Notes under the pieces: model-generated
The model's input: only the letters and a program-made list of their open reading frames with translations
Told to the model about the DNA's origin: nothing
The model's database searches: none
Program-made: the position numbers and the translations under genes
Source: a virus
Virus record (IMG/VR): IMGVR_UViG_3300016665_000872
Span: 1-64,000 of that record
Direction: 5' to 3' (one strand)
DNA length: 64,000 bases
Shown: piece after piece, positions 1 through 64,000 of the stretch
How the letters are laid out: each line of letters starts with the position of its first letter
Position numbering within the stretch: position 1 is the stretch's first letter

Positions 1-27
1 CGCCGAGCTTGAAGGAGCAGGCCAAGT

Positions 28-486
28 TTGCAGCCGCAGTGCTGCGCTCACCAGATGAAACCTGCTCTATTGCTGAGCTTCAACAACACTGGCACACCAT
101 CTGCAACGCACTGGAGCAACTCAATGACTGACAACAACCACCCGATCACTCCGCCGCCTGAGCTGGTGGAACAGTGGCGCACCGCACCGGAATACGCATC
201 TGCGCTGGAAAAGCTCACGATGGTGACCATGACGGATCGACGCCTTCAGGAAATCGCCAGCCAAGCAGCCCGCTGGGGTGCTGATCAGGAGCTAAACGAG
301 TGCTGCAAATGGCTCCCCAAGTTGCCGCCATGGAGCGCAGATGATCTCCGCAAACATCGCCGCCCCAAGCCGCCGAGTCTCAAGCAGCAGGCGCTGGAGG
401 CACTGCAACGGGCAGAGGAAGGTTGGAGGCCGATTCCCGATGACTGCGACACCATCCGCCGCGCACTCGAATCCCTACCCGATTAG
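28..486 (+). CDS. hypothetical protein
   Basis: ORF-track ORF. The likely true start is ATG 124 (MTDNNHPITPPPELVEQW...). No domain recognised. Confidence 0.5.
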   Translation: MQPQCCAHQMKPALLLSFNNTGTPSATHWSNSMTDNNHPITPPPELVEQWRTAPEYASALEKLTMVTMTDRRLQEIASQAARWGADQELNECCKWLPKLPPWSADDLRKHRRPKPPSLKQQALEALQRAEEGWRPIPDDCDTIRRALESLPD

Positions 487-504
487 TCCGATCAACTACT
501 GCCA

Positions 505-828
505 ATGAATGACCTCACCCCCAACGACCTCAGCCATATGAGCGACGAAGATTTCAACGCCCTATGCCCCCAAGGCCACCACGCACCAGGGGCGGAGCCA
601 TTGAGTCCCGCCGCCCAGGCAGTGCTGGATGCTGTGGATGCTCTATATGAAGAAGATATTCCAGAGGACCGCTGCATAATTGCCGCTGCCCTCCGTGCCG
701 CTGCCGATCAGGTGGTGCCTGAAGAAGCCGAAGCAGTTGGCGACCAGCACGATGAAGCCCGCCAAGACCAGTGGCTGCGCATTCGGTGGAAACTCCTCGC
801 CATCGCTGCCGAGCTGGAGGGGCAATGA
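505..828 (+). CDS. hypothetical acidic protein
   Basis: 107-aa ORF on the same strand as its neighbours. No motif recognised. Confidence 0.55.
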   Translation: MNDLTPNDLSHMSDEDFNALCPQGHHAPGAEPLSPAAQAVLDAVDALYEEDIPEDRCIIAAALRAAADQVVPEEAEAVGDQHDEARQDQWLRIRWKLLAIAAELEGQ

Positions 829-892
829 CCACCGACTTCCGCGCCCGTTGGGGCAACTCCTAATCACCTGCAAATTAGGAGTTGATCAATAG

Positions 893-1231
893 TTGGGTCG
901 GTGGCTGTGGCTCACGCGCCTAACCAGCCTTGCCACTGCCGACCCATCAGCGGCCATATCCATAGGAAATCTATGGAACCAACAACGTACCGCAGTCATT
1001 ACAAGGAGTCAATCATTGCCGCAGCTTGACCCCCACCCATCCCCGATCTGGCGCACGCTGGAAGGGGCAACCGCCTGCCCCTTCACGATTCACCCCCAGG
1101 AAATCGCCGCCCTACTGGAAACCCTTGCCGACATCGTCGAGCAGCGAGGTAATGCCCAGCTCGATCTCGACCCTGGGGAGACCGCTGACTGGCTCCGCTC
1201 CGAGGCTCAGCGCGCTCAGACTGGCGAATGA
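893..1231 (+). CDS. hypothetical protein
   Basis: ORF with a TTG start and a helical acidic C-terminus (IAALLETLADIVEQRG...). The start is uncertain. Confidence 0.45.
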   Translation: MGRWLWLTRLTSLATADPSAAISIGNLWNQQRTAVITRSQSLPQLDPHPSPIWRTLEGATACPFTIHPQEIAALLETLADIVEQRGNAQLDLDPGETADWLRSEAQRAQTGE

Positions 1232-1506
1232 CCATTCAGCGTGCAGGCCTCCTGACAGGTCTTGCAGTCTCCTTGCTCGATCGTCTCTTTCGCCTCCGCC
1301 AGCAGCTCCTGCCAGAACGAATCGGCAAATGCTCTGAATACTTCCTCGCTCTCCAGCGCTTCCCACTGGCTGCCGGGCTCCCAGTCAAAGCTCATGATCA
1401 TCTCCCCTTCGACTTCATAGGTGCTCACGATCAGGCCATCACGTTTGAGCACATCGAGCGGCTCATGCTGGCTGAGATTGATCTGACCCCTAGGGACTAA
1501 TTCCAC
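1216..1506 (-). CDS. hypothetical acidic protein
   Basis: 96-aa ORF (..MSFDWEPGSQWEALESEEVFRAFADSFWQELLAEAKE..). It reads as more protein-like than the codon-aligned antisense + ORF 1228..1500. It is contiguous with the - strand genes at 1592..2073. Confidence 0.45.
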   Translation of the reverse strand: MELVPRGQINLSQHEPLDVLKRDGLIVSTYEVEGEMIMSFDWEPGSQWEALESEEVFRAFADSFWQELLAEAKETIEQGDCKTCQEACTLNGHSPV

Positions 1507-1540
1507 AGCGCTACGATCAAGCTGTTCTCCATCAACCTAA

Positions 1541-1577
1541 GGGCGCTGGTACCGTGATGCCAGCGCCCTTTTCTTTT
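1541..1577 (+). terminator. rho-independent terminator-like hairpin
   Basis: GGGCGCTGG-(10 nt)-CCAGCGCCC followed by TTTTCTTTT. An A-rich tract lies on the other side, so it could act in both directions. Confidence 0.5.
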
Positions 1578-1591
1578 GCTCTCGCAGTGCA

Positions 1592-1852
1592 TTAGCCTTC
1601 GTCACTGCGGCGGCTCAGGGAGATCAGCATCGTCAGCAGCCCCATCATCGTCGCCACCGAGCGGCCATTGATGTCCTCGCAGCCCATGGGCCGCGCATCA
1701 ATCTGCTCAGCTACCTGGGTTCCCTTGTACTTCGCGTACCAGGGCCACACCCTCGGCATCACATAAAACGTGCAGCTCGCCCACTGCGCCAAGGCCAGGG
1801 CCGCCGTCGCTATCGAGACGCCAACCACTGATCGCCATAACCATTTCGGCAT
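1592..1852 (-). CDS. small membrane protein
   Basis: 86 aa with two hydrophobic segments (VVGVSIATAALALAQWA and MMGLLTMLISL). Confidence 0.5.
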   Translation of the reverse strand: MPKWLWRSVVGVSIATAALALAQWASCTFYVMPRVWPWYAKYKGTQVAEQIDARPMGCEDINGRSVATMMGLLTMLISLSRRSDEG

Positions 1853-1854
1853 CG

Positions 1855-2073
1855 CTACTCCCGGTCGTAGTCCCCGTTGCAGTGATCCCCATCCATTGCG
1901 CAGCAGCCATCGAGGTCCGCCTCGATGCGTAGCTCCTGGCCGCCCTTATGCACTTTCAGAATGACCACATCGTGGCGAAAGGCGACATCCACGCGCTCGA
2001 CGCCCTCGTAGCCCAAGAGCACAGAGCGAGCTCGATACGCCGCATCCATCAGCGCCTGGTCAATGCCGTCCAT
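1855..2073 (-). CDS. hypothetical protein
   Basis: 72-aa ORF immediately upstream of 1592..1852 on the - strand. Confidence 0.5.
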   Translation of the reverse strand: MDGIDQALMDAAYRARSVLLGYEGVERVDVAFRHDVVILKVHKGGQELRIEADLDGCCAMDGDHCNGDYDRE

Positions 2074-2173
2074 GCCCGCTGATGTGGGGTCATCTCTACC
2101 CTAAGAACTCCCCACCGGCCTCCATATTCCGCCCTACTTGTGATCCTTAGCTTGAAGGGCCGCGACCTCGGCC

Positions 2174-2386
2174 ATGGAGCGCCGCCGTGCCCAGCTTGTT
2201 CATATCGAGACCCACCAACCCGTTGACCCCGACTGGGCGCCGCTGATCACCCCAGATGAGATCACCGAGGCCAACCGGCTGCTGGTGGCCAACCGGCTGC
2301 AATGGCGCTGGCAGTGGCTTCCCTCTACCATCGCTCTCACCGGGGCAGTCACCCTGCAAGCCCCAGCGAGCCGTGTTGCAATTTAA
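2174..2386 (+). CDS. hypothetical protein
   Basis: 70-aa ORF (..DPDWAPLITPDEITEANRLLVANRL..). Its stop overlaps candidate GTG/TTG starts of the next gene. Confidence 0.4.
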   Translation: MERRRAQLVHIETHQPVDPDWAPLITPDEITEANRLLVANRLQWRWQWLPSTIALTGAVTLQAPASRVAI

Positions 2387-3008
2387 GTCCTCGCTTCTGG
2401 CGATCTGCGGAAGCTTCACTGGCCCCTTTGCGCCCTTCCACGCCGTCCACGTCGAGCCCGCGGCCCAGGGCGGCGTGGTCGTGATCGGCAGCGACGAGGG
2501 CAAGGTCACCGCCGTCGGCTTTGACCCCCGCGGGCGCGCCGATGAGGCCGCCAACCTGCTGCCCACCTCGGACCTGCTGGCGGCCTGCAAGGGCATCAAG
2601 GGCGCCGAGCGCGACATCACCATCCAGGACGCCCACGCCCAGGTGACCACCTACCGCAAGAGCAAGAACGAGACCAAGGAGTTCGCGCTCCTGCGCAGCC
2701 AGGAGCCCTACCCGCCAATCCAGCAGGCCCTCGCCCGCTGCCTTGAGAACTGGGGCGCCACGCCAGAGCTCAGCCGCACCGCCGGGCGCTACTCCATTGC
2801 CTACCTCGATCGGGCCCTCAAGGCCGCCGGGCACCTCAGTGATTCGGTCGTCCTTTCCTCCTTTGATGGCGGCCCGATGCGGCTCCAGGCTGATTCTCTT
2901 GATCTGCTGGTGATGGTGATGCCGCAGACCCGCGAGCCGATCCCGCCGCTGCCCGAATGGGCGATCACCTTCGCTAATGGCGCTTGCCAGGACGGGCAGT
3001 ACCGTTAG
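2256..3008 (+). CDS. DNA polymerase III beta sliding-clamp-like protein (short form)
   Basis: EPYPPIQQAL, YSIAYLDRALKAAG..DSVVLSSFDGGPMRLQ and LLVMVMPQT resemble DnaN domain III (FPDY, fN.rYLlDaL, vvMPmR). The probable start is GTG 2373 rather than ATG 2256. Confidence 0.45.
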   Translation: MRSPRPTGCWWPTGCNGAGSGFPLPSLSPGQSPCKPQRAVLQFKSSLLAICGSFTGPFAPFHAVHVEPAAQGGVVVIGSDEGKVTAVGFDPRGRADEAANLLPTSDLLAACKGIKGAERDITIQDAHAQVTTYRKSKNETKEFALLRSQEPYPPIQQALARCLENWGATPELSRTAGRYSIAYLDRALKAAGHLSDSVVLSSFDGGPMRLQADSLDLLVMVMPQTREPIPPLPEWAITFANGACQDGQYR

Positions 3009-3033
3009 CCTGGCTTGCGCCTGAGTTCATCCT

Positions 3034-3696
3034 GTGAGCACTGCCACCTTCGTTGTGGCCCTGGCCGCCGCTCCCGCCTCCGTTGTCGTTGAAGGCAAGG
3101 AGTTCCTTGAGGTGTACGCAAGTACCCCCACCAAGGAACCTGTCAACTTGCTGATTCGCACGTTGGCCACGGGCAACCCAGCCAAGGGCCTCCACGGCAA
3201 ACAACCCTCTGATCTCCTCATCGTCTCCGGCGACCTCAGCCTTCCCAAGGACCAAGACACCCCGCCCGGTCTCTACGCCCGGGTGATCTGCGATGCCACC
3301 AGCGATCAATACCTCAATGAGGTGACGATCGTCGGACGGCTCGCTGGGGAAGCCCGCGTCACCGAATCCGCCAAGAGTGCCTCGCGCTCCGTGGCGGTCA
3401 ATCGCTACTTCAAGGACCAGGAGGAAACCGACTGGTTCACGGTCCGCGGCTTTGGGGCCTCCATGGAGCGCATCAGCAATGCCCCCAAGGGTTCGCTGGT
3501 GTCGATCTCCGGCTCCCTCGAGCAGCGCACCAACCGCGAAGGCAAGCCCTACACCGAAATCAAGGCCCGCACCTTCCGCGTCCACCAACGCAGCAAGGGC
3601 GGCGCTACGGCCAACCCCGCCGCTGGCACCAGCGCCCAGGGGTACGCCCATGAGGACTTCGCTGGCGACGATGCCATGCCTTTCAACTGGAACTGA
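3034..3696 (+). CDS. ssb: single-stranded DNA-binding protein
   Basis: OB-fold SSB core (NEVTIVGRLAGEARV...WFTVRGFG...GSLVSISGSLEQR). This is followed by a Gly/Ala-rich linker and an acidic tip DFAGDDAMPF. Confidence 0.85.
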   Translation: MSTATFVVALAAAPASVVVEGKEFLEVYASTPTKEPVNLLIRTLATGNPAKGLHGKQPSDLLIVSGDLSLPKDQDTPPGLYARVICDATSDQYLNEVTIVGRLAGEARVTESAKSASRSVAVNRYFKDQEETDWFTVRGFGASMERISNAPKGSLVSISGSLEQRTNREGKPYTEIKARTFRVHQRSKGGATANPAAGTSAQGYAHEDFAGDDAMPFNWN

Positions 3697-3725
3697 CGAC
3701 CACCACAGCAACCACGATCTAAACC

Positions 3726-4439
3726 ATGGGATTCCTTCCTGAGAACTACCTGAGCGCCACCAAGCCCCCAGAAGAGACCACCAGCGACGAACGCCGCCAG
3801 CGCTACTTCGAGCCGAACAAGCTGGCCGACGGCGAATCCACCACCCTGCGGCCCTGCGGCCTCTACAACACCGGCCATGTGATCGCAGGCTGGCAGTACT
3901 TCACGCTGGATTCCAAGATCCGCCGCATGCCCAAGTTCCCCGGACCCTGCCCCGAGGACATCGGCCTCTCCTGGGAGGGCAAGACCAACGGCACCGGCGA
4001 GAAGGCGCGGCCCCAATACTTCCTGGCCTTCACGGCCCTGCGCAAGGAGACCGATGACTTCGTTGTCGTCGTCATGACCCAGAAGAAGGTCCGCGAGCAG
4101 TACGAGGAAATCCTCTCGATGGAGGATTACCAGCCCATGCCCAGCGGCGTGGCCAACTTCTACATGACCCTCAAGCGCAAGGGCGTCAAGACCGACACCA
4201 GCTACACCCTGGTGCCCACGCTCAAGGCCCCCTCCAAGGCCGACGAGAAGCGCTGGAGTGAGACCGCCTCATCGATCTGGCTGCCGGCTCTTTACGTCAA
4301 TGCCGATCCATTTGCCGGGAAACCCGCTGATGCCCTGCCTGAGGGTTTGCCGCCGACCCACCGCGATGAACTCGGCGCGGACCATGAGGTTGCCATCGTT
4401 GACATGGTCGACCCCGAAGTAATCCCCGCCGGCTGGTAA
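3726..4439 (+). CDS. hypothetical protein (possible gp2.5-type ssDNA-binding/annealing protein)
   Basis: 237 aa adjacent to ssb. It has FYMTLKRKGVKTDTSYTLVP and an acidic C-tail ending in an aromatic residue (DMVDPEVIPAGW), reminiscent of T7 gp2.5. The functional call is weak. Confidence 0.55.
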   Translation: MGFLPENYLSATKPPEETTSDERRQRYFEPNKLADGESTTLRPCGLYNTGHVIAGWQYFTLDSKIRRMPKFPGPCPEDIGLSWEGKTNGTGEKARPQYFLAFTALRKETDDFVVVVMTQKKVREQYEEILSMEDYQPMPSGVANFYMTLKRKGVKTDTSYTLVPTLKAPSKADEKRWSETASSIWLPALYVNADPFAGKPADALPEGLPPTHRDELGADHEVAIVDMVDPEVIPAGW

Positions 4440-4565
4440 GTCTGTCCTTGAATGCCGCCTTTGCGTACACGCAGACTTCCTCGATCTGCATGTCCCTATG
4501 CATCGGCGGCATTACTTCTGAGGCTTTCAGTCTGTGACGCGATCTTCAGAATGAACGCTATTTCT

Positions 4566-4865
4566 TTAGCTTTCCTCCGGGGACCGCAATTCCAGGGCAG
4601 CCATGAGACGTTCTGAATGCTCAGGCGTCCATGGCTTCCCCGCCAGATTGCTTGCTGCTTCCTTGGCCAGCCAGCGCATTGCAGCCGGCATCGTGACCAG
4701 GACCTGTTGGCTTAACTGCCGGCACAACTGCCTGAGTTCTTCGGTTCCCGCCTGATCGATCGCCTGCCAGGCCTCTCTCAGACGCAGCTGCTCCCCAACC
4801 GTTGGTTCCATCCCGGAGTCGCCTCCGATTTCCGGGTGAACCATTGCTCCAACCGCGTTGTTCAC
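4566..4865 (-). CDS. hypothetical protein, NblA-like helical pattern
   Basis: 99-aa ORF on the strand opposite its neighbours. GEQLRLREAWQAIDQAGTEELRQLCRQLSQQVLVTMPAAMRWLAKE resembles the NblA helix-loop-helix consensus (pattern level only). Confidence 0.5.
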   Translation of the reverse strand: MNNAVGAMVHPEIGGDSGMEPTVGEQLRLREAWQAIDQAGTEELRQLCRQLSQQVLVTMPAAMRWLAKEAASNLAGKPWTPEHSERLMAALELRSPEES

Positions 4866-4880
4866 TAAAGGCTAACCACG

Positions 4881-5162
4881 ATGACCGCCGCAGCTTCCGA
4901 GTTGTCAGAAAGGATCCACGACTGCCGCTGTCAACTCCTCGGCAACCAGCCACTCTTCCACGGTCTTCACGGCGACATCACGATCCTGACGCCCCAGGAC
5001 CACTGGTCACCGCTGGCCACCTGCCAGGCCCTGGAGCACCTGGTCGGCGAGGGGCTGATCAAGGCTTTTCACCCCGTGCTCACCGCCGCCGCCAATGTCT
5101 TCGTCATCGAATTCCATCCCGAAACCAGAATTGATCCGAGCCTTGCAGTCGGCGCAAACTAA
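4881..5162 (+). CDS. hypothetical protein
   Basis: 93-aa ORF. No motif recognised. Confidence 0.45.
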   Translation: MTAAASELSERIHDCRCQLLGNQPLFHGLHGDITILTPQDHWSPLATCQALEHLVGEGLIKAFHPVLTAAANVFVIEFHPETRIDPSLAVGAN

Positions 5163-5433
5163 GGAAGACGTGCGCTGGCTGCTCTCACGCCATGACATCC
5201 AGGACGTTCAAGCCGCCTGGTCCGCCCTTGAGCCGCTCGAGAGGGCGGCTCTCCTTCTTGTCCGCAATTTCGAGGGGACCATTCACCATGACCTCAAGCC
5301 ATCCGATCTCGGGATCGGAGAACCTGACCCTGCTAGAAACCAGTCGCCTGATGCTCCAGGAGCTCGGCCGGCTCAACAGCATGCTCTCCGTTCTCCTGCA
5401 GCACCAGCAGCAGCAGGGCGCCCAGCTCGCTGA
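5095..5433 (+). CDS. hypothetical protein (extent uncertain)
   Basis: The N-terminal 70 aa look genuine (IPKPELIRALQSAQTKEDVRWLL..). The low-complexity tail overlaps the next gene. An alternative start is TTG 5131. Confidence 0.35.
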   Translation: MSSSSNSIPKPELIRALQSAQTKEDVRWLLSRHDIQDVQAAWSALEPLERAALLLVRNFEGTIHHDLKPSDLGIGEPDPARNQSPDAPGARPAQQHALRSPAAPAAAGRPAR

Positions 5434-5728
5434 TCTGCTCTACCTGGTCAATGGATTCACCAGCGGTGGGGCCAGCTTCTCTGGCTACATCGCCGATCCC
5501 ATGACCCAGGCCTACCTTGCGGTCATTGGCCCCCTGCTCGCCACCAAGCTCTCACCCCAGGAGCAGGAGCTGCCCGAGATCATGAAGGGAGCCACCCTGC
5601 TTGCCAAGCAGCTCATTGAAGAGCTCGCCGCCTACCGCAGCGAACGTGGTGCCCTTGATTACCTGGAAGATCAAACCGAACTGATCAACGATCCCTGGGC
5701 TAATCAAGAGCAACAGCAAGACTCTTGA
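5192..5728 (+). CDS. hypothetical protein
   Basis: The likely start is ATG 5288 (MTSSHPISGSENLTLLE..). It is Q-rich and helical, and a strong terminator follows. Confidence 0.55.
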   Translation: MTSRTFKPPGPPLSRSRGRLSFLSAISRGPFTMTSSHPISGSENLTLLETSRLMLQELGRLNSMLSVLLQHQQQQGAQLADLLYLVNGFTSGGASFSGYIADPMTQAYLAVIGPLLATKLSPQEQELPEIMKGATLLAKQLIEELAAYRSERGALDYLEDQTELINDPWANQEQQQDS

Positions 5729-5744
5729 ATCGGCCCTTTGTTGT

Positions 5745-5776
5745 GCTCTCGTTACATTGTGTAACGAGAGCTTTTC
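5745..5776 (+). terminator. rho-independent terminator
   Basis: Perfect 11-bp stem GCTCTCGTTAC-ATTGT-GTAACGAGAGC followed by TTTT. Confidence 0.7.
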
Positions 5777-6575
5777 AGTGCGGATGCGGCCCACGCGCTT
5801 TGAAATCGACGGGGTCCGCTACTACCGCACCGGTGACAACCCAGACGCCGCCTACCCTTCTGTCACCGCCATCCTCAGCAAGACCTCCAGCGAGGCCGCC
5901 AAGAAAGCTCTCCTGACCTGGGCGCAGAAAAATCCCGGCGGCAAGGAAGCAGCCGCTGCCCGGGGCACTGCCATCCACGCCGCCTGTGAGGCCTACATCC
6001 GCGGACTTCCCGTCAACGTCCCGGATGACTACCTCCCCTTTTGGCGCGGTCTCTCCCGGCATCTTGATAAATACGACGCCTTCCTCTGGAGTGAAAAGCC
6101 CCTGCGGCCCCAGTGGAAGCACTGCACCGGAGAAGACGGCATCTCCCGCCTCTGGTCCCATCAATACAACTACTGCGGCTGCCCGGACCTGATCGGTGTG
6201 CGCAATGGCGTCACCATCCTGGTGGACTTCAAGACCTCCAATGGTCCCTATTGCCGCTGGTACCCCCAAGAGCAAGACCGCTCACTCTTTGGCGGCTGGC
6301 GCAAGTACTACAAGTGCTCACTGCAGCTGGCCGCCTATGCCATCGCCAGCAAGGAGACGCTCAATCTCGACATCGACGCCGCCCAGATCCTTGTCTCCAC
6401 CCCTGAGATCGATCAATCCTTTTTCATCCACGGCGATGACATGGAGCGGGCCCGCACTTCCTGGCTGCAGAAGGTCCGCAAGTACAAGGAGATCTGCGAG
6501 CAGGAAGCAGCCGAGCGCGCCCAGCAGGAGGCCATGGCCGGCGAAGTCCGCGTGCTCCAGCCTGCAATCGCCTGA
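5757..6575 (+). CDS. PD-(D/E)XK (RecB/Cas4-like) exonuclease
   Basis: YPSVTAIL, GTAIHAACE, CPDLIG, ILVDFKTS and QLAAYA match the D..D-x-K..QxxxY nuclease motifs. The likely true start is ATG 5784, after the terminator. Confidence 0.8.
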   Translation: MCNESFSVRMRPTRFEIDGVRYYRTGDNPDAAYPSVTAILSKTSSEAAKKALLTWAQKNPGGKEAAAARGTAIHAACEAYIRGLPVNVPDDYLPFWRGLSRHLDKYDAFLWSEKPLRPQWKHCTGEDGISRLWSHQYNYCGCPDLIGVRNGVTILVDFKTSNGPYCRWYPQEQDRSLFGGWRKYYKCSLQLAAYAIASKETLNLDIDAAQILVSTPEIDQSFFIHGDDMERARTSWLQKVRKYKEICEQEAAERAQQEAMAGEVRVLQPAIA

Positions 6576-6617
6576 TCCGCCGCATAAAGAACAAGGGCCA
6601 CGCCAGTAGCGCAGCCC

Positions 6618-7493
6618 TTGAGCGACCCAACCAGGAAGCGGGCGTCTCGACCGCCGCCGCAAACCTATCACGCAGACCGCACGCCCAGGCTTACAGTGTG
6701 TGACCCTCTGCGCGCACGCATGGACGCCGATTTCCCCCTGGTTTCCCGCAGCTGGAACGGGACACCCATCAGCCGCCGCCCCGCCGACGGTTATGTCAAC
6801 GCCACGGCCATGTGCAAGGCCAACGGCAGGCGGTGGTCCGACTTTCGGGAGTCCGACCGTTGCAATGAGTACCTGGAGGCGCTGGAGACCAAAACCGGAA
6901 TTTCCGTTTTTGCCCTCGTCCAGTCCAGGCGCGGCGGTCTTGACTCCGGTACCTGGGTCCACCCGGACGTCGCCACTGAACTTGCCCGCTGGATCAGCGC
7001 CGAGTTTTCGGTCTTCGTGAACCAGTGGTTTCGCGAGGAGTTTGAACGCCGCGCCCAGCATCCCGCTGCAACTGAACCCCAACCCGTCGCGCTGCTTGAC
7101 CCCCGCGAACAGCTCGACATGATCGACCGCGGCTTCACCATGCTCGAGCGCTTCGGAGTGGTGGACGACCGGGACCGGCTGCAGTTCGGCGACATGGTGC
7201 GCAACGCCACGGCCCGCGCCGTGGGAGGCCAGCTTCTGGCACCCGCCCTTGAGGAGCTCACGATCTCAGATGCCTGGCTCAAGGTCACCGGTGAACACCT
7301 GCCCCGCAAGCTCATGAAGAAGGTCGGCATGGCCGTCGCCAGGATGTACCGCGAGGAGTTCCAGGCCGATCCCCCAAAGCGCGTTCAGTATGTCGACGGC
7401 GCACCCCGCAAGGTCAACAGTTACCAGGCCGGCTGGCTGCTCAATGCCGTCCGGGTCACCTGGGAGGACATGCGCCAGAAGGAGGCCGCCTGA
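6618..7493 (+). CDS. KilA-N domain DNA-binding protein
   Basis: GTPISRRPADGYVNATAMCKANGRRWSDFRESDRCNEYLEAL..WVHPDVATELARWIS matches the KilA-N pattern. The likely start is ATG 6721. Confidence 0.75.
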   Translation: MSDPTRKRASRPPPQTYHADRTPRLTVCDPLRARMDADFPLVSRSWNGTPISRRPADGYVNATAMCKANGRRWSDFRESDRCNEYLEALETKTGISVFALVQSRRGGLDSGTWVHPDVATELARWISAEFSVFVNQWFREEFERRAQHPAATEPQPVALLDPREQLDMIDRGFTMLERFGVVDDRDRLQFGDMVRNATARAVGGQLLAPALEELTISDAWLKVTGEHLPRKLMKKVGMAVARMYREEFQADPPKRVQYVDGAPRKVNSYQAGWLLNAVRVTWEDMRQKEAA

Positions 7494-7496
7494 TCC

Positions 7497-7703
7497 ATGA
7501 CCACCGCCACAACCCCCGACCCCAACGGCCACGAGACCTTGACCGCGGCTGATGCCTGGTTTCTGATGACCGGCCAGGCGCCTACTCCCGAGGAGGAGTA
7601 CATGCTCGACGCCATTTTGCACAAGATGTACGTCAAGGACTTCGGCGAGGAGCCGCCCGAGAAGTGGATCCTGCCCGACGCACCCGAGCCCGAGGGGGAC
7701 TGA
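7497..7703 (+). CDS. hypothetical protein
   Basis: 68-aa acidic ORF, 4 nt after the preceding stop. Confidence 0.55.
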   Translation: MTTATTPDPNGHETLTAADAWFLMTGQAPTPEEEYMLDAILHKMYVKDFGEEPPEKWILPDAPEPEGD

Positions 7704-7877
7704 ACCCAAGCATCGGAATCCCGATAATTGCTGGCCCTCGTAACGGGATTCTCCGTTGCGGGGGCCTTATTGCGAACGGGTCGCTACTGAAGGTTTACCA
7801 GAAGAACAGACCGCCTGCCTCGCTGATTCCCAGATCCTATCCCTCCTTCGTGGATCACCTTGTTCGCAGCCACCCCG

Positions 7878-7904
7878 AAGTAGTCCGGAAAACGGACTAC
7901 TTCT
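7878..7904 (-). terminator. stem-loop downstream of 7907..8113
   Basis: Perfect 11-bp hairpin GAAGTAGTCCG-GAAAA-CGGACTACTTC, 3 nt after the - strand stop. There is no U-tract. Confidence 0.4.
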
Positions 7905-7906
7905 GC

Positions 7907-8113
7907 TCACTTCCCGGTTCCGCAAATCTCCTCCGCCTTGATCCAATCCTTGAGCTCGCACACATAGCGCCTTAACTCGTGTGCTTTGCGCGCATGCCAG
8001 CCATGGCGAGTCTTGCGATAAAGATCCTCATGCCGATCGATCGCCTCCAGCGCATGCTTGATCAGTGGATTCCACGGTTCACGCACTGGTGTATCCCACT
8101 CCCGCTTGGACAC
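7907..8113 (-). CDS. hypothetical protein
   Basis: 68-aa basic ORF, last gene of the - strand operon 10161->7907. Confidence 0.5.
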   Translation of the reverse strand: MSKREWDTPVREPWNPLIKHALEAIDRHEDLYRKTRHGWHARKAHELRRYVCELKDWIKAEEICGTGK

Positions 8114-8156
8114 GACTGCCCTCGATCACTCTTGCCGTTAGACCCAGCACCCAGCC

Positions 8157-8285
8157 CTAGCGATCCCTTTCTTTCACGGGAACGCAATTGGGTACTCGCT
8201 TGCCATCCTTCATCTTGAAGCCAATAGCCTCGTAACCCTTCCAGCAAGCATCAGCCAGCTTCTCGCCTGCCTTCCGTATGGCCAT
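8157..8285 (-). CDS. small Cys-containing protein (42 aa)
   Basis: Below the ORF-track size cutoff: MAIRKAGEKLADACWKGYEAIGFKMKDGKRVPNCVPVKERDR. Its ATG overlaps the TGA of the upstream gene (ATGA). Confidence 0.4.
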   Translation of the reverse strand: MAIRKAGEKLADACWKGYEAIGFKMKDGKRVPNCVPVKERDR

Positions 8286-8935
8286 CAGCGTAGTCCTCCG
8301 TTCTTTTCCTGCTGCAAGCGCCGGAACAGTCGCTGAACGATTGGCCCAACCTCTGCGCTGACTTCTGGACTATTCTGCCAATCCTCAACCATTACATATG
8401 AATCACGGAAGCCATCTCTTTTCGCCTCTCTGAATACACCTCTAGCGGAATCAACTGACAGCACATTGGCGTATTGATTAATCGGCCCGCCAATGGATGA
8501 GTTCTCTAGTACATGCGTCAATCCCGGTGGCGCGGCTGGGACAAACAGCAACGCCTGACTGCCATCACTACCTTTCTCCAGACCGCTAAAGACAATCCGA
8601 TCGCCATCAATCACCGAGGCTCCATATACGCCGCTCCTGTCCTGCACCGGGAAGACCATGGGAGCAATTTCAGGCAGGCTGTCCTGCAGGTACCGCTCAA
8701 TCACTGCCAACTTCTCCGCAGTGCCCATGCTTGCCGTCTTGCGGGGGCTGGCAGCGTCCTGCAGTAATGCCCGAAGATCACTGGCCCCTAGGGCTACCGA
8801 CCCTCGCTCCGAAAGCAGCGAACCAAGTAACGCGGCATCCGAGCCCAGCGTCCCTGGGGCCCGCCCTTCACTCGCTAAAGCCTCTCTGTAGGCCGCTTTC
8901 AATATCGAATCCCCCGCCATTCGCGTGGTCATCAC
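8285..8935 (-). CDS. hypothetical protein
   Basis: 216-aa ORF in an operon with overlapping stops and starts. Confidence 0.6.
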   Translation of the reverse strand: MMTTRMAGDSILKAAYREALASEGRAPGTLGSDAALLGSLLSERGSVALGASDLRALLQDAASPRKTASMGTAEKLAVIERYLQDSLPEIAPMVFPVQDRSGVYGASVIDGDRIVFSGLEKGSDGSQALLFVPAAPPGLTHVLENSSIGGPINQYANVLSVDSARGVFREAKRDGFRDSYVMVEDWQNSPEVSAEVGPIVQRLFRRLQQEKNGGLR

Positions 8936-9393
8936 TGTACCCCTACCGCCTGAGAACGATTCTCACTCCCATATTCTGGCGGATTGCTGATCGCATCCAG
9001 CCCGTAGAGACCCAGCAAAATCCCCAGCGACGGCAGCCCGTACTTCATGGCCATACGAACGCCAGACGGAAGCACCACCGGCTCGCTCGCTTCCAGTTGC
9101 TCCACCGCCGCTCGCACTGCGGGCAGAGGCGAACTCAACGGTGTCCGTGCCATCGCCGAGTTAGCCGGGGTCTCTACCCCCACCTTTTCGGATCTGACCT
9201 CCCCGTAGACCGCCTTCTGTGCGGCCTGGGTTGCCTCTTCATGGGAGAGATCGGCCTGCCTGCCGCGGATGTACGCAATGTCGTACTCGTTCTCCCTCAG
9301 GTATCCGCCAGCGACCGCATCAATATCCCCCTGCGAGGGGCGCAGGTGCGGAAACCTCGCATAGAACTCCTCTCGACTCAGGCGCTCCGTCAC
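8932..9393 (-). CDS. hypothetical protein
   Basis: 153-aa ORF with 4-nt overlaps to both neighbours. Confidence 0.6.
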   Translation of the reverse strand: MTERLSREEFYARFPHLRPSQGDIDAVAGGYLRENEYDIAYIRGRQADLSHEEATQAAQKAVYGEVRSEKVGVETPANSAMARTPLSSPLPAVRAAVEQLEASEPVVLPSGVRMAMKYGLPSLGILLGLYGLDAISNPPEYGSENRSQAVGVQ

Positions 9394-10007
9394 GCTCGCC
9401 TAGCCCCCTCGCCCTGCTGCTCACCCCCAGGAGCCAGGATGAACGGAGCGGTCAGAGCCACTGCAGCCTGAGCCAGGTTGTCACCGCTGTAGCGGCCAAT
9501 TGCGGTCATCAGCCCCTCCACGTCGCCTCGGCCCTTGAAGTTCTGCCGGTACTTGGCCAGATGCAGATCCCGCAGCACTGATAGCGCTTGCTTCTCGCGC
9601 TGCTCGGTCGCTGCCCGCCTCAGCTGCTCAAACTGCATCACCGAGGCCTTTGTGCCAGGGAATGCAGCAGCCACTTCAGCGGGGATTCCGGCCATCAGCT
9701 CGGGGTTGCGTGCATCGAGCCGCCTGCCGATGGCTCCACCGACCTGAGCTGCCACCGGCCTGGCACCAAACGCAGCCACCCCGCCCAGCAGTGTTGAAAG
9801 GGCAATCTCCTCCGGGCTCATGTCCGTGAAGATCGCCTGCCCCGTTGCCGCCACCGCAGCGCCGCCAAGGGTCTCCAGCGCATCCTGAAATGTCGCGCTG
9901 TCTTTGTACTTCTGGCCGATGAGGCTCAGAATTTCCTTGATCTTGTCCTGAGCTTTGCGCACCGCTTCAGACCTCCTGGTAGCCAGCTGCGGGCTGACCC
10001 TGTCCAT
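9390..10007 (-). CDS. hypothetical protein
   Basis: 205-aa ORF with a Gly/Ala-rich hydrophobic centre. Confidence 0.6.
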   Translation of the reverse strand: MDRVSPQLATRRSEAVRKAQDKIKEILSLIGQKYKDSATFQDALETLGGAAVAATGQAIFTDMSPEEIALSTLLGGVAAFGARPVAAQVGGAIGRRLDARNPELMAGIPAEVAAAFPGTKASVMQFEQLRRAATEQREKQALSVLRDLHLAKYRQNFKGRGDVEGLMTAIGRYSGDNLAQAAVALTAPFILAPGGEQQGEGARRA

Positions 10008-10161
10008 TCACCGCCTGCCCCATCGATCCCTCGAACACCGGAGTCAATCGATCCGCCAGGACTTGATTGGTCCCAGGATCCTCCACGCCAGTGCGATCTG
10101 AGATGGCCATGTACGCCACCAACTCAGGCGTCAGGTTTAACGACTCGCCAGCCTGACGCAT
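9967..10161 (-). CDS. hypothetical protein
   Basis: 64-aa ORF, first gene of the - strand operon. Confidence 0.45.
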   Translation of the reverse strand: MRQAGESLNLTPELVAYMAISDRTGVEDPGTNQVLADRLTPVFEGSMGQAVNGQGQPAAGYQEV

Positions 10162-10427
10162 CTGTAGCGGGCATCAATCCTTTTGGGCAGTCTAAGAAAT
10201 CCGCGCAGTCCACTAAAACTCTCTTATGCTGAGCGAGTCCCGCGAAATCCGGAATTTGCCGGTAACCCGCGTGGGCCCTAAGTCCTGAAATCGCTGGTAT
10301 TTCAGGCCGGAGGGATCGCTTCCCTCTGTCAGCAGCGGACCTGGGTAGCCCAGGACTGCCGCGATAGCCGAGGCCCCTTCTGGGGCCTTTGGTGTTTATG
10401 GGGCAGGCTCCAACAGGCAGCACTCTT

Positions 10428-10498
10428 CGGTCGATAGCCCAAGCAGAGGCGGCCAGGACAACTGGAACTCAGTCCCGGTTCAAATCCGGGTCGACCGC
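10428..10498 (+). ncRNA. tRNA-like element lacking a canonical anticodon arm
   Basis: 7-bp acceptor CGGTCGA/TCGACCG and T-arm CCCGG-TTCAAAT-CCGGG. The centre folds only as CCAG-GACAA-CTGG, and the D stem is 3 bp with no GG. A hairpin follows at 10503-10521. Confidence 0.4.
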
Positions 10499-10540
10499 TC
10501 CACCCTCATTTCAAATGAGGGTCTCGCCCCAGCTCAAGCC

Positions 10541-10577
10541 AAAAAAGAGCCCCCGGCCATGGAACGACCCGGGGGCT
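10541..10577 (-). terminator. rho-independent terminator of the repressor gene
   Basis: On the - strand, AGCCCCCGG-(12 nt)-CCGGGGGCT is followed by CTTTTTT, 37 nt after the stop at 10614. Confidence 0.7.
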
Positions 10578-10613
10578 ACAGGGTTCTTTCGTTGCTCACT
10601 ATAGCCCGCAGCC

Positions 10614-11258
10614 CTAGATGATGGGCTCCCGCTTGCTGAAGGCCTCCTTCACCGCGCTGAGCTCGTAGTTGGCCGCAATGCTGAAGGCCTCGGCCAGCTC
10701 GTCGGTGAACTCCCCGCGCAGCACCAGCGGCTCCAGGTCCGCATCGGTGAGCCCCAGCTTCTCCCGCATCCGGGGTGAGAGCTCCAGGTCCTCGAGCTCC
10801 CGCAGCGGCCAGGTGTAGGGCTCCAGCTCCTGGGCCTCCGGTAGTGCCTTGGGGTCCGGCGCCCCGCCCAGCCACCGCTGCCCGGCCTCCTGCAGTGAGG
10901 CCATCAGCTTGGGCAGATCCTCCTGGCCTGCTTCGCTGCGAATCCAGCTTTCAACATCACGCACCGTGACATCGGTCACTAATTCACCAGTGAGATAGAA
11001 CCGCAACAGGGCATCCAGCGTGACCCCCAGAGCGTGGGCCAGCTTCCCCTGGATCTCAATGGCCACCCGCAGCGGGCGGATCTCGCCATTGAGGTACTTG
11101 GTCATGGTGCCGATCTTGACGCCGATCTCGGCACTGAGCTGCCGCTGCGACATCCGGTTGACCACCATGGCTTGCTGCAGCGCCTGAGCAAAGCGCTGGG
11201 TCTGCGCCTGCTCCTCCGGGCTCATCAGCAAGGGGCCGTCTCGATCTGCAGCGGTCAT
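10614..11258 (-). CDS. XRE/CI-like HTH transcriptional repressor
   Basis: HTH MSQRQLSAEIGVKIGTMTKYLNGE plus a C-terminal domain. It is divergent from the replication gene. Confidence 0.8.
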   Translation of the reverse strand: MTAADRDGPLLMSPEEQAQTQRFAQALQQAMVVNRMSQRQLSAEIGVKIGTMTKYLNGEIRPLRVAIEIQGKLAHALGVTLDALLRFYLTGELVTDVTVRDVESWIRSEAGQEDLPKLMASLQEAGQRWLGGAPDPKALPEAQELEPYTWPLRELEDLELSPRMREKLGLTDADLEPLVLRGEFTDELAEAFSIAANYELSAVKEAFSKREPII

Positions 11259-11442
11259 GGTGTTTCGCGTCTTATACCGAGACGGTAGTGGTGAACCCTG
11301 GGGCTGTCAGCCCTCGTCACCATTCTCCCCGCGAAAACCCCTGCAGCGCAAGGGCATTAGCAGATGTGACGCATCATGCCGGCGTTCGACGTGAAAGCTG
11401 AATGCCATCGGGCTACCATGTGCACGCCTCAGCGGTCACTGG
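11259..11442. promoter_or_regulatory. divergent regulatory region (repressor / primase-helicase)
   Basis: 184-nt gap containing the palindromes CGTCT-N7-AGACG (11268-11284) and GGGCTG-T-CAGCCC (11301-11313). The promoters themselves were not identified. Confidence 0.4.
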
Positions 11443-13920
11443 ATGACGCCGCACGCACCGGGCGATCAACTCGCCTATTCGATTAATCCTGCAATCCACA
11501 ACAAGCCAGCCACCTGGGACCCGCGCTTTGCCTCGGGGTGGTTGAGCTGCGAGGGGGCACTCTTTGATCTCCGCCAACACGTCGAGGCCGGCACTGCGTT
11601 CATCGCAGCGGCCATGTCCAGCGATCACCGCACCAGTGCCGCCTTCCTGCATGCGGATCTGGTGGTCATCGACATTGACTCCGGCCTGACCCTTGAGGGA
11701 TTCGCCAGCCACGACCTCGCTCCCCTGGCGGCCTACCTCTATACAACCTGCAGTCACGATCCAGCAGCGGGCAAGCACCGCTTCCGGGTGCTGTTCCGCC
11801 TGCCCCGCCGCATCGAAGATCCCGATCTCTACAAAGCGATCGTCACGATCCTGACCCGGGCCCTCGGCGGCGATAAGAGCTGCACTGATCCCTGCCGCCT
11901 CTTCTACGGCAATGCCAATGGCAGCTGCCCGGCCTGGAATCCCGGTGCCCTGCTACCCGAATCCCTGATTGATGACGCCCGCAAGGAACTGGCCCTGAGC
12001 CGCACCCGCTACGAGAGGGCCCGCCAGGACCACGACGAACTCTCAATTCAGCGGGCGATCTACGTTCTCGATCAGATCATCCCGCCCACCAATGACGGCG
12101 AGCGGGATGCCTTCATCAAAGTCACCGCCGCTGCCAGCTCCGGTGGGGATGCCCTCTTCCCGGCCTGGTGTGACTGGGCAACCCGCGGTCACCACGGCAG
12201 CGGCAAGAACGCCCGCCAAGCCAGTGAGAAATTCTTCCGCGGCTTCCATGGCCGCAGCTCCCTGGCCACCCTCTTCTATCTCGCCGGCGAGATCGACCCC
12301 GATTGGCGCTCCTCGCTCCCAGAGGAACTCAAGGGCAGCGAGACCCCGTCGTTCTTCCAACAGACCGGAGTTGCCGGCTACGACCACGAGGACTTCCTGG
12401 GCCTTGATCCCTTTGATGACGCCCCGCTGCTGAATCCCAGCCAGCTGGCGACCCAGAGCCTCTTTGACCCAGCTGCCCCCTGGGCCAAGACCGCCGTCAT
12501 CGCCAAGCCCGAGCCACCCGAGCAGCACCCTGATCTCGAGGACCGAGACTCCGGCGACCTCGATGACTTTGACCCCGACATCGATCCCGATGAGCTCTCC
12601 GACATGGAGATGCTCGATGAGGGCTTTGAGGTGGCCGCCCGCCATGCCGACACCCTCGGCGAACCAATCAAGACCCGCCGCAACAAGGTCGTCAAAGAGG
12701 ACACAATCCAGGCCATTAAGGATCGGCTACTCCTCCTCTACCCCGGGCTGCGGCTCAATGCCATGAGCCTCCGGCTGGAATACGGACCCGCCCATCAGCC
12801 GCGGGTCATTCAGGATCCATCCCAGCTCTACGCCTTCATCAGCGCCGGTACAGGCCAGGTCTTTCAAAAGACCCTGGTCTATGACGTGGCCCACATCATC
12901 GGCCAGCAAAACCTCTACCACCCGGTCCGCGCCTACCTCGAGCACTGCGCCTCCTACGCCGAGCCCTGCGGCTACTTCAACACCCTGGCCTCCGAACTTC
13001 TCGGCGTGCCAACCGATGACACCCAGTCACCACGTTTTGATAACGGCGACCTGGTAGCCGATGTCATCCTCAAGCGCTTCTTGATTGGTGCCGTCGCCCG
13101 GGCCGTCAAGCCTGGCTGCACCCATGACTGGATGCCGATCCTCATTGGCTCGCAGAACGCCGGTAAATCCACCTTCTTCCACTACCTCACGCCGCCCTCG
13201 CCGGACTGCGACCACAACTACCCCTGGGTCTCCACGATTCAGCAGAGCATCGCTCAGCTCAAGGAGAAGCCCCACATCATGCACTCCGGCTGGTTCATCA
13301 TCTTCGATGAGGTCGAGCGCTACTTCAAGCGGCAGTACACCGAGGAACTCAAGAACCTGATCTCCGTCTCGGTGGATCTCAGCGCCCGCAAGTACGAGAA
13401 CGAGCGCAACTTCTCCCGCGGCTTTGTGCTCTGCGGCGCCACCAACTCCGTCGACTTCCTCTGCGATCCCACCGGCAACCGGCGCTTCCTGCCGATCATG
13501 GTCAAAGGGAAGGTGCCGAGTCCTAAGAACCCCAGGGTCAAGATCATCGACCTGGACCGGCTCAAGCAGGACCGCGATGCCATCTGGAGTGCCGCCTACC
13601 GGGCCTACCTGGCGGGCGAACCCCATACCTTCTCCAGCTACGAGCTCAACCAGATCGAGGACTACCTCAACGGCTTCCAGCGGGATACGCCGATCGAAAC
13701 CGAGGTGCTGCGGGTGCTCGAAATCAATAACAGCGGCATCTACCGCGATGAGAGCTATGTCACCCTCTCGGATGTCTTCAAGTGGATGGACATTCCACTG
13801 GAGCGCCACTCCAACATGCTGCAGCCCATTACTGATGTGATGAAGCGGCACGGTTGGAAGATGAAACGGATCCGCGCCATGAACAGGATGTTCCGCGTTT
13901 GGATGCGTCCAAGGTCGTGA
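11443..13920 (+). CDS. bifunctional primase-polymerase / VapE(D5)-type helicase
   Basis: N-terminal prim-pol motifs (LVVIDIDSG, HRFRVLF, DPCRLFYG). C-terminal P-loop NTPase with Walker A LIGSQNAGKST and Walker B WFIIFDEVE. Confidence 0.85.
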   Translation: MTPHAPGDQLAYSINPAIHNKPATWDPRFASGWLSCEGALFDLRQHVEAGTAFIAAAMSSDHRTSAAFLHADLVVIDIDSGLTLEGFASHDLAPLAAYLYTTCSHDPAAGKHRFRVLFRLPRRIEDPDLYKAIVTILTRALGGDKSCTDPCRLFYGNANGSCPAWNPGALLPESLIDDARKELALSRTRYERARQDHDELSIQRAIYVLDQIIPPTNDGERDAFIKVTAAASSGGDALFPAWCDWATRGHHGSGKNARQASEKFFRGFHGRSSLATLFYLAGEIDPDWRSSLPEELKGSETPSFFQQTGVAGYDHEDFLGLDPFDDAPLLNPSQLATQSLFDPAAPWAKTAVIAKPEPPEQHPDLEDRDSGDLDDFDPDIDPDELSDMEMLDEGFEVAARHADTLGEPIKTRRNKVVKEDTIQAIKDRLLLLYPGLRLNAMSLRLEYGPAHQPRVIQDPSQLYAFISAGTGQVFQKTLVYDVAHIIGQQNLYHPVRAYLEHCASYAEPCGYFNTLASELLGVPTDDTQSPRFDNGDLVADVILKRFLIGAVARAVKPGCTHDWMPILIGSQNAGKSTFFHYLTPPSPDCDHNYPWVSTIQQSIAQLKEKPHIMHSGWFIIFDEVERYFKRQYTEELKNLISVSVDLSARKYENERNFSRGFVLCGATNSVDFLCDPTGNRRFLPIMVKGKVPSPKNPRVKIIDLDRLKQDRDAIWSAAYRAYLAGEPHTFSSYELNQIEDYLNGFQRDTPIETEVLRVLEINNSGIYRDESYVTLSDVFKWMDIPLERHSNMLQPITDVMKRHGWKMKRIRAMNRMFRVWMRPRS

Positions 13921-13952
13921 CTCGCGGAATCTACCTTTGAGAATACGATTTG

Positions 13953-13977
13953 GCCGCCCCTGAAAAGGCGGCTTTTT
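13953..13977 (+). terminator. rho-independent terminator
   Basis: GCCGCC-(8 nt)-GGCGGC followed by TTTTT, 33 nt after the primase stop. Confidence 0.7.
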
Positions 13978-14039
13978 CATGTGGTGGTGCGGGTTCTCGG
14001 GGTTGGTTATATAAATGCAACCCCAGTAGTCGTTTTGCC

Positions 14040-14350
14040 CGTCACAGGGGGGTGTCACCCCCAAAGCCACTGCGCTGGAACCACTCTGCTGGGTGTGACG
14101 ACCGTGCCAAGGGTTTCCTATGTATTGATAGACAGGAAGCTGCTCAGTGCCCACAGCTTTCTGTATCTCCCTGAACACTTTCGTTCCTCGCTATGGTGTT
14201 CGAAGTTCTTGGTTCTCTTGACCAAGAAGGGGAGGAACAAAATTTCAATACTAGAGAAAAAGCTCGTCACACCCCCAGCCTTTTCTCAACTCCCTTCCGC
14301 CCCAGTCGATCTCGGCGAACTTCAAGGGGTCCCACCCCCGTCACACATTT
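14040..14350. repeat. GTCAC(A)CCCCC repeat cluster in a non-coding region
   Basis: Copies at 14052-14062 (part of the palindrome GGGGGTG-T-CACCCCC), 14091-14099 (inverted), 14266-14276 and 14331-14346. The region is AT-richer and has no convincing ORF. Confidence 0.4.
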
Positions 14351-14459
14351 CCGAAGCTCGAAAAACGCCCTCTCCGGATTTCGAGTCGCAAGAGACACGG
14401 CATAACCTCCTTGCCCTGGCTGCTCCAGGCGATACGATCTGCACGCCGCAGCGTTCGCC

Positions 14460-14750
14460 ATGCAGTCCCATCCCCTCCACGCAGAGGACCGCGCCGTTGT
14501 CGATCGGCTCCTGGCTGCCCCCACACCAGCCGAGCCCGACTACATCGATGCCGCCCGGCTCCTCATGCGCTACGAGGGCTATCCGGGCTGCCTGGACATT
14601 CAGTCAGATCTCCACGCCTGCCTGAAGCGCTGGGGCCTGGAGCGGGATCAACTCCACGACAAGACCCGTTCGATTTGGGCTTCGGGATGGCGCCCCATCG
14701 CCATTAACCCCGAGGCCCAGGTCGGCTCCGGCGCGGATGTCTCCGCCTAG
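14460..14750 (+). CDS. hypothetical protein
   Basis: 96-aa ORF (..LLMRYEGYPGCLDIQSDLHACLKRWGLERDQLHDKTRSIWASGWRP..). Confidence 0.6.
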   Translation: MQSHPLHAEDRAVVDRLLAAPTPAEPDYIDAARLLMRYEGYPGCLDIQSDLHACLKRWGLERDQLHDKTRSIWASGWRPIAINPEAQVGSGADVSA

Positions 14751-14862
14751 CCCTCCTCCACTGATGACCCCATGGGCCCTCAATTCATTCGCTATTTCTT
14801 GCTCGGCTTCCTGCTGAACCCTGTGCTCTGGATTGCGATCTACAACCTCCTGACCCGCTAGC

Positions 14863-15123
14863 TCAGCGGTCCTCCAGCTTCCGGATCCGCATTTCGTGAT
14901 CGCGCAGATCGTCCTCCAGGTTGCGGATGTCACTGCTCAGTTCTTTGCGCAGTGCCTTCATCTCCTCGAGGATCGCATCCATGCCTTCTTTCATGGCATC
15001 GATTCCCGCTTTCATCACGCCGCGGTTTTCGGCCATCTTCCATAGCGCGTTGGCACCTTTCCACATCGCACCAACACTTGCTCCGCCAAATCCCAGCAGG
15101 GCAATTACCTCGCCAAGGCCCAT
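14863..15123 (-). CDS. membrane-anchored coiled-coil protein
   Basis: 86 aa with an N-terminal hydrophobic segment (VIALLGFGGASVGAMW) followed by a heptad-like charged helix. Confidence 0.6.
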   Translation of the reverse strand: MGLGEVIALLGFGGASVGAMWKGANALWKMAENRGVMKAGIDAMKEGMDAILEEMKALRKELSSDIRNLEDDLRDHEMRIRKLEDR

Positions 15124-15180
15124 TGCTTTTGGGATCGATGGTCTAGCGCAATCCTAAAAACTTCACTGCAGGGAATAACA

Positions 15181-15729
15181 ATGGACAACCTCAAACCCCC
15201 CAGGCCGCCGCGGCACTGGGACCAGCGCTTTCTTGCCCTGGCCTCCCATGTTGCCGGCTGGTCCAAAGATCCCTCCACCAAGGTCGGCGCCATCGCTGTA
15301 CGGGACCGCCGTCTTCTGGCTTCCGGTTACAACGGCTTTCCGGCCCATGTCGGTGATGAGTTGGAGCGCCTGAAGAACCGCGACATCCGCCTGATGATGA
15401 CGGTTCACGCCGAAGCCAACGTCATCGCCTACGCCGCCCGGCATGGGGTCTGTCTGGCTGGCTCCACCATCTACGTCTGGCCGCTGATGACCTGCAATCA
15501 GTGCGCCGCCCAGCTCATCCAGGCCGGCGTGATCAAGGTCGTTGTTCCTGATTTCGTTGAACCCATCCGCTGGCAGGACAGCTTTGCCGCCGCCAAGCAG
15601 ATGTTCATCGAAGCCGGGGTTGCCGTCGCCCGTATCCCCATGCGCGGCCCCCTCGATCCAGCTCAGGACGATGAAGACCTGGATGATCCCCACGCCGATC
15701 TGCTCGGTGAGCTGCCGTCACTCGCCTGA
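15181..15729 (+). CDS. dCMP deaminase (cytidine/deoxycytidylate deaminase family)
   Basis: Zinc motifs VHAEANVI and CNQCAAQLIQAGV. The size is typical. Confidence 0.85.
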   Translation: MDNLKPPRPPRHWDQRFLALASHVAGWSKDPSTKVGAIAVRDRRLLASGYNGFPAHVGDELERLKNRDIRLMMTVHAEANVIAYAARHGVCLAGSTIYVWPLMTCNQCAAQLIQAGVIKVVVPDFVEPIRWQDSFAAAKQMFIEAGVAVARIPMRGPLDPAQDDEDLDDPHADLLGELPSLA

Positions 15730-15737
15730 TTTCACGA

Positions 15738-16022
15738 TTGCCCTGCGCTATGAAACGCAAGAACGTCATCTTTGACATGCGTAGTCCACTGCTTGGACTG
15801 CGGGTTCGCCTCATCACCGATGGCCGCATCGGTTTTGTCGTCGGCAAGGCAGAACGCCTCGGTAATCGCATGGCGCTGGTTCCCGTCATCGTCGAAGCCA
15901 GTACCCGCAGTGAACTCTGGCCTGAAACCCGCATTGAAGCGCTGCCGATCAAAGAGCAGCACCTGTCCCTGGGCGGTCAATACAAAGCCCCCGCCGGTTA
16001 CCCCCTGCACGCCAAGCCATGA
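15738..16022 (+). CDS. hypothetical protein
   Basis: The likely start is ATG 15750 (MKRKNVIFD..). Confidence 0.5.
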   Translation: MPCAMKRKNVIFDMRSPLLGLRVRLITDGRIGFVVGKAERLGNRMALVPVIVEASTRSELWPETRIEALPIKEQHLSLGGQYKAPAGYPLHAKP

Positions 16023-16294
16023 CCCGTCGATCCAAACCTCCCCTACAGCCCGGTGATCGCGTCATTGAGCGCGAGCGGGTGCCCGATCACGTCGCCACCA
16101 TTCGCTCGCCCAACTTCAAGCAGGTGCAAGGCATCATCGGCAATCGCCGCCGCGGTCTGGTCACTGGCGTTGTCACCAAGGCCAATCGCCGCGGTGCAGC
16201 GGTCACTTACGCCCAGGTGATCTGGGATGGATTGGCCACACCATCCCTGCATGCCCAGTGCCGCCTCGAAGTTCTGACATCCGGGGACCACTAG
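16019..16294 (+). CDS. hypothetical protein
   Basis: 91-aa ORF with a 4-nt overlap to the previous gene. Confidence 0.5.
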   Translation: MTRRSKPPLQPGDRVIERERVPDHVATIRSPNFKQVQGIIGNRRRGLVTGVVTKANRRGAAVTYAQVIWDGLATPSLHAQCRLEVLTSGDH

Positions 16295-16328
16295 GATCCG
16301 GTACATTCCAGCTGACGCAACGCCTGCC

Positions 16329-17027
16329 ATGGCTCGCTGGGCTATACCGCCAAACCTTCATACCGAGACCATCGGCGGGCCGGTCTGCTACTTCCACGAC
16401 CACAACATCGGCTCCCGGGACGGCCGGATCCCCCGGTACAACGATTCCCATGCCTGCGTGCGTTGCATCTCCTCACTGATGGAGGGGCGACTCACGCTGG
16501 ATGTGCACCGCATGGAGGCTCGCCATCGCCGGCGTTTCCTGGAATTCTGGTCGTTTGTCGAGATCCGCGACCCCGAGGAGTGCTGGCCCTGGCGTGGTCG
16601 CTTCCATAGCCGCAGTTCCTCAGGTTATTTCTCCATTCCCCGCCATTGGGGCCGCGGTCGATCCTTCAGTGCCCAGCGCGTCGCCACCTGGTTCAGCTGG
16701 GGAGATGTCGGCGTCCTGCCGATCAAGCACACCTGCGGCGACAACAACTGCTGCAACCCGCTGCATGTTCGGGTGCAGGGCGTGCCGCACTTCTATCACA
16801 ACCGCAAGCTGCTGCTGCTGGATCTGGAATTCAATTCCCGCAAGCTCAGCCGCGAAACCGACAGCTTCCTGGTCACCACCCGCGACCGGGACCCCAAGCG
16901 CTTTGAGGAATTCGAGCGCCATAACCGCGCCTGGATTGAGTACCGCATCGCCTCCCAGCAGCCGGTCCAGCCAGGTGAGATTGATTTCGGCGAGATGGAT
17001 GATGACGACGACGATGTCCTCGATTAG
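16329..17027 (+). CDS. HNH homing endonuclease
   Basis: ECWPWRG..SGYFS..AQRVATWFSWG..IKHTCGDNNCCNPLHV fits the HNH_3-type pattern. The tail is acidic. Confidence 0.7.
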   Translation: MARWAIPPNLHTETIGGPVCYFHDHNIGSRDGRIPRYNDSHACVRCISSLMEGRLTLDVHRMEARHRRRFLEFWSFVEIRDPEECWPWRGRFHSRSSSGYFSIPRHWGRGRSFSAQRVATWFSWGDVGVLPIKHTCGDNNCCNPLHVRVQGVPHFYHNRKLLLLDLEFNSRKLSRETDSFLVTTRDRDPKRFEEFERHNRAWIEYRIASQQPVQPGEIDFGEMDDDDDDVLD

Positions 17028-17086
17028 GGGACCCGTTGTTTGCAGTTGCCATAAAATCGAGCGACCTACAATGAAGCCATCGCTCG

Positions 17087-17812
17087 TTGATACGGCCCAG
17101 GGCCCATCTAAGCATGGCTTCTTATGCGCGCTATAGCGACATTTACGGGATTAGCCGCCCCGACGACGTTCCTGAAGAGGAGATTCAGCGCTTCAATGAA
17201 GCCCGGGGTTTCTCCAGCCCCCATGGTGCCCAGCAGCCGCGCGAGCTTAAGGCCGGTCAGTTCTTCAAGGACGGTGAGTATGCCGTCGTCTCCGGCAATG
17301 CAGGCGAAGCGGGCTGGGGTGACCACGTTCTCCCGGGCTACAGCAAGATCGGCTACACCGACGACAAGCTGATCCTCAAGCGCAAACCCCAGCCGCAATC
17401 TGCTGCTGCGCCGGCTCCCGCCGCTCCCGCTCCCTCTCAGCCCGAGAAGCCCTACACCCCAAGCGCTGAGGTCCTGGCAGCGCGGGATCGAGTGAATGCC
17501 TGGCGTCAGTCCTCTCCCGGTGGCAGTGATGTTGACGGCCTCAAGATCGGCAGCAGCTTCCTGGACAACCTCAATGCCATCGGCGCTGAGGGGGCACGGC
17601 GCAACGACGATTACAACCGCCGCTTTATTCCAGAGCTCGAAGACCGAGCCAAGCTTGCCGCTGCTGAGATCGGCGACATCACCAGCAATCAGGTGTCCCG
17701 CCTTGATCCTGGCATCAGGCTGCCCAAGGTGCGTGACATTTACGGCCCCTCTGGCGGCATTGATCCCACCAGCCTGTTCTCCCAGATGCAGAATCTGATC
17801 AAGAACGCGTAA
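17087..17812 (+). CDS. hypothetical protein
   Basis: 241-aa ORF with an Ala/Pro linker. ATG 17114 is a possible start. Confidence 0.55.
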   Translation: MIRPRAHLSMASYARYSDIYGISRPDDVPEEEIQRFNEARGFSSPHGAQQPRELKAGQFFKDGEYAVVSGNAGEAGWGDHVLPGYSKIGYTDDKLILKRKPQPQSAAAPAPAAPAPSQPEKPYTPSAEVLAARDRVNAWRQSSPGGSDVDGLKIGSSFLDNLNAIGAEGARRNDDYNRRFIPELEDRAKLAAAEIGDITSNQVSRLDPGIRLPKVRDIYGPSGGIDPTSLFSQMQNLIKNA

Positions 17813-17883
17813 CCATTTGATGCACGCTGCAGCTTGCAGGCCGCCCGCCAGCAAGATACGCTGCGGCCAGCTGCTGATCTCTT

Positions 17884-19620
17884 GTGCTGCCGCCCTTTCG
17901 GGTTGAGCGTGTCGCCGCCTACGAGCTACCCCAGCAAACGGCGTACGTCGCGCTTCACAACGATTACGCCGAAGACTTCACGCCCAGCACATCCATCCCG
18001 GAAGATCGCTGCGGGGAGATCGCCGTTGAGCGCCTGCTCAGTGGCAATCGTGGTCACTACGGGTGCTACTCGGCGGACACATCTGTCATGACCGCTCGTG
18101 GCTGGGTCGCCTGGCCGGAGGTCACCTGCGACGATCAATTGCTTGCCGTTGACATCGAAACCGGCTCTGCGCAGTTTGAGCGTCCGACTGCGCTCTTTGC
18201 TCAAGACGTTCTCCCTGGAGATCGTCTCTATCACGCACGATCACAGCGAATTGACCTTTTGGTCACCCACGACCACCGAATGGTTGTGTCCCACCGCCAG
18301 GGCGGCGGCACCTGGTCATCGTTCCGGTTTCGCAATGCATGTGATGTTGCTGGTCGAGCCGTTCGTTATCGGATGACCGCGGAGCTGAGCGAAGACCAGC
18401 GCAGCCTCCCGCTCGATCTGCCGACCGGTGTCTCGGCCATGGATGCTTTACGTGTTGCTGGTTTCTACTTTGGCGACGGCGTTCGCAGTAGTAGTCACTC
18501 CCCTGTAGTGCTTCGGTTCAGGCTGCGCCGTCCACGAAAAATCGAGTATCTGGAGGGGCTTGCTTCGTCCGTTGGCGTTTTAGAACCCCGTACCAGCGAT
18601 CGCTACACGCTCAAGTGCGGTCCTTTGGCGTCATGGGTTGAACGCCACTTCAAGTCCGAGTCCGGTAAAACGGTCCCCGATTGGCTTATCTCTCTGCCTC
18701 GAGCCGAGTTCCTATCCTTTTTAGACGGTCTGCGCCATAGTGACGGGACTCGGTTTAAGGCTAGTACCTCCCAGGGCGGTGAGAGCTGGGCCCTCGACTC
18801 CTGCGAGTACACGGCATTGCGCAAGATACAGGCGGCCTCGGTAATGAATCACATTGCCACCTACCTGTTTCCCAACCACCCCAACGCTGGCCAAGGGCAT
18901 GAAAATCATCGCCCTTGCTGGCGGTTGACTTTCAGCCACGATCGTACTTTTGCGCGATTTGAAGCCTGCCAACGCCGTACTCGTGGTCTTGAGCAGGCAG
19001 TCCCCTACGAGGGCAAGGTCTATTGCGCCACGGTCTCAACCGGTGCACTCCTTGTTGAGCGCAATGGCAAGCCAATTGTCAGCGGAAACTGTCTAGAACA
19101 CGCCTCCCTGACCCTGGCGATCCAGGCGGATCACAACACGATCATGCAGCTCAGGACCCATCGCCTGGGCTCTTTTGACGTGCAATCCATGCGATACACC
19201 GGTTCTCGCATCGAGAAAGTTGCTAGCGGCGAGCTGCAGCCCGAGGAGGTCTTCTACGTCCGCCCCCCAGGGAACTACCGCGACCGCCAGGGCGATCCCT
19301 ACGCATGGACCCAGGAGCAGGTCGATGAGTGTCTTGCCATCGCCCTTTCCTCTGCCATGGATTACACCCGGCTGCGCGAGCAGGGTGTCTCCGAGGAGCA
19401 CGCCCGCGGTGTGCTGATCACCAGCTATTTCCAGAACGCAGTCGTCACCTTCAATGCTCGCGGCTGGCTGCACCTGCTGGACATCCGCCTCAAGGCCGAT
19501 GCCCAGTGGGAAATGCGCTGCCTGATGGAGATGGTCGAGCGCGAAGTGCAGCGCTGGATCCCTGAAATCCATGCCTGGTGGGCGCAGAACCGCCGCGGCA
19601 AAGCCCGCCTTGCCCCCTGA
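17884..19620 (+). CDS. thyX: flavin-dependent thymidylate synthase ThyX, interrupted by an intein
   Basis: The exteins ..SGNRGHYG | CLEHASLTLAIQADHNTIMQLRTHRLGSFDVQSMRYTG.. match the ThyX HxxxLEH and RHR..S..S.RY regions. A 342-aa insert lies between them. Confidence 0.85.
   Translation: MLPPFRVERVAAYELPQQTAYVALHNDYAEDFTPSTSIPEDRCGEIAVERLLSGNRGHYGCYSADTSVMTARGWVAWPEVTCDDQLLAVDIETGSAQFERPTALFAQDVLPGDRLYHARSQRIDLLVTHDHRMVVSHRQGGGTWSSFRFRNACDVAGRAVRYRMTAELSEDQRSLPLDLPTGVSAMDALRVAGFYFGDGVRSSSHSPVVLRFRLRRPRKIEYLEGLASSVGVLEPRTSDRYTLKCGPLASWVERHFKSESGKTVPDWLISLPRAEFLSFLDGLRHSDGTRFKASTSQGGESWALDSCEYTALRKIQAASVMNHIATYLFPNHPNAGQGHENHRPCWRLTFSHDRTFARFEACQRRTRGLEQAVPYEGKVYCATVSTGALLVERNGKPIVSGNCLEHASLTLAIQADHNTIMQLRTHRLGSFDVQSMRYTGSRIEKVASGELQPEEVFYVRPPGNYRDRQGDPYAWTQEQVDECLAIALSSAMDYTRLREQGVSEEHARGVLITSYFQNAVVTFNARGWLHLLDIRLKADAQWEMRCLMEMVEREVQRWIPEIHAWWAQNRRGKARLAP
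18064..19089 (+). mobile_element. ThyX intein with LAGLIDADG homing-endonuclease domain
   Basis: It starts CYSADTSVMT, has THDHRM (block B-like) and ends ..VERNGKPIVSGN, followed by +1 Cys. Endonuclease motifs are VAGFYFGDGV and FLDGLRHSDGT. It is 1026 nt and in frame. Confidence 0.8.
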
Positions 19621-19623
19621 GCG

Positions 19624-20067
19624 ATGCCCCGTCCCACCAAGCTCGAGCTGCTGCAGCGGCTCTTCCCGGAACTCAAGCAACCCGCCAGCAAAGGGGAAAG
19701 AGAAGCGGCCATCCGCTTCAACACCCTGGCCTGTGAAGCAATTCTGGCGGACTGGATCCGCATCCATGACCTCGGCTTTGAGCGCGATGGTCGCGGTGTG
19801 CTTTGCCTGCGGCTCCACAGGGACGCCAAGGAGAGCTCATTCCTGCCGCTGGACGCCCTGCAGCAGGACCGCGACCAGGCCCGCAAGGATGGCGCTGATG
19901 AGCTGGTGTCCTTCCTCGATGACGCCATCCGTCAGATCGAGCGCACCAACCCCAATAAGGCCGTCCTGGTCATGCTGCTCGACAACTCCGGCGCTCAGGT
20001 CTTTGCGATTGACCGCGAGCATCCAGCTAAGGCGATCGAAAGCGCCCTTGAGGAGTTCGCGCAGTAA
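19624..20067 (+). CDS. hypothetical protein
   Basis: 147-aa ORF, tightly packed. Confidence 0.6.
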   Translation: MPRPTKLELLQRLFPELKQPASKGEREAAIRFNTLACEAILADWIRIHDLGFERDGRGVLCLRLHRDAKESSFLPLDALQQDRDQARKDGADELVSFLDDAIRQIERTNPNKAVLVMLLDNSGAQVFAIDREHPAKAIESALEEFAQ

Positions 20068-20687
20068 TGGAGCGCCCCGATCGCTGTGATCTGGCCCCGC
20101 CCCTTGATGTGATCCAGGCAGCCCGCAGCACCATGGGGGCCATTGACCTGGATCCCTACGGCTCGGCCCACAACAACGAGCTGGTGATCGCGGCCCGGTA
20201 TTACGACCGCGATACCGAGGACTTCAATATGGTGATCGCCCGGGACTGGGATTGCCCAGGCGAAGGCCGCGTCTTCATTGGCCCTCCAGCCGGCGCCGGG
20301 GCTACGCGGCGTCTGCTCAACAAGTGCCTGCGGGAGTACCGCGCTGGCCGCATCCAGCAGGCCGTGATTTGGGTCGCGCATAACGAAACCCTGATCCGCG
20401 CGCCGTGGGTCTGGGATTTTCCGATTTGCATCCCCTTTCGGCGCCTGCGTCCCTGTTACTGGGATGACGAACTCGAGGAATGGCGCACCATCTCACCATC
20501 GGATTGGTCGGCCATCGTCTACCTGCCGCCGGCCTCCCCGCCTGAAGCCTTCTACACCAAGCTCTCGCGCTTTCACGTGTCCTTCAACGCCATTGGCCGC
20601 ATTGTCTTTGATGCCAACAGCGGCGAAGACGAATGGGTCCGCCCCTACGAGGTGCTGACCGGCAAGCCCTACAACTACCGCGAATGA
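20067..20687 (+). CDS. phage Dam-like DNA methyltransferase fold with degenerate catalytic motif
   Basis: GAIDLDPYGS...W...GRVFIGPPAG parallels the phage N6A-MTase layout (lDpaa ... vw.NPPY), but NPPY is replaced by GPPA. Confidence 0.4.
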   Translation: MERPDRCDLAPPLDVIQAARSTMGAIDLDPYGSAHNNELVIAARYYDRDTEDFNMVIARDWDCPGEGRVFIGPPAGAGATRRLLNKCLREYRAGRIQQAVIWVAHNETLIRAPWVWDFPICIPFRRLRPCYWDDELEEWRTISPSDWSAIVYLPPASPPEAFYTKLSRFHVSFNAIGRIVFDANSGEDEWVRPYEVLTGKPYNYRE

Positions 20688-20690
20688 GCG

Positions 20691-21191
20691 ATGGTGCTCC
20701 ACGTTCCTGGTTCGGAGCAGCCCTCCGACGAGTTTCTGACACCTACTGGCGAGTGGTATTCGATCTACCGGGCGATCACCTTTGACAACTGGTTGATGTG
20801 GAAGCACGCGCTGCCAGAGGAACCCGCGCAGCGCCGCCGTCTCACCGCCGAAGTCTTCCACGAGGTCCAAGCTCTGGCGCGCCGCATCCATGAGCTCCAC
20901 ACCACCATGCAGGAGTACCGCCGCCTGGCCGATACCCCGTTCCAGGTCAGCCGCTGGTGGGATCCCGACGGCGAAGAACCCTGGCGGTGCGGACGCCGTG
21001 TCCTACTGCGGCACAAAGCCTTCACGGCCAAACAATTCATGCGCTACAAACCGCAGCGCTCACCCCTGAAGGCCCGCATCGTCAGCGAGCACTGGATGGA
21101 ATTGGAACTCACGCCCCTGCCGAGTCCGGCAGCTGCCGCGCCTCCCACATCGAACGGCGAGCGCCAAGAGCTCCGCTGCCCTGGTCCTTGA
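20691..21191 (+). CDS. hypothetical protein
   Basis: 166-aa ORF. Confidence 0.55.
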   Translation: MVLHVPGSEQPSDEFLTPTGEWYSIYRAITFDNWLMWKHALPEEPAQRRRLTAEVFHEVQALARRIHELHTTMQEYRRLADTPFQVSRWWDPDGEEPWRCGRRVLLRHKAFTAKQFMRYKPQRSPLKARIVSEHWMELELTPLPSPAAAAPPTSNGERQELRCPGP

Positions 21192-21423
21192 AGATCGCGC
21201 CTCTGTCCTTGGAGAGCGCAGCCCGTTCCGCCAGGGTGCTCAGCCCGCTGTTGCCGCCGATGCTCTGACTGCCGCCTGTACTGCCGCCATAGCTCTGGGC
21301 GAAGCTGGCCTGCTGCTTGGCGACACCGAGGTAGCGGCGCACCAGGGCATCACCGCGGCTGGATCTGCTGTCCGCTGCGCGAGTGCCGTTGTAGAAGCGG
21401 GACTGGCTGTAACGGCGGTCCAT
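21109..21423 (-). CDS. hypothetical protein (doubtful)
   Basis: 104-aa Ser/Gly/Arg-rich ORF. It is convergent with 20691..21191 and overlaps it by 83 nt. Confidence 0.3.
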   Translation of the reverse strand: MDRRYSQSRFYNGTRAADSRSSRGDALVRRYLGVAKQQASFAQSYGGSTGGSQSIGGNSGLSTLAERAALSKDRGAIFKDQGSGALGARRSMWEARQLPDSAGA

Positions 21424-21496
21424 GCATGCTAGGGCGGGCGCACTGCTTGCCCTGGCGCCTGCATCTCCTTATCCTAGGCCCAATTGCTGGCGGCCC

Positions 21497-21979
21497 ATGA
21501 AGACGCGCTTCGATCTGATTCCCTTCGAAGCCGTGGGTGAAATCGCCGATGTGATGGCTTTTGGTGCCAGTAAATACGGCGAACGCAACTGGTGCCGCGG
21601 AACCGAATGGGGCCGCTATTTTGCTGCCCTCTGCCGCCACATCTTCGCCTGGTGGCGCGGCGAAGACCAGGACCCTGAGACGGGTTTGTCCCACCTGGCC
21701 CACGCCGGTTGCTGCTTGATCTTCTTGATGGAATACCAGCGCCATGGCTGGGGCCGGGACGATCGATTCCGCGGCCCTGATCAAGAGGCCTTCCGCAAAG
21801 ATGATGGCCGCTCTGGTAGCTCTGGTAGCGATCTGGACTGGAGCCAGATCGGCCACCTGCCTAGTGGCAATGCCCCGACATCCAAGCTGTGCTGGGTTGA
21901 TCCCAGCGGCAGTCAGCAATGCAAGGAATTGGTCGGCGCCGTGGGGACCAGCGCCGATGATGACGACGGCCTGGACTGA
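21497..21979 (+). CDS. DUF5664 / MazG-like nucleotide pyrophosphohydrolase-domain protein
   Basis: MKTRFDLIPFEAVGEIADVMAFGASKYGERNWCRG...ALCRHIFAWWRGEDQDPETGLSHLAHAGCCLIFL fits the dLiP..al..va.vl..Ga.KY..rNW.kG...RH...D.esG..HLaha pattern. This is recalled from memory. Confidence 0.5.
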   Translation: MKTRFDLIPFEAVGEIADVMAFGASKYGERNWCRGTEWGRYFAALCRHIFAWWRGEDQDPETGLSHLAHAGCCLIFLMEYQRHGWGRDDRFRGPDQEAFRKDDGRSGSSGSDLDWSQIGHLPSGNAPTSKLCWVDPSGSQQCKELVGAVGTSADDDDGLD

Positions 21980-21981
21980 GT

Positions 21982-22434
21982 TCAGCTGATCCCGAACTCC
22001 TGATTGATGCGGTTGATCCGCTCGTTCAGGGCGCTGAGCTGGTTGTTGATCGCTGCATTCAGGTCACTCGGGGGAGCTGGAGCGCCAAAGACAGCGGCCT
22101 GACGGGCTGCCTGCTGCTGCATGGCGGCCTGCTGGCGCTGGGCCTCGATCTGAGCGGCCTTGGCAAAAGCGCTTTGCACCTCCTCCCGGGTGATCAGCGC
22201 AGGGATTGCCTCCTCGAGTTTGCTGCCCCGGGCGTCAAGTCCAGCCGTGAAATCCTCGACTGCTCCGAGGCCCGCTTCCAGCTGTGCGACGCGTTTGAGC
22301 ACGGTTTCCTGAACGGCGCCCTGCTGCTGCAGGCGCTGCGCGAGTCCCCGGCGGCCCATGCTGAGCACCAGGGCCTGCCCGGTGGCCATGCCGATGATGC
22401 CGCAGGCGGCGCCAGTGAGCAAAGTGGTGATCAT
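21982..22434 (-). CDS. membrane-anchored coiled-coil protein (lysis cassette, spanin-like position)
   Basis: N-terminal TM segment (LLTGAACGIIGMATGQALVL) followed by a long Q/A-rich helix. Last gene of the lysis operon. Confidence 0.55.
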   Translation of the reverse strand: MITTLLTGAACGIIGMATGQALVLSMGRRGLAQRLQQQGAVQETVLKRVAQLEAGLGAVEDFTAGLDARGSKLEEAIPALITREEVQSAFAKAAQIEAQRQQAAMQQQAARQAAVFGAPAPPSDLNAAINNQLSALNERINRINQEFGIS

Positions 22435-22883
22435 CGAATGGCCTGTTTGACAGCGTGGATAGCGGTGGTCAGGGTGTAGCCCCGGCCGATGACGTCCTCA
22501 ATGGCGTCGTAGATCTTGTCCTCCTGGCTCTGGGCTGGAATCTTGTAGCCCGTCTTGCCGGCAGCGATGGCAGGAGACCAGCGCTTAAGGATTTCACCGG
22601 CGGCGAAGCTCACTTCATCGGAGCTGAGTTCGCCATCGGCCAGGACGGCGGTGATCAATTCAGCGGCGAACTGGACATCACTGCCCCGGTAGTTCGCCAG
22701 GTGATCATTGAGCAGCGGATCCAGGATGGTGAACGCACGGCGCATGACTGGCAGCGCCTTGCGCAACCGCAGGTGCCGCAGAACAGCGTTGGCTGCGATG
22801 GGCAGACCAATGGCGCCTGCGCTCAAGACGACCGGAGCGACAATGGCCAAGTCAGGGGCCATGGCGGTCATGATGAACGACAC
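22431..22883 (-). CDS. membrane protein (holin candidate by position)
   Basis: N-terminal hydrophobic segment (LAIVAPVVLSAGAIGLPIAANAVL), directly downstream of the endolysin. The function is not proven. Confidence 0.5.
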   Translation of the reverse strand: MSFIMTAMAPDLAIVAPVVLSAGAIGLPIAANAVLRHLRLRKALPVMRRAFTILDPLLNDHLANYRGSDVQFAAELITAVLADGELSSDEVSFAAGEILKRWSPAIAAGKTGYKIPAQSQEDKIYDAIEDVIGRGYTLTTAIHAVKQAIR

Positions 22884-22907
22884 GGCTAATGTAACCGGCT
22901 TCTTTGC

Positions 22908-23969
22908 TTAGCCCTTCGGGTACAAGCTGAAGGCTTCCTGCACACCGGCCAGGATGCGATTGGCGGCAGCACGCGGTAGTCGGCCGCTCGGCAGGGCGAA
23001 ATGAATGTGCTCGTGGTGACCGCCGACCGGGTCATAACCCGGGTGGAAGATCTCGGCCTGGTTCCCCAGCACCGAGCGGGCCACATCGCCGATGTGCTTC
23101 TTGCGCGCCTTCCAGCTGCCGTCGTTCCAGTCGGTGATGTCCAGAGCTCGGTCCTTGTAATGCCAAGAGTTCTGGCTGTGCTTGCCGACGGGGCCAAAGG
23201 CAGGGTGCTGGCCGACCCGTAGGCCCTGGCGCTGCAGCTCCCGCCCGAAACTCACCAGATCCACGCTGTCTCCATCGCCCTTGACTGCGGCATCGATGGC
23301 CGGCAGGACGCCGCCAGCTGATGGCGCGGCAGAGGCGGGCGCGGTGGTCTGGGGCCTGCTGTCCGAGAAGACGGCGCTCAGGGCATCAGCAATGCCTGGT
23401 GCCTCGGCAGCGAAGCGCTGAGCGCCGGTTGCCGCGCCAATCGGAGCCAGCCCTGCTGCAGCAATCGCCCCGATATTGAAACCCTGCCCCGACGGCTTGG
23501 GTGCTGCCGGGGTCTGCTCAGGGGGTGCCAGCAGGCTGGCCAGGCTGAATCCACTGGGGTCGGCTCCGCCTCCGCCCGGGGTTGCGCCACCACCGGCTGC
23601 GGCAGCTTGCTGCGCGCCGGGCAGGTATTGGGCGTGCTTCCCGCTTCTGTAGACGCTCCAGGCGTTCCAGCCCTGGCTGTCACGAATCGCCTTGGCTGCT
23701 CGCAGATTGGTGATCGGATCAAACAGATCCTCATTCGAGGACAGTCCGAATTGCTTCAGGCGAGCAGGACCCAGGCCTCCGATCATGTTGACCTGAGTGA
23801 GCCCGTAAGAGCGATCACCGGTCGCTGGATTGTCATTGAGCGCCCCACTGCGACCGCCCGATTCCGCCATCGCAATCGCAGCGATCTTGGGCGCTTCATC
23901 GGCGGACCACCCTGCCTGCTGGGCCAGTTGCACCAGCTGAGAGACGCCGAACTGACCGCCCTGGGACAT
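22908..23969 (-). CDS. endolysin: lytic transglycosylase (SLT) + LAS/M15-type metallopeptidase
   Basis: N-terminal AMAESGG...YGLTQVN (SLT). C-terminal WHYKDRALDI and GGHHEHIHF (HxxxxxxD, HxH zinc peptidase). A Gly/Ala linker joins them. Confidence 0.8.
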   Translation of the reverse strand: MSQGGQFGVSQLVQLAQQAGWSADEAPKIAAIAMAESGGRSGALNDNPATGDRSYGLTQVNMIGGLGPARLKQFGLSSNEDLFDPITNLRAAKAIRDSQGWNAWSVYRSGKHAQYLPGAQQAAAAGGGATPGGGGADPSGFSLASLLAPPEQTPAAPKPSGQGFNIGAIAAAGLAPIGAATGAQRFAAEAPGIADALSAVFSDSRPQTTAPASAAPSAGGVLPAIDAAVKGDGDSVDLVSFGRELQRQGLRVGQHPAFGPVGKHSQNSWHYKDRALDITDWNDGSWKARKKHIGDVARSVLGNQAEIFHPGYDPVGGHHEHIHFALPSGRLPRAAANRILAGVQEAFSLYPKG

Positions 23970-23971
23970 TG

Positions 23972-24322
23972 CTATTCGTCTTCGTCCGGAGTTAGGACGA
24001 TTTCATCCATGTCAAGTTCCATTGTGGCACTTTCCCATTGATGCTTGAGATAGGCCTTCTTTTCATCTTCTGTTGGCACATATCCAAGAGCTTTCTTGTA
24101 ATCCTCTTCGGTTTCAGGCTGCCGCCAGGGACGCCTCTCCTGCAGCATGAAGATGAAGCCAGCGTCCCGGCTCATCGACAGAAAGGTCTGCTTGAGCCGA
24201 AACCGCGCCTCCCAGGAATCGCACAATGCGTCGATGAGCTCCCCTCGGTCCAGCTTCTGCGCTTCCACTCGAACGCGCTTGAGCAGGTACTCCTGCTCGG
24301 TCGTCAGCTGATCGTCCGACAT
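23972..24322 (-). CDS. hypothetical protein, NblA-like N-terminal region
   Basis: QLTTEQEYLLKRVRVEAQKLDRGELIDALCDSWEARFRLKQTFL resembles the NblA consensus (LSLEQeF.lr....qv..ms.eqa..fl..ly.qm). A KHQW motif occurs further downstream. The 5' 209 nt overlap the HNH ORF. Confidence 0.5.
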   Translation of the reverse strand: MSDDQLTTEQEYLLKRVRVEAQKLDRGELIDALCDSWEARFRLKQTFLSMSRDAGFIFMLQERRPWRQPETEEDYKKALGYVPTEDEKKAYLKHQWESATMELDMDEIVLTPDEDE

Positions 24323-24707
24323 CGATGTCCTCGCGCAAAGGATTCGTGAAGTCGCTCAGTGACGAGCGCTCCGGCTTCAGCCACGCCTTAATTCTGGCGG
24401 CGCGCTCAGGGCAGAAGAAGCTCTGCTGAACGTACCAGCCGTACCAGTCCCGCTCGCTGCCCTTGGCTGTATTGCAGCGCCGGCAGGCAGGCACCAGGTT
24501 GGAGCGCAGATCAGCCCCGCCAAACGCCCTGGGCCGCACATGATCCAGGGTCATGGTCAGTGGCTCGCCCCGCTCGCCGGAGTTCCTGCCGCAGTAGGCG
24601 CAGCAGCCCCACTCATCCTTGATCGATTGGCGAAACCGGCGGCGAGCGGCGCCGGGTGAGAGATCGATGAGGCTGAACACATAGTTATCCCAGTGTTCTG
24701 GCGTCAT
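24114..24707 (-). CDS. HNH endonuclease
   Basis: CAYCG...LDHVRPRAFGG..NLVPACRRCNTAKG is a classic HNHc motif. The C-terminal roughly 70 aa are low complexity and overlap the next gene. Confidence 0.75.
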   Translation of the reverse strand: MTPEHWDNYVFSLIDLSPGAARRRFRQSIKDEWGCCAYCGRNSGERGEPLTMTLDHVRPRAFGGADLRSNLVPACRRCNTAKGSERDWYGWYVQQSFFCPERAARIKAWLKPERSSLSDFTNPLREDIDVGRSADDRAGVPAQARSSGSAEAGPRGAHRRIVRFLGGAVSAQADLSVDEPGRWLHLHAAGEASLAAA

Positions 24708-24841
24708 CCGCCCAGTTCAATTGCGCCCAAGCTATGGGCCGCGCCGTTGAGCACAACGAGAGCCGCCGCTGCGACCTGCCTAGGATCTTCTCTTGCGCAC
24801 TGACCGCCAGGGCTTACAGTCACCGCGTCCGCCCTGGTCCC

Positions 24842-25129
24842 ATGACGGAGGAAGGCCGCCGTCTTTCAGCCCGCATTGATCAGCTCGAGGAGCGCATCCG
24901 GGCGATTCAGGAACTCCTGGAGGTCCAGCACGGCAAGGTCTGGTTGAACCGATCGGAGGCCTGCAAGCTGCTCAACGTCAGCTCGCGCCATCTCTTTGAC
25001 CTGATTACCCGCGGCGTAATCCGCGGTGATGCCCTGCGCAATGTCGGCACCGCTCGGCGGCCCCGTTACGTCTTCCACCGTGAGAAGGCCCTCAACCAGT
25101 ACATCAGCCGGGCCGCCGCCAAGGTCTAG
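24842..25129 (+). CDS. excisionase-family HTH DNA-binding protein
   Basis: VWLNRSEACKLLNVSSRHLFDLITRGVIRG is an HTH_17/Xis-like motif. The gene is adjacent and convergent to the integrase. ORF-track ORF 24734..25129 was trimmed to ATG 24842. Confidence 0.55.
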   Translation: MTEEGRRLSARIDQLEERIRAIQELLEVQHGKVWLNRSEACKLLNVSSRHLFDLITRGVIRGDALRNVGTARRPRYVFHREKALNQYISRAAAKV

Positions 25130-25132
25130 GCC

Positions 25133-26257
25133 CTAGAGCCGCTCCAGGAATCGCTTGTGCATAGCGGCCATGTGCTGCTTGTTCACCCAGCGCTGATAGG
25201 TCTCGTTGTGCTCCTTGACGCTGTGGCCCATCAGCTTGGCGCCCACTTCGGCCGGCCAGCCATTGACCAGGAGCCGGATGGCATAGGCATGCCGCAGGGC
25301 ATAGAGCGGAAAGGGCAGCAGCGGGGGGTTGTATCCGCCGCGGCCATCTCGCCGAGGGCCGCGCAGGTAGTCCCGGGCCGCCTTGGCCACCGTGTACTTG
25401 CCGTGTCTTGGCGGGTGAGACTCCTGCAGTCCGTAGGCCTCAACCTTGCAGTCCGGGTAGGCCCAGGACTCCCGCGCCCCGGTCTTGGTCTGGTCTTGGA
25501 CTAACAGGACGTACTTACCGTTGCGCTGCCCGAGCTCGGCCCCGACGATCTCGTGGGGCCTGATCCCAAAGAGCCAGAGCATGCCGTACATCCAGCGCCA
25601 GTGCGGCAGCTCGATCTGGTCGATGTAGGACTCGATCACCTCGTCGGTCGGGATGTCCCGCGGCGTGACGATCCTGCGGGTGTAGCCCTTGCCGGCCTCG
25701 CTGATCCGGTCGCGATCAAAGGGAATCCCCAGGTGGACGACCGCCTGCCGCAGGATCGAAGCCGTGCTGCTGCGCGATGACGGCGACTCAATCTCCCGGA
25801 CAATCCGGCACAGGGCGGCCTCACTGCAGGCGCCCCGCCGCCCCTCGAGGACTCGGATCGCCGGGAGGTAGCGCTTCCCCCAGATGGTGCGGCAGTCTCG
25901 CGGCAGCTCCGGGTATTTCCTGCCGTAGAGCGCTTCCACCCCGGCAATCAGCTCCGGAAACGTCGGCAGGGTGCCCTCCGGCTTGCCCGCGACTTCCTGG
26001 GTCCAGCTCTCCCACTGGAACTCGCCACTGGTCAGCTGGCTATCCAGTCTGCGTGCCAGATCCGCCGCTGGCCGAATGTTTTCTGGCGTGGCCTTGAGCT
26101 GCAGCGAGACCGTGGTCTGCTTCTTGATCGCGGGGTCGTCGCGGCTGGGCATGGTGCCGCGCACGTAAAGACCGCCCCGGCGCTGGACCAGCCGGCAGCG
26201 GTCGAGGCGATCGTTTTCGCGCTGCAGCAGGGAAGTCAGATCCAAGGGCCCGTTCAA
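25133..26257 (-). CDS. int: tyrosine integrase
   Basis: Catalytic-domain residues: ..LYALRHAYAIRLL.. (HxxR) and LMGHSVKEHNETYQRW (H..Y). 374 aa. Confidence 0.85.
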   Translation of the reverse strand: MNGPLDLTSLLQRENDRLDRCRLVQRRGGLYVRGTMPSRDDPAIKKQTTVSLQLKATPENIRPAADLARRLDSQLTSGEFQWESWTQEVAGKPEGTLPTFPELIAGVEALYGRKYPELPRDCRTIWGKRYLPAIRVLEGRRGACSEAALCRIVREIESPSSRSSTASILRQAVVHLGIPFDRDRISEAGKGYTRRIVTPRDIPTDEVIESYIDQIELPHWRWMYGMLWLFGIRPHEIVGAELGQRNGKYVLLVQDQTKTGARESWAYPDCKVEAYGLQESHPPRHGKYTVAKAARDYLRGPRRDGRGGYNPPLLPFPLYALRHAYAIRLLVNGWPAEVGAKLMGHSVKEHNETYQRWVNKQHMAAMHKRFLERL

Positions 26258-26259
26258 GC

Positions 26260-26510
26260 GTGTACTAAAACGTGTCCTAAATCGGCCCGATTTCTGCCGG
26301 CAAATGCCGGCATGGGGAGGAACCCAAGTTCCCGGGCTTCCGCAAAAGCCGCGGCCACTACTGAGATCCCGCGTCAGGACTCGATTGTGGAGAACGCTCA
26401 GTATCGCGCAGTCCCACTACCGCACGGTGTACCTGCATCGCTCAGAGTGACTGCGCTGCAGTCGATCTGATTTTCAGAAGACGCCCTGTGTACTAATTCG
26501 TGGACTAGCG
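26260..26510. promoter_or_regulatory. non-coding region between the recombinase genes, bounded by direct repeats (attP candidate)
   Basis: GTGTACTAAAACGTGTCCTA (26260-) and GTGTACTAATTCGTGGACTA (26488-) flank about 210 nt with no ORF, immediately upstream of int. Confidence 0.3.
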
Positions 26511-26512
26511 GC

Positions 26513-26779
26513 TCAGGGCTCTGGTTCTGCGCTGGATTGCAACAAACCTCCGCATTCGCTCCGGCTCAGCCCCTCCTCCAGTACCGGTCGCAGCCGCGAA
26601 GCGATGGGGTAATGGCGCAGCAGGGCCCGGGCCTCGCGGCGCACCTCACCGGGCACCCGCGGGGTCTCCTTGGACTGGGTGAGCCGCAGCAGGAAATCCC
26701 GCGCCGCCACCACCGAGGAGACCTGCTGCTGGCAGCTGCTGATCTCGACGGGCGCCCGCTGGTGATACCGCAGGATCAT
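26513..26779 (-). CDS. hypothetical protein
   Basis: ORF-track ORF trimmed to ATG 26779 (MILRYHQRAPVEISS...ARALLRHYP..). An ATGA overlap links it to the upstream gene. Confidence 0.5.
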   Translation of the reverse strand: MILRYHQRAPVEISSCQQQVSSVVAARDFLLRLTQSKETPRVPGEVRREARALLRHYPIASRLRPVLEEGLSRSECGGLLQSSAEPEP

Positions 26780-27045
26780 TCCGCCTCCTGCCGCAGGACG
26801 AGCTCGGTGCGTACAACCGCCCCGTCCTTGGGGTGCGGCGGCGCGGACAGGTGCCAATCGTTGGCCAGCCCCTTGAGCGTCCAGGTGCCGATCAGCTCGA
26901 CGTACTCGCGGTACAGCCCGGTGTACGACGCGTGGAAGGCGTGGTCCGGGCTATCCCGCCCATCCAGGACATAGAGCCAGTCGAGAAGGTCCTGGCGGTT
27001 CTGGTCGGCCTGGACTGCCTGGCAGGTCTGACTGTTGAAGGGCAT
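26776..27045 (-). CDS. hypothetical protein
   Basis: ORF-track ORF trimmed to ATG 27045 (MPFNSQTCQAVQADQNRQDLLDWLYVLDGR..). Confidence 0.5.
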   Translation of the reverse strand: MPFNSQTCQAVQADQNRQDLLDWLYVLDGRDSPDHAFHASYTGLYREYVELIGTWTLKGLANDWHLSAPPHPKDGAVVRTELVLRQEAE

Positions 27046-27155
27046 CGACGCCTCGCGTGGGTGCTTCGCCAGGCTAGGCGCGATGCACGCTTTGTCGTGC
27101 AGTTGGCTTGCGCAGTGCACGCTGGAGTAGATAATGGGGCACCCAGCTCGGCCCC

Positions 27156-27998
27156 ATGACGACCCTGATCGGCGCCTGGCGCCAATTCCGCGATGAGCGA
27201 GCTGTCACGCTCTGCCCCACCAGCCTCACCAGCGATTACGTCCAGGTCGAGAAGTGGTTAGGTCGCTGCCCGCTTCAAGACCTGGGCGAGGGGCGCCAAA
27301 TCATGGGCTGGGTTCTGCAGCAGCACCCCCCGAAGACCGCCCGGCGTGTGGCGATGTACCTCAAGAGCCTCTATCGCTGGGCTGCCCATGAGGACATCGG
27401 CCTGATCGAGCGCAGCCCGCTGATCAGCTACCGCATGCCCAAGGCGCCGCAAGGAGAGGGGGAAGTGGTCGTCATTCCCCGTGCCCAGATGCAGCTGGTG
27501 CTGATCGCTTTAGAGCGCCGCACCACGCCCAACTGGGCGCTCTATGCCGAGTGGATGCTGCAAACAGCGATGCGCACCGGTGAGGTGCGGGCCATGCGCT
27601 GGAGCGACATCAAGGACCAGCGCATCCGCATCCACGCCAATTACACCCTCACCCACGGTCTGAAGAGCTCAACCAAGACCAACAAGCCGCGCTGGGTTCC
27701 CCTGAACCAGCGCTGCCTGGAAATCCTGGAGCTCCTGCCGCGGGAGAGCGATTACATCTTTCCCTGGAATCGCATGACGTTTCAGAGCTTTTTCTATGAG
27801 CGCATGAAGCGCGGCTGTGACTCCGGCCTCTTTGAGCGGCGTTACAGGCCCTATGACCTGCGCCACACCGCCATCTCCCGCTGGCTGGAGGCCGGGATCC
27901 CCGTCGCCCAGGCCGCTGCATGGGCTGGCAATACCGCCGAAGTGATCTGGAAGCACTACGCCGGGGTCAGCCAAGAGCACACCATTCCCGTTCTCTGA
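27156..27998 (+). CDS. second tyrosine recombinase (XerC/D-like, short)
   Basis: AMRTGEVRAMRWSDI (Arg I), YDLRHTAISRWL (HxxR) and WAGNTAEVIWKHYAG (catalytic Tyr). 280 aa. Confidence 0.8.
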   Translation: MTTLIGAWRQFRDERAVTLCPTSLTSDYVQVEKWLGRCPLQDLGEGRQIMGWVLQQHPPKTARRVAMYLKSLYRWAAHEDIGLIERSPLISYRMPKAPQGEGEVVVIPRAQMQLVLIALERRTTPNWALYAEWMLQTAMRTGEVRAMRWSDIKDQRIRIHANYTLTHGLKSSTKTNKPRWVPLNQRCLEILELLPRESDYIFPWNRMTFQSFFYERMKRGCDSGLFERRYRPYDLRHTAISRWLEAGIPVAQAAAWAGNTAEVIWKHYAGVSQEHTIPVL

Positions 27999-27999
27999 G

Positions 28000-28188
28000 A
28001 TGCCCGACATCGCCGCCTGCATGGCCAGCGGTTGCAGCCGCTCTGGGCAATGCCGCCGCTACCTCCTGGCCCGTGATGGCCCTTGCCATCCGCGCCAGTC
28101 ATTCATCGCACCGCAGCAAACCGGTGCGGATTGTCACTTCTTTTACCCCGCCTCCAGCAGCCATGAGCCAGCTCAACCTGCCCACTGA
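28000..28188 (+). CDS. small Cys-rich protein (doubtful)
   Basis: MPDIAACMASGCSRSGQCRRYLLARDGPCH.. The ATG lies 1 nt after the recombinase stop. It overlaps the next small ORF. Confidence 0.3.
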   Translation: MPDIAACMASGCSRSGQCRRYLLARDGPCHPRQSFIAPQQTGADCHFFYPASSSHEPAQPAH

Positions 28189-28330
28189 CCAGGAGATCCA
28201 CGAGTTCTATCGCTCCTGGTTCGAAGCCAATTACTGCACTCCGCCAGCCGCCAAGGCCAGCGTTGCTGTCATCCATGCCATCCGTGCGGCATTGGAGCAC
28301 TTCGGTCCCCAGCTCCACCAGCCTGAATGA
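28163..28330 (+). CDS. hypothetical small protein
   Basis: MSQLNLPTDQEIHEFYRSWFEANYCTPPAAK.. (55 aa), an internal ATG of ORF 27920..28330. Confidence 0.4.
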   Translation: MSQLNLPTDQEIHEFYRSWFEANYCTPPAAKASVAVIHAIRAALEHFGPQLHQPE

Positions 28331-28701
28331 GGCGCAGGCACAACATCGCCAACCCCGGCGATCCCCTGTTTGCCTGCCCGTCATGTGGATTCAGTGATTT
28401 CAAGATCTTGGAGAGCCGGGTCGTCGACCTAGGCCGCAGGCGGCGTTATCACTGCCATCACTGCGGTCATCGAGAGACCACCTATGAGATCTCCCAGACC
28501 GACCTTGATCGGCTGAGATTGGCGGATCGGCTGTATCGCTATGCCGCAAAGATCGTCAAGAGCGCTGACCCCGAACCACCGGCAGAGGGTCCAGCCTGTG
28601 ATCAGTGCATTCACTTCAGCAATGAGCGGTGCACGATGGGAATCCCGGAAGCAGGTGATGGCTTTGCGGCTGAATGTTCCATCTTTTCCTCACACCAATA
28701 A
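28327..28701 (+). CDS. zinc-ribbon protein, NrdR-like N-terminus
   Basis: CPSCGFSDFKILESRVVDLGRRRRYHCHHCGHRETTYE parallels the NrdR ribbon (CP.C....v.dSR.....RRRR.C..C..RFTTyE). No ATP-cone is present. A second Cys cluster lies at the C-terminus. Confidence 0.55.
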   Translation: MRRRHNIANPGDPLFACPSCGFSDFKILESRVVDLGRRRRYHCHHCGHRETTYEISQTDLDRLRLADRLYRYAAKIVKSADPEPPAEGPACDQCIHFSNERCTMGIPEAGDGFAAECSIFSSHQ

Positions 28702-28738
28702 CGCCCTAGCCTGATCCGGGGCCCACAACACATCAACC

Positions 28739-29044
28739 ATGCATGATCCCTACGGCGATGGCCCAATTGAGCTCACTGAGCTCGAACTTGCCGTTGCCTG
28801 CGCCATCGACGCCGCCGACCCCGGACCCTGCGTCTCACCAGAGGAGCAGACCAGTCCAGCGGATTGGCTGCCAGAGGTCCAGGCTGCAATCCTGGCCATC
28901 GTCCAGGTCTTAAGGGATGAGGCCACCGGTGGCGGAGCGCGCTATGCCGCCGGCTGGATGGAAGCAGCGGGCTGGCTGGAAGAGCAGATCACCAATGACG
29001 AGCTCTTTGTCAGGCCCGATTACCTGGGCTCCAGTGAAGAGTGA
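28739..29044 (+). CDS. hypothetical acidic protein
   Basis: 101-aa ORF followed by the hairpin CCCTGAGGA-TTCG-TCCTCGGGG. Confidence 0.55.
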   Translation: MHDPYGDGPIELTELELAVACAIDAADPGPCVSPEEQTSPADWLPEVQAAILAIVQVLRDEATGGGARYAAGWMEAAGWLEEQITNDELFVRPDYLGSSEE

Positions 29045-29342
29045 TGCCCTGAGGATTCGTCCTCGGGGAAATGCGCACCCTGAAGCACCTGGCAGGCTCG
29101 CCGATAGATCTCCGTATCTGTCTTGCGCGCAGCCTCCAGGGCTTTTTTCACGCATCGCCAGTTATCAAGCCGCCCAGGTTCCATGGCAGTCGGCTATCTA
29201 AATGGCTGCGCCTATGTTAATCAGCCCGGCAAAAGAGAAAACAACGAAGTGCCAACCCAGAAGGATTGGCCCTCATTCATACCCGCCTGCCGGAAGACGG
29301 TGGACATCGCCGTTACTGGGGCCACGGTCGCGGGCCCACGCG

Positions 29343-29705
29343 TTAGACGAACTCGGTGACCTGGGCCGTGCCGTTCGCTGCGCTCCAGATTCCATAGATG
29401 GCAACTGTCGCCAGCAGGGGCGGATCCAGGGCAAAGGTCCCAGCCGCGGGGATCGCCACAAATGCGTTGGCCGATGTAGCCGGATTACTAAAGCTCAGCC
29501 GCAAGATGGCCGTGCTGTCATTGCAGATCAGGACACCCTTGCGATTGGTGTTGGCGGCCAGGATCAGGACACTGCTGGCACTGCTAGCCACGCTGGTGGT
29601 GGTCGGTGTCCGCGGGATGGAGAGATTGACGGGGAGCGGCTTTGTCACTGCCGCGGTGACCGCGATCTCTTCGTAGGTCCTGCCTCCGACGATGGCTGTC
29701 GGCAT
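29343..29705 (-). CDS. hypothetical virion-module protein
   Basis: 120 aa. Its N-terminus MPTAIVGGRTYEEIAV is shared with the interrupted ORF at 31531..31776. It is beta-rich. Confidence 0.6.
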   Translation of the reverse strand: MPTAIVGGRTYEEIAVTAAVTKPLPVNLSIPRTPTTTSVASSASSVLILAANTNRKGVLICNDSTAILRLSFSNPATSANAFVAIPAAGTFALDPPLLATVAIYGIWSAANGTAQVTEFV

Positions 29706-29740
29706 GGACGCTCATCCTGACTACCTAGTCATTCTAAAAA

Positions 29741-29815
29741 GCACCCAGGCAGGATTCGAACCTGCATCGTCCCGCAGCGGCGGAACCGTCCTATCCGATT
29801 GGCTCGCACTGGGTG
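29741..29815 (-). ncRNA. tRNA-like element lacking a canonical anticodon loop
   Basis: 75 nt with acceptor CACCCAG/CTGGGTG and T-arm GCAGG-TTCGAAT-CCTGC. The centre is a 7-bp stem GTTCCGC/GCGGGAC with a 4-nt loop CGCT, and no D-stem pairing is found. Confidence 0.45.
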
Positions 29816-29843
29816 GCCGCCAATTCAGTCGTAGACATTGCGA

Positions 29844-30089
29844 CTACTGGGTAACCCAAGCCTCATTCACATCCGGCGTGGATGGATCGTCGGGGATGAA
29901 GCGGCCTTGTTCGTCGCGGGCACGCTCGGGTTCACTCCAGATTTGATATTGACCATCGGGATCTGGCACCGCTGTGCAACCATCAGGCGGATGCCATTCG
30001 GTCACGCCATCCCAAAGCGTGATGTTGATGCAGCGGCCTTCGCTATCAACAATGGCGTAAACAATTACATCCATAATCACCATGCCCAC
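29844..30089 (-). CDS. tail-fibre chaperone-like small protein
   Basis: 81 aa directly downstream of a fibre gene. Its C-terminal RARDEQGRFIPDDPSTPDVNEAW is shared with 31870..32424. Confidence 0.55.
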   Translation of the reverse strand: MGMVIMDVIVYAIVDSEGRCINITLWDGVTEWHPPDGCTAVPDPDGQYQIWSEPERARDEQGRFIPDDPSTPDVNEAWVTQ

Positions 30090-31528
30090 ACGCGAACAAC
30101 ACCGGCACCTCCATTGCCGCCAGCGCCGGAGTTGAAGCCATTGAGGCTCGCGCCGCCACCGCCGCCGCCGCCGCCTGGGAATGCGCCGTTGCCGCCGTTG
30201 CCAGCAGCAGTCGTGGTTGATGATGCACCGCCGCCGCCGCCGTCTCCAAAGGTCGGGCCATCACTGCCATTGCCGCCAGAAGTACCAGCAGCGCCGCCGC
30301 CGCCAATGGTGGATGGAGTGCCAGAGCTATTCTTTTGCTCACTGTGTCCCTGGGCACCGATAATGCCATTGGAAACAGTATCGGCTGAGGTAATTCCGCC
30401 GCCAGCTCCGCCGCCAGCAGGGCCTAAAGCGACACGCGATACGTTGGATCCTGCGGATCCGGTTGAACCTGCTGCTCCACCGGATCCGCTGAATAGGCCT
30501 GCAAATGTTGTAGACCATGCAGTAGGGGTCCCAGCAGCTCCTCCTGATGTAAAACCGCCTTGCCCGCCGTTTGCTTGGCTAGCAATAACAAGTGATCCGA
30601 ACGATGAAAAGCCACCGGTTGCACCACTGTTGCCGTTTTGGTCATCAGATATTCTGCTGGCCCCACCTGTCCCACCTGCTCCGACAGTAATAGTCTCTGT
30701 TGCACCAGCCGCAGATGCTGGCATCCACCGCGATACGAATTTTCCGCCAGCTCCGCCACCGCCGCCACCGCGTACGGTGGCCGCAGCTCCACGCCTTCCA
30801 CCACCACCACCACCACCACCCGAAACCACCTCGACATAAAGGAACGTGCAGCCTGTTGGCTTTGTCCAAGTGCCGTTACTGGTGAACTCTTGGTAGTTCG
30901 GGGCAGTGCCACCACCGCCCGTTGGTGTGGCCCATGCAACGTCGTAGTCGGTGGCACTACTCTTGGTCAGCACCTGGCCCGTGGTGCCGCCGGTTGGTAC
31001 GCCAGGGCCCGGAATCCCTTGAGCGCCAGTTGCGCCTGTCGGCCCCTGGGGTCCAGTGATTGCCGTTAGGGCGATCAGATCGGTCCATGTACTAGCGCCG
31101 ACAACGCGCCACTGGATGTGGGTTGCACTGGTCTGCAGCTCAATGTTCTGCCCGTTACTCCCAGCTGGGCCCTGGGGTCCAGTGATCGTGGATAGCGCTA
31201 CAAGATTGGTCCACGCTGGGTCTCCGACATAGCGCCATTCAATATGAGTAGCGCCAACCTGGAGCTCAATCTCTTTTCCATTTGTGCCGTTCGTACCGTT
31301 GATTCCGTTAGCGCCAGCCGGGCCCTTCAGGTCGCCAAGATCGTCCCAGGCGGATCCGTCCCACACGTAGAAGTGGTCATTGTCTTCCGTCTGGTAGACG
31401 TCGCCAGCGGCGGCGCCTCCAGGCAGGGCTGCCGCATTGGCGACAGTGCCCTTCAAATTAAGGGCTGAATATGTAGATCCCGAGGCAATATCAAAATTGC
31501 CAGTAAATGGATTGAACTTATACCCCAT
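30077..31528 (-). CDS. tail fibre with collagen-like triplets and glycine-rich C-terminal domain
   Basis: G-X-Y runs (GPAGANGINGTNGTNG, GPQGPAGSNG, GPQGPTGATGAQGIPGPG). Duplicated IELQ..ATHI.WR.VG..WT.L.AL..ITGPQGP module. YQEFTSNGTWTKPTG..VEVVSGGGGGGGG glycine-rich domain. Confidence 0.8.
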   Translation of the reverse strand: MGYKFNPFTGNFDIASGSTYSALNLKGTVANAAALPGGAAAGDVYQTEDNDHFYVWDGSAWDDLGDLKGPAGANGINGTNGTNGKEIELQVGATHIEWRYVGDPAWTNLVALSTITGPQGPAGSNGQNIELQTSATHIQWRVVGASTWTDLIALTAITGPQGPTGATGAQGIPGPGVPTGGTTGQVLTKSSATDYDVAWATPTGGGGTAPNYQEFTSNGTWTKPTGCTFLYVEVVSGGGGGGGGRRGAAATVRGGGGGGAGGKFVSRWMPASAAGATETITVGAGGTGGASRISDDQNGNSGATGGFSSFGSLVIASQANGGQGGFTSGGAAGTPTAWSTTFAGLFSGSGGAAGSTGSAGSNVSRVALGPAGGGAGGGITSADTVSNGIIGAQGHSEQKNSSGTPSTIGGGGAAGTSGGNGSDGPTFGDGGGGGASSTTTAAGNGGNGAFPGGGGGGGGASLNGFNSGAGGNGGAGVVRVWAW

Positions 31529-31530
31529 GA

Positions 31531-31776
31531 TCAGCTCTTAGTCACGGAGATCAGGTTGTTGCTGCCGTCGTAGGCCAGGGTTAGTGTCGCCACAGTCGAA
31601 CCACCCGAGCCGCCGGTCTTGTAAGTAACTCCGGTGAGATTGGTGCCGGTATAGGTCAGGCCGATTTAATCATGAGCCGGGATGCTCAACCCTTGCAGCG
31701 TGGCTACCGAGCTGCCGGCTTTTGTTTTGACGGCGATTTCCTCGTAGACCCTGCCGCCAATCTGTACTGCAGGCAT
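31531..31776 (-). pseudogene. small ORF interrupted by an in-frame TAA (pseudogene or readthrough candidate)
   Basis: MPAVQIGGRVYEEIAVKTKAGSSVATLQGLSIPAHD-TAA(31668..31666)-IGLTYTGTNLTGVTYKTGGSGGSTVATLTLAYDGSNNLISVTKS. The final TGA overlaps the ATG region of the fibre gene. Confidence 0.4.
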
Positions 31777-31869
31777 AGCAAGCCCTAGCTTGGTCAGCCC
31801 ATTCTAGAAAGCCAGGACATGCATCCTGACCGACAGAAGTTTCCCTGGGTTGCCCAGTAGTGGCCCTGA

Positions 31870-32424
31870 CTACGCGGCCGGCTGCCAGGCTTCGTTGACG
31901 TCGGGAGTGGCCGGATCGTCGGCGACAAAAGTCCCGTCAGCGTTGCGGGCTCGTTGCATGCCTACAGGTGCTGGCTCCCAGGTTGCGTACTCAGGGCTTG
32001 TGATGTACTCCGCCAATGCATCGGTGGTTGCGGTGGCCCGAATGGCGGCAACCTTTTCCCGGGACAGCACGCGGATCTCCTCGCGCCTGGCCTTCACATC
32101 GGCGGGCATGGCGGCGCCACTGTCGGCCTCGCGGATGACGAGCCAATCCGTCGGATTCAGCAATGAATTAGCAGTCGCCCGCGTTTGCTGAGACCACTGC
32201 TCAACCAGCTGTGCATGGTCCTTGGGAATGGGCTGGCCACCTGCGTCCCATCCCCAGTAGAAACGCTGATCGGGCGGCGGCGGCGGGTCGGCTACCTCCT
32301 GGATTCCGATCGCAGCGCGCTCCTCTGGACTGGCCAGTCTCAGCCAGTTGCTGGGATATTGCGTGCCATCAGGCGTCGTGAAAGGAGCATTCAGCGGGAG
32401 GGGGCGCCCATCCAGCAAGAACAT
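31870..32424 (-). CDS. tail-fibre assembly/chaperone-like protein (DUF4376-like)
   Basis: LLNPTDWLVIREADSGAAMPADVKARREEIRVL fits the tail-fibre-assembly repeat pattern. The C-terminus is RARNADGTFVADDPATPDVNEAW. Confidence 0.6.
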   Translation of the reverse strand: MFLLDGRPLPLNAPFTTPDGTQYPSNWLRLASPEERAAIGIQEVADPPPPPDQRFYWGWDAGGQPIPKDHAQLVEQWSQQTRATANSLLNPTDWLVIREADSGAAMPADVKARREEIRVLSREKVAAIRATATTDALAEYITSPEYATWEPAPVGMQRARNADGTFVADDPATPDVNEAWQPAA

Positions 32425-32513
32425 GGCGGCCGTTCAGGCAGGTGCGTCAGGCCATGCTAGCTAGGGCTGCCATTGCGCCAGCCCTAGTGGTGTTCTCTAA
32501 TGTGGTTTTGAAG

Positions 32514-33014
32514 CTATACATGCCTCGCAAACTCACCGTGCAACTGACAACGTAGCTCCATAACGGCCTTGGCGCACTCGTCAATGCAGTCAAAGCCTGG
32601 GGTGTGGTGAATCTTTTTCTTGAACCAAACGCTTCCGATCCATTTCTTTGAGGACTTGCTCCAGCAAACTCCTTTGACACCCGAGGTGTTTCGCCGCGTC
32701 ATCCTTGAGTTGCACATATTCTCGGCTTGCGTGGCTGCACGCAGGTTTTCTATGCGGTTGTCTTGCTTATCGCAGTTGATGTGATCAATGACGGGCACAG
32801 GCTCATTCCCGTGCATGGCCCAGACAATCCTATGGACGAGATATTTGCGATAGTCAATGCCAACAACAAGATAGCCCCTGCCATTGACACAGCCAGCCTT
32901 ATCGCCAGCTTTGGCCAGCGAGCCTCGGCTCTGCCTCCAGTACAAGGCTCCATCTCGATACTCAAAGAGCTTGTGAAGCTCCTCCGTAGGCGGTAGTGGG
33001 GTAATGGCAGGCAT
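32514..33014 (-). CDS. HNH homing endonuclease with AP2 DNA-binding domain
   Basis: GYLVVGIDYRKYLVHRIVWAMHG..IDHINCDKQDNRIENLR (HNH_3) plus SGVKGVCWSKSSKKWIGSVWFKKK (AP2). The local GC content is low. Confidence 0.8.
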   Translation of the reverse strand: MPAITPLPPTEELHKLFEYRDGALYWRQSRGSLAKAGDKAGCVNGRGYLVVGIDYRKYLVHRIVWAMHGNEPVPVIDHINCDKQDNRIENLRAATQAENMCNSRMTRRNTSGVKGVCWSKSSKKWIGSVWFKKKIHHTPGFDCIDECAKAVMELRCQLHGEFARHV

Positions 33015-33058
33015 GTCCCTAAATGATCAGAGGTAGTGACTTAACGGCCGGCTCACTA

Positions 33059-35434
33059 CTAGCGGGCACGGGCGTATTGGAAGGGTGATTCGGCGAAGGC
33101 GCAATATATGTGAGTCTCATTACTTGCGTTAATCCCGTTATTGATAGAGGTATTCCGAATCTTGAAGCCATTGCTCAGGATGTCAAAGGGAGTTGTGGTT
33201 CCCTCTGCACCTGAGCTATTGGGAATAAGTTCGGCAGTGGTCACGTTGTAGGGGTCTCTTGCCGTGTCGTGAACAATCCAATTCTCGGCACGTGACACAT
33301 TGCGGATCAAGACGTAACGGGGGCGAAAGCCGCAGAATACAAATGGGCCGTCTCCACTTGTGTTTCCGTTGCCTGTATAGGAGCCGAAACTAGAGTACCC
33401 GGATACTGGCGCGGAGCAGTATGCAACGTAGTTGCCAGTGGTATAGAAACTACTTGTAACGCCAATCACGGTGGACGAGATTGTTCCCCAACCTGGCGAA
33501 CCAGCACCACCTGCGGCACCTGTGCTATTCAGCAGAAGGTAGCTTGTGGGAATAGAGCTGTGATAAACAAACCAGTTTTCGTATCCAGATGTCTGAGCCG
33601 TACGGCTCTTCATAATGATCAGCGACGGTGCAACACCTAGCCCATGACCTGCAGTGCTATTGCTGGGGCTTGATGTGCTGAAGGTAACAACCGAAAACCC
33701 CGCACTCGCATTCGCCCGCACCGTAGAAGTGATGCTGCCTTGTGTGTTCGTTGAGTTACTGCTACCGGCGTCCCAGGTCCAGGCAACGTAAGTAGTAGAG
33801 GATTGGTTGACGGCGGCGTTTGTGCCTAGGGAGAACCCGTCAGAATTAAACGCTGTTAGGAACTGTGCGTTGGTTGCCTCAGCACCTGTTGTGTCTGTGT
33901 ACAAGTAATTTGTTGCGCCACGGATGGCGTCGAAGACAGTGTTGCTGTACGGCTGGCTACGAGCCTTGATCCAAACAAAATCCGGCGAGAATCCCAGTCC
34001 AGTGATGTTCTGACTGCTGCCATTCCCCGTGTACAGCTTTGTATCGAATACGGTGGAAGGCTTGGCGACTACTGGCGTTGGTAGCGATGTATCAGCCAAG
34101 CATTTGAAGCCGCTGGGGGCGGTGTAGGCGAATGGGCGTTGGCCGAAGTTGGTGACGCCTGAACAGGATCCCGTACTAGATGCCTGTTCAACATAGGGAA
34201 TTAGCCGCCCAGTATTTGTAAGGCTGTAATTGGTTCCTACTTGTGCGCCATTTTTATAAAATCTGATTTGGCTGTTATCTGCATCATAGCCAACGCCAAT
34301 GATGTCACCATTCGTGTAGCCAGCTATGGCGGCTACCTGCACGTCGTTAATCTTGACGTTCTGGAAGCCGCCGATGTCGTACCTGTAGTACCAGCTAACC
34401 ACGCTTGTCTGGGTATCAACAACGCCAACCGCCATTTCTCCAGCAGAGGAAACTGTGTACTCCCAGTACCACTTTCCTGACTGAGGTATAGCAATGGTTG
34501 CGCGAGACTGACGATTATTGAATGTCGAAGAGCCGGAGCAAGTAAAATCCAGATTCCCGTTGGTAAGCGTTGCACCACCTGCGATCGGATTCAACGTCGC
34601 ATAATTTCCCCGAACTTCACCCCCATTTCCTGCATCAGTGCCGCTAGAAACCGGGGTGTCTACGAGGGAATCGTTGCCTGCACCTGCCGTGACCGAAAGA
34701 TTGTTCGGTGTCCAGTTATTGCCGTTGCCAGAAGTGTCCTTCCCTAGTGCCGCCGCTGTTGCTGCAGAATTGTCGGCGAAATCGAGTTTGAAACCGTTGG
34801 TGCCGTAGCTGCCGGTGTACGCCTTGGGCGACCACTGGCCGGTGGTGGAGTTGGTCTCTCCGAATGACGATGGGGTGAGCTGCTGGCCGTCAATCAGGTA
34901 GCACTCGGCTAAATAGCCGGAAAGATAGGTGCCATTGACCAGCTCAACGCCTATCTCGTGACTAACCGTAGAGTTGACCGCGAGGTCTGTATTCTGCGTT
35001 GGATAGTTAGCCGTGCTGAAAGTTGTTACTTCCGTCCCATTGACATACAGCCGAGACCTGCTGGAAGCTGTTACCGAAGTGGTATCAACTGCCCACACTA
35101 GGTGAAGCCATGCGGATGGATCCCGAAATACTTGTGTAGTGATCTGTGACAACCCTGTATCAGAGTGTGCCCAGAGCGTATCATCCGATCTAAAGATAAG
35201 TCGTGTGTAAGGTGTGCCTGCGCCAGTTCTCGCGCTTAATATCGCTTGTTCAGCGCCAAACCTAGACTTTTTTATCCATGTTGAAAGAGTGAAGGTCTTC
35301 CTATTGCCCGCAGAACCGGGAACCCTGGAACAGTAGGCACCGTCACTACTGTTGAAGCGGAGAGAACGTGAGACCTGATATTGCGTGCTGCCAGCGTCAG
35401 CGCCGAGCAGCAGAGAACTATTCAGAGCGCTCAT
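33059..35434 (-). CDS. tail fibre / receptor-binding protein (LamG-like + SPRY-like + repeat domains)
   Basis: SLRFNSSDGAYCSRVPGSAGNRKTFTLSTWIK...LYVNG (concanavalin/LamG-like). GKWYWEYTV...GDIIGVGYDADNSQIRFYKNG (SPRY-like). A C-terminal FVWIKARS.. domain. Confidence 0.75.
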   Translation of the reverse strand: MSALNSSLLLGADAGSTQYQVSRSLRFNSSDGAYCSRVPGSAGNRKTFTLSTWIKKSRFGAEQAILSARTGAGTPYTRLIFRSDDTLWAHSDTGLSQITTQVFRDPSAWLHLVWAVDTTSVTASSRSRLYVNGTEVTTFSTANYPTQNTDLAVNSTVSHEIGVELVNGTYLSGYLAECYLIDGQQLTPSSFGETNSTTGQWSPKAYTGSYGTNGFKLDFADNSAATAAALGKDTSGNGNNWTPNNLSVTAGAGNDSLVDTPVSSGTDAGNGGEVRGNYATLNPIAGGATLTNGNLDFTCSGSSTFNNRQSRATIAIPQSGKWYWEYTVSSAGEMAVGVVDTQTSVVSWYYRYDIGGFQNVKINDVQVAAIAGYTNGDIIGVGYDADNSQIRFYKNGAQVGTNYSLTNTGRLIPYVEQASSTGSCSGVTNFGQRPFAYTAPSGFKCLADTSLPTPVVAKPSTVFDTKLYTGNGSSQNITGLGFSPDFVWIKARSQPYSNTVFDAIRGATNYLYTDTTGAEATNAQFLTAFNSDGFSLGTNAAVNQSSTTYVAWTWDAGSSNSTNTQGSITSTVRANASAGFSVVTFSTSSPSNSTAGHGLGVAPSLIIMKSRTAQTSGYENWFVYHSSIPTSYLLLNSTGAAGGAGSPGWGTISSTVIGVTSSFYTTGNYVAYCSAPVSGYSSFGSYTGNGNTSGDGPFVFCGFRPRYVLIRNVSRAENWIVHDTARDPYNVTTAELIPNSSGAEGTTTPFDILSNGFKIRNTSINNGINASNETHIYCAFAESPFQYARAR

Positions 35435-36279
35435 TTTACGTCACCGATAAACCGAACAGCGATACGGGTGGCAGACTCGACGTGAAACGCCAGCAAATCC
35501 ACCGAATTAGCTGCGGTTGTCAGTGTTGGCGCTACGCCACCAGGGAACTTGAACACCGAATTAAAAGCCATCGTCCGTGACCCCGTGGCGTCCTGCACGA
35601 CGCGGATCACGCCGCTTTGACCCGCGACGACATTGGTTGGAGCGCCCAGCGTTCTGTTACCGCCGAGGGTTACCTGGAAATGATTGCCAAGACTCATATC
35701 TACAGTCACGGTTGCCGCATCTGTCAACGTCACATAGGCACCGCGTTGAGCGGCGGTGAAGGTTTGCGCTGCGTTGACAAATGCTGTATTGGCGCTGTAT
35801 GGCTGTACGCTGACGCCAACAGCGCTGGCCGGAAGGTATCCCGAAATCGTCTGACCGGCCGCAAATGAGATCTGGCCAGTCATGGTGCCACCGGATCTTG
35901 GTAGCGCCGCGCTTGCTACGTCGAATGCATTCTTGACTGAATTCGGCGTAGCGGCCGTTGAAGTGCTCGTGCTGGCAGTGCTATCCGTGAGCTGCAGGAC
36001 ACCAGCCGTCGTCGTCGAGCCGGCGGCGACCCTCGCTGCGGCAATGACGGATGACGTTGCCGTGTTGACGAGGTCAATCAGGACATCAGAGCTCAGCAGC
36101 TGGAGATCACCCGTGCCGCTGAGTCGGCCCACGACCACATTGGGTCCTGCCGGGGGCAGCATGTTGAGGGTGACCGAGACGGCTTCCCACTTACTGCCAA
36201 TTGCTGGATCCGCCAGGAAACGATTATTGACGCGGTCAATGAAAACCGGCCTTCGCTGCGGATCGCGATTCCCTGCCAT
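35431..36279 (-). CDS. tail fibre protein
   Basis: TTTAGVLQLTDSTASTSTSTAATPNSVKNAFD...LPRSGGTMTG is a motif typical of phage fibre shafts. A 4-nt overlap links it to the downstream fibre gene. Confidence 0.7.
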   Translation of the reverse strand: MAGNRDPQRRPVFIDRVNNRFLADPAIGSKWEAVSVTLNMLPPAGPNVVVGRLSGTGDLQLLSSDVLIDLVNTATSSVIAAARVAAGSTTTAGVLQLTDSTASTSTSTAATPNSVKNAFDVASAALPRSGGTMTGQISFAAGQTISGYLPASAVGVSVQPYSANTAFVNAAQTFTAAQRGAYVTLTDAATVTVDMSLGNHFQVTLGGNRTLGAPTNVVAGQSGVIRVVQDATGSRTMAFNSVFKFPGGVAPTLTTAANSVDLLAFHVESATRIAVRFIGDVK

Positions 36280-36314
36280 GCCCGCCAGTTTTAAGCGAAT
36301 TCTAGGAAGAGTGG

Positions 36315-37721
36315 CTAAGGAACAATCACCGGTGCACCGGGGTCGCCTGACTCCAGAAACTGTAGAACTGGGAAGCTATTACCGCCAATACTGATGCTTT
36401 CCTCGAAACGCTGGAGAGCCGAATTAAAGATTCTCAGCCTCTGGGTTCCTCGCTCTAGCCACCAGTCGTTCTGCCTGCACCATGTCGGGTCGGGCTCCTC
36501 TCCGTCGTTCCACAGGAGTGGTCTTGGGTCCGGCCGGATCGCGTCCCGCGGGTCGCCGCCCGGAAATAAAATGATTCCGACGGCATCGGCAATAGTCATT
36601 GCAAAGCGATCCCAGTTGATCTGCCTGAGCCGGAAGTAGTCCATGATCTCGTCACTGGAGTACCTTCGCTCTTTTCGAGCTGCGTACTCCAGGAATGTGC
36701 GTTCATCGCCTACTGGGTAGTCATCCGGCTCGAGCCAAGGCACACCGCATGCCCACCTGACGCAGTGAATATGCTTGCAATCTCTACGCTCGTCTCGCCG
36801 ATCGGGCAGCGTCCGCCACTGCCGGTAGTAGCCGACACCCTCCCTTTCCCACGCTGACCGCACGCTTCGGGCGGTATTGGGCTTCGGGAATAGGTCCCGT
36901 GGCTGCCCCTTGGCCGGGAATTCCAGGTTTGCCAATGCTCCACCCAGGTGATCCGGGCAGCAACAGAAAAACTTGAAGCTGCTGCATAGATGACGTGTCC
37001 CGTCCAGTCGAAATGTCTTCGGCGATGCGGGGTCGTAGTCCAGCCTGCTCCAGTAGACCCGGCCATTGCGCTCAATCCGCCCAGCGGGGCGAGAGAGGTC
37101 GAAGGTCAGGGTCAGCGCGCCCGAGCTAGCCGCAATCAGTGTCAGGGCGACACTGCCGACATCCCGCGACACTAAATCACTTGGATAGCTGGGGCCGATT
37201 GCTGAGTCTTCGAACTGATCGCCAATGAAGATGGAGAAGATCGCGACCTGGGCTGGACTGAGGATTCCCGAGACATCCAGCGTCAATGTGTGCTCTGCCG
37301 GATCAGGACTCGCCGTGTTGAGCGTGACCCGAGCGCTGGTAATCGGCTGCGGCAGCATGATCGAGCCGCGAGTTCTGCAGCTCACATACCACGCCTTTTC
37401 CGGTGAATCCTTGGACGGGAAGAGCGTCGTGATCTCCTTGGAGCTCCCGTCGACTGCACCCGTAATGAACCGCGCAAGACTGTGGACTTGGTAATCCCCC
37501 CAGCTTCTTCCGGTTCCGAAGAAGTACTCCTGTCCGAGTTTCCAGCGTTTGTAGTCCGTTGAGCGGTTGTAGGACTCAATCACCGTTGGATAGACGGTGC
37601 TGCCGTATTCGCCCAGACCCTGTCCCTTCGATGGGTAAATCCCAGCGCTGCGAGGGCGAGGCGACCGGTCAATCGGCCCAAGGCTCAGGCCTTGGTCGAG
37701 TCTTCGGCCGATCCGACCCAT
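36315..37721 (-). CDS. virion structural protein (unknown role)
   Basis: 468-aa ORF in the tail gene block. No motif recognised. Confidence 0.6.
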   Translation of the reverse strand: MGRIGRRLDQGLSLGPIDRSPRPRSAGIYPSKGQGLGEYGSTVYPTVIESYNRSTDYKRWKLGQEYFFGTGRSWGDYQVHSLARFITGAVDGSSKEITTLFPSKDSPEKAWYVSCRTRGSIMLPQPITSARVTLNTASPDPAEHTLTLDVSGILSPAQVAIFSIFIGDQFEDSAIGPSYPSDLVSRDVGSVALTLIAASSGALTLTFDLSRPAGRIERNGRVYWSRLDYDPASPKTFRLDGTRHLCSSFKFFCCCPDHLGGALANLEFPAKGQPRDLFPKPNTARSVRSAWEREGVGYYRQWRTLPDRRDERRDCKHIHCVRWACGVPWLEPDDYPVGDERTFLEYAARKERRYSSDEIMDYFRLRQINWDRFAMTIADAVGIILFPGGDPRDAIRPDPRPLLWNDGEEPDPTWCRQNDWWLERGTQRLRIFNSALQRFEESISIGGNSFPVLQFLESGDPGAPVIVP

Positions 37722-38479
37722 CAGCCAAAGCGGCGCGAGTAATAGGACTGAGCTCCGGGGCCGGAGCGCTGGGCCATAGCTCTTGACGCACGGGCGCGGG
37801 CCTGGGCGCGATTGCCGCCGGACATGACCTCAACCACCGGGTCACGCCTGTTCAGCACGCTGTCAGTGGCGTCGATTTCGGTGACCACAGAGGCGCCACG
37901 CGGAGCCACCTTATTCCTTGTGCCCTCCGCGGCTAACTGGTCGACGCCGCCGGAGCCGGGCATGCCGGCGACCGTGGAGCCTCGCCGCAGGTTCTCCAGC
38001 TGGCTCGTGGCTTCCTGGTTGCGGTAGACCTCGCTGTCCAGCCGGAAGCGATCTCGCTCCTCCGCCAGCGTTGAGTTCTTCGCTAGCGCATCCTGGTACA
38101 TCTTGGATGTTTCATCCAGTTTGGTGCGGTAGCTATCAACGCTGCTTCGGTAGTCATCCAGTTGTCGCTGGTATGACTGAAGCAGGCCGGAATAATCAGG
38201 TGCCGCCTGCTGGGGCTGAGGCGCGGGTTGCGCAGGTTGCGACGGCCCGCTCTGTTCTTCGCTGCGAGCGCCTTGAGCGATCTGGTCAAACAGGCCGCCC
38301 TTGCCAGGCTCGTTCCCTCCCCGCAGCTTTGAAGTGTTCGTGCTGAGCCAGGACAGGATCTCCCGGTCGCTTGCGCCTCGTGCCTTCGCGGCCTCGTAAT
38401 CCTTGTGACCGAAGAAGTCCGGAGAATCGCCGTAGGCCGTTGAAAATTCCATGACCTTAGAAGAATCCGCCCTGGGCAA
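37721..38479 (-). CDS. hypothetical virion-module protein
   Basis: 252 aa with a Q/P-rich linker and a coiled-coil centre. Confidence 0.6.
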   Translation of the reverse strand: MPRADSSKVMEFSTAYGDSPDFFGHKDYEAAKARGASDREILSWLSTNTSKLRGGNEPGKGGLFDQIAQGARSEEQSGPSQPAQPAPQPQQAAPDYSGLLQSYQRQLDDYRSSVDSYRTKLDETSKMYQDALAKNSTLAEERDRFRLDSEVYRNQEATSQLENLRRGSTVAGMPGSGGVDQLAAEGTRNKVAPRGASVVTEIDATDSVLNRRDPVVEVMSGGNRAQARARASRAMAQRSGPGAQSYYSRRFG

Positions 38480-38996
38480 AAACGATGACGCGAGTAGCAG
38501 TGCTCGGTGCTGTCAATGCCGCCGACACGCCGGTATATAGCAATGCACCTGATGGAACGTAGAGGCCAGTATTCTTCTTGTCTGTTTCAGTCGGGTAGGA
38601 CGCCATTGTCGACGCGGGCGATGCCAGGTTCGGCACTGGCACCGACAGGGGTGGCAGGCTGATATTCACACGCTGTCCAGCCGTATTGCCGCCGGGGATG
38701 GCGATGGCAGCAACGGGAACCGTGTTCACCGTGCTAATACTCGCGGTGCTAGTCGCTGTACTTAGAAATGCAATGACAGTGCTTGTTGTCGTCGATGCCT
38801 CGGTGATCATCACCGAAAGCGAGTCGACAACAGCTCCGTCATTACTACTGCAGTCAACCAAGAGCTGGCAGCCAGCCCCTGATGGTGTATAGAAATTCGT
38901 TGCGCTTGTTAGCGCTGCAGCCCCTCCAATTGCCGCAAACGCGTGCAGGGGGCGATCGACGAGAAGGGGCTGCTTATTCGATGAGCTAGTTGCCAA
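38457..38996 (-). CDS. hypothetical virion-module protein
   Basis: 179 aa, Ser/Thr/Ala-rich and beta-type. Confidence 0.6.
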   Translation of the reverse strand: MATSSSNKQPLLVDRPLHAFAAIGGAAALTSATNFYTPSGAGCQLLVDCSSNDGAVVDSLSVMITEASTTTSTVIAFLSTATSTASISTVNTVPVAAIAIPGGNTAGQRVNISLPPLSVPVPNLASPASTMASYPTETDKKNTGLYVPSGALLYTGVSAALTAPSTATRVIVFAQGGFF

Positions 38997-39055
38997 TGCC
39001 TACCTCTTGGCTTAGCGCCACATCAGTACCCTGGCAAGCAGTCTAGCGACGGCAT

Positions 39056-39547
39056 TTAGGCCGGCTTTGGCACATCTCGCTGGGGGCCAGATGCCGCCAC
39101 ATTCGGGCTGGTCGACATTCCAAGGGGTGGCGGTAGCGGTGCGTTATACCGCTGAGCTGCATCAATCCTGTTCAGGGGACTACCAGGGCCAAAGCCGTAG
39201 CCCGGGGTGTTGACCTGCAGCTCAGCGCCGCGAACCGGAGGTGGCACCTGGGGCATCGCCGGACCAGGGGTTGTCAGCACTGCGGTTTCCGGTACCTCGA
39301 CGCGTCGGCCATCGCCATAGGGGCTGACCTGAGGTACTAGGCCCTTGCTGATCAAGTCATACCCAAACTGCGACGGGGCAGGCTGAACTGATAGGTAGTT
39401 CTGGATATTGGTCGGCACCATGCCACCGGCTGCCGTGAACTGCCGGTCCATCGTCCGGGCCTGCTCCCTATCCTGATTCCACTGGCCTGGCTGCAGTTGC
39501 CGGACTGGGCCCTCGAGATACTGACTTTGCGGGTGACGAGGATTCAT
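39056..39547 (-). CDS. hypothetical protein
   Basis: 163-aa Pro/Gly/Gln-rich ORF. Confidence 0.55.
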   Translation of the reverse strand: MNPRHPQSQYLEGPVRQLQPGQWNQDREQARTMDRQFTAAGGMVPTNIQNYLSVQPAPSQFGYDLISKGLVPQVSPYGDGRRVEVPETAVLTTPGPAMPQVPPPVRGAELQVNTPGYGFGPGSPLNRIDAAQRYNAPLPPPLGMSTSPNVAASGPQRDVPKPA

Positions 39548-39554
39548 GGCAGTC

Positions 39555-40556
39555 TCAGCTCCCGAAGCTTGTGATATTCATGTCACGCGCCATTGGCAAA
39601 TAGCGCGCCATTAGTGCCTTCAACTTCTCGTTGTCCCCGAAGGCCTGCACCTGGTTGGCGGCGGGCAGCGGGCTGTTGAAGTTCAAGTTGCTGTTCTGGG
39701 CCGTCGCCTTGGGGGCAATCTCCAGCTCAGCCCCGTAGGCCGCCTGCATCCCGGCAGCAGTAGGGGCCATGGCTGAGGGCTGCGCAGTCTGTGCGCCGCC
39801 TGCCAGGGGATTGGGGCTGCCTTCCGATGGGAAGAACTGCTCCTTCTCCATGGCCAACTTGATGGCCGCATCGTCTGGGCCGTCTGTCATCTGCCCCTTG
39901 GGGAAGCGCTTGTTGTATTCGCGCAGCGCAAGGGCGGGGTTGGCCTCTGCCCACTGGGAGATGCGCTTGGCCTCATCGCCCTGCATCCCCATCGTCAGGC
40001 CCTGGATGATTTCATCCTTGGCGCCGATACCGACCGCGCGCTGGGCCTCGTAGAAGTCGGCCAGCTTGGTCTTCTCGGGAGCCGATGGGTTCTGGGCCAG
40101 CTCGAGCATGGCCTTGCCGGTTTCGCCCTTCCAGTAATCGTCAGAGGCGTACTGCTGCATCATCCGCAGCTTCTCGGCATCCTGGGCCCGGGCAGCAGGA
40201 GTGACCTGCGCAGCAGGGGCACCGATAGTCGGCGCCGCAGCTGGAGATGCGGGCCGCCAGGCGCCCAGATTCGGGTCGCCCTGAATTCGCGCCAGGTTTT
40301 CAGCTCGGCTGTCCTTGAACGGCGAGACGTACGGGGTGTCCGCCACCGGTGCGCTCGCTGCACGGGCAGGTAGGCCCTTCCCGGGGATGCCAATGCCGGT
40401 CTTGTTCAGGAAGTCAACGGCTCCCTGGAAGCCAGCTTGGACAGTGCCGCCCAGGTCGTAGGTGACGCCGCCGGGAGACATCATCCGGAGACTGCCGTCA
40501 GCCATCCGGTATCGCTTGCCCTTGCCAGGGACTGTGATCCAACCCTCAGAGGGCAT
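39555..40556 (-). CDS. hypothetical protein
   Basis: 333-aa ORF. Confidence 0.6.
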   Translation of the reverse strand: MPSEGWITVPGKGKRYRMADGSLRMMSPGGVTYDLGGTVQAGFQGAVDFLNKTGIGIPGKGLPARAASAPVADTPYVSPFKDSRAENLARIQGDPNLGAWRPASPAAAPTIGAPAAQVTPAARAQDAEKLRMMQQYASDDYWKGETGKAMLELAQNPSAPEKTKLADFYEAQRAVGIGAKDEIIQGLTMGMQGDEAKRISQWAEANPALALREYNKRFPKGQMTDGPDDAAIKLAMEKEQFFPSEGSPNPLAGGAQTAQPSAMAPTAAGMQAAYGAELEIAPKATAQNSNLNFNSPLPAANQVQAFGDNEKLKALMARYLPMARDMNITSFGS

Positions 40557-40559
40557 CGC

Positions 40560-41045
40560 CTACCTCCAACACATGGAACCCGTCGCCTGCGCCACGCGCG
40601 TACCGACGGCTGTATCTGCTGGCCCCGGGATGGCCATGATGAATTCGGCGCCGGCTCGCTCAAAGGCGTAGCGACGCACGTCCTCGCGGCGATAGTTCGC
40701 CACGTAGAGCGTCTCGGCGAGTAGATCCACCTCCCGCAGGTAGACCTCTCGGTAGTCCTTGGCAGCCTTCAGGGGATCGGACTGGAAGATCGCCCGGTCC
40801 GTGTCACCCGTGATCCGCTCAATCCGGCTGGGCTGAGGTTGATCCTCGACCCGAAAGACCTGAGAAACGCGGTAAGCCTTGTCGCAGCGATCGAGATGCT
40901 CGATCACCCGCGAATAGAAATAGCTGTCGGGAATGCGTGCCATCGCCTCTTCGAGGCGGGCAACATCACCGGCCGGCAGGCTGGCTCCGACATTGACGCC
41001 AAGGTGGAAGCGGCAGCGGGATTTGTTGTAATCGTCCAGCTCCAC
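40560..41045 (-). CDS. hypothetical protein
   Basis: 161-aa ORF, 4 nt from the downstream gene. Confidence 0.6.
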   Translation of the reverse strand: MELDDYNKSRCRFHLGVNVGASLPAGDVARLEEAMARIPDSYFYSRVIEHLDRCDKAYRVSQVFRVEDQPQPSRIERITGDTDRAIFQSDPLKAAKDYREVYLREVDLLAETLYVANYRREDVRRYAFERAGAEFIMAIPGPADTAVGTRVAQATGSMCWR

Positions 41046-41080
41046 GCATGCACCCGGACACTAAAGCGATTCTAGGCTTG

Positions 41081-41512
41081 TCAGCCGACGTAAATCAGAT
41101 CTTCCGCGATCACTTGATCCCAGTCGACGCGGCCGATCTTCTTAAGCTGATCGAGATTGGTGAAGCGCTCGCCAGAGAGGCTTTGGCGCAGTTCGACGAT
41201 GCGCCGTGCAGTGGAATAGCCTATGCCCTTGACGGCCTTGGCAATGGCCTCAGCTGAAGCCGTATTGATGTTCAGGCGGGTGTCAGCCGGAATTGCAGCC
41301 TCGGGGATCTTGTCCTCATCGACAGGCTTTTCCGCTGACTGCGGCTTGGGCACCTCGCCGGTCCGGCCCTTGCCGGGTTCGTAGGAGACGAGGTCGCTCA
41401 GCTGCACGTACTGCACGTTCCCCGCCGAGTTGCGGATCATCGCGTAGTCCTTGTCGTGATGCGCGATGAACTCGACGATTTGACCGTTCTTGGTGTTCTG
41501 GTACAGCGCCAT
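41081..41512 (-). CDS. helix-hairpin-helix (ComEA-like) DNA-binding protein
   Basis: C-terminal LNINTASAEAIAKAVKGIGYSTARRIVELRQSLSGERFTNLDQL fits the ComEA HhH pattern. Confidence 0.65.
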   Translation of the reverse strand: MALYQNTKNGQIVEFIAHHDKDYAMIRNSAGNVQYVQLSDLVSYEPGKGRTGEVPKPQSAEKPVDEDKIPEAAIPADTRLNINTASAEAIAKAVKGIGYSTARRIVELRQSLSGERFTNLDQLKKIGRVDWDQVIAEDLIYVG

Positions 41513-41516
41513 GGCA

Positions 41517-41550
41517 AATAAAAAAGGGCGCCTGATCGATCAGACGCCCT
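41517..41550 (-). terminator. strong rho-independent terminator after the capsid gene pair
   Basis: On the - strand, GGGCGTCTGATC/GATCAGGCGCCC (12-bp near-palindromic stem) is followed by TTTTTTATTT, 24 nt after the stop at 41574. Confidence 0.75.
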
Positions 41551-41573
41551 CATTGTAGGGAAAAGTCCCTGGT

Positions 41574-42221
41574 TCAGTTCTCCCGGATGAAGGGGATGCG
41601 GACATCGCCCACATCGGCCACTTCGTCCTCGAGGTAGTAAGCCACCTCGACAATCAGGGGAGTGCCGCCGGTCGCCGTCGAGCTCAGGTTGGAACCTGCC
41701 GAGGTGCCGGTGTTGTCGGTCACGTAGACCTTCAGGGTCAGAGCGCTGCCGGTGATCGCCACGGGGGTGATGGCACCGAACTGAGTCTGAGCCGGAGCGA
41801 TGGTCGTGCTGCTCACCGCCAGGGCCGAAGAATCGGTACCCAGAGCGGTGGTGGCAATCTGACCAGTGGCCGTGGTGTTCACGGCACTCGCCAGCTTGAT
41901 CCGGTTGGTGTTGGTGCCAACCAGACCGGAAAACGCAGTGCCTTGACCGCGATCCTTCCGCATGTCGGGCACGCGGATGCCCAGTTGGTAGACCTTGGCG
42001 CCAACGGGGATCACCAGGCTTGTGACGTCAGCACGGGGCTTGTCATCACCACGCATGTCGGGCGAGGGGATGGTCACGTCAAAGCTGGTGGCACCGGTGG
42101 AGCCAACCAGGGCATAGCCGGTCCGGTGGTAGTACACGCGGCCGGGGAGGGCAATGACGGACTGGCTCTGGTAGGAGCTCAGCCGGTTAACGTAATTGCC
42201 CGGGTAGATCGACTTCGCCAT
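41574..42221 (-). CDS. virion structural protein co-transcribed with the capsid gene
   Basis: 215-aa beta-rich ORF lying 17 nt downstream of the capsid stop and upstream of the strong terminator. Confidence 0.65.
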   Translation of the reverse strand: MAKSIYPGNYVNRLSSYQSQSVIALPGRVYYHRTGYALVGSTGATSFDVTIPSPDMRGDDKPRADVTSLVIPVGAKVYQLGIRVPDMRKDRGQGTAFSGLVGTNTNRIKLASAVNTTATGQIATTALGTDSSALAVSSTTIAPAQTQFGAITPVAITGSALTLKVYVTDNTGTSAGSNLSSTATGGTPLIVEVAYYLEDEVADVGDVRIPFIREN

Positions 42222-42237
42222 TGTTCGTTACCTCCTA

Positions 42238-42533
42238 TCAGTAAACGAAGGAGTAAGCGACGGTCACGAAGTCCTTATTCAGGATTTCGAAGCCGGCGAA
42301 GAGGGACCAGATCATGATGATGAAACGACTGAAATCGTCGTTGTTGTTCAGCAGGATCTGGGCGTTGTTGCCGCCGATGCCCACGCCCACGGCTTGAGGG
42401 CCGAAGAACAGCATCGGAGCAGCCGCGGTCACGGTGTTAGTGATCGAGGCGTCGGTGATGGTCACCTGCAGGGACTTCTCGGGCAGGTTGGTGCTTTCGA
42501 ACCAGCGCACGCCTTCGAATAAGAAGCCACTCA
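42238..42533 (-). CDS. major capsid protein exon 5 (5' border approximate)
   Basis: SGFLFEGVRWFESTNLPEKSLQVTITD...MLFFGPQAVGVGIGGNNAQILLNNNDDFSRFIIMIWSLFAGFEILNKDFVTVAYSFVY*. Confidence 0.7.
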
Positions 42534-45500
42534 CTTGTGTTATCCTAGGGGTTCTTTATCCCCTAGTTCTCGCAGTTTCCCATCCTGCGAGGTCAGACTA
42601 TCTCATCTACTTAACCATTTATGCAAGGCGTCAAGCTTGACATTCCCGAGTCAGTAGTTAGGGAGCTGGCCGCTGAATGGTCCGATACTCGAGCCGCTAA
42701 GCAGCTGGGTATTGCCACCTCCAGCTTCTTCCTTCTCAGGAAGCGATACGGAATTCCCTCCTTTACGGAAAGCACCGGATGCCGGCGCTCCCTCCAAGAG
42801 GGAGCTCTGCTGAATCCTGGAGAAGGTTCAGCGCATCCCTGGCACAAAGGGATCAAGGTTGACTGTTTCGAGACGATCGACACGCCAGGCAAGGCGTACT
42901 ACTTCGGATTGCTGGCCGCCGACGGACATACGTCCCTCAGGCCCAATGCGAAGTTCGTCTCAATCGAGCTGCAAATGCCTGACGCGGAGGTCCTTGATGG
43001 ACTCGCGCGCCTGATCAATTGCCAGGGGAAGATTGCCGAGCTCAAGCGAGCAGGCAAGCGTCCCTCCAGGCGACTCCTGGTCCACAGTCGCCTGTTGACC
43101 GAATCGCTCATCCGGCAGGGGATCACACTGAATACTGAGCAACATTCCTTGCCAGCATCAATTCCAACAGCTCTTAGGGGGCACTGCCTGCGAGGACTGC
43201 TTGACGGTGATGGTCACATCAGTGCCAAGAAAAAGTCCTTGTACTTATGCAGCTGCTCATCCAGCATCATCCAGACGGTCTCTGGATGGGTGCAGGCTGA
43301 ATTCGGGCTGAGCCCAGCAGTGCGGTGCAGGGTGCTTCCATCCGGCAAGCCTTTTTTCACGATGACGTTCGGCGGGGGGCCGCGTGAAGTCCTGAAATGG
43401 ACCTACGGCGCTCCCGGGCCAGTGATTGCCAGGAAGAAGGCTGAAGCCGATGCTTGGATTGCAATGGTTGAGTAGCAGGGCACTCGTGGGTCCATTACTG
43501 AGTTTCCTCTCGGGACCTAGTCGTTGAACCTTCCAGGCTGTGACCTGGCTTGGCTGCTGATTCCCCGTTCAATGGAGGGGTTCCAGCAATTCACCCTGTT
43601 TGCTGTACGACTCACGCCGTACAGGCCCAATGGTTCTTAGGCATCACAGGCTGACCTGCCACAAAACCGGCCTGGCCGTAAGCAGGACCCATGCCGCGGA
43701 AGAAGTTGGCATTAGGAGCCAGCTCCGGCTGCATGGGATTCACCATGCCGTTACCGGCATAGCGAGCAATCTCACGGAAGGCGTCGTTCTGACGCAGGTG
43801 CATCATTGCGGTGGGGTCCGCAATACAGCGGTAGTACCCATCAGCGAAGGTGGGCACGTTGCGCTTACGCATGTCCTTGACCACCTCGAGGAGGTCGGTC
43901 TTGACATCAAACTTGGCAGATTCGCCAGTTGCGTAGGTCAGGAAGGGGGCAGAACCAGCCTTGGTTTTATCCAGAGGGTAGTAATAGCCACCTTGGGTGC
44001 TGTCGGCGCGGCCATTAGCCTCTGCCTTGAACAGCTCATCTGCGAAGACACGATCCCGCCAGCGGCGGTAGTCCGTATGTACTACTCAGGTTTCCCTGGA
44101 GACTGACTATCTTTTCACCCTTCGAGCCGAGTCGAGTGGGGTGCAGGGCGCTCTTGCCTGTTATTAAGGGGGCTAAACCCCTCAGGTAGTCGATGCACCT
44201 TCCAGCAATGTATTGCTGGCTTGGCTCAGGATTGCCATAGGCTGCCACAATGCCCTTAGGTTTCCCTGAATTCACCCTGTTTTCACTGAGCAATTACTCA
44301 CTCAGGCGACAACTGTCTTATCGAGCAGAGTCAGACTTCCGATCGATTGATGGAAGACATTGAGATTACCGGTATCCAGCAAAAGACGCTGGGCGGTAAG
44401 TAGAGTTTCCCTCAATTATGTTATCCCAGGGGCTCTTTATCCCCTGGTTCTGCAGCTTTACCATCGCTGCAGTTCAGACTATCTCATCACCCGCAATGGG
44501 GTGCCTCGCGCTCGTGGGGGCCTCTCCTTGCTTGATCCGGCAGTGGGAGAGGTCGACTTTATATGCCATGCAATCTGGTACGAAAGGGCTAATTTGCGGT
44601 ATAAATTCCCGCAATGCCTTCTTATTGCACCCGAGCCTCAAGTATCCGCTCGAGCGATCTAGGCGAAATCGCACTCCAGTCAATGATTCAATCCAGGCGG
44701 CTAACAGTTTGTTCTCCTGTTCGGTGAATGCGCACTTGGCTATACAGCCTTTTGCTTCAACATAAGGATAAAGCTGCTCCTTGCCTGACTTCAGACGATG
44801 TCGAGTAAATCGTTCGCTTGAAGTGATTGAGCCATCATCACACCAGAGAATCGCGAGCTCCTGCAGGCCAAGGCCATCCAGGAATGCCTGATCAAGGCGC
44901 TTCCTTGGACGAGGTCCTGCAAGTTCATACCATCGCGTAAACCACGGCAAAAACAGTTCATGGTCGTCAACAACGTAGAGATAGCTCTCATAGCATTTCT
45001 CCTTCGTCTGACCAGATGACTGCATATATGGTCCAAGAACTCTGCGCTCTTTCCCGAGAATCTTGTTAACCCGGGTTGCCTTCCATTCCAGCCACTTGAG
45101 CTGAGCACTGCTGTGACCAATTCTTAGGTGGACGTACTTGCTTCGCTGCAAGCCGAGCCACCCATCGCCTAACAGGCATCCTCGCAGGAATGCCTGTTGC
45201 TCAAGCGGGAGTTCGTCGAGGACCATGTCTCCCCTAGTCGTTGAACCTTCCAGCGCGTTACCGCGCTGGCTTGGCTGCTGATCGCCCATTGTACGCCACG
45301 GCGTGCATTGGCGGGGTTCCAGCAGTTCACGAGGTTTTCACTGCCTGATCGCTCAGGCAGGCGCCAAGAAACTAGCGACTTTGAAAGTTGAGGGAGCAGA
45401 AGTATCGGTAGGATCTGCGGGACCTGTGTATTCGCGCAAGGTGACTAGCACCTTATCCTTAACGATACTCCGCGAAGATGCGGTGCCCAGGGTTTGATCA

Positions 45501-46022
45501 GCCGTGCGCTCACGGCTGTCTTTGGTACCCGGAGCTCCCCAGAAGCGGTACACGTTGTTATCCCATCGGCTCTTTATCCGATGGTTCTGCGGCTTTGCTA
45601 TCGCCGCAGGTCAGACTATCTCTTCAGCATCGCTGCTGTCCCGCGCTCGTGGGCCTTTACTGTCCTTTCTGGACTCCTTGGCCTAGTCGTTGCACCTTCC
45701 GGCCGTCCCCAGCCGGCTTGGCTCAGGATTCCCCATCGCCCAGTTCATCACGCTGGGCGTTAATCATTCTTCTGCCAAGTAATGGCTTTCCTTGTCAAGG
45801 TTCTCGGGTAATCCCGAATCGATGCTTAAGAGGGGTTCCCTGAGTTCACGGGATTTATTGACCGCTAACGAGCAATCAACGGTCAAGCTGTACAGTCTGG
45901 CCTGGCTGTTTGGCGAAGTCGTGTACTACGACAGGCTCAACAGCCATCTCCACGATATAACTCGGGTGCGGCCGGTACAGCTCTGCGCCTAACAGCTTCG
46001 GGAAGTCATTGTCAATCCACAT
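42238..46022 (-). CDS. major capsid protein, split gene (5 exons, 4 group I introns)
   Basis: Five open segments join into an HK97-type MCP of about 400 aa (..QPGQTVQLDR|YRFWG..VTLREYTGP.. ..FEGVRWFESTN..FFGPQAVGVGIGG..DFVTVAYSFVY). The intervening sequences carry group I P/Q/R/S elements. Confidence 0.75.
42534..43614 (-). mobile_element. group I intron 4 of the capsid gene (antisense LAGLIDADG ORF)
   Basis: P GTGAATTGCTGGAACCCC, Q AATCAGCAGCCAAGCC, R at 43516-43530 and S at 42594-42607 (+ coordinates). The + strand ORF 42621..43475 fills the R-S interval. Confidence 0.7.
42621..43475 (+). CDS. LAGLIDADG homing endonuclease (double motif, N-terminal HTH), antisense to its host intron
   Basis: Motifs YYFGLLAADGHT and CLRGLLDGDGHI, with an N-terminal HTH AAKQLGIATSSFFLLRKRYGI. 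Confidence 0.8.
   Translation: MQGVKLDIPESVVRELAAEWSDTRAAKQLGIATSSFFLLRKRYGIPSFTESTGCRRSLQEGALLNPGEGSAHPWHKGIKVDCFETIDTPGKAYYFGLLAADGHTSLRPNAKFVSIELQMPDAEVLDGLARLINCQGKIAELKRAGKRPSRRLLVHSRLLTESLIRQGITLNTEQHSLPASIPTALRGHCLRGLLDGDGHISAKKKSLYLCSCSSSIIQTVSGWVQAEFGLSPAVRCRVLPSGKPFFTMTFGGGPREVLKWTYGAPGPVIARKKAEADAWIAMVE
43615..44084 (-). CDS. major capsid protein exon 4 (borders approximate)
   Basis: ..HTDYRRWRDRVFADELFKAEANGRADSTQGGYYYPLDKTKAGS...VVKDMRKRNVPTFADGYYRCIADPTAMMHLRQND...GFVAGQPVMPKNHWA. Confidence 0.65.
44085..44304 (-). mobile_element. group I intron 3 of the capsid gene (ORF-less, about 220 nt)
   Basis: P GTGAATTCAGGGAAACC, Q AATCCTGAGCCAAGCC, R GGAAGGTGCATCGACTACC (44187-44199 on +), S GAAAAGATAGTCAGTC (44103-44116 on +). 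Confidence 0.65.
44305..44412 (-). CDS. major capsid protein exon 3 (borders approximate)
   Basis: It is the only open frame here: RETLLTAQRLLLDTGNLNVFHQSIGSLTLLDKTVVA, followed by TGA in a hairpin. Confidence 0.55.
44413..45355 (-). mobile_element. group I intron 2 of the capsid gene (sense LAGLIDADG ORF)
   Basis: It has the same core elements (R at 45233-45247, S at 44475-44488 on +). The ORF 44474..45289 lies between R and S, and its stop is inside S. Confidence 0.7.
44474..45289 (-). CDS. LAGLIDADG homing endonuclease in intron 2
   Basis: Motifs FLRGCLLGDGWL and LAILWCDDGSI. The likely start is the internal ATG 45226 (MVLDELPLEQQ), because the first 21 codons overlap intron elements Q and R. 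Confidence 0.8.
   Translation of the reverse strand: MGDQQPSQRGNALEGSTTRGDMVLDELPLEQQAFLRGCLLGDGWLGLQRSKYVHLRIGHSSAQLKWLEWKATRVNKILGKERRVLGPYMQSSGQTKEKCYESYLYVVDDHELFLPWFTRWYELAGPRPRKRLDQAFLDGLGLQELAILWCDDGSITSSERFTRHRLKSGKEQLYPYVEAKGCIAKCAFTEQENKLLAAWIESLTGVRFRLDRSSGYLRLGCNKKALREFIPQISPFVPDCMAYKVDLSHCRIKQGEAPTSARHPIAGDEIV
45356..45550 (-). CDS. major capsid protein exon 2 (3' border approximate)
   Basis: YRFWGAPGTKDSRERTADQTLGTASSRSIVKDKVLVTLREYTGPADPTDTSAPSTFKVA.. This is part of ORF-track 45353..45553. Confidence 0.6.
45551..45878 (-). mobile_element. group I intron 1 of the capsid gene (ORF-less)
   Basis: P1-like hairpin TTGACCGT/GCGGTCAA with U.G at the CGT|TGA border. P GTGAACTCAGGGAACCCC, Q AATCCTGAGCCAAGCC, R GGAAGGTGCAACGACTAGG (45682-45696 on +), S GAAGAGATAGTCTGA (45612-45625 on +). 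Confidence 0.7.
45879..46022 (-). CDS. major capsid protein exon 1
   Basis: ATG 46022 is preceded by GGAG. The sequence is MWIDNDFPKLLGAELYRPHPSYIVEMAVEPVVVHDFAKQPGQTVQLDR, and the next codon is TGA inside a hairpin. Confidence 0.65.
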
Positions 46023-46046
46023 GGGATGAAACGCTCCGAAGAGTGA

Positions 46047-46823
46047 ATGCGAGAGAGAGGGCGTGCATTACGCCCTCCAAAGCAGACTATAGTGTGGCTT
46101 TGTAGGGAAAAACTTTTGGAGCCCGCTGACGTCCGCGGGCTGCTGGCCTTACTCCTGGCTGACGGCAGCCTCGTCCCATATCGCAGTCCTGGAGGGGGTT
46201 ATGTCCAACTCACCCTCACAGCCGGACTGAACGAATCCGCTTTTCTTGAGGAAAAGGTCGCTGAATTCAGGCATTTCATCCCAACGGATGCCCAAATTGC
46301 TCACTACACGACCACCCCTCGGGCCAACGGCAAAACCACGATGGTCCTGCGGTTTCGCGTTTCGACCAACAAACTGCGGCCCATCTACAACCTCCTCTAC
46401 CCAGGCGGCGAGCGAACGATCACCCGTTCGGCGCTAGACCTCCTGGGTGGTACGGCTGCCGCGTGGATGTGGGCGGAGGGCGCCAGGCGGCAGCGGGATA
46501 ACAGCTTCCAATTGGCCCGGGTCGGCACTACATACGAAGAAGCCGAGCTCATCGGCCAGTGGCTGACGATGTTGACTGGCGCCGACTCCCGCATTGACGA
46601 GGAGCGCGTCAGGCCCCGTCTTCTTTTTTCCGCTGCCCAGGCCGCAAAGATCCAAGAAGCACTGCTTCCCTACGCACCGGTCAGCCGCAAACACCTATTC
46701 CTCTCTGAGATCTGGGATGAGCGATCCATTCGTAGTGCACGCACTCAGCTACTGCTTGGGAAAAGGGGAGATTCAGCTCAAGGGGCGGATCAAGCGCCCG
46801 TGGCTGAAGATCCAGCGACCTGA
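46047..46823 (+). CDS. LAGLIDADG-type endonuclease-like protein (second motif degenerate)
   Basis: Motifs LLALLLADGSL and AAWMWAEGAR. It is similar in layout to the intron 2 enzyme. The start may be GTG near 46093. Confidence 0.6.
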   Translation: MRERGRALRPPKQTIVWLCREKLLEPADVRGLLALLLADGSLVPYRSPGGGYVQLTLTAGLNESAFLEEKVAEFRHFIPTDAQIAHYTTTPRANGKTTMVLRFRVSTNKLRPIYNLLYPGGERTITRSALDLLGGTAAAWMWAEGARRQRDNSFQLARVGTTYEEAELIGQWLTMLTGADSRIDEERVRPRLLFSAAQAAKIQEALLPYAPVSRKHLFLSEIWDERSIRSARTQLLLGKRGDSAQGADQAPVAEDPAT

Positions 46824-47307
46824 GACCGAGCGCACCTACCTCGACCATCAGATCCGCAAGCTGCGTAAATTCCACGACGGCCCGCACGATGCGATCTGGG
46901 ACCGGATCCCGGGTCCTGGCTTTTATGACATCGAGCGGCTGCGATTCAAGGGCAGCCAGCTCTGGCACGTCTATGAGCTCCTCTACCCCCGGGATGAGTG
47001 GACCCTGACCCCAGACATCCTGCGCATGACGGGCATGACTGGCATTGCAGCCCTTTGGTGCGACTGCGGCCACTGGAAGAACGGCACGATGCGCTTCGGG
47101 GGGCGTGATCTGAATATCACCAGGGACGACTACGCGCTCCTGGCGACTCATCTCGCTGATCTTGGCTTCCACTGCCGCATTGAGAACCGCGGGCGTCTTG
47201 TTGTGGCCGTCACTATGACCCCGCTCTATCTCAGGGACTTCATTCGCAAGCTGCGGCCCCACGTCCACCGCTCGATGCATCACACCTTGGTGAAGCCACG
47301 CCGCTAA
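46594..47307 (+). CDS. LAGLIDADG-type endonuclease-like protein (motifs degenerate)
   Basis: The likely start is ATG 46717 (MSDPFVVHALSYCLGKGEI..). The second motif is IAALWCDCGHW. It overlaps the previous ORF in another frame. Confidence 0.55.
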   Translation: MTRSASGPVFFFPLPRPQRSKKHCFPTHRSAANTYSSLRSGMSDPFVVHALSYCLGKGEIQLKGRIKRPWLKIQRPETERTYLDHQIRKLRKFHDGPHDAIWDRIPGPGFYDIERLRFKGSQLWHVYELLYPRDEWTLTPDILRMTGMTGIAALWCDCGHWKNGTMRFGGRDLNITRDDYALLATHLADLGFHCRIENRGRLVVAVTMTPLYLRDFIRKLRPHVHRSMHHTLVKPRR

Positions 47308-47530
47308 CATCAAGAAGCCCCGAAGAAGAACGGCGTCAGGGGCATAATCCACCAGGAGTTCAAGTTTTTGCCGTTTCCTTGAACTGGTGAGTGAACCGCC
47401 GTGCGACTGATCACCGTGCGGCGGCGCCTGGGCCTGGTTTTCTCTAGCATGCTTGCAATCGCGGGCATTATATGCAGAGGGCGATCGATTTCTGCGATGC
47501 CGCCACGGCTATTTCACCGGGGATTGAGCC

Positions 47531-48331
47531 ATGAGCGTGCTCTCCCAGAGTGATGCCATTGAGGCCCTTCGCAGGAGCTACGGGGGCAGCGACAGCACAG
47601 CGCCATCTTTCCTGAGGCCCCAGTACGTTCGGCACAATAGTTTCAGCAAGGCTCAAGACTTCGGCCCCAGGGACAACCTCAATGCTGTCGTCAGTGGATT
47701 AGTCGGCGGCGAGGTCGGGGCTCCCACGCTGTTCTTCAAGGTGCAGCTCAACAGTCCCGCCGACGTGCGCATCGTCAAGGGCAGTATCAATCCCAGGACG
47801 GACCAGTACATCGCTGTCGGCATCACAGATGGGGACCGCCGCCCGCTTCCCCTCGATGAGCTGGGCTTCCTGTCGGCCAACGACGTCCATAACACCGAGG
47901 ACAACGAGTCCCTGGCGCGCTCGCCAGCCGGCACCTATTACTTCACGGTGAGCTCCAGCCAGTGGCAGGCGCTCCCCTTTTCTGTGGGGCTGCTGGTCAT
48001 CAGCTACAAGGAGGTCTCAGGCTTCCTCTCCGGCACCGGCGATGTCACGGGCCGCCTGGCCATGGCCAAGCTCGAGGGTGCGGCCCTGGGCTCCGACGCG
48101 ACCAGTGCTGCCATCCCTGTTCCCGCGACGATCGAGCGGCTGGATGGCGCTACTGGTGGCGCTGCTCCCCTGGCAGGTGAGTTGGCGATCTTGAGCGGTG
48201 CCATCACCGGCACCATGACGCCCTATGGCTATCTGATGCAGACCCATCGCCTCGAGGGTGCTGCCAGCGCCGCCGCGCCCGTTACCGGCACTCTCACGGT
48301 CACCACCCCGGGCGGCGGGTACGGATACTAA
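47531..48331 (+). CDS. hypothetical protein
   Basis: 266-aa ORF on the + strand within the otherwise - strand virion module. Confidence 0.6.
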   Translation: MSVLSQSDAIEALRRSYGGSDSTAPSFLRPQYVRHNSFSKAQDFGPRDNLNAVVSGLVGGEVGAPTLFFKVQLNSPADVRIVKGSINPRTDQYIAVGITDGDRRPLPLDELGFLSANDVHNTEDNESLARSPAGTYYFTVSSSQWQALPFSVGLLVISYKEVSGFLSGTGDVTGRLAMAKLEGAALGSDATSAAIPVPATIERLDGATGGAAPLAGELAILSGAITGTMTPYGYLMQTHRLEGAASAAAPVTGTLTVTTPGGGYGY

Positions 48332-48396
48332 GGCTTGCGGTCTGTCTGCACTGGCGTTCAAAATTGCCACAATAGAGAGGAAGAATTAGGCGCGAC

Positions 48397-48819
48397 ATGG
48401 CCTTCTCGCAGTACCTTGCCAGTCAAATCTTGAACTGGGTCAAGGGAACAACGTTTGCCTCGTCGCTCAGCAACGTCTTCATCTCGATCCACACGGGCGA
48501 CCCCGGCACTGCTGGCACCGCTAACGACACCACCAGCAATGTGACGGGCACCGCCAACCGTCGCTCGGTCTCCAGCGCCGCCTTCTCCTCTGTTGGCAGT
48601 GCTCCAGGCGGTGGCTTTCAGATCACCAACACCGGCACCGTGCAGCTCACCACCAGTGCGGCCAACAGCACGCCCGTGACCGTCACCCATTTCGGCATCT
48701 GGGACGCCCAGACCGGCGGCAACTTCCTGGCCTCTGGCTCCCTGACGACCAGCGTTTCCATTCAAAACGGCGACACCGTGCAGTTCAACATCGGCGCCAT
48801 GGCCGTGCGGGTGGTCTGA
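48397..48819 (+). CDS. hypothetical conserved phage protein
   Basis: MAFSQYLASQILNWVKGTTF...FISIHTGDPGTAGTANDT...VTHFGIWDAQTGGNFLASG..NGDTVQF is a pattern I recall from phage structural regions. The family name is not known to me. Confidence 0.65.
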   Translation: MAFSQYLASQILNWVKGTTFASSLSNVFISIHTGDPGTAGTANDTTSNVTGTANRRSVSSAAFSSVGSAPGGGFQITNTGTVQLTTSAANSTPVTVTHFGIWDAQTGGNFLASGSLTTSVSIQNGDTVQFNIGAMAVRVV

Positions 48820-48950
48820 TGGCGAAACCCAAGGCCAGCCCCACGGCACAGAAGCACCGCGACCCCGTCCACCACAAGACTCGCCAGGGGCAGGGACGCG
48901 GCAGTAAGCCCAGCCACGGGCGCAAACCATCTCGCGGGCAGGGGCGCTAA
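48819..48950 (+). CDS. very basic 43-aa peptide (doubtful)
   Basis: Below the ORF-track cutoff: MAKPKASPTAQKHRDPVHHKTRQGQGRGSKPSHGRKPSRGQGR. Its ATG overlaps the upstream TGA (TGATG). Confidence 0.3.
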   Translation: MAKPKASPTAQKHRDPVHHKTRQGQGRGSKPSHGRKPSRGQGR

Positions 48951-48969
48951 CCCCTGCCCCTTATGGCGA

Positions 48970-49722
48970 TCAAGCGACGGTCAGGATGCCGGCGTTGGAC
49001 GTACGGGACGGGGCGCCGCCATTCGAGCTCACGATCACCCGATAGCGATTGGCGTTCAGGCCCGTGCTGTTGCTAATCGAGAGGGTCGCTGTGGTGGCAC
49101 CGCTGTAGACGCCGCCGTTGGTGATGTTGGTGTAGCTGGTGCCGCCATTGGTCGACAGCTGCCACTGATAGCTCAGGCTGCCGCCATCGTTGGTGCTGGC
49201 CGTTACGGTGAACGTGGTCGCAGCGGGCGCTGTCACCGAGCGGTTCGGGGGCTGAGCTGAAATCGTGATCAGATCCAGGTTCAGCTCCAGCTGGTACTTC
49301 AGGGTCGAGTAATCGGTGTGCTCGACCACAACCCAGAGCCGATCGCCACTGCCAACACTGAAGGGTCCCAGTGCAGCAACCGAGCGCGAGTCAGCAGGAC
49401 GCTTGCGGCCCAGGCAGGTCACCGCAGCGCTCGGATCAGCCACGCCATTGACCTGCTGGAGCACTGCGATATTGCCGACAGCCCGGTGGGATGCATGGAA
49501 GCCGGCCTCGCTGTAGGGCCGGATGCGCACTGTATAGGCACCGGGGTCTGTGCCGTTGCCGCTGTTGTTGATTTCGTATTGATCAACCGACCCGTAAATA
49601 CCGCTCAGACGGGAATAATCGCTTTTCGTGTCACCCGACCTGGGGCCACGTAGCTGTGCCGGGCCGACGATCGCCTGCTTGCCGTCCGTGCCACGGCGAT
49701 TGATTTTGTCAATGATGGCCAT
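48970..49722 (-). CDS. Ig-like domain virion protein
   Basis: The C-terminal roughly 95 aa (ITISAQPPNRSVTAPAATTFTVTAS..LSYQWQLSTNGGTSYTNI..ATLSISNST..NRYRVIVSS) have a bacterial Ig-like pattern. Confidence 0.7.
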   Translation of the reverse strand: MAIIDKINRRGTDGKQAIVGPAQLRGPRSGDTKSDYSRLSGIYGSVDQYEINNSGNGTDPGAYTVRIRPYSEAGFHASHRAVGNIAVLQQVNGVADPSAAVTCLGRKRPADSRSVAALGPFSVGSGDRLWVVVEHTDYSTLKYQLELNLDLITISAQPPNRSVTAPAATTFTVTASTNDGGSLSYQWQLSTNGGTSYTNITNGGVYSGATTATLSISNSTGLNANRYRVIVSSNGGAPSRTSNAGILTVA

Positions 49723-49764
49723 GGACGCAAATAGCCCGCACGCAATAGGGCTAGTCTAGCCGCC

Positions 49765-50979
49765 CTAATAATCCCAGACCGCCGCAGGTTTTACGCCTGG
49801 ACGAGTAGAGAACTTGCCTCCATTGCGGGTATCAATGTGGATGAAGCCCTTGCACCGACCGTCGCCATAGCCGCCGCTCCATCGCTGGATCAGCCACTGG
49901 TGAAACTGCTGCAGTGAGCCGCCCACCGGATAGATATCCAGCGCCATGCCCTTGACGTGATAGCTATTGGCAACACCGCCGACCTCGCGATTAATCGGCT
50001 CAGGTCTATAGCCACTGGTCACCCCAAGAGGGCCATTCCAGGCCACACGAATCGCATCAAACTCCTTGCAGATCGCCAGGATTGCTTTCTCTTCGGCGCT
50101 GCCGGGCTTAGGCCTGCGCCGGGCGTCGTATTGCAGCACCTCGCCGACAGTGATGTACTGGCCGACGGGGGCTGAGAAGTCCGCCCAGTTCACCGCAGCG
50201 CCTGGGGTGGGCTTTGCTCCAGCTGGCTTGATAGCGCCCCAGTGGGGTGTAAATGCTGCCCAGTGCTCGCCGTCCTCCAGTGTGAACCAGGCGTGGGTGT
50301 CGCCTGCGATCTCTTCCACTTTTGAGACCACGATCTCAGCGCCCTCCTTGTAGAGCTTCTTGCCGTGCTCCGAGAAGTACGCGCTTTCGATTGGCGCTTT
50401 CTTCAGGTAGGTCTCGTGATTGGCCTTGAAGCGCAGCATGCCGCCTCCTTCCGAATTCCAGATGTTTGCTTCCGCCTGGCGGCGGTTCACTAAGCCATCG
50501 AGCGTCTTACCGCCCGCCTTGACGTAAAGCAGCAGCGCCGATTCCATCTGTGCGTACGCGGCTGGATTGCTGGCCCCATCGCGCAGGACGCGGCTGATGG
50601 TCTCGAAGCCCGCAGCCCCGTAGAACCTGGCGCCCATATTCCAGGCGAAGCTCAGCAGCACGGCTTGCCGCTGGGGGCCGAATTGCGCCCAACCCGGAAT
50701 CCGTTCCTGCGGCGGCAGGAACTCCTGGCGCAGCATTTGCTCGAGGTAGCCGCGGCAAATCCTCATGTCGCAGATGTCGCCCATCCGCACCGGTATCCCG
50801 TTGGGATAACGGGTCAGCCCAGCGCAGATCGTGGGGACGCCCACCGCATCCAGGTAGGCCTCGGTCTCGATGCCCTCGAACTTCTCGATCAGCTCGATGG
50901 CGCGCGGGAGAGTATCAGGATGCGTCGCCATGGGTGGATGCAAACCTGAAGTTCCAGCGCGGTGGCATTTCCTCCCCAT
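49765..50979 (-). CDS. cell-wall hydrolase: GH24 lysozyme + M15 peptidase domains
   Basis: IEKFEGIETEAYLDAVGVPTICAGLT (T4-lysozyme-type E/D/T). C-terminal SGYRPEPINREVGGVANSYHVKGMALDI and GFIHIDTR (peptidase M15). The likely start is ATG 50931. Confidence 0.8.
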   Translation of the reverse strand: MGRKCHRAGTSGLHPPMATHPDTLPRAIELIEKFEGIETEAYLDAVGVPTICAGLTRYPNGIPVRMGDICDMRICRGYLEQMLRQEFLPPQERIPGWAQFGPQRQAVLLSFAWNMGARFYGAAGFETISRVLRDGASNPAAYAQMESALLLYVKAGGKTLDGLVNRRQAEANIWNSEGGGMLRFKANHETYLKKAPIESAYFSEHGKKLYKEGAEIVVSKVEEIAGDTHAWFTLEDGEHWAAFTPHWGAIKPAGAKPTPGAAVNWADFSAPVGQYITVGEVLQYDARRRPKPGSAEEKAILAICKEFDAIRVAWNGPLGVTSGYRPEPINREVGGVANSYHVKGMALDIYPVGGSLQQFHQWLIQRWSGGYGDGRCKGFIHIDTRNGGKFSTRPGVKPAAVWDY

Positions 50980-51172
50980 CGAGGACCTTGAGCCCTTGGG
51001 TCAGTGCTGCCTGCTCCGAGAGTCCGCTGCTGCGAAGTTGGGTCACCAATTCCGCCAGCTGCTCCATTCGGGCAATCTGATGAGCTACCTCCTCCTGACG
51101 CGAAGATGCCCCAGCGATGTGACTCGCCAGGGCATCTAAAACATCAGATCGGGCGGCAAGCCGCATGGGCAA
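50915..51172 (-). CDS. hypothetical protein
   Basis: 85-aa helical ORF. Confidence 0.45.
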   Translation of the reverse strand: MPMRLAARSDVLDALASHIAGASSRQEEVAHQIARMEQLAELVTQLRSSGLSEQAALTQGLKVLDGEEMPPRWNFRFASTHGDAS

Positions 51173-51221
51173 CAGCGCGCTCCGTTCAATCTAGCGGTCC
51201 CAGATCTTGCGGAGTGAACGC

Positions 51222-51566
51222 TCAGGCCATCCCGATTTGCTGCAGGATCGCGACCCGAGGATCCATGCCAGCCGGAGCATTGGCGCCCATGGCGAGGACT
51301 CCTTGGGTGCCGGGGAGCTGGTTGGGTCCAGCGGTTTGCTTCACCATCTCTTTGGCCGTGGTGGCCATGGTGCTGGCAACGCTCTGCTGGGCCGTGGCGT
51401 CCTGCTGGGCTGCCGCGATGGCCTGCGGCATCTGGGTAACGCCGCGGGACTGGGCGATCGACTGCTGCTGATGCATGGCCAGCTCCAGTTGCTGAGCACT
51501 GGGTTTGCCGGGGGCGTTGTTCAGTAGCGCCGCGTCGCGATTCATGATGCCGGGGGGCTTGATCAT
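51222..51566 (-). CDS. hypothetical protein
   Basis: 114-aa Q/A/M-rich ORF. Confidence 0.55.
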   Translation of the reverse strand: MIKPPGIMNRDAALLNNAPGKPSAQQLELAMHQQQSIAQSRGVTQMPQAIAAAQQDATAQQSVASTMATTAKEMVKQTAGPNQLPGTQGVLAMGANAPAGMDPRVAILQQIGMA

Positions 51567-51568
51567 GA

Positions 51569-52594
51569 TCAGCCCTCCGAGACCAGGACTTTGCTGCGCA
51601 GTGCCTCGGGAGTCGCGGCCTGGGCCAGGAATTGAGCGGCGGCCGAGGGGTTGCGGTCCATCAGCGCCGAGAAGGTGCCCCAGAACTCATCGCCACCGCT
51701 GGCGGCCTGGACGCCAGGAGCGGGCATCTCCAGCTGAGGGCGCTGGAACGAGGGGGCCGGAGCGGGAGCAGGGGCGGCCACGGGAGCCTGGCCCATGCGC
51801 TGCTCATTGGCGGCCACTTCTGCAGCCAGGCGATCGGTCATGGTCTCGGTCGGGTAAGGACCGTTGGGGCCGAAGAACTCGTTGACGTAGTTCGCCAGGA
51901 GGTCGGGATCGCTCAGCAGGGTGTGATAAGCCGCGTTGTCCTCAGCAGCGGCGGTAATCACCGTGTGGGAATTCTGCAGCTGCCCCTGGAGGGTCTGCAC
52001 GGCCTGGAGGGCCTCGGCAGTTTGACGGGCCTGAGCCAGGAGGGCATCCTCCACGACGCAGGCGTAGCGGTTCAGCAGTGCCGGGGCCTCAGCGCCGAAG
52101 TGCTGCAGGACCTCAAGACTTTCGCCGCTGACGCTCTCGAGATACCCGTCGCTCGCGGCTCCGGTCGGCGCGCTGCTGTAGCTCGGTGCCACTTGCGGCG
52201 TCGCCGGGGAATAGGCCGGCATTGCTTGGGGCAGCGAGGTCAGCGGCGCCGTAACGGACGGAGCCGCCTGGTAGCTGACCTGCGGCGAATAGGCCGCCGG
52301 GGCCGCCTGTTGGGTCGGCTGCCAAGAGGGAGCCTGGGGCTGGGATTGCTGTGGAGCGCTCAGACTGGCCAGCAGACCCTGGTACGCCTGCTGCCATGGG
52401 TTGGCCTGGGGCACCGAAACCGGGGCCTCCGGAGCCGAAGGGTAAGAGGCCGGTTGGGCTTGAACCGTCGGGTACGAAGCTGGGGCGCTCGCCACCGGGG
52501 TCTGCTGGTAGGCCGCGGTCGGTGCGGCCACGCTCGATGGGATCGAGGGTTGCGGGCTCGCTGGAGCCTGAACCGTCGCTGTACTGTCCTGCAT
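51569..52594 (-). CDS. scaffolding-like protein (start uncertain)
   Basis: It lies downstream of the portal. The N-terminal half is P/Q/A/S-rich and the C-terminal half is helical. The first 482 nt overlap the portal ORF in another frame. Confidence 0.45.
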   Translation of the reverse strand: MQDSTATVQAPASPQPSIPSSVAAPTAAYQQTPVASAPASYPTVQAQPASYPSAPEAPVSVPQANPWQQAYQGLLASLSAPQQSQPQAPSWQPTQQAAPAAYSPQVSYQAAPSVTAPLTSLPQAMPAYSPATPQVAPSYSSAPTGAASDGYLESVSGESLEVLQHFGAEAPALLNRYACVVEDALLAQARQTAEALQAVQTLQGQLQNSHTVITAAAEDNAAYHTLLSDPDLLANYVNEFFGPNGPYPTETMTDRLAAEVAANEQRMGQAPVAAPAPAPAPSFQRPQLEMPAPGVQAASGGDEFWGTFSALMDRNPSAAAQFLAQAATPEALRSKVLVSEG

Positions 52595-54332
52595 AGGTCA
52601 GCTCTCGCTTAAGGAATTCGAGGGCTCGATAGACGTATGGCGTCAGATCGAGCTTGGGATCCGCGAGCAGGGGGAGATCCGGAGCCTGCGGGTGCGGGAC
52701 CTGTCGCATGTTCTGGATCAGCGACAGGAATGTGCCAATGCTTTGCTGCGTGGCTTGCGCCATCCGGAATGGATAGCCACTGAGCATTGCACTGCGCTCT
52801 TCATCGGTTTTATCCGGGAAGAGATACCTCAGTGCTTCGATGCTGTTAACACCTAGCTCTTGGAGGTTGCGGACAACAATGCTTGAGTTAAGTATATCTT
52901 CCGTGGAATCCTCAAAGACAGGGCCCTTCCAGCGCCATTCCACGCGGCGATCCCCATCTGGAATCAAGCCCACAACACCGGGAGGCATCTGCCTCGCCTG
53001 AACGGCCTCGCGAATCTTGTTCTCCAGGGCTGCCTCAAACTTCTCCATGGCCTCCTGGAATGCCGCAACGGCAGCCTGGAATTCCTCCTTCGAGGGGAAC
53101 TGCTCAACCAGCGGCACTGGCGGCTTCTCCATCCCCACGGCCGCAGCAAAGGACTCGCGGAAGATCTGCTCCTCGTTGAAGATCACCAGGCCCAGCAACT
53201 TGCAGAGGCCGTAGGTCAGCAGTCCGCGGCACTTGCGCGCTGCAGTAGTGGCGGCCCGGCCGTAGAGCGACTTGATCTCGTAGGCCGTGGCACCGGTGCT
53301 GATGCCCAGCTCGTCAACGCCGCCGAGGGCATTGCGCACTTCCTCACGGTATTGCCGGGCGTAGAGGTTCTGGTCCCCCGATACAGCGTCCGGGGTGATG
53401 TACGCAACCCGGTCGGTGGCCTCGATATTGGCAATGATCCGCGGCACCTTGAAGCCACCAGTACCGCCTGAGCCAAGTGGTGAGCTCACCCGGGTGGAAG
53501 GGCGGTTGGCGGCGTAGAACCCTGCCTGGGAGCTGATCGTTGGGCGGAACTCTTCCCCGTTGCTCGACTCCACCAGGTCCTGCTTCGGCCGGCTCGAGAC
53601 CAGAGTAGGGTTGCCGTAGAAGGTGATATTGGCCCGGATATTCTTGACCAGCTCGTCGTGGGTGACGATCTGCTCGCTCAGCCAGTCAAAATCACCGGTG
53701 GCATCCATCCCGGTCGAGCGCATGTTGTTGAATGCCTCGACCGCCGGGATGAAGCCCAGACTGTTTTTCAGGGTGCGTGTCGTGCCAGCACCGATGGACA
53801 GGCTGCTGAGCCCCTCATCGAAGCTGGGCTTTTCGTTGCTGATCGACTCAATGATGACGTCGCGGCGGACCCGCAGCCTCACGTAGCGCACTGAGCCGGA
53901 CTCGCCGGGCATCATCAGGGCGCTGCCGGGCAGGCCGCTGCGCACCGAGAAGGAATAGATCAGATCCAGCTCTTCCAGTTCGCCCGCGGCGTCGTAATAC
54001 GCTCGGTAGTTGTCCTTGGCGAACCACATCAGCCGGTAGCTCTCGTTCACCGGCCGGAAATACCAGAGCCCCTTGCCGTCGATCACGAAGTCATCGATGA
54101 TCCCCTCGAGGCGGGCATCGATCTCGTTTTCTTCGATCAGATCTGCAAGGAACTTCTTGCGAAATCCAAAGGTGTCCTGTGAGGGGTAAAACTCCAGCCC
54201 CTGCCGTAGCATGAACAGTCGCATCTGAGCCAGATGCGAGTTCACGATCATGGTGTCAATTCCGCTGCTGCCCTCGCGTTTGCGCGCAGCTTCCAGGATG
54301 CGGCGGAATGACTCAGTGCGGGGCTGGCTCAT
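52113..54332 (-). CDS. portal protein (by position and size)
   Basis: 739-aa ORF starting 10 nt downstream of TerL. The low-complexity Gly/Pro tail overlaps the scaffold-like ORF. No portal motif was personally verified. Confidence 0.6.
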   Translation of the reverse strand: MSQPRTESFRRILEAARKREGSSGIDTMIVNSHLAQMRLFMLRQGLEFYPSQDTFGFRKKFLADLIEENEIDARLEGIIDDFVIDGKGLWYFRPVNESYRLMWFAKDNYRAYYDAAGELEELDLIYSFSVRSGLPGSALMMPGESGSVRYVRLRVRRDVIIESISNEKPSFDEGLSSLSIGAGTTRTLKNSLGFIPAVEAFNNMRSTGMDATGDFDWLSEQIVTHDELVKNIRANITFYGNPTLVSSRPKQDLVESSNGEEFRPTISSQAGFYAANRPSTRVSSPLGSGGTGGFKVPRIIANIEATDRVAYITPDAVSGDQNLYARQYREEVRNALGGVDELGISTGATAYEIKSLYGRAATTAARKCRGLLTYGLCKLLGLVIFNEEQIFRESFAAAVGMEKPPVPLVEQFPSKEEFQAAVAAFQEAMEKFEAALENKIREAVQARQMPPGVVGLIPDGDRRVEWRWKGPVFEDSTEDILNSSIVVRNLQELGVNSIEALRYLFPDKTDEERSAMLSGYPFRMAQATQQSIGTFLSLIQNMRQVPHPQAPDLPLLADPKLDLTPYVYRALEFLKRELTYAGQYSDGSGSSEPATLDPIERGRTDRGLPADPGGERPSFVPDGSSPTGLLPFGSGGPGFGAPGQPMAAGVPGSAGQSERSTAIPAPGSLLAADPTGGPGGLFAAGQLPGGSVRYGAADLAAPSNAGLFPGDAASGTELQQRADRSRERRVSRERQRRKS

Positions 54333-54341
54333 AGAACTATG

Positions 54342-57020
54342 TTAGGTCCACTCAACATGGGCAGCTCCGCGGCGCATAAGGCCTTGAACGACGATGTTCA
54401 GCGAGTCAGCGCAATCGTCGTGGGCCGTGTGGCCGAAGTTGACCATCTCGTCGATCATGCAGCTGAAGTCGCGGTACTTGTTGAAGATGATCTTGCCGCC
54501 CTCGAACAGGCCCAGGATCCCCCGTAGCCGCGCAAGCTTGTCACCGCGGAATCCCTTCACCGGCGAGATCGTGATGTTGTACAGCTGCCACTCGTTGAAG
54601 AGGATCCGCTTGAGGTCGCCTTCAAAGCTCTTCTGATACGCGACGACCTCCGGCCAGATGGTGACCGGCGAGTTTGTCGGGAAATACTGGCCTTCGTCGT
54701 TAGTGGCCAGCAGGTTCCACTCCAGCAGGAGCTCGCAGAGGGCCTCCACCTTTTCGATGTTGCCCATCGAGCGCATCCGCCGGTAATCGATGACATAGCA
54801 CTTGTCACCGGAGCGGCCGGCCAGCGTGAACACGGTCCAGTCATTCCGCTCGCTCATGCCAGCCGAGAGGTCGATCCCAACGCCAATCGTGTCGTAGACA
54901 TCGGGAACCTCGCCCTTGATGAACAGCTCGGGGCTGATCCCGAGTTCCTTGGAGCGAATCGGCTGATTCAGGTACTGGTATGAGAAGGCAACCCGATCGT
55001 CTGCCTGCAGTTTGAGTAGGTATTTCGCTGACCACATCGATGGCCAGTAGCTGCGGGGGCGGCCGTCATCGTCGTAGCTCAGCGCCGACTGGGTCACGAC
55101 GGTCCAGCCCTTTTTCTCATTGAAGGTCGTGGCAAAGAGGTCGTCGAAGTGAAACCGCGTTCCCAGGGCAATGGCGCGGGCGCCCTGGAACATGGTCGGC
55201 ACGATCACGTTGTTCCAGTTCGCCTCCATTTCCCTTCTGATGTCCGGATTGGCGATAGAGGCTGCACTCTTGATCGCGTCGTCCACCACGATCAGTGAGC
55301 TCCGTTTGGAGGTAATCGTGCCCTTCAGGCCGGCGCAAGCGACCGTGAAGGCGTCCTCGCCGCGGACGTCGATCTGGGCATAGTCAAAATCAATGGACCA
55401 CAGCTCATCCGAGGTTCTGACCTTGGAGAGGCGTACCGTCGGGAAGATCTCTTGGTATTCCTTCGAGAGGATTGTGTTCTTGATGGCCGCACTCTTATTG
55501 CGTGCTACATCGACGTTGTAGCTGACATAAAGAACGCGTAATAGCTTTTTGGCTAGCGCATGCCTTCCGATTAGCCACGCTATTAGTAGTCCAAGGACGG
55601 TCGACTTCGCCGAGTTTTTGCTGACGACATAGTCTTTGACGATGAATCGCTCGGACTCGTCTTCAATGGTGATGCACCGCACGTCGCGAGGACTGGTCGG
55701 GCGAATATCGATAATCGAACGCACCAATCCGCCATTGGATTTGCTGCTCACCGGACCCTGATACCGAGCTGCCTTGCTCTGGGAGTGAAAGGGCAGAATC
55801 TCATCCGGCAGCCGGATACCAAGGCGATAGGCCATCCGGCAACTGACCCGAGTCCCGTCGGCCTTCGTGTACCCGCTCTGATACGGCTTTCGGTGCATGC
55901 ACAGCCCGCCAAGCGAGCGTACAAGTTCAGCCATGTCCGAGACGAGCTGTTCAGAACTCGATCCAAAGCTGATCCCGCCGCGCGCTGACGGCTTCGTGGT
56001 TCCGTCCGTGTCAAGCAGCCCCTGAAGCAGAGCCATGCGCTGCCCGGGTGAGCCCATCAGGTACTCACTCGGGATGAATTTTTCATGGGACTTCGCACCC
56101 CATAAGCCAAGGCGCTTCAGCTCCTCAATCAGCACATTGGGACTGCCCTTGCGTCCAGCGATACGCCAGTCGCCACGGGTGCCGCGACTGCTGGATGGCA
56201 CCAGCTCATACCCCTCGGGGAGAGCGGCAATGACGCGCTCGACTAGATCGTCGTCATTCTTGTGAAATCTGACGGAGCCAGTTGTCAGGGCGCCATCGCC
56301 AATTAGAACGCCAAGCAGATACGGATCAATGATGTATTGCCTTTTCGGGTACTGAACTGGGTCGCAGATCGGCACCTGGTACTTGGCGTACCCGCGCGTA
56401 TCCAGCCACGGGGTTTCGCCTTCTCGGGCCTCGCGCCATACCGGCGTCACACCCGTGCGCCAATTTCCGGCGGCCCGCTCAAAGACCCGCGATCGAATTT
56501 GCTGGAGGGTAACGGTTCGCCACTGACCCTTCTCGTCGCTACCAATCAGGCGGACGTCCCAGCGGTGACTGTCGTCGCAAACCACACTGGTACCGTCAGA
56601 GAGGATCACCTCCCAGCAAGAGGTCTCGCCGTAATCCACGGTGTCGACTACCCGGGTCGGCTGCCCATTGCCGGCAATAACGGTGTCGCCCTTCTGGATG
56701 TCCCTCAGGGGCCTCCATCCCTCTGGTGTGGCGACCGGCGTATCGCAGTCGAGCGGCCCGCGCGGACTGAGGAGACACGTGTTCGGTCCGGCTATATCTA
56801 GGAGGTGATCATTGCTCTTTCCTGTCAAGAAAGCGCGGTGCCACTCCAGCATGTGCCTCGCTGGCGGCTTACCCATCAGCTCGCAGAAGGCCGCGAAGCT
56901 GTCCCGCGCCTTCAGGATGTGCGCAGGCGGCTCAATGACCACCTCAGGCTGCTTTTTGATTCCCTGAGCAGCCAGTCGTGCACTGCGCTGCCGGGCAAGA
57001 GCGATTGATGCACCAGGCAT
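54342..57020 (-). CDS. terL: terminase large subunit, interrupted by an intein
   Basis: Exteins: ..CLLSPRGPLD | SAKSTVLGL (Walker A), SSLIVVDDAIKS (Walker B), and nuclease motifs GIDLSAG and HTAHDDCADSL. The spliced product would be 514 aa. Confidence 0.9.
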   Translation of the reverse strand: MPGASIALARQRSARLAAQGIKKQPEVVIEPPAHILKARDSFAAFCELMGKPPARHMLEWHRAFLTGKSNDHLLDIAGPNTCLLSPRGPLDCDTPVATPEGWRPLRDIQKGDTVIAGNGQPTRVVDTVDYGETSCWEVILSDGTSVVCDDSHRWDVRLIGSDEKGQWRTVTLQQIRSRVFERAAGNWRTGVTPVWREAREGETPWLDTRGYAKYQVPICDPVQYPKRQYIIDPYLLGVLIGDGALTTGSVRFHKNDDDLVERVIAALPEGYELVPSSSRGTRGDWRIAGRKGSPNVLIEELKRLGLWGAKSHEKFIPSEYLMGSPGQRMALLQGLLDTDGTTKPSARGGISFGSSSEQLVSDMAELVRSLGGLCMHRKPYQSGYTKADGTRVSCRMAYRLGIRLPDEILPFHSQSKAARYQGPVSSKSNGGLVRSIIDIRPTSPRDVRCITIEDESERFIVKDYVVSKNSAKSTVLGLLIAWLIGRHALAKKLLRVLYVSYNVDVARNKSAAIKNTILSKEYQEIFPTVRLSKVRTSDELWSIDFDYAQIDVRGEDAFTVACAGLKGTITSKRSSLIVVDDAIKSAASIANPDIRREMEANWNNVIVPTMFQGARAIALGTRFHFDDLFATTFNEKKGWTVVTQSALSYDDDGRPRSYWPSMWSAKYLLKLQADDRVAFSYQYLNQPIRSKELGISPELFIKGEVPDVYDTIGVGIDLSAGMSERNDWTVFTLAGRSGDKCYVIDYRRMRSMGNIEKVEALCELLLEWNLLATNDEGQYFPTNSPVTIWPEVVAYQKSFEGDLKRILFNEWQLYNITISPVKGFRGDKLARLRGILGLFEGGKIIFNKYRDFSCMIDEMVNFGHTAHDDCADSLNIVVQGLMRRGAAHVEWT
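55614..56747 (-). mobile_element. TerL intein with LAGLIDADG homing-endonuclease domain
   Basis: It starts CDTPVATPEGW, has DDSHRW (block B-like) and LAGLIDADG motifs YLLGVLIGDGAL and LLQGLLDTDGT. It ends ..DYVVSKN followed by +1 Ser. It is 1134 nt and in frame. Confidence 0.85.
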
Positions 57021-57076
57021 GGCATCAATCTATCAAGTTTTTCCCTACTGCACGGCCCGGCGTGCGGCAAGGCTAC

Positions 57077-57586
57077 TTAGGCTTCCGAGTTCAGCTGGGC
57101 CCAGACCGACTCAAACGCGGACTCAAGCGCCGGCATGACGTCCTCGTTGTCCTTGAAGATGCTGCGCATGGCACGCATCACGCCGTCGGCGCCGGCCAGG
57201 ACCAGCCCTCGCCGGTCCGTGGCCTTCGTCATCCTGTCGACTTCTACCAGGTGACCGCGGAGCTCCTTGGACAGATGAGCGATTTTTGTGGCAGCGTCGG
57301 CCGGCTTAATCAGGTCAGCCGCGACCTGTTGCCTTAAATAGTCAATATCCGCCTCCAGCTTGCATACCTCGGCCAAGAGAAGCTCCCGGCGATTCAGCTT
57401 GCGGTAGTGCTTCTGAATCCAACGCTCGAGCTCAACAAATCCGCCGTGGTAGCCAAGCACGGAGGCATACAGCCAGATCTCGTACGCCGAGTAGGTGTGC
57501 TCCGCGTAGTTCAGGAACGCTTCCCGCCGGTCGGAATCCAGAGAGCTCAGGAAGACCCCAACCTCTCCTCCGCTCTCAATCGTCAT
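57077..57586 (-). CDS. terminase small subunit candidate (by position)
   Basis: 169-aa helical ORF immediately upstream of terL. Confidence 0.4.
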   Translation of the reverse strand: MTIESGGEVGVFLSSLDSDRREAFLNYAEHTYSAYEIWLYASVLGYHGGFVELERWIQKHYRKLNRRELLLAEVCKLEADIDYLRQQVAADLIKPADAATKIAHLSKELRGHLVEVDRMTKATDRRGLVLAGADGVMRAMRSIFKDNEDVMPALESAFESVWAQLNSEA

Positions 57587-58119
57587 CAGCCGTAGAAGCG
57601 AGCGCCCTGACTACGAATTGCGCCCCTGGCGTCGGCCCGGAGAAGCCGTTCTTGGTTGTACTTCTCGATCGTACTTTTCCGCTCTTCTGCGCCTTGGAGG
57701 CCGATCTGTCGCTCCTGGCTTTCGGTTGTTGCCCTGGTTGCGTCTAGTCCTCGATCGGCCACATAGCGATTGGTGTCCGAATCGATCTCCTTGCCGCGAA
57801 TTGCGTAATCGCCCTGCGTCTCTAGAAGGCCTTTCTGGATTGCGCCTTCCGCCGCCATGAGTTGCTGGGTGTTACCGGTCTTCAGTTTCTCCATTCCCTG
57901 CTGATAGTTGGCCAGGGATCCGAGGAATGCATCTTTGTACTGAACGGCTAATCCGGTATTCGCTTGGGTCTTGTAAATGTCTGCCAGGCTGCCTACAGCT
58001 AGACCCGTGACCGATTCATTGTCCTTATAGCGATTCGCCAGATCGGTAAGACCCTTGGAGCCCTGCTGGACGAGAGTCCCAGGCACCGAGCTCATAGAGC
58101 TATTGGCGTAAGAAGACAT
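57586..58119 (-). CDS. hypothetical protein
   Basis: 177-aa ORF. Its stop overlaps the next start. Confidence 0.6.
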   Translation of the reverse strand: MSSYANSSMSSVPGTLVQQGSKGLTDLANRYKDNESVTGLAVGSLADIYKTQANTGLAVQYKDAFLGSLANYQQGMEKLKTGNTQQLMAAEGAIQKGLLETQGDYAIRGKEIDSDTNRYVADRGLDATRATTESQERQIGLQGAEERKSTIEKYNQERLLRADARGAIRSQGARFYG

Positions 58120-58142
58120 TGTGCGGCCTCTCTAATCCCGAA

Positions 58143-58727
58143 CTAGGCGAACATGGCAGCGGCAAAAGCGCCGGCGCCAAGAATGCTATTCAGCAGTCCC
58201 ATGGTCTTATTATTGGCAATCTGCCTCTCCATTAGAGCTCGATCAGCGGCATTCTCCCCCTGCGCATATTTCATTACAGCGTCGTGGCGATTTGCGTCAA
58301 GATTGGCCAGGGCCATCTCGTGCTGCTGGGCGGGGAGCACGAGTCCCTTAGCGAGGTCGGCCTTAGCGCCAAGCCTTTTGATGTCGGCGCCAGTTTCGGC
58401 CTGTAAGCGCGTGCTGTAACTGTCGTCAGCTTGCCGCTGAAGTGCGCCCCTGACGGGTATCAGGGACGTTGCAATCGCGACGTCAGTCTGGCCGCCCTCG
58501 AGCCTTGCGCGCTGTGTCGCTTTATTCCATGCCTCGAACTTGTTGAGCTGATCCTGGGCGGATTCAGGATTGCGGCTAATGATCTCGTTCAGCCTTCTGA
58601 TCGTCGCCTGCTGCCCGAGCTCCTCAATCTTTGTAGTTGGGATACCTTTGAGCTGATTGGCCTTGCGGACAAGGCCAGCCTTGAGTACGTCCCCGAACAG
58701 ATTAAATACGTTGAGATCCTCGGACAT
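58143..58727 (-). CDS. hypothetical protein
   Basis: 194-aa helical ORF with a hydrophobic C-terminus. Confidence 0.6.
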   Translation of the reverse strand: MSEDLNVFNLFGDVLKAGLVRKANQLKGIPTTKIEELGQQATIRRLNEIISRNPESAQDQLNKFEAWNKATQRARLEGGQTDVAIATSLIPVRGALQRQADDSYSTRLQAETGADIKRLGAKADLAKGLVLPAQQHEMALANLDANRHDAVMKYAQGENAADRALMERQIANNKTMGLLNSILGAGAFAAAMFA

Positions 58728-58776
58728 GCCCCTGGCTACAAGCGATTCGCTCTAGCTGCATGCTAATCGAAATGAT

Positions 58777-59223
58777 CTACCCGAATAACTGCTGGAGGGC
58801 TGAGCCCAGCATCCCGCGACTTCCAGTAGCCCGCTGTGCTCGACGGGCGCGCTCGCCGTCCAGGAAGCTGCCCATTGTCGTCAAATTCGCAAGGGGATCA
58901 ATACGGCCCATCGACGTAACCTGCTGATTCCCGCCACCGCCGAGAATAGATGAGAGCATCGCCAGTGCACTGTTTCTCCGGGAGGCGCGTCGATTGTCCG
59001 CAGCGAGCTTGAGGTCGGCGTCAGTAGTCAGGCGTTGCCTGGCGTTTGCGGCGACCTGGGGTACGACTGCCTGCGCCAGGGCCATGTCCATTGCCGCGTT
59101 CTGAGCGGGAATGGCGCTCAGTAGGTCAGAGCTGCTTGTGCTCAAGGCCGTATTAAAGCCTTCCAGGATTGGCCCCTGTGGGCGAAAACTCGCGGCGTAG
59201 TTACTCGCTACATCAAGGCTCAT
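58777..59223 (-). CDS. hypothetical protein
   Basis: 148-aa ORF. Confidence 0.55.
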   Translation of the reverse strand: MSLDVASNYAASFRPQGPILEGFNTALSTSSSDLLSAIPAQNAAMDMALAQAVVPQVAANARQRLTTDADLKLAADNRRASRRNSALAMLSSILGGGGNQQVTSMGRIDPLANLTTMGSFLDGERARRAQRATGSRGMLGSALQQLFG

Positions 59224-59966
59224 CGGCCGGCTCCCGCGATCATCAGTTGCGCGATCGGGCTCGTGGTCGAAGCCTGCTGGAGCGCATACCCCAGTGATTG
59301 ATTCAGCATGGCCTGCCGTTCCCGTTCAATCGCAAGCCTCTGCGCAGCCTCGGCGAGGGGTAAGCGCTTGGCCTCTAGTTCAAGTTGAACGTCACCCATT
59401 CGTCGGGCTTGCTCGACTGCCCGCCGCAATGCCTTGGATTCCTCGCTGGGCTCGATTAGGCCGCTGACCAGTTCCGTCAGGCCCTTCCCGCTAGCGCCGC
59501 CAAGAGCCGCCCCTATTGCTTGACCGGCAAAGGTCCCGACACCCGGACCGGCAATCAGGGAGCCAATCAGGCCTCCAGCAATGGCGCCGCCCGTGGTACC
59601 AAGGCCGCTCCCGATCCCTGCTGCCGCGTTCTGAAAACCACTACGTGTGGGATCAGGATTATTGAACTCCTGGGCAGCAGCTATCAGGCCGCCCAGCGCG
59701 GCAAGTCCACCACCAGTAGCGATGCCCCGCGGGCTGGTCACAAAGCTCGCGACCCTGCCATTGCGCCCGAAGAAGGGGATGTCGCTACTCCCGGGAGGCC
59801 TCGGCGAATTACCTCCTCCGCCCCCAAAGCCAAGGGCGCTCAGCAGCCCGTCGACGGCCATGCGTGGCTTTGACTCTTCGGCTCTGCCGTAACTATCGCT
59901 GTAGCGCTGCTGATAACCGCGATTGATCGCTTCAAACAGCTCGTAATCAGAGGAGCGCTGAGTCAC
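59220..59966 (-). CDS. glycine-zipper membrane protein
   Basis: GGLAALGGLIAAA...GIGSGLGTTGGAIAGGLIGSLIAGPGVGTFAGQAIGAALGG is a glycine-zipper-like hydrophobic region. Confidence 0.6.
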   Translation of the reverse strand: MTQRSSDYELFEAINRGYQQRYSDSYGRAEESKPRMAVDGLLSALGFGGGGGNSPRPPGSSDIPFFGRNGRVASFVTSPRGIATGGGLAALGGLIAAAQEFNNPDPTRSGFQNAAAGIGSGLGTTGGAIAGGLIGSLIAGPGVGTFAGQAIGAALGGASGKGLTELVSGLIEPSEESKALRRAVEQARRMGDVQLELEAKRLPLAEAAQRLAIERERQAMLNQSLGYALQQASTTSPIAQLMIAGAGR

Positions 59967-60063
59967 GAACGTCCGCGGCCTATATGCTTCTCGGATTCTA
60001 ATAAGGTTTGCCTGCGAAGCTCCCCTTGTCGCACCCCTCCGCGGATCTACGCCCGGCTGACCA

Positions 60064-60498
60064 TCAGAAGGGCGCGATCATCTTCAAGGCGGTCTTCGCT
60101 AGTCCCGTGAAGAAGTTGGTCTTGCTTCTTTGCTGAGCCGCAGCTCTTGCCTTCTCCGCTGCCTCGATGCGCGCCGCATTGATTTCTTTCTCCCCCTGAA
60201 TGCGGGAGGTTGCCATCATCGCCTGCGCCCCGAGCTCGGCGTCTGCAGCGGAGTTCTGCACGGGGTCGAAGTACGCTGACGACCCGCTACTGGCGACGGC
60301 ATCAAACCCAGGAAGCGCATCCAGCCCGCCCGATCCGGGTTGACCAGAGAAGTCCTTGCTGTACTGGCGGCCACGCGATGAATTCCACGTCGGCGCCCCC
60401 GACCAGGCGCCTAGTGAGCCCCCTCGTTCGGAGTTCCCTTCCTTGGCGGCGCCAACAACACTTTTGAATGCATCAAGGCCCGTAAATGCCATGACCAA
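60064..60498 (-). CDS. hypothetical protein
   Basis: 144-aa ORF. Confidence 0.55.
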   Translation of the reverse strand: MVMAFTGLDAFKSVVGAAKEGNSERGGSLGAWSGAPTWNSSRGRQYSKDFSGQPGSGGLDALPGFDAVASSGSSAYFDPVQNSAADAELGAQAMMATSRIQGEKEINAARIEAAEKARAAAQQRSKTNFFTGLAKTALKMIAPF

Positions 60499-60891
60499 TT
60501 AGCTCCAGGAACCAAATCCTTTTGTGAAGCTCTTACCCATGTCGAAGCCCGAGCTAAAGCCCGCCGAGGAATCCCAGTAGGAGGACGTGTCGCCGTTCCA
60601 CGATGAGTTCACCTTGTCGCTCAGGGATGACGACCTGGCGAGAGCTTTACCAGCCATTGGTGCAAAAGCCCCAACCAAGTCGCTTGCAATATCCCAGCCA
60701 TTCGGGGCCATGGCCTGAGCCTGGAGCTCGCCCGTCTTCCTGATCGCATTCGCGCGCTCTTTGGCCATTTTGCGATTGGCCATCGCCTCGAGTGCTACTT
60801 GGCCACTACGCAGCATGGACTGCATGTTGGCGCCCGGCACTCCAGCAAGAGAATCGCTGGCTTCTGTTGAAGGGCGGAATCCGGAAATCAT
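60499..60891 (-). CDS. hypothetical protein
   Basis: 130-aa ORF abutting its neighbours. Confidence 0.55.
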   Translation of the reverse strand: MISGFRPSTEASDSLAGVPGANMQSMLRSGQVALEAMANRKMAKERANAIRKTGELQAQAMAPNGWDIASDLVGAFAPMAGKALARSSSLSDKVNSSWNGDTSSYWDSSAGFSSGFDMGKSFTKGFGSWS

Positions 60892-62285
60892 GTCGGCAAC
60901 GCAGCTTCCGATTGGCCAAGTTCTGGCTCTTGCGGTGCTGGTCCCTTGGCCGACCGCCGGATTGATTCTAGAAGTTGCCCAACAACTCCAGTCCCTGCCA
61001 TAGCCAGGGTGCTAATTCCGCCGGCTTGCTTGAAGATCTCGAGGTCGTTCAGCTTCTGGATCTCGTCCCGCTTCCGCTTGGCGACGTCCATCTGCTCGGC
61101 AAGCGCCTCCATCTGTGCCGCCCCGCCGTCCTTGTCGTTCTGTGCGCGGCCCATCGCCGAGTACACGTTGTCGATTTCACGCTCTGCCTCGCCCAGGGCC
61201 TTAAAGCCGTACTGCCCTCCCTCTCCCAGAACACTGCTGCCCTTGGCCGTCATGCCCTCCCGCAGGCGCATGCCCGCCCTGCGCGTGCCATAGGCCGCAC
61301 CGACTGCCGCCGCAACCGCCGGTAGGAGCCCGGTCGCCACGGGGATGCTCTTGCCCATGAACGTGACCTCGGGTCCATGGATCCCGTCCAGCGTGGCCTT
61401 GAGCGGCATCGAGTTGCCAAACAGGTAGGCCTTGTACTGCTCGTATTCCGAGCGCGATACGTCAGGCCGCTCCTGGACGAACTCGTCATAGGACAGCAGG
61501 CTGCCTGTCCGCCCCAGGAAGTAGCGCGAGATCCCCTCGGAGATTGGATCAACAGCATCCCGCTTGTCACCGAGACCCGGGCTCGCCGCTGTGTAGCCAG
61601 GCATCCGTGTGGCATTGCCAATCGCCATCGAGATCCCAAGCCATGTCGGCACGGTCGCCGCCATGCGCAAAGCCCGGTTCTTGAGCAGCGGCCCCTTGGG
61701 ATCCGTGCGGTCCCGCTCAAACTCCTTGCCGCCCTGGTGCAGGGCCGTCAGCGCCGCCAGCGAGCCGATCGCCTGGGGTGCATTCAGGAACCACCAGATG
61801 TTCCTGGCGCCATCGGTCACCACGTCGTTAAGCAGGACCCCACCGGCCTGGGCAGCCGTGGCCCGCATCGACGGCGACTCGACCTCCCCAGTCAGCCCCT
61901 CGGTGGGGACGAAGCCTGCCCGGACCGTGCCTCTGCGAGTTTCATCGCTGGCCAGGCGCTCAACCTCGAATTCCTGCGTCTTGTCCGCGGAATATCCACC
62001 CAGGGGCGTCGCAAGAAGGGCGCGCCGTGCTTTCTCGCGCAGTGACTCGGGCCCGGGCCCCGCGGGGATCAGCTCTGCTGCTTTCTTGCCGAGCTTCGTT
62101 TCGCCTGCGTTGGCCGGCAGCACCTGCCGCAGGTAGTCCAACGCGGCGGACTGACCAAACGCGTCTTCCAGTGGGCTGGGATTCCACTGGTTCTTGAGAT
62201 AGTTCTTAGGGCTGGCGAGGAAGGACTGCTCGAGGATTTCCCGAGTGGAAGCCGGCCGTGGTCCCTGCTGGTTCTCGGCCATCAC
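60888..62285 (-). CDS. hypothetical large protein (possible internal virion protein)
   Basis: 465-aa ORF with hydrophobic segments and 4-nt overlaps on both sides. Confidence 0.6.
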   Translation of the reverse strand: MMAENQQGPRPASTREILEQSFLASPKNYLKNQWNPSPLEDAFGQSAALDYLRQVLPANAGETKLGKKAAELIPAGPGPESLREKARRALLATPLGGYSADKTQEFEVERLASDETRRGTVRAGFVPTEGLTGEVESPSMRATAAQAGGVLLNDVVTDGARNIWWFLNAPQAIGSLAALTALHQGGKEFERDRTDPKGPLLKNRALRMAATVPTWLGISMAIGNATRMPGYTAASPGLGDKRDAVDPISEGISRYFLGRTGSLLSYDEFVQERPDVSRSEYEQYKAYLFGNSMPLKATLDGIHGPEVTFMGKSIPVATGLLPAVAAAVGAAYGTRRAGMRLREGMTAKGSSVLGEGGQYGFKALGEAEREIDNVYSAMGRAQNDKDGGAAQMEALAEQMDVAKRKRDEIQKLNDLEIFKQAGGISTLAMAGTGVVGQLLESIRRSAKGPAPQEPELGQSEAALPT

Positions 62286-62866
62286 GTCAGCATTGAGCTG
62301 CCGCCGGGCGGCAGCAGCAGAGTGCCGCCACCGGTCAACATCGACATCGCCAGGGCTTCTTGCATGTGGCGCTGCTCCTCTTCCTGGAGTGCTTCTTCTT
62401 GCTCTCGGCGGCTCCGTCCCTGGAGGGCCTTTTCGTACACCGAACTTGCGACTGGCCGTGGAGCAAGCATCGGCAGCGGAGCAGCCAAGATGTCGCCCGC
62501 CGTCATGGCCTGGGCAAGCTTCTGCCGGCGCACTTCTTCGCCCAGGGTTTTCGGGAAGATCGCCCCTCCCGCCAGTCGTCCCGCCCCGCTCCCCAGGAAT
62601 GAACTCCCTACGCCAATCAGCAGGTCCTCGGCTGCCAGGGCTGCGCGATCAGTCAGAGGGGTCCCGTCGGGCGCCATGGCAGCGCCAATAACCGCGAAAC
62701 CAGCCTCAGGTCCCAGTCTCAGGGCCCACTCACCCGCGTTCTGGGGGAGGATTTCTTTCAGGGCTGAAAACAGGCGTGGCGCGCCAAGGGGGAATCGCAT
62801 CACGCCACCTCCGATTTTGTTCCCGCCGGTGCCATCGGCTCGGGACCGAAGGGCCCACTGGTCCAC
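62282..62866 (-). CDS. hypothetical protein
   Basis: The likely start is ATG 62800 (MRFPLGAP..), which overlaps the upstream stop (TGATG). Confidence 0.55.
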   Translation of the reverse strand: MDQWALRSRADGTGGNKIGGGVMRFPLGAPRLFSALKEILPQNAGEWALRLGPEAGFAVIGAAMAPDGTPLTDRAALAAEDLLIGVGSSFLGSGAGRLAGGAIFPKTLGEEVRRQKLAQAMTAGDILAAPLPMLAPRPVASSVYEKALQGRSRREQEEALQEEEQRHMQEALAMSMLTGGGTLLLPPGGSSMLT

Positions 62867-63096
62867 TGAGATGTCCAGTCCCTGAGATAGCCCTGCGCCC
62901 CTTTGTCTTTCTTGTCGTTTGTCATGACACCGAAGTCGCCGACAAGACCTAGATCGCGCACCATCTTTTCGCCGGCAAAGCGGCTCGGAGTCCCCTCGAT
63001 ATATCCGAACGTCGCCGGCACTTCCTGCTGGGCCGACTTTTGTTCAATCGCCTTCGCAAAGGCGGTCGGGTAATCGTCTGGCAGCCTGAATGTCAC
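62800..63096 (-). CDS. hypothetical protein
   Basis: 98-aa ORF. Confidence 0.55.
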   Translation of the reverse strand: MTFRLPDDYPTAFAKAIEQKSAQQEVPATFGYIEGTPSRFAGEKMVRDLGLVGDFGVMTNDKKDKGAQGYLRDWTSQWTSGPFGPEPMAPAGTKSEVA

Positions 63097-63131
63097 CCGA
63101 GCTTTGCTGCATTGGGTTCATCCTAACGAGG

Positions 63132-63371
63132 CTACTTGCTGATGATGTTCTTGTAGAAGTTGGCCTTCTTGACCATCTTCCCTGAGTAGTTATCAGAACT
63201 ACTCAGGACCTTGTCAGCAAAGGCCTTGCGGCCCTCAGGTGAATCCTCGTAGCCAGCCTTGGTCGCCGCCGCGGTAAAGGTTCCGCCGGTTCCGCCCTTG
63301 CTGGCCGGCTTGTCCATCTTCCTGAAGGCCTGGGCTAAATCCCGGGCCTTCTGACGGCGCTCCTGGCTCAC
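63132..63371 (-). CDS. hypothetical small basic protein
   Basis: 79-aa ORF (..KGGTGGTFTAAATKAGYEDSPEGRKAFADKVL..KKANFYKN..). Confidence 0.55.
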   Translation of the reverse strand: MSQERRQKARDLAQAFRKMDKPASKGGTGGTFTAAATKAGYEDSPEGRKAFADKVLSSSDNYSGKMVKKANFYKNIISK

Positions 63372-64000
63372 GCAGCCCTACCCCGGACAAAGCGCCGCAG
63401 CAGGTTGTCGGCCTGGGCGGCGGGGCTGGTCTGGGGCGGCGGAGGGGCATTCAGTGGCGAGTTGTCGACCAGGTTGGTCATCGCCTGCTGGGGAGCCGCG
63501 CTGGCCTGCTCCTGAATGGCGCGCATCTTCTGGAGGCGCTCGGCCTGGTACTTCATCGCAGCCTCCTGAATTTCGGGCTGGTCGTACATCCCCAGGGCCT
63601 TGGCGTACCCGGTGTAGTCGATGTCCCGCATACCCTCGACGGGCTGGCGGTATTTCGTCCGGATTTCCGCGGCCTGGCTGCGTGGACCCTCAATCGGCTC
63701 CTTGCGCTTCTGCTGGAAGTAGTTCCGCACATCGGGCCGGCTCTTCCATTCATCGAAGCCACCGCCCTCGCCAGTGAACCGACCAGCAGCGCCCGCGGCC
63801 TCGCTCGCACCGGTAATCCCAGGAGCTGCGTTGGGTTGTACCGCGCCAGCACCGCTCAGCCCCACCAGGGCGTCACGGACCTGCTCCACCTGCGGACTCG
63901 CTAGGGCAAGCGCGCGCCTCAGGACTTCTTCGGTGCTGGCGCCAGGCAGATCGACGCGCCCGCGGCCTTGCTTGCGCTCGGTTGGTGAGGCGTCTCGCCG
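63368..64000 (-). CDS. hypothetical protein, probably 5'-truncated by the window edge
   Basis: The frame of ORF 63368..63889 stays open upstream to position 64000, so the true start may lie outside the window. Confidence 0.5.
   Translation of the reverse strand, partial: RRDASPTERKQGRGRVDLPGASTEEVLRRALALASPQVEQVRDALVGLSGAGAVQPNAAPGITGASEAAGAAGRFTGEGGGFDEWKSRPDVRNYFQQKRKEPIEGPRSQAAEIRTKYRQPVEGMRDIDYTGYAKALGMYDQPEIQEAAMKYQAERLQKMRAIQEQASAAPQQAMTNLVDNSPLNAPPPPQTSPAAQADNLLRRFVRGRAA

Follow-up and report, generated by a model that had tools for sequence, protein, structure and literature searches.

We find that a 40.7-kb segment of a cyanophage genome holds 7,866 nt of introns, inteins and endonuclease genes, or 19% of its length, compared with phage T4, in which 15 endonuclease genes account for 11% of coding potential (PMC2988022). 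With high probability, seven insertions of patchy distribution, each self-removing or an endonuclease gene, accumulated here, alongside four nuclease genes that resemble long-term residents. The stretch of DNA analysed (about 64 kb, hereafter the window) comes from an uncultured phage related to Synechococcus phage S-EIV1, with a genome size of about 85 kb and four introns concentrated in a single gene; its source is a k-mer-assembled metagenomic contig (ENA ERZ27292652). An initial annotation had described an unusually high density of selfish elements invading capsid, terminase and thymidylate synthase (ThyX) genes. Both the density and the three targets are upheld, and all listed elements were found at or near their reported positions with support well above chance. 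The inventory comprises 11 insertions rather than the 13 proposed, because two ORFs counted separately, 42621 and 44474, belong to introns 4 and 2 as their endonuclease genes.

Group I introns in the major capsid gene

Four group I introns, the number given in the initial annotation, interrupt the major capsid gene (46022→42241, minus strand); they lie on the same strand as the gene, and each is matched by the Rfam model RF00028. We set exon–intron borders by tblastn against the uninterrupted S-EIV1 capsid ORF, which the exons tile without gaps or overlaps: exon A (45879–46022; 48 codons, with its ATG at 46022 aligned with the starts of the capsid ORFs of S-EIV1 and relative L002), exon B (45374–45550; 59 codons), exon C (44320–44412; 31 codons), exon D (43639–44073; 145 codons) and exon E (42241–42531; 96 codons and the stop, contiguous with exon D in S-EIV1), all on the minus strand. 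Joined at the predicted junctions 45879/45550, 45374/44412, 44320/44073 and 43639/42531, they encode a 379-residue protein that shares 97% identity with the uninterrupted L002 homologue from end to end.

Introns 1 (45551–45878; 328 nt; match 45587–45888, 50.9 bits) and 3 (44074–44319; 246 nt; match 44084–44329, 70.3 bits, E = 8.6e-16) lack ORFs. Intron 4 (42532–43638; 1107 nt; match 42569–43648) scores 49.3 bits, 0.7 bits short of the 50-bit gathering score, and intron 2 (44413–45373; 961 nt; match 44450–45383) has a low score of 30.3 bits (E = 8e-4), with ends 80–86% identical to introns 1 and 4. All four are preceded by an exon T, terminate in G and lie between codons (phase 0). The guide sequence GCGGUC of intron 1 pairs with the exon end GACCGU, and the four introns, which are related, share an insert of the P7.1/P7.2 type known from subgroup IA. 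In relatives, introns occur both at these capsid sites and elsewhere in the gene, and Rfam matches occupy the gaps between protein matches; their capsid genes contain up to five or six introns, distributed over at least ten sites.

Introns 2 and 4 each carry an endonuclease gene, so the two corresponding LAGLIDADG calls are real but do not represent extra insertions. The gene of intron 4 (42621–43475, plus strand, antisense to the intron) encodes a 284-aa LAGLIDADG_3 protein (Pfam, 37.7 bits; phrog_4645, 1.4e-23) within a cassette of about 840 nt (approximately 42612–43453) in the P8 loop. The limits of this cassette come from comparison with relative L185, which has a cassette-free 277-nt intron at the same site (283/284) that is 90% and 87.5% identical to the two flanks of intron 4, suggesting that the cassette was acquired separately from the intron. 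A search for a promoter-like site serving the antisense gene found none. Intron 2 encodes a LAGLIDADG_2 protein on its own strand (44474–45289, minus strand; Pfam, 45.7 bits; phrog_11023, 5e-9) with intact LLGDG and LWCDDG motifs; the ORF has 271 aa, and a likely start at ATG 45226, after GGAG, gives 250 aa.

Inteins in the large terminase and ThyX

Both proposed inteins were confirmed. The large terminase precursor (54342–57020, minus strand; 892 aa; phrog_38, 1.9e-69; Terminase_6C) contains a 381-aa class-3-like intein (55614–56756, minus strand) with a LAGLIDADG endonuclease domain (Pfam LAGLIDADG_3 and Hom_end) inserted in the P-loop (SPRG / PLDCDT...VVSKN / SAKST). The N-terminal region of the intein matches PDB 6bs8, a 139-residue chain deposited as 'replicative DNA helicase' (1.7e-11), and the spliced terminase of 511 aa aligns end to end with an uninterrupted homologue at 91% identity. 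The site is intein-free in 78 of 80 relatives, one of them 91% identical, although such counts do not estimate element frequencies because the relatives are a biased sample and the locus search retains the best contiguous matches. Orthologous inteins occupy the same site in two relatives. Pro1, a Trp, the block-F Cys and the +1 Ser are conserved, and the intein, which has no N-terminal nucleophile, may splice by the class 3 block-F cysteine route. This route is uncertain because block G position 5 is Ser here and Leu in the orthologues instead of the Thr of class 3 inteins.

The ThyX precursor (17884–19620, plus strand; 578 aa) matches only positions 53–191 of the Thy1 profile, at residues 403–561, whereas the spliced protein gives a contiguous match to positions 8–191 (119.7 bits versus 106.8 unspliced). 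The 342-aa insertion (18064–19089, plus strand), with a LAGLIDADG endonuclease domain, starts with CYSADT, ends with IVSGN and is followed by Cys; it is a standard Cys1 intein. Although it has no sequence match in Pfam, NCBIfam or PDB and was missed by every sequence profile, its AlphaFold model (pLDDT 94.6) retrieves the endonuclease-containing inteins TliVMA (7e-16) and PI-SceI (2e-13) in Foldseek. This high-confidence match of the predicted fold, together with the uninterrupted thyX of relative L282 (76% identity), confirms the insertion as an intein. At least 79 homologues exist, all within ThyX, including some in Synechococcus elongatus chromosomes.

Free-standing endonuclease genes

The other two LAGLIDADG ORFs of the initial annotation lie beside the capsid gene. 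The first, free1 (46047–46823, plus strand, divergent from the capsid gene; 258 aa), matches LAGLIDADG_2 (35.3 bits) and, like ORFs 42621 and 44474, exceeds the Pfam gathering score. The second, free2 (46717–47307, plus strand; 196 aa from a conserved Met, in an ORF that opens at 46594), falls below the Pfam cut-off (16.6 bits) and fails PHROG searches too; it is a degenerate paralogue of free1, recognized by hhalign against the free1 family (98.2% probability, E = 2.9e-14).

The three HNH genes called earlier are also real. HNH-1 (16329–17027, plus strand; 232 aa; HNH_3-like, motif HTCGDNNCCNPLH) has no Pfam match but is recognized by four PHROG nuclease families. Three carry the annotation HNH endonuclease; the top match, phrog_1872 (1.6e-14), is labelled simply 'endonuclease', and phrog_826 (HNH endonuclease) gives 2.6e-10. 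HNH-2 (24114–24707, minus strand; 197 aa) passes the Pfam HNH cut-off (43.3 versus 21.4 bits) and shares a 209-nt overlap with ORF 23972–24322. HNH-3 (32514–33014, minus strand; 166 aa) is an HNH_3 nuclease gene (Pfam, 58.7 bits; phrog_99, 1.5e-63), although the AP2 domain assigned to it is reduced to a weak AP2-like C terminus (17.3 bits against a cut-off of 33.3). Profile searches thus bear out ORFs 42621, 44474, 46047, 24114 and 32514 in Pfam, and not 46594, 16329 or the ThyX intein.

The initial annotation placed the HNH genes at module borders. Of the three, HNH-3 alone lies where most relatives have no insertion: it occupies a 634-nt gap between genes that are at most 87 nt apart in 34 of 41 relatives, and the junction holds other HNH genes in two. 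HNH-1 and HNH-2 are conserved in synteny in the one syntenic relative identified; one gene intervenes between HNH-1 and thyX, and the 'lysis operon' said to begin with HNH-2 is an SLT_3-domain gene whose role is unproven. A clear lysozyme/peptidase gene is found at a different locus (49765–50979). Among the relatives compared, patchy distribution is limited to introns, inteins and HNH-3, whereas free1, free2, HNH-1 and HNH-2 keep their positions. The description of all elements as selfish is not supported for the latter 4 of the 11 loci, which do not look selfish in the available relatives.

Probable accumulation of mobile elements and alternative explanations

The arrangement suggests how the insertions could be removed and could spread. 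The capsid gene would be transcribed as a precursor from which the four introns self-splice to yield the 379-residue protein, and the terminase and ThyX would be made as precursors from which the inteins excise at the protein level. During mixed infection, the predicted endonucleases would cleave alleles that lack the intron or intein, and repair templated by the occupied allele would copy the element; introns 1 and 3, 177 and 93 nt from intron 2, could spread with it by co-conversion. The initial annotation saw here a natural system for studying homing, but the source is a metagenomic contig with no culturable phage, and crosses by co-infection cannot be made at present.

That source invites the explanation that the interruptions are assembly artefacts, or the capsid gene a pseudogene. 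We consider this very improbable, since joining the exons at their nucleotide-exact borders yields a complete frame with 97% identity to an intact homologue and the same kind of interruptions occur on independent contigs, two at the same sites. It is unlikely, though less so, that the segment records past invasions by fixed relics, in which introns and inteins still remove themselves while dead endonucleases no longer support homing. The loss of the motif 1 acidic residue of free2 in all 16 sequences, its relaxed constraint (dN/dS 0.37–0.74) and the two introns without an endonuclease gene agree with such relics, as does the failure to find close orthologues of the intron 2 and 4 endonucleases, which leaves selection on them unmeasurable. 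Against this, no truncation affects the endonuclease ORFs carried by introns 2 and 4 and by the two inteins, both of their LAGLIDADG motifs keep the acidic residues, the patchiness of introns and inteins among relatives at 91–97% protein identity implies recent gain or loss, and the intron 4 cassette is missing from the 90%-identical L185 intron.

For the remaining four genes, we give even odds to the proposal that they are ordinary genes useful to the phage (for example, in competitor exclusion, DNA processing or splicing aid), which would mean that the earlier count was inflated. The pair free1 and free2 is stop-free and occupies the same position in about 33 relatives; across 33 free1 sequences (the window and 32 relatives) conservation of the acidic residues in the two motifs is 90% or more, and free1 is constrained (dN/dS 0.14–0.24) like its neighbours (0.12–0.28). 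HNH-1 and HNH-2 have syntenic homologues in L282 (61% and 54% identity, values that fall among those of neighbouring genes), but here a single relative informs the comparison. Against the proposal, the pair is absent from S-EIV1 and more distant capsid relatives, so a single gain, within a 5-kb block, brought it in, and free-standing endonucleases of T4 are conserved within a lineage yet mobile (PMC2988022).

Comparison with known systems

Individual features of the segment recall several known systems. In Staphylococcus phage Twort, a single gene contains three group I introns related to one another (Landthaler and Shub 1999, cited in PMC3073962). There as here, multiple similar introns lie within one phage protein-coding gene, and their similarity suggests spread within a gene or genome; the 1.14-kb capsid gene described here has four (relatives have five or six), two of them with LAGLIDADG genes, one antisense, and splicing is predicted. 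Cluster J mycobacteriophages combine a capsid group I intron bearing an endonuclease, a terminase intein near the N terminus and free HNH genes (PMC3706429); they differ in host, lineage and intein site details, and have a single capsid intron with experimentally shown splicing. T4 similarly has many intron-encoded and free-standing endonuclease genes beside conserved genes, with co-conversion and marker exclusion as expected consequences, but its enzymes are GIY-YIG and HNH, with one intron per gene and no inteins (PMC2988022), whereas here LAGLIDADG predominates, inteins are present and local density is higher.

The terminase intein resembles class 3 inteins (prototype, the mycobacteriophage Bethlehem DnaB intein) in its non-nucleophilic residue 1, Trp at block B position 12, Cys at block F position 4, Ser at +1 and insertion within the P-loop of a phage ATPase (PMC2807308, PMC5050341), and differs, beyond block G position 5, in its first Pro and penultimate Lys. 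As with I-DirII, which is encoded within a group I intron of Didymium rDNA (PMC3073962), the intron 4 endonuclease ORF is antisense to intron and host gene and would therefore need its own expression signals; I-DirII belongs to a eukaryotic nuclear rDNA intron and has a Pol II promoter and a spliceosomal intron, whereas the present cassette occupies the P8 loop of an intron in a protein-coding phage gene. Jug gut jumbo phages average 18.5 short introns across 360–402 kb (PMC12880540), in contrast to four within one gene of this far smaller genome. All element types found here are already known; their crowding within one gene is unusual.

A genome segment rich in selfish elements, from a common lineage

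The initial annotation described an unusually high density of selfish genetic elements between positions 16329 and 57020 of the window, counting four group I introns, two inteins, four LAGLIDADG open reading frames (ORFs) outside the inteins and three HNH endonuclease genes. The listed elements are confirmed as real, and all belong to known kinds; their anatomy, borders, empty alleles and patchy distribution are directly observed. The introns occupy 2,642 nt, the inteins 2,169 nt, a free-standing LAGLIDADG pair 1,261 nt and the HNH genes 1,794 nt, together 7,866 nt, which amounts to 19.3% of the segment (40,692 nt) and 12.3% of the whole window, and the patchily distributed elements alone account for 5,312 nt (13% of the segment). 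The original count places nested and resident genes alongside truly sporadic elements. A search of 40 other ORFs spread over the window yielded no additional mobile-element domains. In phage T4, 15 endonuclease genes make up 11% of coding potential (PMC2988022), and Jug phages carry a mean of 18.5 introns in 360-402 kb (PMC12880540).

A megablast search of 17 kb of the window (60.8% G+C) against 50,697 phage records returned no match, and a protein search of the phage collection with one capsid exon matched a sole record, Synechococcus phage S-EIV1 (KJ410740; 63% identity). At least 599 IMG/VR stretches encode relatives of the window capsid protein, and the lineage is therefore common yet almost uncultured. 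A protein identical to the window ThyX is encoded on an 85,374-bp metagenomic contig (ENA ERZ27292652 k141_609375). The record of S-EIV1, the only isolate, lacks a single CDS for the capsid gene: KJ410740 60784-62010 (7512-8738 of the S-EIV1 stretch L001) is annotated with a minus-strand hypothetical protein, AHV82227, and a short plus-strand one, AHV82228, beneath which an uninterrupted 383-codon capsid ORF runs at L001 7587-8738.

Four group I introns split the capsid gene

Rfam gives four minus-strand matches to group I introns, all within 42569-45888, and alignment of five stop-free window segments to the 383-codon S-EIV1 capsid ORF defines the exon borders with neither gap nor overlap. 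The major capsid gene (46022→42241, minus strand) consists of exon A (46022→45879, 48 codons), intron 1 (45878→45551, 328 nt, without an ORF), exon B (45550→45374, 59 codons), intron 2 (45373→44413, 961 nt, with a LAGLIDADG_2 ORF on the same strand), exon C (44412→44320, 31 codons), intron 3 (44319→44074, 246 nt, without an ORF), exon D (44073→43639, 145 codons), intron 4 (43638→42532, 1107 nt, with an antisense LAGLIDADG_3 ORF) and exon E (42531→42241, 96 codons and the stop). Relative to the curated RF00028 gathering score of 50 bits, introns 3 (70.3 bits) and 1 (50.9 bits) lie above and introns 4 (49.3 bits) and 2 (30.3 bits) below, the latter two being those interrupted by ORFs. A T precedes every 5′ splice site, a G terminates every intron and all four insertions are in phase 0. 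Each intron also contains a readable short guide that complements the end of its 5′ exon, most clearly intron 1, where GCGGUC pairs with the exon end GACCGU. The spliced capsid protein of 379 residues is 97% identical over its full length to the product of the uninterrupted gene in the related contig L002.

The ends of introns 1, 2 and 4 are mutually 77-86% identical and intron 3 is more distant, and the introns have a G+C content of 52-56% compared with 61% for the window. Rfam alignments reveal an additional insert between P7 and the 3′ strand of P3, by which the introns resemble subgroup IA, an informal assignment. Within the minus-strand gene at 42241-46022, exons B, C and D (177, 93 and 435 nt) are multiples of three and every intron is in phase 0, so that exon skipping between similar capsid introns would keep the reading frame. 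Skipping of this kind has been reported for phage Twort.

Endonuclease cassettes within capsid introns

The intron 2 LAGLIDADG_2 ORF (45289→44474, minus strand; Pfam 45.7 bits against a threshold of 25) is located between P7 and the 3′ strand of P3, and its probable start is the ATG at 45226, which has GGAG just before it. The intron 4 LAGLIDADG_3 ORF (42621..43475, plus strand; Pfam 37.7 against 22.5 bits; phrog_4645, 1.4e-23) is antisense to the capsid gene. In the literature searched, no example of an antisense endonuclease gene in a phage group I intron was found; the endonuclease gene I-DirII is antisense in a Didymium rDNA group I intron (PMC3073962). No sigma-70-like promoter for the antisense gene was found in 42100-47600, a scan that is uninformative for a cyanophage.

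A relative of intron 4 delimits its endonuclease gene. At the same site, codon 283/284, the related contig L185 carries a 277-nt intron that matches positions 8-185 of intron 4 at 90% identity and positions 1028-1107 at 87.5%, with only 12 nt where intron 4 has positions 186-1027. The P8 loop of intron 4 therefore contains the endonuclease gene as a discrete cassette of about 840 nt, acquired or lost independently of the intron. Acidic residues are present in both LAGLIDADG motifs of the endonucleases of introns 2 and 4, of both inteins and of free1, a free-standing gene described below. Among close relatives, the endonuclease genes borne by introns and inteins are patchy.

Two inteins, one standard and one class-3-like

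The 892-residue large terminase (54342..57020) matches Pfam LAGLIDADG_3 (31-34 bits against a threshold of 22.5) and Hom_end. Its intein comprises residues 89-469 (nt 56756→55614), starts with PLDCDT and ends with VVSKN, followed by Ser. The flanking sequence SPRG-SAKST is uninterrupted in S-EIV1 and in 78 of 80 IMG/VR homologues, one intein-free homologue with 91% identity lies on the same contig as L002, and the spliced terminase of 511 residues equals intein-free homologues in length. Two further contigs, L256 and L257, encode an orthologous, 50% identical intein at the same site. The N-terminal region matches PDB 6bs8 (1.7e-11), a 139-residue chain deposited as 'replicative DNA helicase' that we take to be the class 3 Mycobacterium smegmatis DnaB intein.

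Class 3 inteins are recognized by a first residue that is not a nucleophile, by the triplet Trp, Cys and Thr at positions B:12, F:4 and G:5, by a +1 residue that is either Ser or Thr and, typically, by insertion in a P-loop (PMC2807308, PMC5050341). The terminase intein begins with Pro1, a border set by SPRG/SAKST of intein-free relatives and kept in L256 and L257; its HRW aligns with HQW of 6bs8, supplying the B:12 Trp; the F:4 Cys lies in VRCITIE (VRCISIE in the orthologues); and Ser occupies +1 at a P-loop insertion between SPRG and SAKST. The orthologues likewise share the Trp, the +1 Ser and the P-loop site. At G:5 the window intein has Ser, and those of L256 and L257 have Leu. Because all class 3 features except the G:5 Thr are present, we call this intein class-3-like, a Pro1 variant of the class 3 signature.

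The S-EIV1 terminase (846 aa, L001 808-3348) harbours a standard intein at another site, in the Walker B region, with borders SKRSHL / CLVGDT...VLN / CLIDD, detected by TIGR01445 and TIGR01443. An unrelated viral contig (L107, 7993-9060) encodes an intein that is 27% identical to the window terminase intein and canonical class 3, with Ala1, HLW, a block F Cys and THN followed by Thr, positioned directly after a GVGK P-loop motif.

In the 578-residue ThyX (17884..19620), the Thy1 profile match begins only at profile position 53, residue 403; once residues 61-402 are removed, the profile aligns without a break over positions 8-191 and scores higher, and the related contig L282 encodes an uninterrupted homologue with 76% identity. 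The insert has no match in Pfam, NCBIfam or PDB sequence searches, and Pfam Hint/Intein_splicing, TIGR01445 and TIGR01443 give no match at E up to 1; these models do pick up the S-EIV1 terminase intein. Standard profiles are blind to the insert, and structure prediction was needed. An AlphaFold model built from the family alignment (mean pLDDT 94.6) has endonuclease-containing inteins as its best PDB fold matches (E 7e-16 to 1e-9, TM about 0.6), led by TliVMA (7e-16) and followed by PI-SceI and PI-PfuI, and the insert is accordingly predicted to adopt the Hint fold. Although the initial annotation proposed that failure in profile searches would overturn its calls, the ThyX intein, which fails them, stands by its fold and its intein-free homologue.

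A database search found at least 79 homologues of the insert. One is a fragment of 346 residues, and the rest are embedded in ThyX proteins 519-598 residues long; some are encoded on Synechococcus elongatus chromosomes (about 50% identity). The family alignment contains a T-x-x-H block and two LAGLIDADG motifs, and the penultimate Gly is invariant; at least 90% of the 41 aligned sequences retain Cys1, Thr68 to His71, Asn342 and Cys+1. The intein thus has the class 1 residues at position 1, in the TxxH block B, at the terminal Asn and at the +1 nucleophile. The LAGLIDADG profile has no match to the ThyX intein domain, which is supported by fold instead. Common to cyanophage contigs and cyanobacterial chromosomes, the family offers a hint of movement between host and phage. 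Besides Cys1, its members have a conserved Cys in block F (VYCATV), at a position usually occupied by Asp.

A nearby plus-strand ORF (21422-21979), adjoining the dCMP deaminase gene (15181-15729) and ThyX, matches the N-terminal domain of dATP/dGTP diphosphohydrolase (PF18909, 5e-32). No PurZ-like gene occurs among the window ORFs scanned, and there is therefore no evidence for a modified-base genome.

Sporadic and resident free-standing genes

The three HNH genes differ in profile support and in distribution. HNH-2 (24114..24707, minus strand) matches Pfam HNH PF01844 (43.3 bits) and HNH-3 (32514..33014) matches Pfam HNH_3 PF13392 (58.7 bits). HNH-1 (16329..17027) has no Pfam match and is identified through four PHROG nuclease families, the best being phrog_1872 ('endonuclease', 1.6e-14) and the other three being annotated as HNH endonuclease. 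The AP2 domain originally assigned to HNH-3 falls below threshold at 17.3 bits. In L282, the one syntenic relative retrieved, homologues of HNH-1 (61% identical) and HNH-2 (54% identical) occupy the same positions. HNH-3 takes up a gap of 634 nt, flanked by a fibre-like gene of 791 residues and a gene of 184 residues. Of 41 relatives with this module, 34 have an empty junction, with the flanking genes at most 87 nt apart, and two others, L355 and L346, have different HNH genes there, recognized by PHROGs. A Pfam search of these two inserts gave no match. The distribution of HNH-3 is what a free-standing homing endonuclease would be expected to show.

The HNH-2 ORF overlaps a 116-aa ORF (23972-24322, minus strand) by 209 nt in another frame. 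Both translations have L282 homologues across the overlap, and the metagenome gene caller reported the 116-aa ORF only, leaving HNH-2 uncalled. A tyrosine integrase gene (27156-27998, plus strand; Phage_integrase 7e-15) and an ORF with a weak integrase C-terminal match, an Arm-DNA-binding hint and a 28%-identical L282 homologue (25133-26257, minus strand) suggest a lysogeny module or an embedded element.

Two further LAGLIDADG genes lie on the opposite strand, upstream of the capsid start codon. The first, free1 (46047..46823, plus strand), scores 35.3 bits in Pfam against a cut-off of 25. The second, free2 (ORF 46594..47307, plus strand), probably starts at a conserved Met at 46717 and scores 16.6 bits, below the cut-off of 25; profile searches confirm the listed LAGLIDADG ORFs at 42621, 44474 and 46047. 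An hhalign comparison (98.2% probability, E 2.9e-14) identifies free2 as a paralogue of free1. About 33 relatives, among them the intron-free L002, carry both genes at this position, free of stop codons; S-EIV1 and more distant capsid relatives lack them. In free1, at least 90% of sequences have Asp and Glu as the acidic residues of the two motifs; in free2 the motif 1 acidic residue is lost in 16 of 16 sequences and the invariant Asp of motif 2 is retained. Approximate dN/dS values, with dS near saturation at about 1-2.5, are 0.14-0.24 for free1, 0.12-0.28 for its neighbours and 0.37-0.74 for free2. The genes free1 and free2 behave as long-term residents and not as recent insertions. Presence and absence in relatives divide elements that had been grouped together: introns, inteins and HNH-3 are patchy, free1 and free2 are conserved, and HNH-1 and HNH-2 are present in L282.

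Two other readings of this pair were considered. The ORFs at 46047 and 46594 could lie in a fifth capsid intron; this was ruled out because the capsid ATG at 46022 aligns with the ORF starts of S-EIV1 and L002, leaving both ORFs upstream of the gene. Alternatively, the pair could act in trans on the capsid introns as a homing enzyme or a splicing helper, and co-occurrence lends this no support: L104, L120, L191 and L192 have capsid introns and lack the pair, L002 and about 30 others have the pair and lack capsid introns, and presence does not track in either direction.

The two genes overlap by about 107 nt (46717-46823, plus strand) in different frames, an arrangement also seen in L002. They lead a plus-strand block that also has a gene of 266 residues and a fibre gene resembling gp80 (48397-48819). 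Relative to S-EIV1, an insertion of about 5.2 kb (46023-51221) separates the capsid gene from the small gene that lies upstream of the scaffold-like region, comprising, besides these four genes, a PKD-like gene (48970-49722) and a lysozyme and M15 peptidase gene (49765-50979), and it is kept in L002 and other close relatives.

The capsid gene as a target of repeated invasion

The best 80 of at least 599 capsid relatives (78-97% identity) are all uninterrupted, a figure that provides no estimate of intron frequency because relative retrieval favours contiguous matches. A scan for the intron core motif returned at least 120 loci; among the matches listed, nine encode capsid homologues whose match is split or ends at a contig end, and an Rfam scan of eight of these nine places group I matches in the gaps between capsid protein matches. 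L135 (3089-4943) has four capsid introns, L192 (3637-5845) has five internal group I matches and a sixth just upstream of codon 5, and L185 (4128-6371) has introns at the sites of window introns 1 and 4 and one upstream match. L185, L192 and L151 each have one group I match immediately before codon 4-5, lying either behind a tiny first exon or within the 5′ leader.

Together, the window and its relatives define about ten or more insertion sites in 380 capsid codons, approximately at codons 31-37, 48/49, 87-91, 107/108, 132/133, 138/139 and 145 in the first half and 215/216, about 232, about 245 and 283/284 in the second. At site 48/49 the window intron is short, and its counterparts in L088, L185 and L191 measure about 915-920 nt, each with a LAGLIDADG-like ORF (tblastn); at site 283/284 the situation is reversed, the window intron being long and that of L185 short. 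These comparisons indicate that the capsid gene of this lineage is invaded repeatedly at many sites, and that orthologous introns occur with or without endonuclease cassettes. Literature searches found no report of capsid introns in S-EIV1-like phages.

Discussion

Group I introns, inteins and homing endonucleases serve as models of selfish DNA and supply enzymes for genome engineering. By what is established for these families, the four capsid introns would self-splice as RNA, the two inteins would excise by protein splicing, and the elements would home by double-strand-break repair in mixed infections; the ORF-less introns 1 and 3 may hitch-hike with intron 2 through co-conversion across the 177-nt and 93-nt exons. 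One genome yields four candidate LAGLIDADG enzymes, and close relatives with empty alleles directly reveal their natural targets. The capsid, terminase and ThyX genes of the lineage will be broken up by gene callers.

Repeated invasion of the capsid gene is the most interesting result, and it reaches past the element density first described. With four introns in the window and five or six in relatives, the gene could conceivably be the most intron-dense phage gene described and a natural record of intron gain and of endonuclease capture and loss, a proposal we put forward tentatively and with some doubt. Endonuclease-mediated competition between co-infecting phages would be the likely driver, by analogy with the ΦPA3 intron endonuclease, for which such competition has been demonstrated in work cited in PMC12908238. 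That one intron occurs, at about 90% identity, both with its endonuclease cassette and without it offers a direct snapshot of the assembly of a composite mobile intron.

Follow-up and report, generated by a model that had tools for sequence, protein, structure and literature searches.

The minus strand of a 64,000-nucleotide stretch of viral DNA (IMGVR_UViG_3300016665_000872:1-64000, hereafter the window) raises the question of how five open segments lying between positions 46022 and 42238 can encode one capsid protein, when the four sequences that separate them each contain a stop codon in the frame of the preceding segment. The answer that very probably applies is that four mobile introns of group I, predicted to be self-splicing, have colonised the capsid gene of an S-EIVl-like cyanophage. 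The genome of this cyanophage is of approximately 85 kb, and the structural genes neighbouring the split gene are intact and follow the gene order of S-EIVl.

The capsid reading frame and its exons

When joined, the open segments, all five of which lie on the minus strand (46022..42238), encode a protein of 380 aa (1143 nt with the stop codon). Exon 1 (45879..46022, minus strand; codons 1-48, MWIDN...QLDR) has its ATG at 46022, was recovered as a 100% tblastn piece and begins in the same way as the homologues, with MWIDNDFP. The remaining exons, likewise on the minus strand, were delimited by homologue alignment and tblastn: exon 2 (45374..45550) comprises codons 49-107, exon 3 (44320..44412, 93 nt) codons 108-138, exon 4 (43639..44073) codons 139-283, and exon 5 (42238..42531) codons 284-380 and a TGA stop.

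The exon junctions were established in silico by comparison with relatives in which the gene is uninterrupted. Over 100 uninterrupted metagenomic homologues of 375-387 aa, with identities of up to 96%, can be aligned collinearly with the joined protein over its whole length, with no gaps at the junctions. The junctions R48|Y49, A107|R108, D138|D139 and P283|S284 fall between contiguous alignment columns that show little or no variation. The uninterrupted ORF of Synechococcus phage S-EIVl, which is 66% identical to the spliced protein, is also collinear with it and aligns as one tblastn piece. At the nucleotide level, the predicted junctions are 45879|45550, 45374|44412, 44320|44073 and 43639|42531, giving the junction-spanning residues ..QLDR|YRFW.., ..FKVA|RETL.., ..TLLD|DYRR.. 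and ..PVMP|SGFL.., respectively.

Profile searches support the identification of the split gene as a major capsid gene, probably of the N4-gp56 or HK97-type family. A comparison of the spliced product with capsid families, which the original prediction had proposed, gave a match to PHROG 1357 ('major head protein') over residues 34-377, with an E value of 3e-21. The N4-gp56 major capsid family TIGR04387 was matched by 14 of 28 distant family representatives (best E value of 4.3e-20) and Phage_capsid_2 or _3 by a few, while searching the PDB with the family profile returned a 'major capsid protein' (E = 0.0026). The window protein alone scored 16.5 bits against TIGR04387 (E = 0.004), under the cut-off of 60 bits. 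The alignment used for AlphaFold2 was shallow, with all rows at least 82% identical, and the resulting model had a mean pLDDT of only 37.7, such that the assignment of an HK97 fold rests on the profile matches. The claim that the five segments form one HK97-type capsid protein is upheld with regard to the single protein, its collinear homologues and its profile matches, and the HK97 fold is a probable assignment.

Group I introns, their splice sites and shared structure

The membership of the intervening sequences in a known RNA family was likewise established in silico. As had been suggested as a check, the Rfam group I intron model RF00028 was applied using cmscan, and the four introns are full-length matches to it on the minus strand; no other group I match to this model was detected in the 64-kb window. 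Intron 3 (44074..44319, 246 nt), which contains no ORF and lacks both P9.1 and the GAUAACA tail, scores 70.3 bits, and intron 1 (45551..45878, 328 nt), which is also without an ORF and has a long P5 extension in the absence of P2, scores 50.9 bits, both above the gathering score of 50 bits. Intron 4 (42532..43638, 1107 nt), the P8 loop of which is filled by an antisense endonuclease ORF, falls marginally below this threshold at 49.3 bits, and intron 2 (44413..45373, 961 nt), the P7.1 loop of which houses an endonuclease ORF in the sense orientation, falls below it at 30.3 bits (E = 8e-5). These two lower scores reflect the penalty that the model imposes on large ORF insertions; with its ORF removed, intron 2 agrees with the family structure.

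The borders of intron 1 are exactly as originally predicted: P1, formed by UUGACCGU/GCGGUCAA, places a U.G pair at CGU|UGA, with the in-frame TGA at position +1 of an intron ending in ...AACGUG. The proposal that each of the first four exons runs into an in-frame TGA within a hairpin is also correct in that these codons are real and lie in P1 or P2, but only in intron 1 does the TGA mark the border. Those of introns 2, 3 and 4 are inside P2, at +19 (45355..45353), +16 (44304..44302) and +25 (43614..43612), and the corresponding 5' splice sites, GCU|AGU (45374|45373), GAU|AAG (44320|44319) and CCU|AAG (43639|43638), are 18, 15 and 24 nt upstream of them. P1 in these introns is cgcuAG/UUGGCG, cgauAA/UUGUCG and gccuAA/UUGGGC, each including a U.G pair, and their 3' ends are ...AAUUG, ...AUACG and ...AAGUG, in the same order.

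A U at position -1 of the exon together with a terminal G in the intron is found in all four window introns, and in nearly all of 36 refined junctions from 19 loci. In each of the four, the guide G that forms the U.G pair is part of the intron's own internal guide sequence, 9-14 nt into the intron. At least four exon-side P1 pairs, the U.G among them, occur in each of 22 non-redundant introns, a level reached in 17% of cases when exon and intron sites are mismatched. The predicted guide sequences covary with the exon across sites.

The shared structure, also analysed in silico, contains the P-, Q-, R- and S-like elements of the original prediction in the canonical order and at the places given for them. 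The covariations that it listed for P4, P6a, P9 and P9.1 are present, and the P7 pairing GACTA/TAGTC is invariant. The core helices are base-paired in all four introns, and the differences between introns are compensatory. The claim that the gene is interrupted by related group I introns is borne out by mutual identities of 70-81%: introns 1, 2 and 4, with ORFs excluded, share 77-81% with one another, and intron 3 shares 70-73% with the others. Intron 3 is the most divergent of the four.

A set of 21 related introns was used to quantify covariation over 72 pairs. In this alignment pairing is found in 89.1% of cells, compared with 31-44% when partners are slid; 50 of the 72 pairs change on both sides, and the observed covariation values were matched by none of 500 shuffles. 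P3, P4/P5, P6a, P7.1, P8, P9 and P9.1 are 92-99% paired across the 21 introns, and P7 does not vary. A hairpin at the position of P7.1, flanked by P7 (5' strand) and P3 (3' strand), is present in all four window introns. The outer stem of this hairpin shows 92% pairing, with both-side changes at five of five pairs; for the inner helix, P7.1a, the MAFFT alignment gives only 55%. P7.1 is a defining feature of subgroup IA in the Michel-Westhof classification. Comparison with the introns of cultured phages by blastn found matches of only 73-78%, in the P3-P7 core. Judged by their sequences, the four introns belong to one widespread phage intron family with an extra P7.1, as in subgroup IA.

Endonuclease genes and the distribution of introns

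Both large introns contain an ORF that can be assigned in silico to a LAGLIDADG homing endonuclease family, exceeding the relevant Pfam cut-off (25 bits for LAGLIDADG_2, 22.5 bits for LAGLIDADG_3). The gene in intron 2 (44474..45226, minus strand; 250 aa) is in the sense orientation and matches LAGLIDADG_2 at 46.1 bits, as well as PHROG 11023. Its ATG follows the 5' strand of P7.1, and its 3' end overlaps P3', P8 and P7', with the TGA following TAGTC as its stop codon. The gene in intron 4 (42621..43475, plus strand; 284 aa) is antisense and lies between the P8 strands at 43475..43464 and 42618..42607; it matches LAGLIDADG_3 at 37.7 bits and PHROG 4645 with an E value of 1e-23. No promoter-like site was found in a search for one serving this antisense gene.

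Homologues of both genes occupy equivalent positions in relatives. L325 and L326 encode those of the intron 2 endonuclease, 56-59% identical, within their introns at site 107, while a 284-aa homologue of the intron 4 endonuclease, 50% identical, is found at the same site and in the same orientation in L280. Related antisense ORFs are present in P8 of the introns at sites 32 and 291, and the exact antisense protein is encoded on two recorded contigs, which speaks against a one-off misassembly. Intact endonuclease ORFs are kept in the same loop and orientation across diverged phages. LAGLIDADG-like ORFs adjoining the capsid gene are equally common in relatives that lack introns, and therefore do not argue for action in trans.

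The position of introns 2 and 4 under the Rfam gathering score could be taken as a sign that the introns have decayed and no longer splice, in which case the phage would be defective, or a prophage remnant, and its capsid gene a pseudogene. Such a state seems very unlikely, as neither a frameshift nor an internal stop disrupts any of the five intact, in-frame exons, which share 96% identity with uninterrupted homologues. Decay is also at odds with the compensatory nature of the differences between the paired core helices, with the integrity of both endonuclease ORFs, and with the intact, S-EIVl-like order of the surrounding structural genes.

Intron colonisation, the reading preferred here, can be followed across related genomes. 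Approximately 7% of the related capsid genes in IMG/VR bear introns, which occupy around 14 sites known so far, eight of these within the first 48 codons; a single gene may contain up to four or more. A further 25 RF00028 matches lie within capsid genes that are split in relatives. Of approximately 93 relatives that could be assessed, 86 are empty at the same sites and about seven are filled. Among the first 19 loci, site 48 is filled in eight and site 283 in nine, and site 107 is filled in L325 and L326, such that in silico comparison reveals presence/absence polymorphism at identical positions for these three sites, each occupied in several loci but vacant in the majority. At site 138 an intron was found in the window only, with no second filled locus among the relatives. 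The only hint of one comes from protein fragments that stop at residue 138 and begin at 139.

Introns 1, 3 and 4 have relatives in other loci. Intron 1 has orthologues at the identical site in L254 and L260 (81-83% identity), whereas the closest relative of intron 3, at 74%, is the site-4 intron of L002. The orthologue of intron 4, at the identical site in L223, is 88% identical but ORF-less and only 277 nt in length; one site can hence hold either an ORF-less or an ORF-containing version of the same intron.

Gene callers report the fragments as individual ORFs, which would suit an arrangement of five separately translated genes whose products co-assemble in the capsid with no RNA splicing. 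This is extremely improbable: none of exons 2-5 opens with its own start codon, and the GTG 'starts' listed for exons 2 and 5 are the final bases of introns. Exon 3 is just 31 codons in length, relatives have micro-exons of 12-33 nt, and the intervening sequences match a ribozyme family and obey its splice-site rules. The original prediction had recognised that homologous phages might instead encode the segments as independent genes; the opposite was found, with one continuous ORF in hundreds of homologues. That the interruptions are chimeras, given their origin in a metagenome assembly, or else inteins, IS elements or group II introns, has a negligible probability, since introns recur at identical positions (sites 48, 283 and 107) in many independent assemblies, RF00028 is the sole Rfam family matched, terminal inverted repeats and a transposase are absent, and insertions holding stops in the exon frame are not inteins.

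Proposed splicing and mobility, and comparison with known systems

Self-splicing, endonuclease activity and homing can be inferred for the four introns as follows. Transcription of the minus strand would yield a single precursor. A ribosome entering an intron would halt at the in-frame TGA in P1 or P2, leaving the ribozyme free to fold. The internal guide sequence would pair with the last 4-8 bases of the exon to form P1, with the U.G wobble at the splice site, and two guanosine-initiated transesterifications would excise an intron finishing at its terminal G. The ligated mRNA would then be translated into the 380-aa capsid protein. The endonucleases of introns 2 and 4 presumably cut the intron-less capsid alleles of co-infecting relatives, resulting in homing, and introns 1 and 3 may be relics of the homing cycle or passengers spread by co-conversion.

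A more speculative extension, considered rather unlikely, is that the capsid genes of S-EIVl-like phages are a battlefield, in which one intron lineage repeatedly retargets itself to new sites, and the accumulated introns and their endonucleases serve as weapons during co-infection. Retargeting would proceed via a changed guide sequence, either by reverse splicing or by endonuclease-driven ectopic insertion. Were this true, the sense and antisense LAGLIDADG endonucleases would cut the capsid gene of intron-less competitors, in a manner resembling the intron endonuclease of phage PhiPA3, and the introns would be more than neutral parasites.

A capsid gene containing four introns is rare, and is well supported here, although precedents exist in other phages. 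As Landthaler and Shub reportedly described in 1999, orf142 of Staphylococcus phage Twort contains three group I introns that self-splice in vitro. As in the window, one protein-coding gene is interrupted by multiple related group I introns that have extensions of the P7.1/P7.2 type (subgroup IA); Twort, however, is a Firmicutes phage with three such introns, rather than a cyanophage with four. The psbA gene of cyanophage S-PM2 is said, in work by Zeng, Bonocora and Shub from 2009 to which PMC3984707 refers, to contain a group I intron associated with the free-standing endonuclease F-CphI. This shares with the present case a group I intron in a cyanophage protein gene and mobility driven by an endonuclease, but S-PM2 is a T4-like myovirus, and its single intron is in a host-derived photosynthesis gene and is mobilised by an endonuclease acting in trans.

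In Jug phages, terL and other essential genes are divided into two to three fragments by group I introns and homing endonucleases are numerous, with metatranscriptome reads confirming splicing of 37 of 76 predicted introns (PMC12880540). These genomes are of 360-402 kb and have around 18 introns genome-wide (PMC12880540), in contrast to the single gene affected in the approximately 85-kb genome described here. Mycobacteriophage LittleE has a single 819 bp intron in an HK97-type capsid gene, splicing of which was proven by RT-PCR and N-terminal sequencing, with a tentative group I assignment (Pope et al. 2013, PMC3706429). As in the window, the exon ends in U and the intron in G, a LAGLIDADG ORF is on the bottom strand and relatives lack the intron (PMC3706429); the difference is one intron with proven splicing in LittleE against four here, with splicing deduced from comparison.

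A close parallel in gene architecture is the crAss-like Zeta-group genome OLRF01000054, in which group I introns divide the major capsid gene into five fragments (Yutin et al. 2021, PMC7886860). Together with the LittleE intron (PMC3706429), it tempers the original description of the split capsid gene as both rare and exceptional: rarity stands, but 'exceptional' was an overstatement. OLRF01000054 was also found by metagenomics, and its splicing is predicted, as here, but it belongs to an unrelated lineage with a Bacteroidetes host and has up to 14 introns and three inteins in its genome (PMC7886860), whereas the four introns of the window account for every group I match in 64 kb and one of their endonuclease genes is antisense. 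Furthermore, the introns of OLRF01000054 were recognised via protein domains (PMC7886860), while exact junctions and covariation are provided here for four ribozymes.

A capsid gene in five segments

The minus strand of the window between 46022 and 42238 consists of five open segments, between which lie four stretches with stops in the exon frame. These are exon 1 (46022..45879, 144 nt), intron 1 (45878..45551, 328 nt), exon 2 (45550..45374, 177 nt), intron 2 (45373..44413, 961 nt), exon 3 (44412..44320, 93 nt), intron 3 (44319..44074, 246 nt), exon 4 (44073..43639, 435 nt), intron 4 (43638..42532, 1107 nt) and exon 5 (42531..42238, 294 nt including the stop), all on the minus strand. The exons total 1143 nt, i.e. 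380 codons and a stop. In agreement with the original prediction, the five segments join to form one continuous protein, of 380 aa and collinear with uninterrupted homologues. When a provisional version of the conceptually spliced protein was used as a tblastn query, it had one match among 50,697 phage records, a single unbroken piece spanning 100% of the query at 66% identity. This was in Synechococcus phage S-EIVl (KJ410740.1), a 79-kb cyanophage originating from a high-Arctic lake. The junctions were fixed by alignment to the capsid ORF of this phage, and the corrected protein identified 814 relatives among 5.8 billion proteins; the best 120 of these 814, at up to 96% identity, are nearly all 375-387 aa in length, the six exceptions being 349-355 aa.

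The residues flanking the junctions (R48 and Y49, A107 and R108, D138 and D139, P283 and S284) are contiguous and invariant, or nearly so, in the homologues, and an automatic search of all nearby splice positions returned the same four junctions. At each of them the last exon base is U and the last intron base G. Judged from the sequence, the predicted junctions are exact and preserve the reading frame. The borders proposed earlier were exact for intron 1 and have had to be moved for introns 2-4, where the true 5' splice sites lie 18, 15 and 24 nt upstream of the TGA. The in-frame TGAs themselves are real, each being the first in-frame stop after its 5' splice site (at +1, +19, +16 and +25 for introns 1 to 4), and they sit in P1 or P2 of the introns.

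The identity of the protein was taken from PHROGs and, transitively, from distant representatives, because direct matches were absent: the window protein has no match in Pfam, and an earlier family profile had none in PDB at E up to 1. Residues 34-377 correspond to PHROG 1357, 'major head protein' (E = 3e-21). Among 1.84 billion representatives, a full HMMER search recovered no more than 187 members of the capsid family. Half of the 28 full-length distant members (14) have a match to the N4-gp56 major capsid family, TIGR04387 (best 4.3e-20), and a few distant members match Pfam Phage_capsid_2 or _3. The later family profile has a match in PDB, to a 'major capsid protein' (E = 0.0026). Because structure prediction failed, an AlphaFold2 model from a 21-sequence alignment being unusable at pLDDT 37.7, it is family membership that points to a putative HK97 fold.

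The gene sits in a structural module: genes for a head protein and an endolysin precede it, and a terminator lies downstream. The latter is a strong hairpin resembling an intrinsic terminator at 41551..41524 on the minus strand, with 12 pairs and then a T run, which follows the gene downstream of the capsid gene and is probably just the terminator of the capsid operon. The hairpin region (41511..41602, minus strand) gives weak, sub-threshold Rfam matches to suhB/mmgR and BjrC68; that to suhB/mmgR was judged to be chance, a terminator look-alike, as was the weakly scoring CyVA-1 match at 47317..47343. No tRNA or tmRNA genes were detected by ARAGORN in window 1..64000. In the GenBank record of S-EIVl, the capsid region (KJ410740.1 60784..62010, corresponding to 5926..7152 of the extracted locus) carries two annotations, both 'hypothetical proteins', of which one is placed on the wrong strand; the true capsid gene is an ORF of 383 aa that begins with GTG and occupies 6001..7152 of the locus.

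Ribozyme structure and covariation

The Rfam group I model RF00028 matches all four introns, each across the full model length, as the original prediction anticipated. Against a gathering score of 50, intron 3 scores 70.3 bits, intron 1 50.9 bits, intron 4 49.3 bits and intron 2 30.3 bits (E = 8e-5), the two lowest scores belonging to the introns with ORF insertions of 750-850 nt. Even under permissive settings, no fifth group I match appeared anywhere in the 64-kb window.

In each intron the last exon bases form P1 with an internal guide 9-14 nt inside the intron, the pair at the cut site being a U.G wobble in all four: uugaccgu/GCGGUCAA in intron 1, cgcuAG/UUGGCG in intron 2, cgauAA/UUGUCG in intron 3 and gccuAA/UUGGGC in intron 4. 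P2 is present in introns 2-4 and lacking in intron 1. Thereafter P3, P4, P5, P6, P6a, P7, P7.1, P8 and P9 can be read directly from the sequence in that order, followed in introns 1, 2 and 4 by P9.1 and a GAUAACA tail. P7 is GACUA/UAGUC in all four, and the hairpin labelled P7.1, between P7 and the 3' strand of P3, is a feature that we take to be a mark of subgroup IA in the Michel-Westhof scheme.

To measure covariation, 21 introns were aligned with MAFFT after removal of their ORFs, and pairs were counted on a structure drawn up from a single reference intron. In this alignment 89.1% of cells are paired, as against 31-44% when the partners are slid by 1-3 columns; 50 of 72 pairs change on both sides (304 cells), and none of 500 shuffles reached the observed score. 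Pairing is at 97% in P3, 96% in P4/P5, 99% in P6a, 92% in both P7.1 and P8, 93% in P9 and 97% in P9.1. The covariations originally noticed in P4, the P6a hairpin and the two 3' hairpins are all present, and P7, then described as invariant, does not vary among the 21 introns. These observations establish the predicted group I family and structure of the intervening sequences.

At least four exon-side P1 pairs, including the U.G, are formed by all 22 non-redundant introns with their own exon, whereas only 17% of pairings between an exon and an intron from another site reach this level. The predicted guides are, then, each matched to their own exon. With ORFs removed, introns 1, 2 and 4 share 77-81% identity with one another, and intron 3 is 70-73% identical to the rest. 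For introns 1 and 4, the nearest intron is in each case the one that other phages have at that site (81-88%). Intron 3 has no same-site relative in the compared set, its nearest being the site-4 intron of L002 (74%), a related locus. No close relative of these introns was found in cultured phages, in which the P3-P7 core alone matches, at 73-78%.

Endonuclease genes and distribution among relatives

Intron 2 contains a 250-aa ORF on the capsid strand (45226..44474, minus) matching Pfam LAGLIDADG_2 (46.1 bits), which begins directly after the 5' strand of P7.1 and extends across P3', P8 and P7'. Homologues 56-59% identical are found in introns at the same capsid site of two further loci, L325 and L326. 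The P8 loop of intron 4 is filled by a 284-aa ORF running opposite to the capsid gene (42621..43475, plus), which matches LAGLIDADG_3 (37.7 bits) and PHROG 4645 (1e-23). By sequence, both introns carry predicted endonuclease genes that are intact. The exact antisense protein is also encoded on an 85,374-bp ENA metagenome contig (ERZ27292652 k141_609375) with the same gene order. No sigma-70-type promoter was matched in 41400..48500, including for the antisense gene.

At site 283, the intron of L223 lacks an ORF, being 277 nt long and 88% identical to intron 4. In L280 the exons are just 71% identical at the nucleotide level, yet the site-283 intron has an antisense ORF in the same place and orientation, of 284 aa and 50% identical to that of intron 4. 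Related antisense ORFs also occupy P8 at two other sites, and ORF-bearing and ORF-less versions coexist at site 48. This is the pattern that would be expected of cycles of endonuclease gain, homing and loss.

The capsid start and the next gene on the minus strand are 2.3 kb apart, and this gap contains three further plus-strand ORFs (46047..46823, 46594..47307 and 47531..48331). Pfam LAGLIDADG_2 is matched by the first of them, at 35.3 bits. The second, with no Pfam match, weakly resembles both the first (31% over 85 aa) and the endonucleases of the introns, and for the third there is no match. Their place and orientation are kept in dozens of relatives with and without capsid introns alike, so a role in trans is unsupported, while S-EIVl has other plus-strand genes at the equivalent spot. 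They may be long-resident or domesticated endonuclease genes.

The capsid protein of L002 is 95-97% identical to that of the window. In its gene, the first 37 codons contain three group I introns (88.3, 36.8 and 77.3 bits with RF00028), and none lies at the window's sites. To find further loci, IMG/VR was scanned for two motifs of the intron core, GGAAGGTKCAWCGACTA (R/P7) and GATAGTCTGA..GGATAAAGARCC (P7' to P9.1), and tblastn with the capsid protein was then applied. Each pattern occurs in at least 120 viral contigs (loci L083-L322); the intron family is widespread and extends beyond this lineage. Among the matches listed, 17 further loci have split S-EIVl-type capsid genes, and the rest presumably hold such introns in other genes. 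In split capsid genes of relatives, 25 more introns were confirmed by Rfam, and of 36 refined junctions nearly all follow the U and terminal-G rule and yield the conserved protein. Exact-string scans of IMG/VR with the 5' end of intron 2 gave two matches, neither with a capsid homologue (the match in L324, which was inspected, falls within a long ORF), and with that of intron 3 nothing; occupancy of site 107 in relatives was confirmed later via its endonuclease.

In a sample of 118 capsid loci gathered with an exon 5 pattern blind to intron status, 86 were uninterrupted, 23 cut by a contig end, seven intron-split, one frameshift-like and one without a capsid homologue. About 7% of the alleles that could be assessed therefore have one intron or more, and this figure is a minimum, since tblastn misses a first exon of 12 nt. 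Over all loci there are 14 insertion sites: between codons 4 and 5, 17 and 18, 18 and 19, 36 and 37, 37 and 38, 48 and 49, 107 and 108, 138 and 139, 232 and 233, and 283 and 284, at codon 32, and at 132/133, 139/140 and 291/292. Four introns are also present in L189, L246 and L306. Comparison of the sequences shows presence/absence polymorphism of the predicted introns at the same sites. Codons 1-48, which make up 144 of the 1140 nt, contain eight of the 14 sites (binomial P about 1e-4) and are no more conserved than the rest of the gene. The suggestion that insertion sites lie in unusually conserved DNA is not borne out (mean percentile 52, P = 0.36; 18-nt windows, 74 uninterrupted genes).

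Several of these loci have unusual arrangements. In L002 (8433..10015) a 12-nt first exon, ATGTGGATTGAT, encodes MWID and precedes the intron between codons 4 and 5; Rfam matches at the corresponding position suggest the same in L098, L223, L246, L253 and L306. Sites 37 and 48 of L306 enclose an exon of 33 nt, L278 has an apparent 24-nt exon between sites 283 and 291 whose borders were not cleanly refined, and L246 has at least four introns within the first 48 codons. The introns between codons 18 and 19 (L002 8745..9668, L098 513..1426, L246 3232..4156) are of a different structural type, without the ATAGTC P7 strand; Rfam covers their 5' part alone (36.8 bits in L002), and the LAGLIDADG ORF near their 3' end represents a separate endonuclease family.

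Proposed expression and mobility, and known systems

The capsid precursor would be transcribed as a single RNA, on which ribosomes would halt at the TGA in P1 or P2 and from which each intron would remove itself by guanosine-driven self-splicing. In co-infections, the LAGLIDADG enzymes would cut intron-less alleles and so drive homing, with introns 1 and 3 plausibly relics or passengers. The antisense orientation may stop translation of the endonuclease off the abundant late capsid transcript, and may also keep ribosomes away from the ribozyme.

Gene callers cut this capsid gene into meaningless fragments, and even the intron-less S-EIVl gene is misannotated; once the introns are recognised, the main structural gene is recovered for a lineage of picocyanobacterial phages, freshwater and polar, that is widespread but poorly annotated. 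The lineage also provides a natural series of closely related introns that occupy about 14 sites within a single gene, with a guide fitted to each site, combining ORF-bearing and ORF-less forms and two endonuclease families, one of them consistently antisense. With this series one can ask how group I introns come to occupy new sites, and how up to four or more ribozymes are tolerated in the most highly expressed late gene of a phage. Whether such elements are purely selfish or assist phages that compete with one another can also be tested in this system.

No mention of introns in S-EIV1-like phages was found in the literature searched. Elsewhere, one gene of phage Twort reportedly has three introns. 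The capsid gene of a crAss-like phage is in five fragments (Yutin et al. 2021, PMC7886860). In mycobacteriophage LittleE, splicing of a capsid intron containing a bottom-strand LAGLIDADG ORF has been proved (Pope et al. 2013, PMC3706429), the same authors citing a capsid intron in lactococcal phage Tuc2009. Jug phages have a mean of 18.5 group I introns per genome, with terL in 2-3 pieces (PMC12880540). The observation of a capsid gene split by four group I introns is confirmed, and its interpretation supported, as a very well resolved case of a kind already known in phages; what is added here is the occurrence of one intron family at about 14 sites of a single gene, with antisense endonucleases.

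Follow-up and report, generated by a model that had tools for sequence, protein, structure and literature searches.

The window analysed here, 64,000 nt of viral DNA, comes from a freshwater cyanophage related to Synechococcus phage S-EIV1, a relationship that was detected solely by tblastn with the capsid exons, while megablast of positions 41500-48500 against INPHARED gave zero matches. The major-head gene is encoded on the minus strand, where four group I introns divide it into five exons; the best-fitting family for the spliced capsid protein is the major head protein PHROG 1357 (3e-21). The fourth intron carries in its P8 loop, on the plus strand and thus antisense to the ribozyme, a homing-endonuclease gene (HEG) of 284 aa with two LAGLIDADG motifs, an arrangement that the first-pass annotation had proposed and that the Rfam match of the intron to the minus strand bears out. 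The features of the locus are as follows, in window coordinates and in the direction of capsid transcription:

44413..45373, minus strand: intron 2, with a sense LAGLIDADG_2 ORF.
43639..44073, minus strand: capsid exon 4, with the 3' end ...GTG ATG CCT (V M P), from tblastn and blastp against the intron-free S-EIV1 ORF.
42532..43638, minus strand: group I intron 4, with a length of 1107 nt, at the capsid codon site 283/284; Rfam RF00028.
43625..43630, minus strand: internal guide sequence UUGGGC, from the sequence and the Rfam alignment.
43518..43530, minus strand: R element with the 5' strand of P7 (GGUUCAACGACUA).
43489..43517, minus strand: hairpin of P7.1/P7.2 type in the P7 to P3' interval, with covariation in helices 6 and 7.
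43464..43475, minus strand: 5' arm of P8 (CUACUCAACCAU), the complement of which forms the last three codons and the TAG stop of the plus-strand ORF.
42621..43475, plus strand: antisense HEG, 284 aa with an ATG start, filling the P8 loop; N-terminal three-helix HTH-like domain and single-chain double LAGLIDADG core.
42607..42618, minus strand: 3' arm of P8 (AUGGUUAAGUAG), ending 2 nt short of the ATG of the opposite-strand ORF.
42596..42604, minus strand: S element with the 3' strand of P7 (GAGAUAGUC).
42569..42591, minus strand: P9 hairpin (helix 9), with compensatory changes in 6/7 pairs.
42545..42566, minus strand: P9.1 hairpin (CUAGGGG-AUAAAGAA-CCCCUAG; helix 10), with compensatory changes in 5/7 pairs.
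42538..42546, plus strand: candidate promoter, an extended -10-like motif TGTTATCCT (TGnTAnnnT) of putative function, located 74 nt before the ATG of the HEG and immediately within the 3' splice site.
42238..42531, minus strand: capsid exon 5, with the first codons AGT GGC TTC (S G F) and the stop at 42238-42240.

Intron 4 and its distribution among capsid genes

The splice sites of intron 4 were fixed from three markers: the U-G pair of P1, the terminal G of the intron, and the alignment to the intron-free S-EIV1 gene. In P1 the guide sequence pairs with the end of exon 4 (...GCCU) and the first AA of the intron, the U at 43639 forming the U-G wobble of the 5' splice site, and the 3' end of the intron reads ...AAGUG. 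Removal of the intron gives PVMP|SGFLFEG in frame, with the length equal to that of the intron-free alleles and without a gap against S-EIV1 at the junction. Since these sites give 43638-42532, the range of 42534-43614 assigned in the first pass was short at both ends, by 2 nt at the 3' end and by 24 nt at the 5' end, while its placement of the R and S elements holds. In intron 2, the endonuclease is indeed encoded in the sense orientation, and its TGA stop (44476-44474) directly follows the S element (44485-44477).

The Rfam model Intron_gpI (RF00028) matches the minus strand at 42569-43648 over model positions 1-253 with E = 1.7e-10 and 49.3 bits, which is 0.7 bit under the curated gathering score of 50 in an alignment that includes an 855-nt insert; an ORF-less homologue (L218) scores 49.5. 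Among 11 homologues, compensatory changes were found in 35/67 pairs of the intron and in 6/8 pairs of the P8 helix, with 98.1% of cells paired, a value matched in 0/500 shuffles, and with slid controls giving at most 7; the pseudoknotted P7 region, mis-paired by RNAalifold, was hand-corrected before the pairs were counted. This covariation indicates that the ribozyme is under selection. The sense (minus) strand over the span of the ORF contains stop codons in all three frames, its longest open run being 104 codons, in agreement with the earlier statement that no sense ORF lies between the R and S elements.

The same antisense layout is found at the same capsid codon in at least 10 metagenomic phage contigs (loci L002-L010, L014, L015, L011, L235 and L267-L269), with the HEG 42-92% identical and always about 284 aa long. 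Of 559 capsid relatives in IMG/VR, the 80 best are all continuous ORFs without the intron, with identity to the spliced gene of up to 97%, and in 79 of these best 80 the site PVMP[ST]G[FMV][LQ]FEG is unbroken; in one intron-free allele (L016) the insertion site reads ...GTGATGCCC|TCCGGCTTC..., also written GCTGGTCAGCCCGTGATGCCC|TCCGGCTTCCTGTTTGAAGGT. Other loci (L218, L229, L240, L256 and L166) have at this site an intron without the ORF, the ORF-less forms measuring 259-277 nt; the first of these loci retains the HEG remnant 'ATG TGC GAG TAG', and such introns may be taken as signs of a homing cycle. The nucleotide identity between the window and its relative L006 amounts to 89% in the exons and 92% in the 5' ribozyme, and to just 64% in the HEG, a contrast that indicates a mosaic history, discordant with the host gene. 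Together, the presence/absence polymorphism and the mosaic history argue for mobility.

Paralogous antisense HEGs with 27-33% identity are located in introns at the capsid sites 31/32, ~139-147 and ~291, and the element family is present at no fewer than 5 sites in the S-EIV1-type capsid gene. The antisense layout has been stable through deep divergence, the HEG identity falling to ~27% among paralogues, and a whole family of phage introns with the HEG turned around is spread over several sites of one essential gene. In an unrelated phage (L185), the major head gene has an intron with an antisense HNH gene. The earlier view of this orientation as unusual is supported by the counts: among 25 viral introns with a P8 insert sampled from IMG/VR, a sense ORF is present in 22 and an antisense HEG in only 2. 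Orientation calls made by regular expression only around distant HEG relatives left 62/80 loci unclassified, and the argument uses only the Rfam-checked loci. A test of close paralogy for the sense HEG of intron 2 and the free-standing LAGLIDADG_2 ORFs of the plus strand showed only a distant relationship.

Predicted transcription of the reversed gene

Because the HEG is reversed with respect to the capsid gene, a separate plus-strand transcript is required for its expression. The ORFs from 30077 to 42534 all lie on the minus strand, so that ~12 kb upstream of the HEG are free of plus-strand genes, and an independent promoter is therefore needed, in line with the first-pass annotation. The best promoter candidate is TGTTATCCT, the TGnTAnnnT pattern of which is four-fold depleted in the window (9 occurrences on both strands against 39 +/- 6 expected) and present in every HEG-bearing homologue at the intron 4 site. 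With a different sequence, the pattern is found also in 13/13 antisense-HEG introns at the capsid site 31/32, so that two sequence-unrelated intron families carry it at the same position (TGTTATCCT and TGCTAGGAT), and it is missing in 23/24 sense-ORF or ORF-less introns at other sites.

Alternatively, the HEG may be expressed from a promoter outside the intron, lying antisense to exon 5 or to the downstream late genes, or by pervasive low-level antisense transcription, with TGnTAnnnT being a phylogenetic accident. Such an origin is unlikely, yet it deserves to be kept in mind, as the canonical two-hexamer sigma-70 promoter gave zero sites in the scan of 42000-48500, and TGnTAnnnT is absent in two other conserved antisense-HEG lineages (L006 at the site 144/145; L011/L234 at the site ~291). 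Moreover, the motif overlaps a conserved ribozyme sequence common to the sister introns: TGTTATCCT and the TGTTATCCC of sister introns without an antisense HEG are one base apart (T vs C), and because the differing base belongs to a P9.1 stem pair, the conservation of the candidate could reflect shared ancestry and not promoter function. It is the ~12 kb of upstream sequence without a plus-strand gene, and the occurrence of a depleted motif at the same place in two unrelated intron families, that speak against a distant source and in favour of a promoter within the intron. A real promoter at this place would mean that the two strands of one short DNA segment have different uses, as the ribozyme 3' end and as the start of HEG transcription, respectively.

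The antisense of the S element (GACTATCTC, 'TATCTC') was tried as the -10 of a near-leaderless mRNA and rejected as the main candidate, for the final T is missing and the sequence occurs in all group I introns of the clade whatever the HEG orientation. No terminator was predicted 3' of the ORF, and no Shine-Dalgarno sequence was found upstream of the ATG in the window or in the homologues inspected.

The endonuclease and its probable role

The LAGLIDADG motifs of the 284-aa ORF are YYFGLLAADGHT (42897-42932) and CLRGLLDGDGHI (43185-43220), and the protein matches Pfam LAGLIDADG_3 (PF14528) in two stretches with 37.7 bits, the cut-off being 22.5. The N-terminal HTH suggested in the first pass is recovered as a weak Pfam match to HTH_23 and as the HTH-like domain of the feature list. 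Across 17 sequences, GLLAADG (D101) and GLLDGDG (D195/D197) are unchanged, and D101/G102 and D195-G198, with the presumed catalytic aspartates among them, are invariant. The AF2 model of the protein (pLDDT 89.7) has PI-PfuI, PI-SceI, I-Tsp061I and I-DmoI as its top Foldseek matches, each with the probability 1.00, and the modelled fold is of the I-DmoI/PI-PfuI-like type, a pseudo-dimeric alpha-beta-beta-alpha-beta-beta-alpha. With the single-chain LAGLIDADG_3 enzymes I-DmoI, I-Tsp061I and PI-PfuI, which originate from archaeal introns or inteins, it shares the fold and the double motif (Foldseek E = 1.6e-7 to 6.5e-7; TM-score normalised to target 0.60-0.68 for I-DmoI and I-Tsp061I; sequence match to 2dch at E = 1e-5), whereas the identity is only ~16% and the phage protein is extended at its N-terminus by an HTH-like domain of ~75 aa.

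The HEG has 18 homologues with the identity of 38-92%, nearly all of 283-300 aa barring truncated or extended gene calls, and its dN/dS is 0.13-0.20, with pN far under pS and synonymous sites saturated. These values indicate that the gene is intact and under purifying selection. They could fit as well an essential host-serving role, such as that of a protein whose main task is now to assist the splicing of intron 4, as its maturase or RNA chaperone, instead of cutting DNA, and which is kept since capsid production depends on it, and the LAGLIDADG maturases bI3 and I-AniI are indeed among the structural matches. This role is improbable, for the presumed catalytic aspartates are unchanged, the ORF-less versions persist in intact capsid genes, which suggests that splicing is independent of the protein, and the polymorphism and mosaic history described above point to mobility.

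That the ORF is a decaying remnant, a refuting case named in the first-pass annotation, or a chance frame can be practically set aside: long spurious ORFs do arise in G+C-rich DNA, and many overlapping ORFs are seen in the window, but the homologues, nearly all full length, extend down to 38% identity, the low dN/dS is accompanied by invariant motif residues, and Pfam, PDB and Foldseek are concordant with the confident AF2 model. Equally hard to credit is a capsid divided by a free-standing endonuclease gene into two separately translated pieces, as which gene callers render the exons (98 aa and 265-290 aa), since a complete covarying group I core flanks the ORF, the P1 U-G pair and the terminal G lead to an in-frame junction of the intron-free length, and ORF-less introns occupy the same site. 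The HEG lies entirely between the two arms of P8, with its TAG stop codon at the base of the 5' arm, and is accordingly not a free-standing HEG outside the intron.

Proposed cycle and comparable systems

Intron 4 is thus best regarded as a predicted self-splicing, functional and mobile group I intron of the major head gene, and the whole explanation, that of a mobile intron with an antisense HEG in P8, its own promoter, homing and late silencing, is judged to be quite probable. Its anatomy, the ribozyme covariation, the purifying selection, the conserved layout and the presence/absence polymorphism are observed, while the promoter, the timing, the cleavage of the target and the antisense silencing are inferred. 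The minus-strand ribozyme would be transcribed within the capsid pre-mRNA, and its self-excision would restore ...PVMP|SGFLFEG.... The endonuclease would be made solely from the separate plus-strand transcript, most likely from the extended -10-type promoter in the antisense of the intron 3' end (TGTTATCCT), with a leader of ~68 nt devoid of a Shine-Dalgarno sequence. In co-infection, the enzyme most likely acts on capsid alleles that lack the intron, cleaving the conserved site GTGATGCC-N|[AT]C-N-GG-N-TT, and the repair that follows would copy the intron into the cut allele, i.e., homing. With the HEG reversed, synthesis of the endonuclease would be uncoupled from the transcription of the capsid gene, which is very strong in the late phase. 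At that stage, two effects would be expected to shut the endonuclease off: pairing of the HEG mRNA with the plentiful pre-mRNA and excised intron, and collision of late transcription with the plus-strand promoter, a weak one.

It is conceivable, though doubtful, that turning the HEG around is an adaptation by which introns residing in late phage genes of extremely high expression regulate themselves, with the HEG promoter contained in the antisense of the ribozyme 3' end, early low-level synthesis of the enzyme and its subsequent silencing by convergent transcription and complementary intron RNA. Such a design would explain the spread to the several capsid sites and the independent antisense HNH intron of the unrelated phage. 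The locus also provides a natural bacterial-type system in which the control of selfish genes by antisense and convergent transcription can be studied.

The searchable literature, where absence is no proof of absence, yielded no group I intron of a bacterium or phage with an antisense HEG; the antisense cases there are confined to nuclear rDNA introns of protists and fungi, besides a coral mitochondrial antisense ORF that is unrelated. In reviews of group I introns from phages and bacteria, the embedded HEG is described in the sense orientation only, with expression that must fit ribozyme folding and coupled translation, a constraint to which the reversed gene of the present family is a different solution. 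The antisense His-Cys box HEGs I-DirII in Dir.S956-2 and I-DsqI in Dsq.L2066, from nuclear rDNA group I introns of myxomycetes (PMC9548176; PMC3073962), resemble the HEG of intron 4 in lying on the strand opposite to the ribozyme, in needing their own promoter and in raising the concern of antisense interference with the host transcript. These genes, however, reside in P9/P9.2 of introns in eukaryotic, Pol I-transcribed rRNA genes, and their Pol II expression, with spliceosomal introns and poly(A) tails, is separated from rRNA synthesis by nuclear compartments, whereas intron 4 has a LAGLIDADG gene in P8 and belongs to a protein-coding late gene of a phage, with no compartments and with coupled transcription and translation. 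Intron 4 works like this class and is not a member of it.

The T4 enzymes I-TevI/II/III and orf84 of the Staphylococcus Twort-like phage KSAP7 share with intron 4 the phage group I intron, the essential gene, the HEG in a peripheral loop and homing, but their HEG is on the intron's own strand; in T4, the expression of intron HEGs is governed by late promoters and RNA structure in the sense transcript (PMC2988022). The KSAP7 LAGLIDADG protein (orf84) is the nearest annotated relative of the 284-aa protein, with 28% identity over residues 75-283. As in intron 4, the transcription unit of the HEG is distinct from that of the intron in cyanophage S-PM2, where F-CphI, said to have been reported by Zeng, Bonocora and Shub in 2009, reportedly adjoins the psbA intron as a free-standing HEG beside an ORF-less intron in 'collaborative homing'; F-CphI is outside its intron, while the HEG of intron 4 is inside P8 and contributes its stop codon to the P8 stem. 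With respect to annotation practice, gene callers annotate the capsid exons as separate genes, and these callers, as well as the S-EIV1 GenBank record, fragment or mis-call such capsid genes.

The capsid gene and its introns

When the exon translations were searched with tblastn, Synechococcus phage S-EIVl (KJ410740) was the only phage in the collection to match, with 61% identity across 98% of the query, and megablast of 41500-48500 against that collection returned no matches. The same locus of S-EIVl is an unbroken 383-aa ORF. GenBank mis-calls it at 60784-62010, with one CDS on the minus strand and a short one on the plus strand in place of the single major head ORF (3587-4738, plus strand, of the S-EIVl region L001). 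In the window, the major head (capsid) gene is split into five exons, and Rfam Intron_gpI gave four minus-strand matches.

Capsid exons, group I introns and conserved core elements
46022-45879, minus: capsid exon 1
45878-45551, minus: intron 1, 328 nt, Rfam 50.9 bits, no ORF
45550-45374, minus: capsid exon 2
45373-44413, minus: intron 2, 961 nt, Rfam 30.3 bits, sense LAGLIDADG_2 ORF with its TGA immediately after the S element
44412-44320, minus: capsid exon 3
44319-44074, minus: intron 3, 246 nt, Rfam 70.3 bits, no ORF
44073-43639, minus: capsid exon 4
43638-42532, minus: intron 4, 1107 nt, Rfam 49.3 bits (E = 1.7e-10), antisense LAGLIDADG_3 ORF
43530-43518, minus: R/P7 of the intron 4 core
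42604-42596, minus: S/P7' of the intron 4 core
42531-42238, minus: capsid exon 5

The first-pass annotation had described intron 4 as carrying an antisense endonuclease gene and intron 2 as carrying a sense one; both descriptions were borne out, with only the ends of intron 4 having been slightly misplaced. The five joined exons encode a 380-aa protein with 68% identity to that of S-EIVl, all junctions being gap-free, and with a match to PHROG 1357 'major head protein' (3e-21). Among the 559 capsid relatives found in IMG/VR, the best 80 are all continuous intron-free ORFs with up to 97% identity to the spliced product, and in 79 of these 80 the motif PVMP[ST]G[FMV][LQ]FEG runs uninterrupted across the intron 4 site. 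Capsid genes of the S-EIV1 type form an intron hot spot (IMG/VR contigs L015, L006, L011, L234, L282 and others), with at least 12 occupied sites in the relatives combined, after codons about 31, 36, 48, 88-93, 107, 132, 138, 144, 212-223, 235, 283 and 291, and with seven intron gaps in the capsid gene of the single contig L015. Downstream, the capsid gene is followed by a 215-aa ORF, and just beyond that ORF lies a G+C-rich hairpin with a trailing U run (41511-41560, minus; GGGCGUCUGAUCGAUCAGGCGCCCUUUUUU). This hairpin has a sub-threshold suhB/mmgR match in Rfam and probably acts as intrinsic terminator for the capsid transcript.

At the 5' splice site of intron 4, the terminal U of exon 4 (...GCCU) pairs with G in the guide UUGGGC (43630-43625), the 3' end reads ...AAGUG, and the core can be fully placed (P2, P3, P4-P5-P5a, P6, R/P7, a P7.1/7.2-type hairpin, P3', P8, S/P7', P9 and P9.1). 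In an alignment of eleven homologous introns, seven with the ORF excised and four naturally ORF-less, 98.1% of the cells of the proposed pairs were standard pairs, with compensatory changes in 35 of 67 pairs; none of 500 shuffles matched these values, and sliding of the partner columns lowered the pairing to 32-43%. Thus, the intron 4 ribozyme is under selection.

The endonuclease gene within the P8 loop

The homing-endonuclease gene (HEG) of intron 4 is a plus-strand ORF of 284 aa (42621-43475), whose ATG lies 2 nt past the 3' arm of P8 (42607-42618). The 5' arm (43464-43475) is complementary to its final three codons and TAG stop, so that the P8 loop is exactly filled by the gene, in reverse. 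No sense frame is open across 42621-43475, stop codons occurring in all three, in agreement with the earlier reading that intron 4 has no sense ORF between its R and S elements. With a P8 arm on either side of the ORF, its mRNA could pair the 12 nt shortly before the ATG with the final 12 nt of the coding sequence, stop codon included, and such long-range closure, as judged from the sequence, might affect translation.

The protein contains LAGLIDADG_3 in two stretches and a weak N-terminal HTH (Pfam), with profile matches to I-Tsp061I (2dch) and intein endonuclease domains. Its AlphaFold model (pLDDT 89.7) comprises an N-terminal helical domain followed by a double alpha-beta-beta-alpha-beta-beta-alpha core, and the top structural matches were PI-PfuI, PI-SceI, I-Tsp061I and I-DmoI. 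The 18 homologues in the protein database (38-92% identity) are nearly all of 283-300 aa with the N-terminus MQG.KL, the exceptions being two calls truncated at the N-terminus and one that is extended; D101/G102 and D195-G198, sited in both LAGLIDADG motifs and including the presumed catalytic aspartates, are invariant. Pairs with available DNA had pS of 0.55-0.87 (synonymous sites saturated) and pN of 0.15-0.47, with dN/dS of 0.13-0.20 wherever computable. A decayed remnant evolving free of purifying selection, the possibility raised at first pass, is ruled out by these mostly full-length homologues, the invariant motif residues and the dN/dS values.

All recovered contigs of the HEG family (L002-L010, L014, L015, L011-L013, L235, L267-L269) belong to S-EIV1-like phages with capsid identity of 50-99% to that of the window, and in each the HEG and the capsid exons are on opposite strands, with the intron always at capsid codon 283/284 and the TAG stop of the HEG at the P8 base. 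The antisense layout is thus conserved at this site. ORF-less introns of 259-277 nt occupy site 283/284 in L218, L252, L257, L240, L229, L256 and L166; the P8 of L240 is a plain hairpin, and L218 (6122-6371) retains in P8 the string ATG-TGC-GAG-TAG, in which the start of the HEG is joined to its end, indicating a deletion and capturing the HEG-loss step of the homing cycle. Nucleotide identity between the window and L006 is 89% in the flanking exons and 92% in the 5' ribozyme part but only 64% in the HEG, a mosaic history of the kind expected for a mobile element.

Orientation among viral introns

Antisense HEGs had been called unusual for group I introns, and the sampled introns agree. The shared R motif AAGGTTCAACGACTAG gave 123 hits in IMG/VR viral introns, with 90 lacking an R-S insert and 25 having one of 448-1263 nt; the latter held a sense ORF in 22 cases, an antisense endonuclease gene in two, and no ORF of at least 60 aa in one. 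One antisense case, L198, is an S-EIV1-like capsid intron, with a paralogue of 26% identity to the HEG of the window. The other, L185, is an unrelated phage (G+C 0.49) in which the intron interrupts the gene for the phage's own major head protein (PHROG 267), and it provides a second, independent phage intron with an antisense HEG.

Intron features of L185
8436-9478, plus: group I intron, Rfam 64.3 bits
8665-9477, minus: HNH_3 + HTH endonuclease ORF, antisense within the intron

In the IMG/VR family census, the intron at capsid site 31/32 likewise carries an antisense paralogue (27-33% identity), seen in 13 distinct contigs; sites about 139-147 and about 291 hold additional antisense copies, and the intron strand was opposite to the HEG in 12 of 12 Rfam-checked loci. 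The HEG of the nearest annotated relative, Staphylococcus phage KSAP7, is sense-oriented, unlike that of the window. In the searchable literature, antisense HEGs were documented for nuclear rDNA introns only, namely those of the His-Cys box enzymes I-DirII and I-DsqI, with Pol II promoters (PMC9548176, PMC3073962), no report of a reverse-oriented HEG in a phage intron was found, and the arrangement goes unmentioned in a review of bacterial group I introns from 2014 (PMC3984707). The evidence supports intron 4 as a mobile intron of group I that carries a homing endonuclease, the reverse orientation of which marks a conserved and diversified phage family.

A sense HEG within the most heavily transcribed late gene of a bacterial-type system would undergo massive transcription, and its translation could disturb ribozyme folding. 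The reversed gene would be uncoupled from late transcription and might be expressed earlier and at a low level, in the period in which a double-strand break can be exploited by recombination-dependent replication. Late shut-off could then be automatic, by interference of convergent transcription with a weak plus-strand promoter and by pairing of the HEG mRNA with the abundant pre-mRNA and the excised intron. The antisense HNH gene of the unrelated phage L185 is consistent with this rationale, being no proof of it.

A candidate plus-strand promoter and further features of the window

Since no plus-strand gene lies within about 12 kb upstream, the HEG needs a local promoter. An independent promoter had been implied by the first-pass annotation; a two-hexamer scan of 42000-48500 found no site, and a Shine-Dalgarno sequence preceded the ATG in none of the homologues. 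The candidate is an extended -10-like TGnTAnnnT, TGTTATCCT (42538-42546, plus), which is placed 74 nt before the ATG, just within the 3' splice site. Among unique capsid introns, related by phylogeny and so not independent counts, TGnTAnnnT occurs at this position in 8 of 8 single HEG-bearing introns at site 283/284 (a ninth, L011, reads TGTTACCCT), in all 13 antisense-HEG introns at site 31/32, where its sequence differs (TGCTAGGAT, TGTTAGGAT, TGCTAGCAT, TGCTATGAT or TGCTACTCT), in two of the five introns at 283/284 that lack an ORF, including the recent deletion form L218, and in just one of the 24 introns at other sites that have a sense ORF or none (typically TGTTATCCC). The deciding base, however, belongs to a P9.1 stem pair, and the motif is absent from two other antisense-HEG lineages; the sequence pattern makes TGTTATCCT a tentative promoter, with somewhat less than an even chance of being the right one. 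Across both strands of the window TGnTAnnnT is four-fold depleted (9 sites, TGTTATCCT being one of them, vs 39 +/- 6 expected from dinucleotide-preserving shuffles), which suggests that stray extended -10 promoters are selected against in this phage.

Two free-standing LAGLIDADG_2 ORFs (46047-46823 and 46594-47307, both plus) lie antisense within the late minus-strand block and adjoin the ORF-less intron 1, the former starting just 24 nt from the capsid ATG (46022, minus). They are only distant relatives of each other and of the intron 2 HEG, a homologue has the same position in L198 (5687-6223), and together with intron 1 they could be a collaborative-homing arrangement. The 892-aa terminase large subunit ORF (54342-57020, minus), with TGATAGATT (TGnTAnnnT) 7 nt upstream of its ATG, has LAGLIDADG_3 at residues 328-371. 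Around residues 234-376 it also matches models of DnaB and Tes that contain inteins, and it probably holds an intein with a homing endonuclease. The ThyX domain occupies only residues 403-566 of a 578-aa ORF (17884-19620, plus), leaving about 400 N-terminal residues unexplained; a fusion, an intein or a wrong start call could account for them. The region of a 791-aa SPRY + DUF7483 protein (33059-35434, minus), in a stretch of low G+C (0.54-0.55 at 32-36 kb), is likely to be a module for the tail or for host recognition that has been exchanged horizontally.
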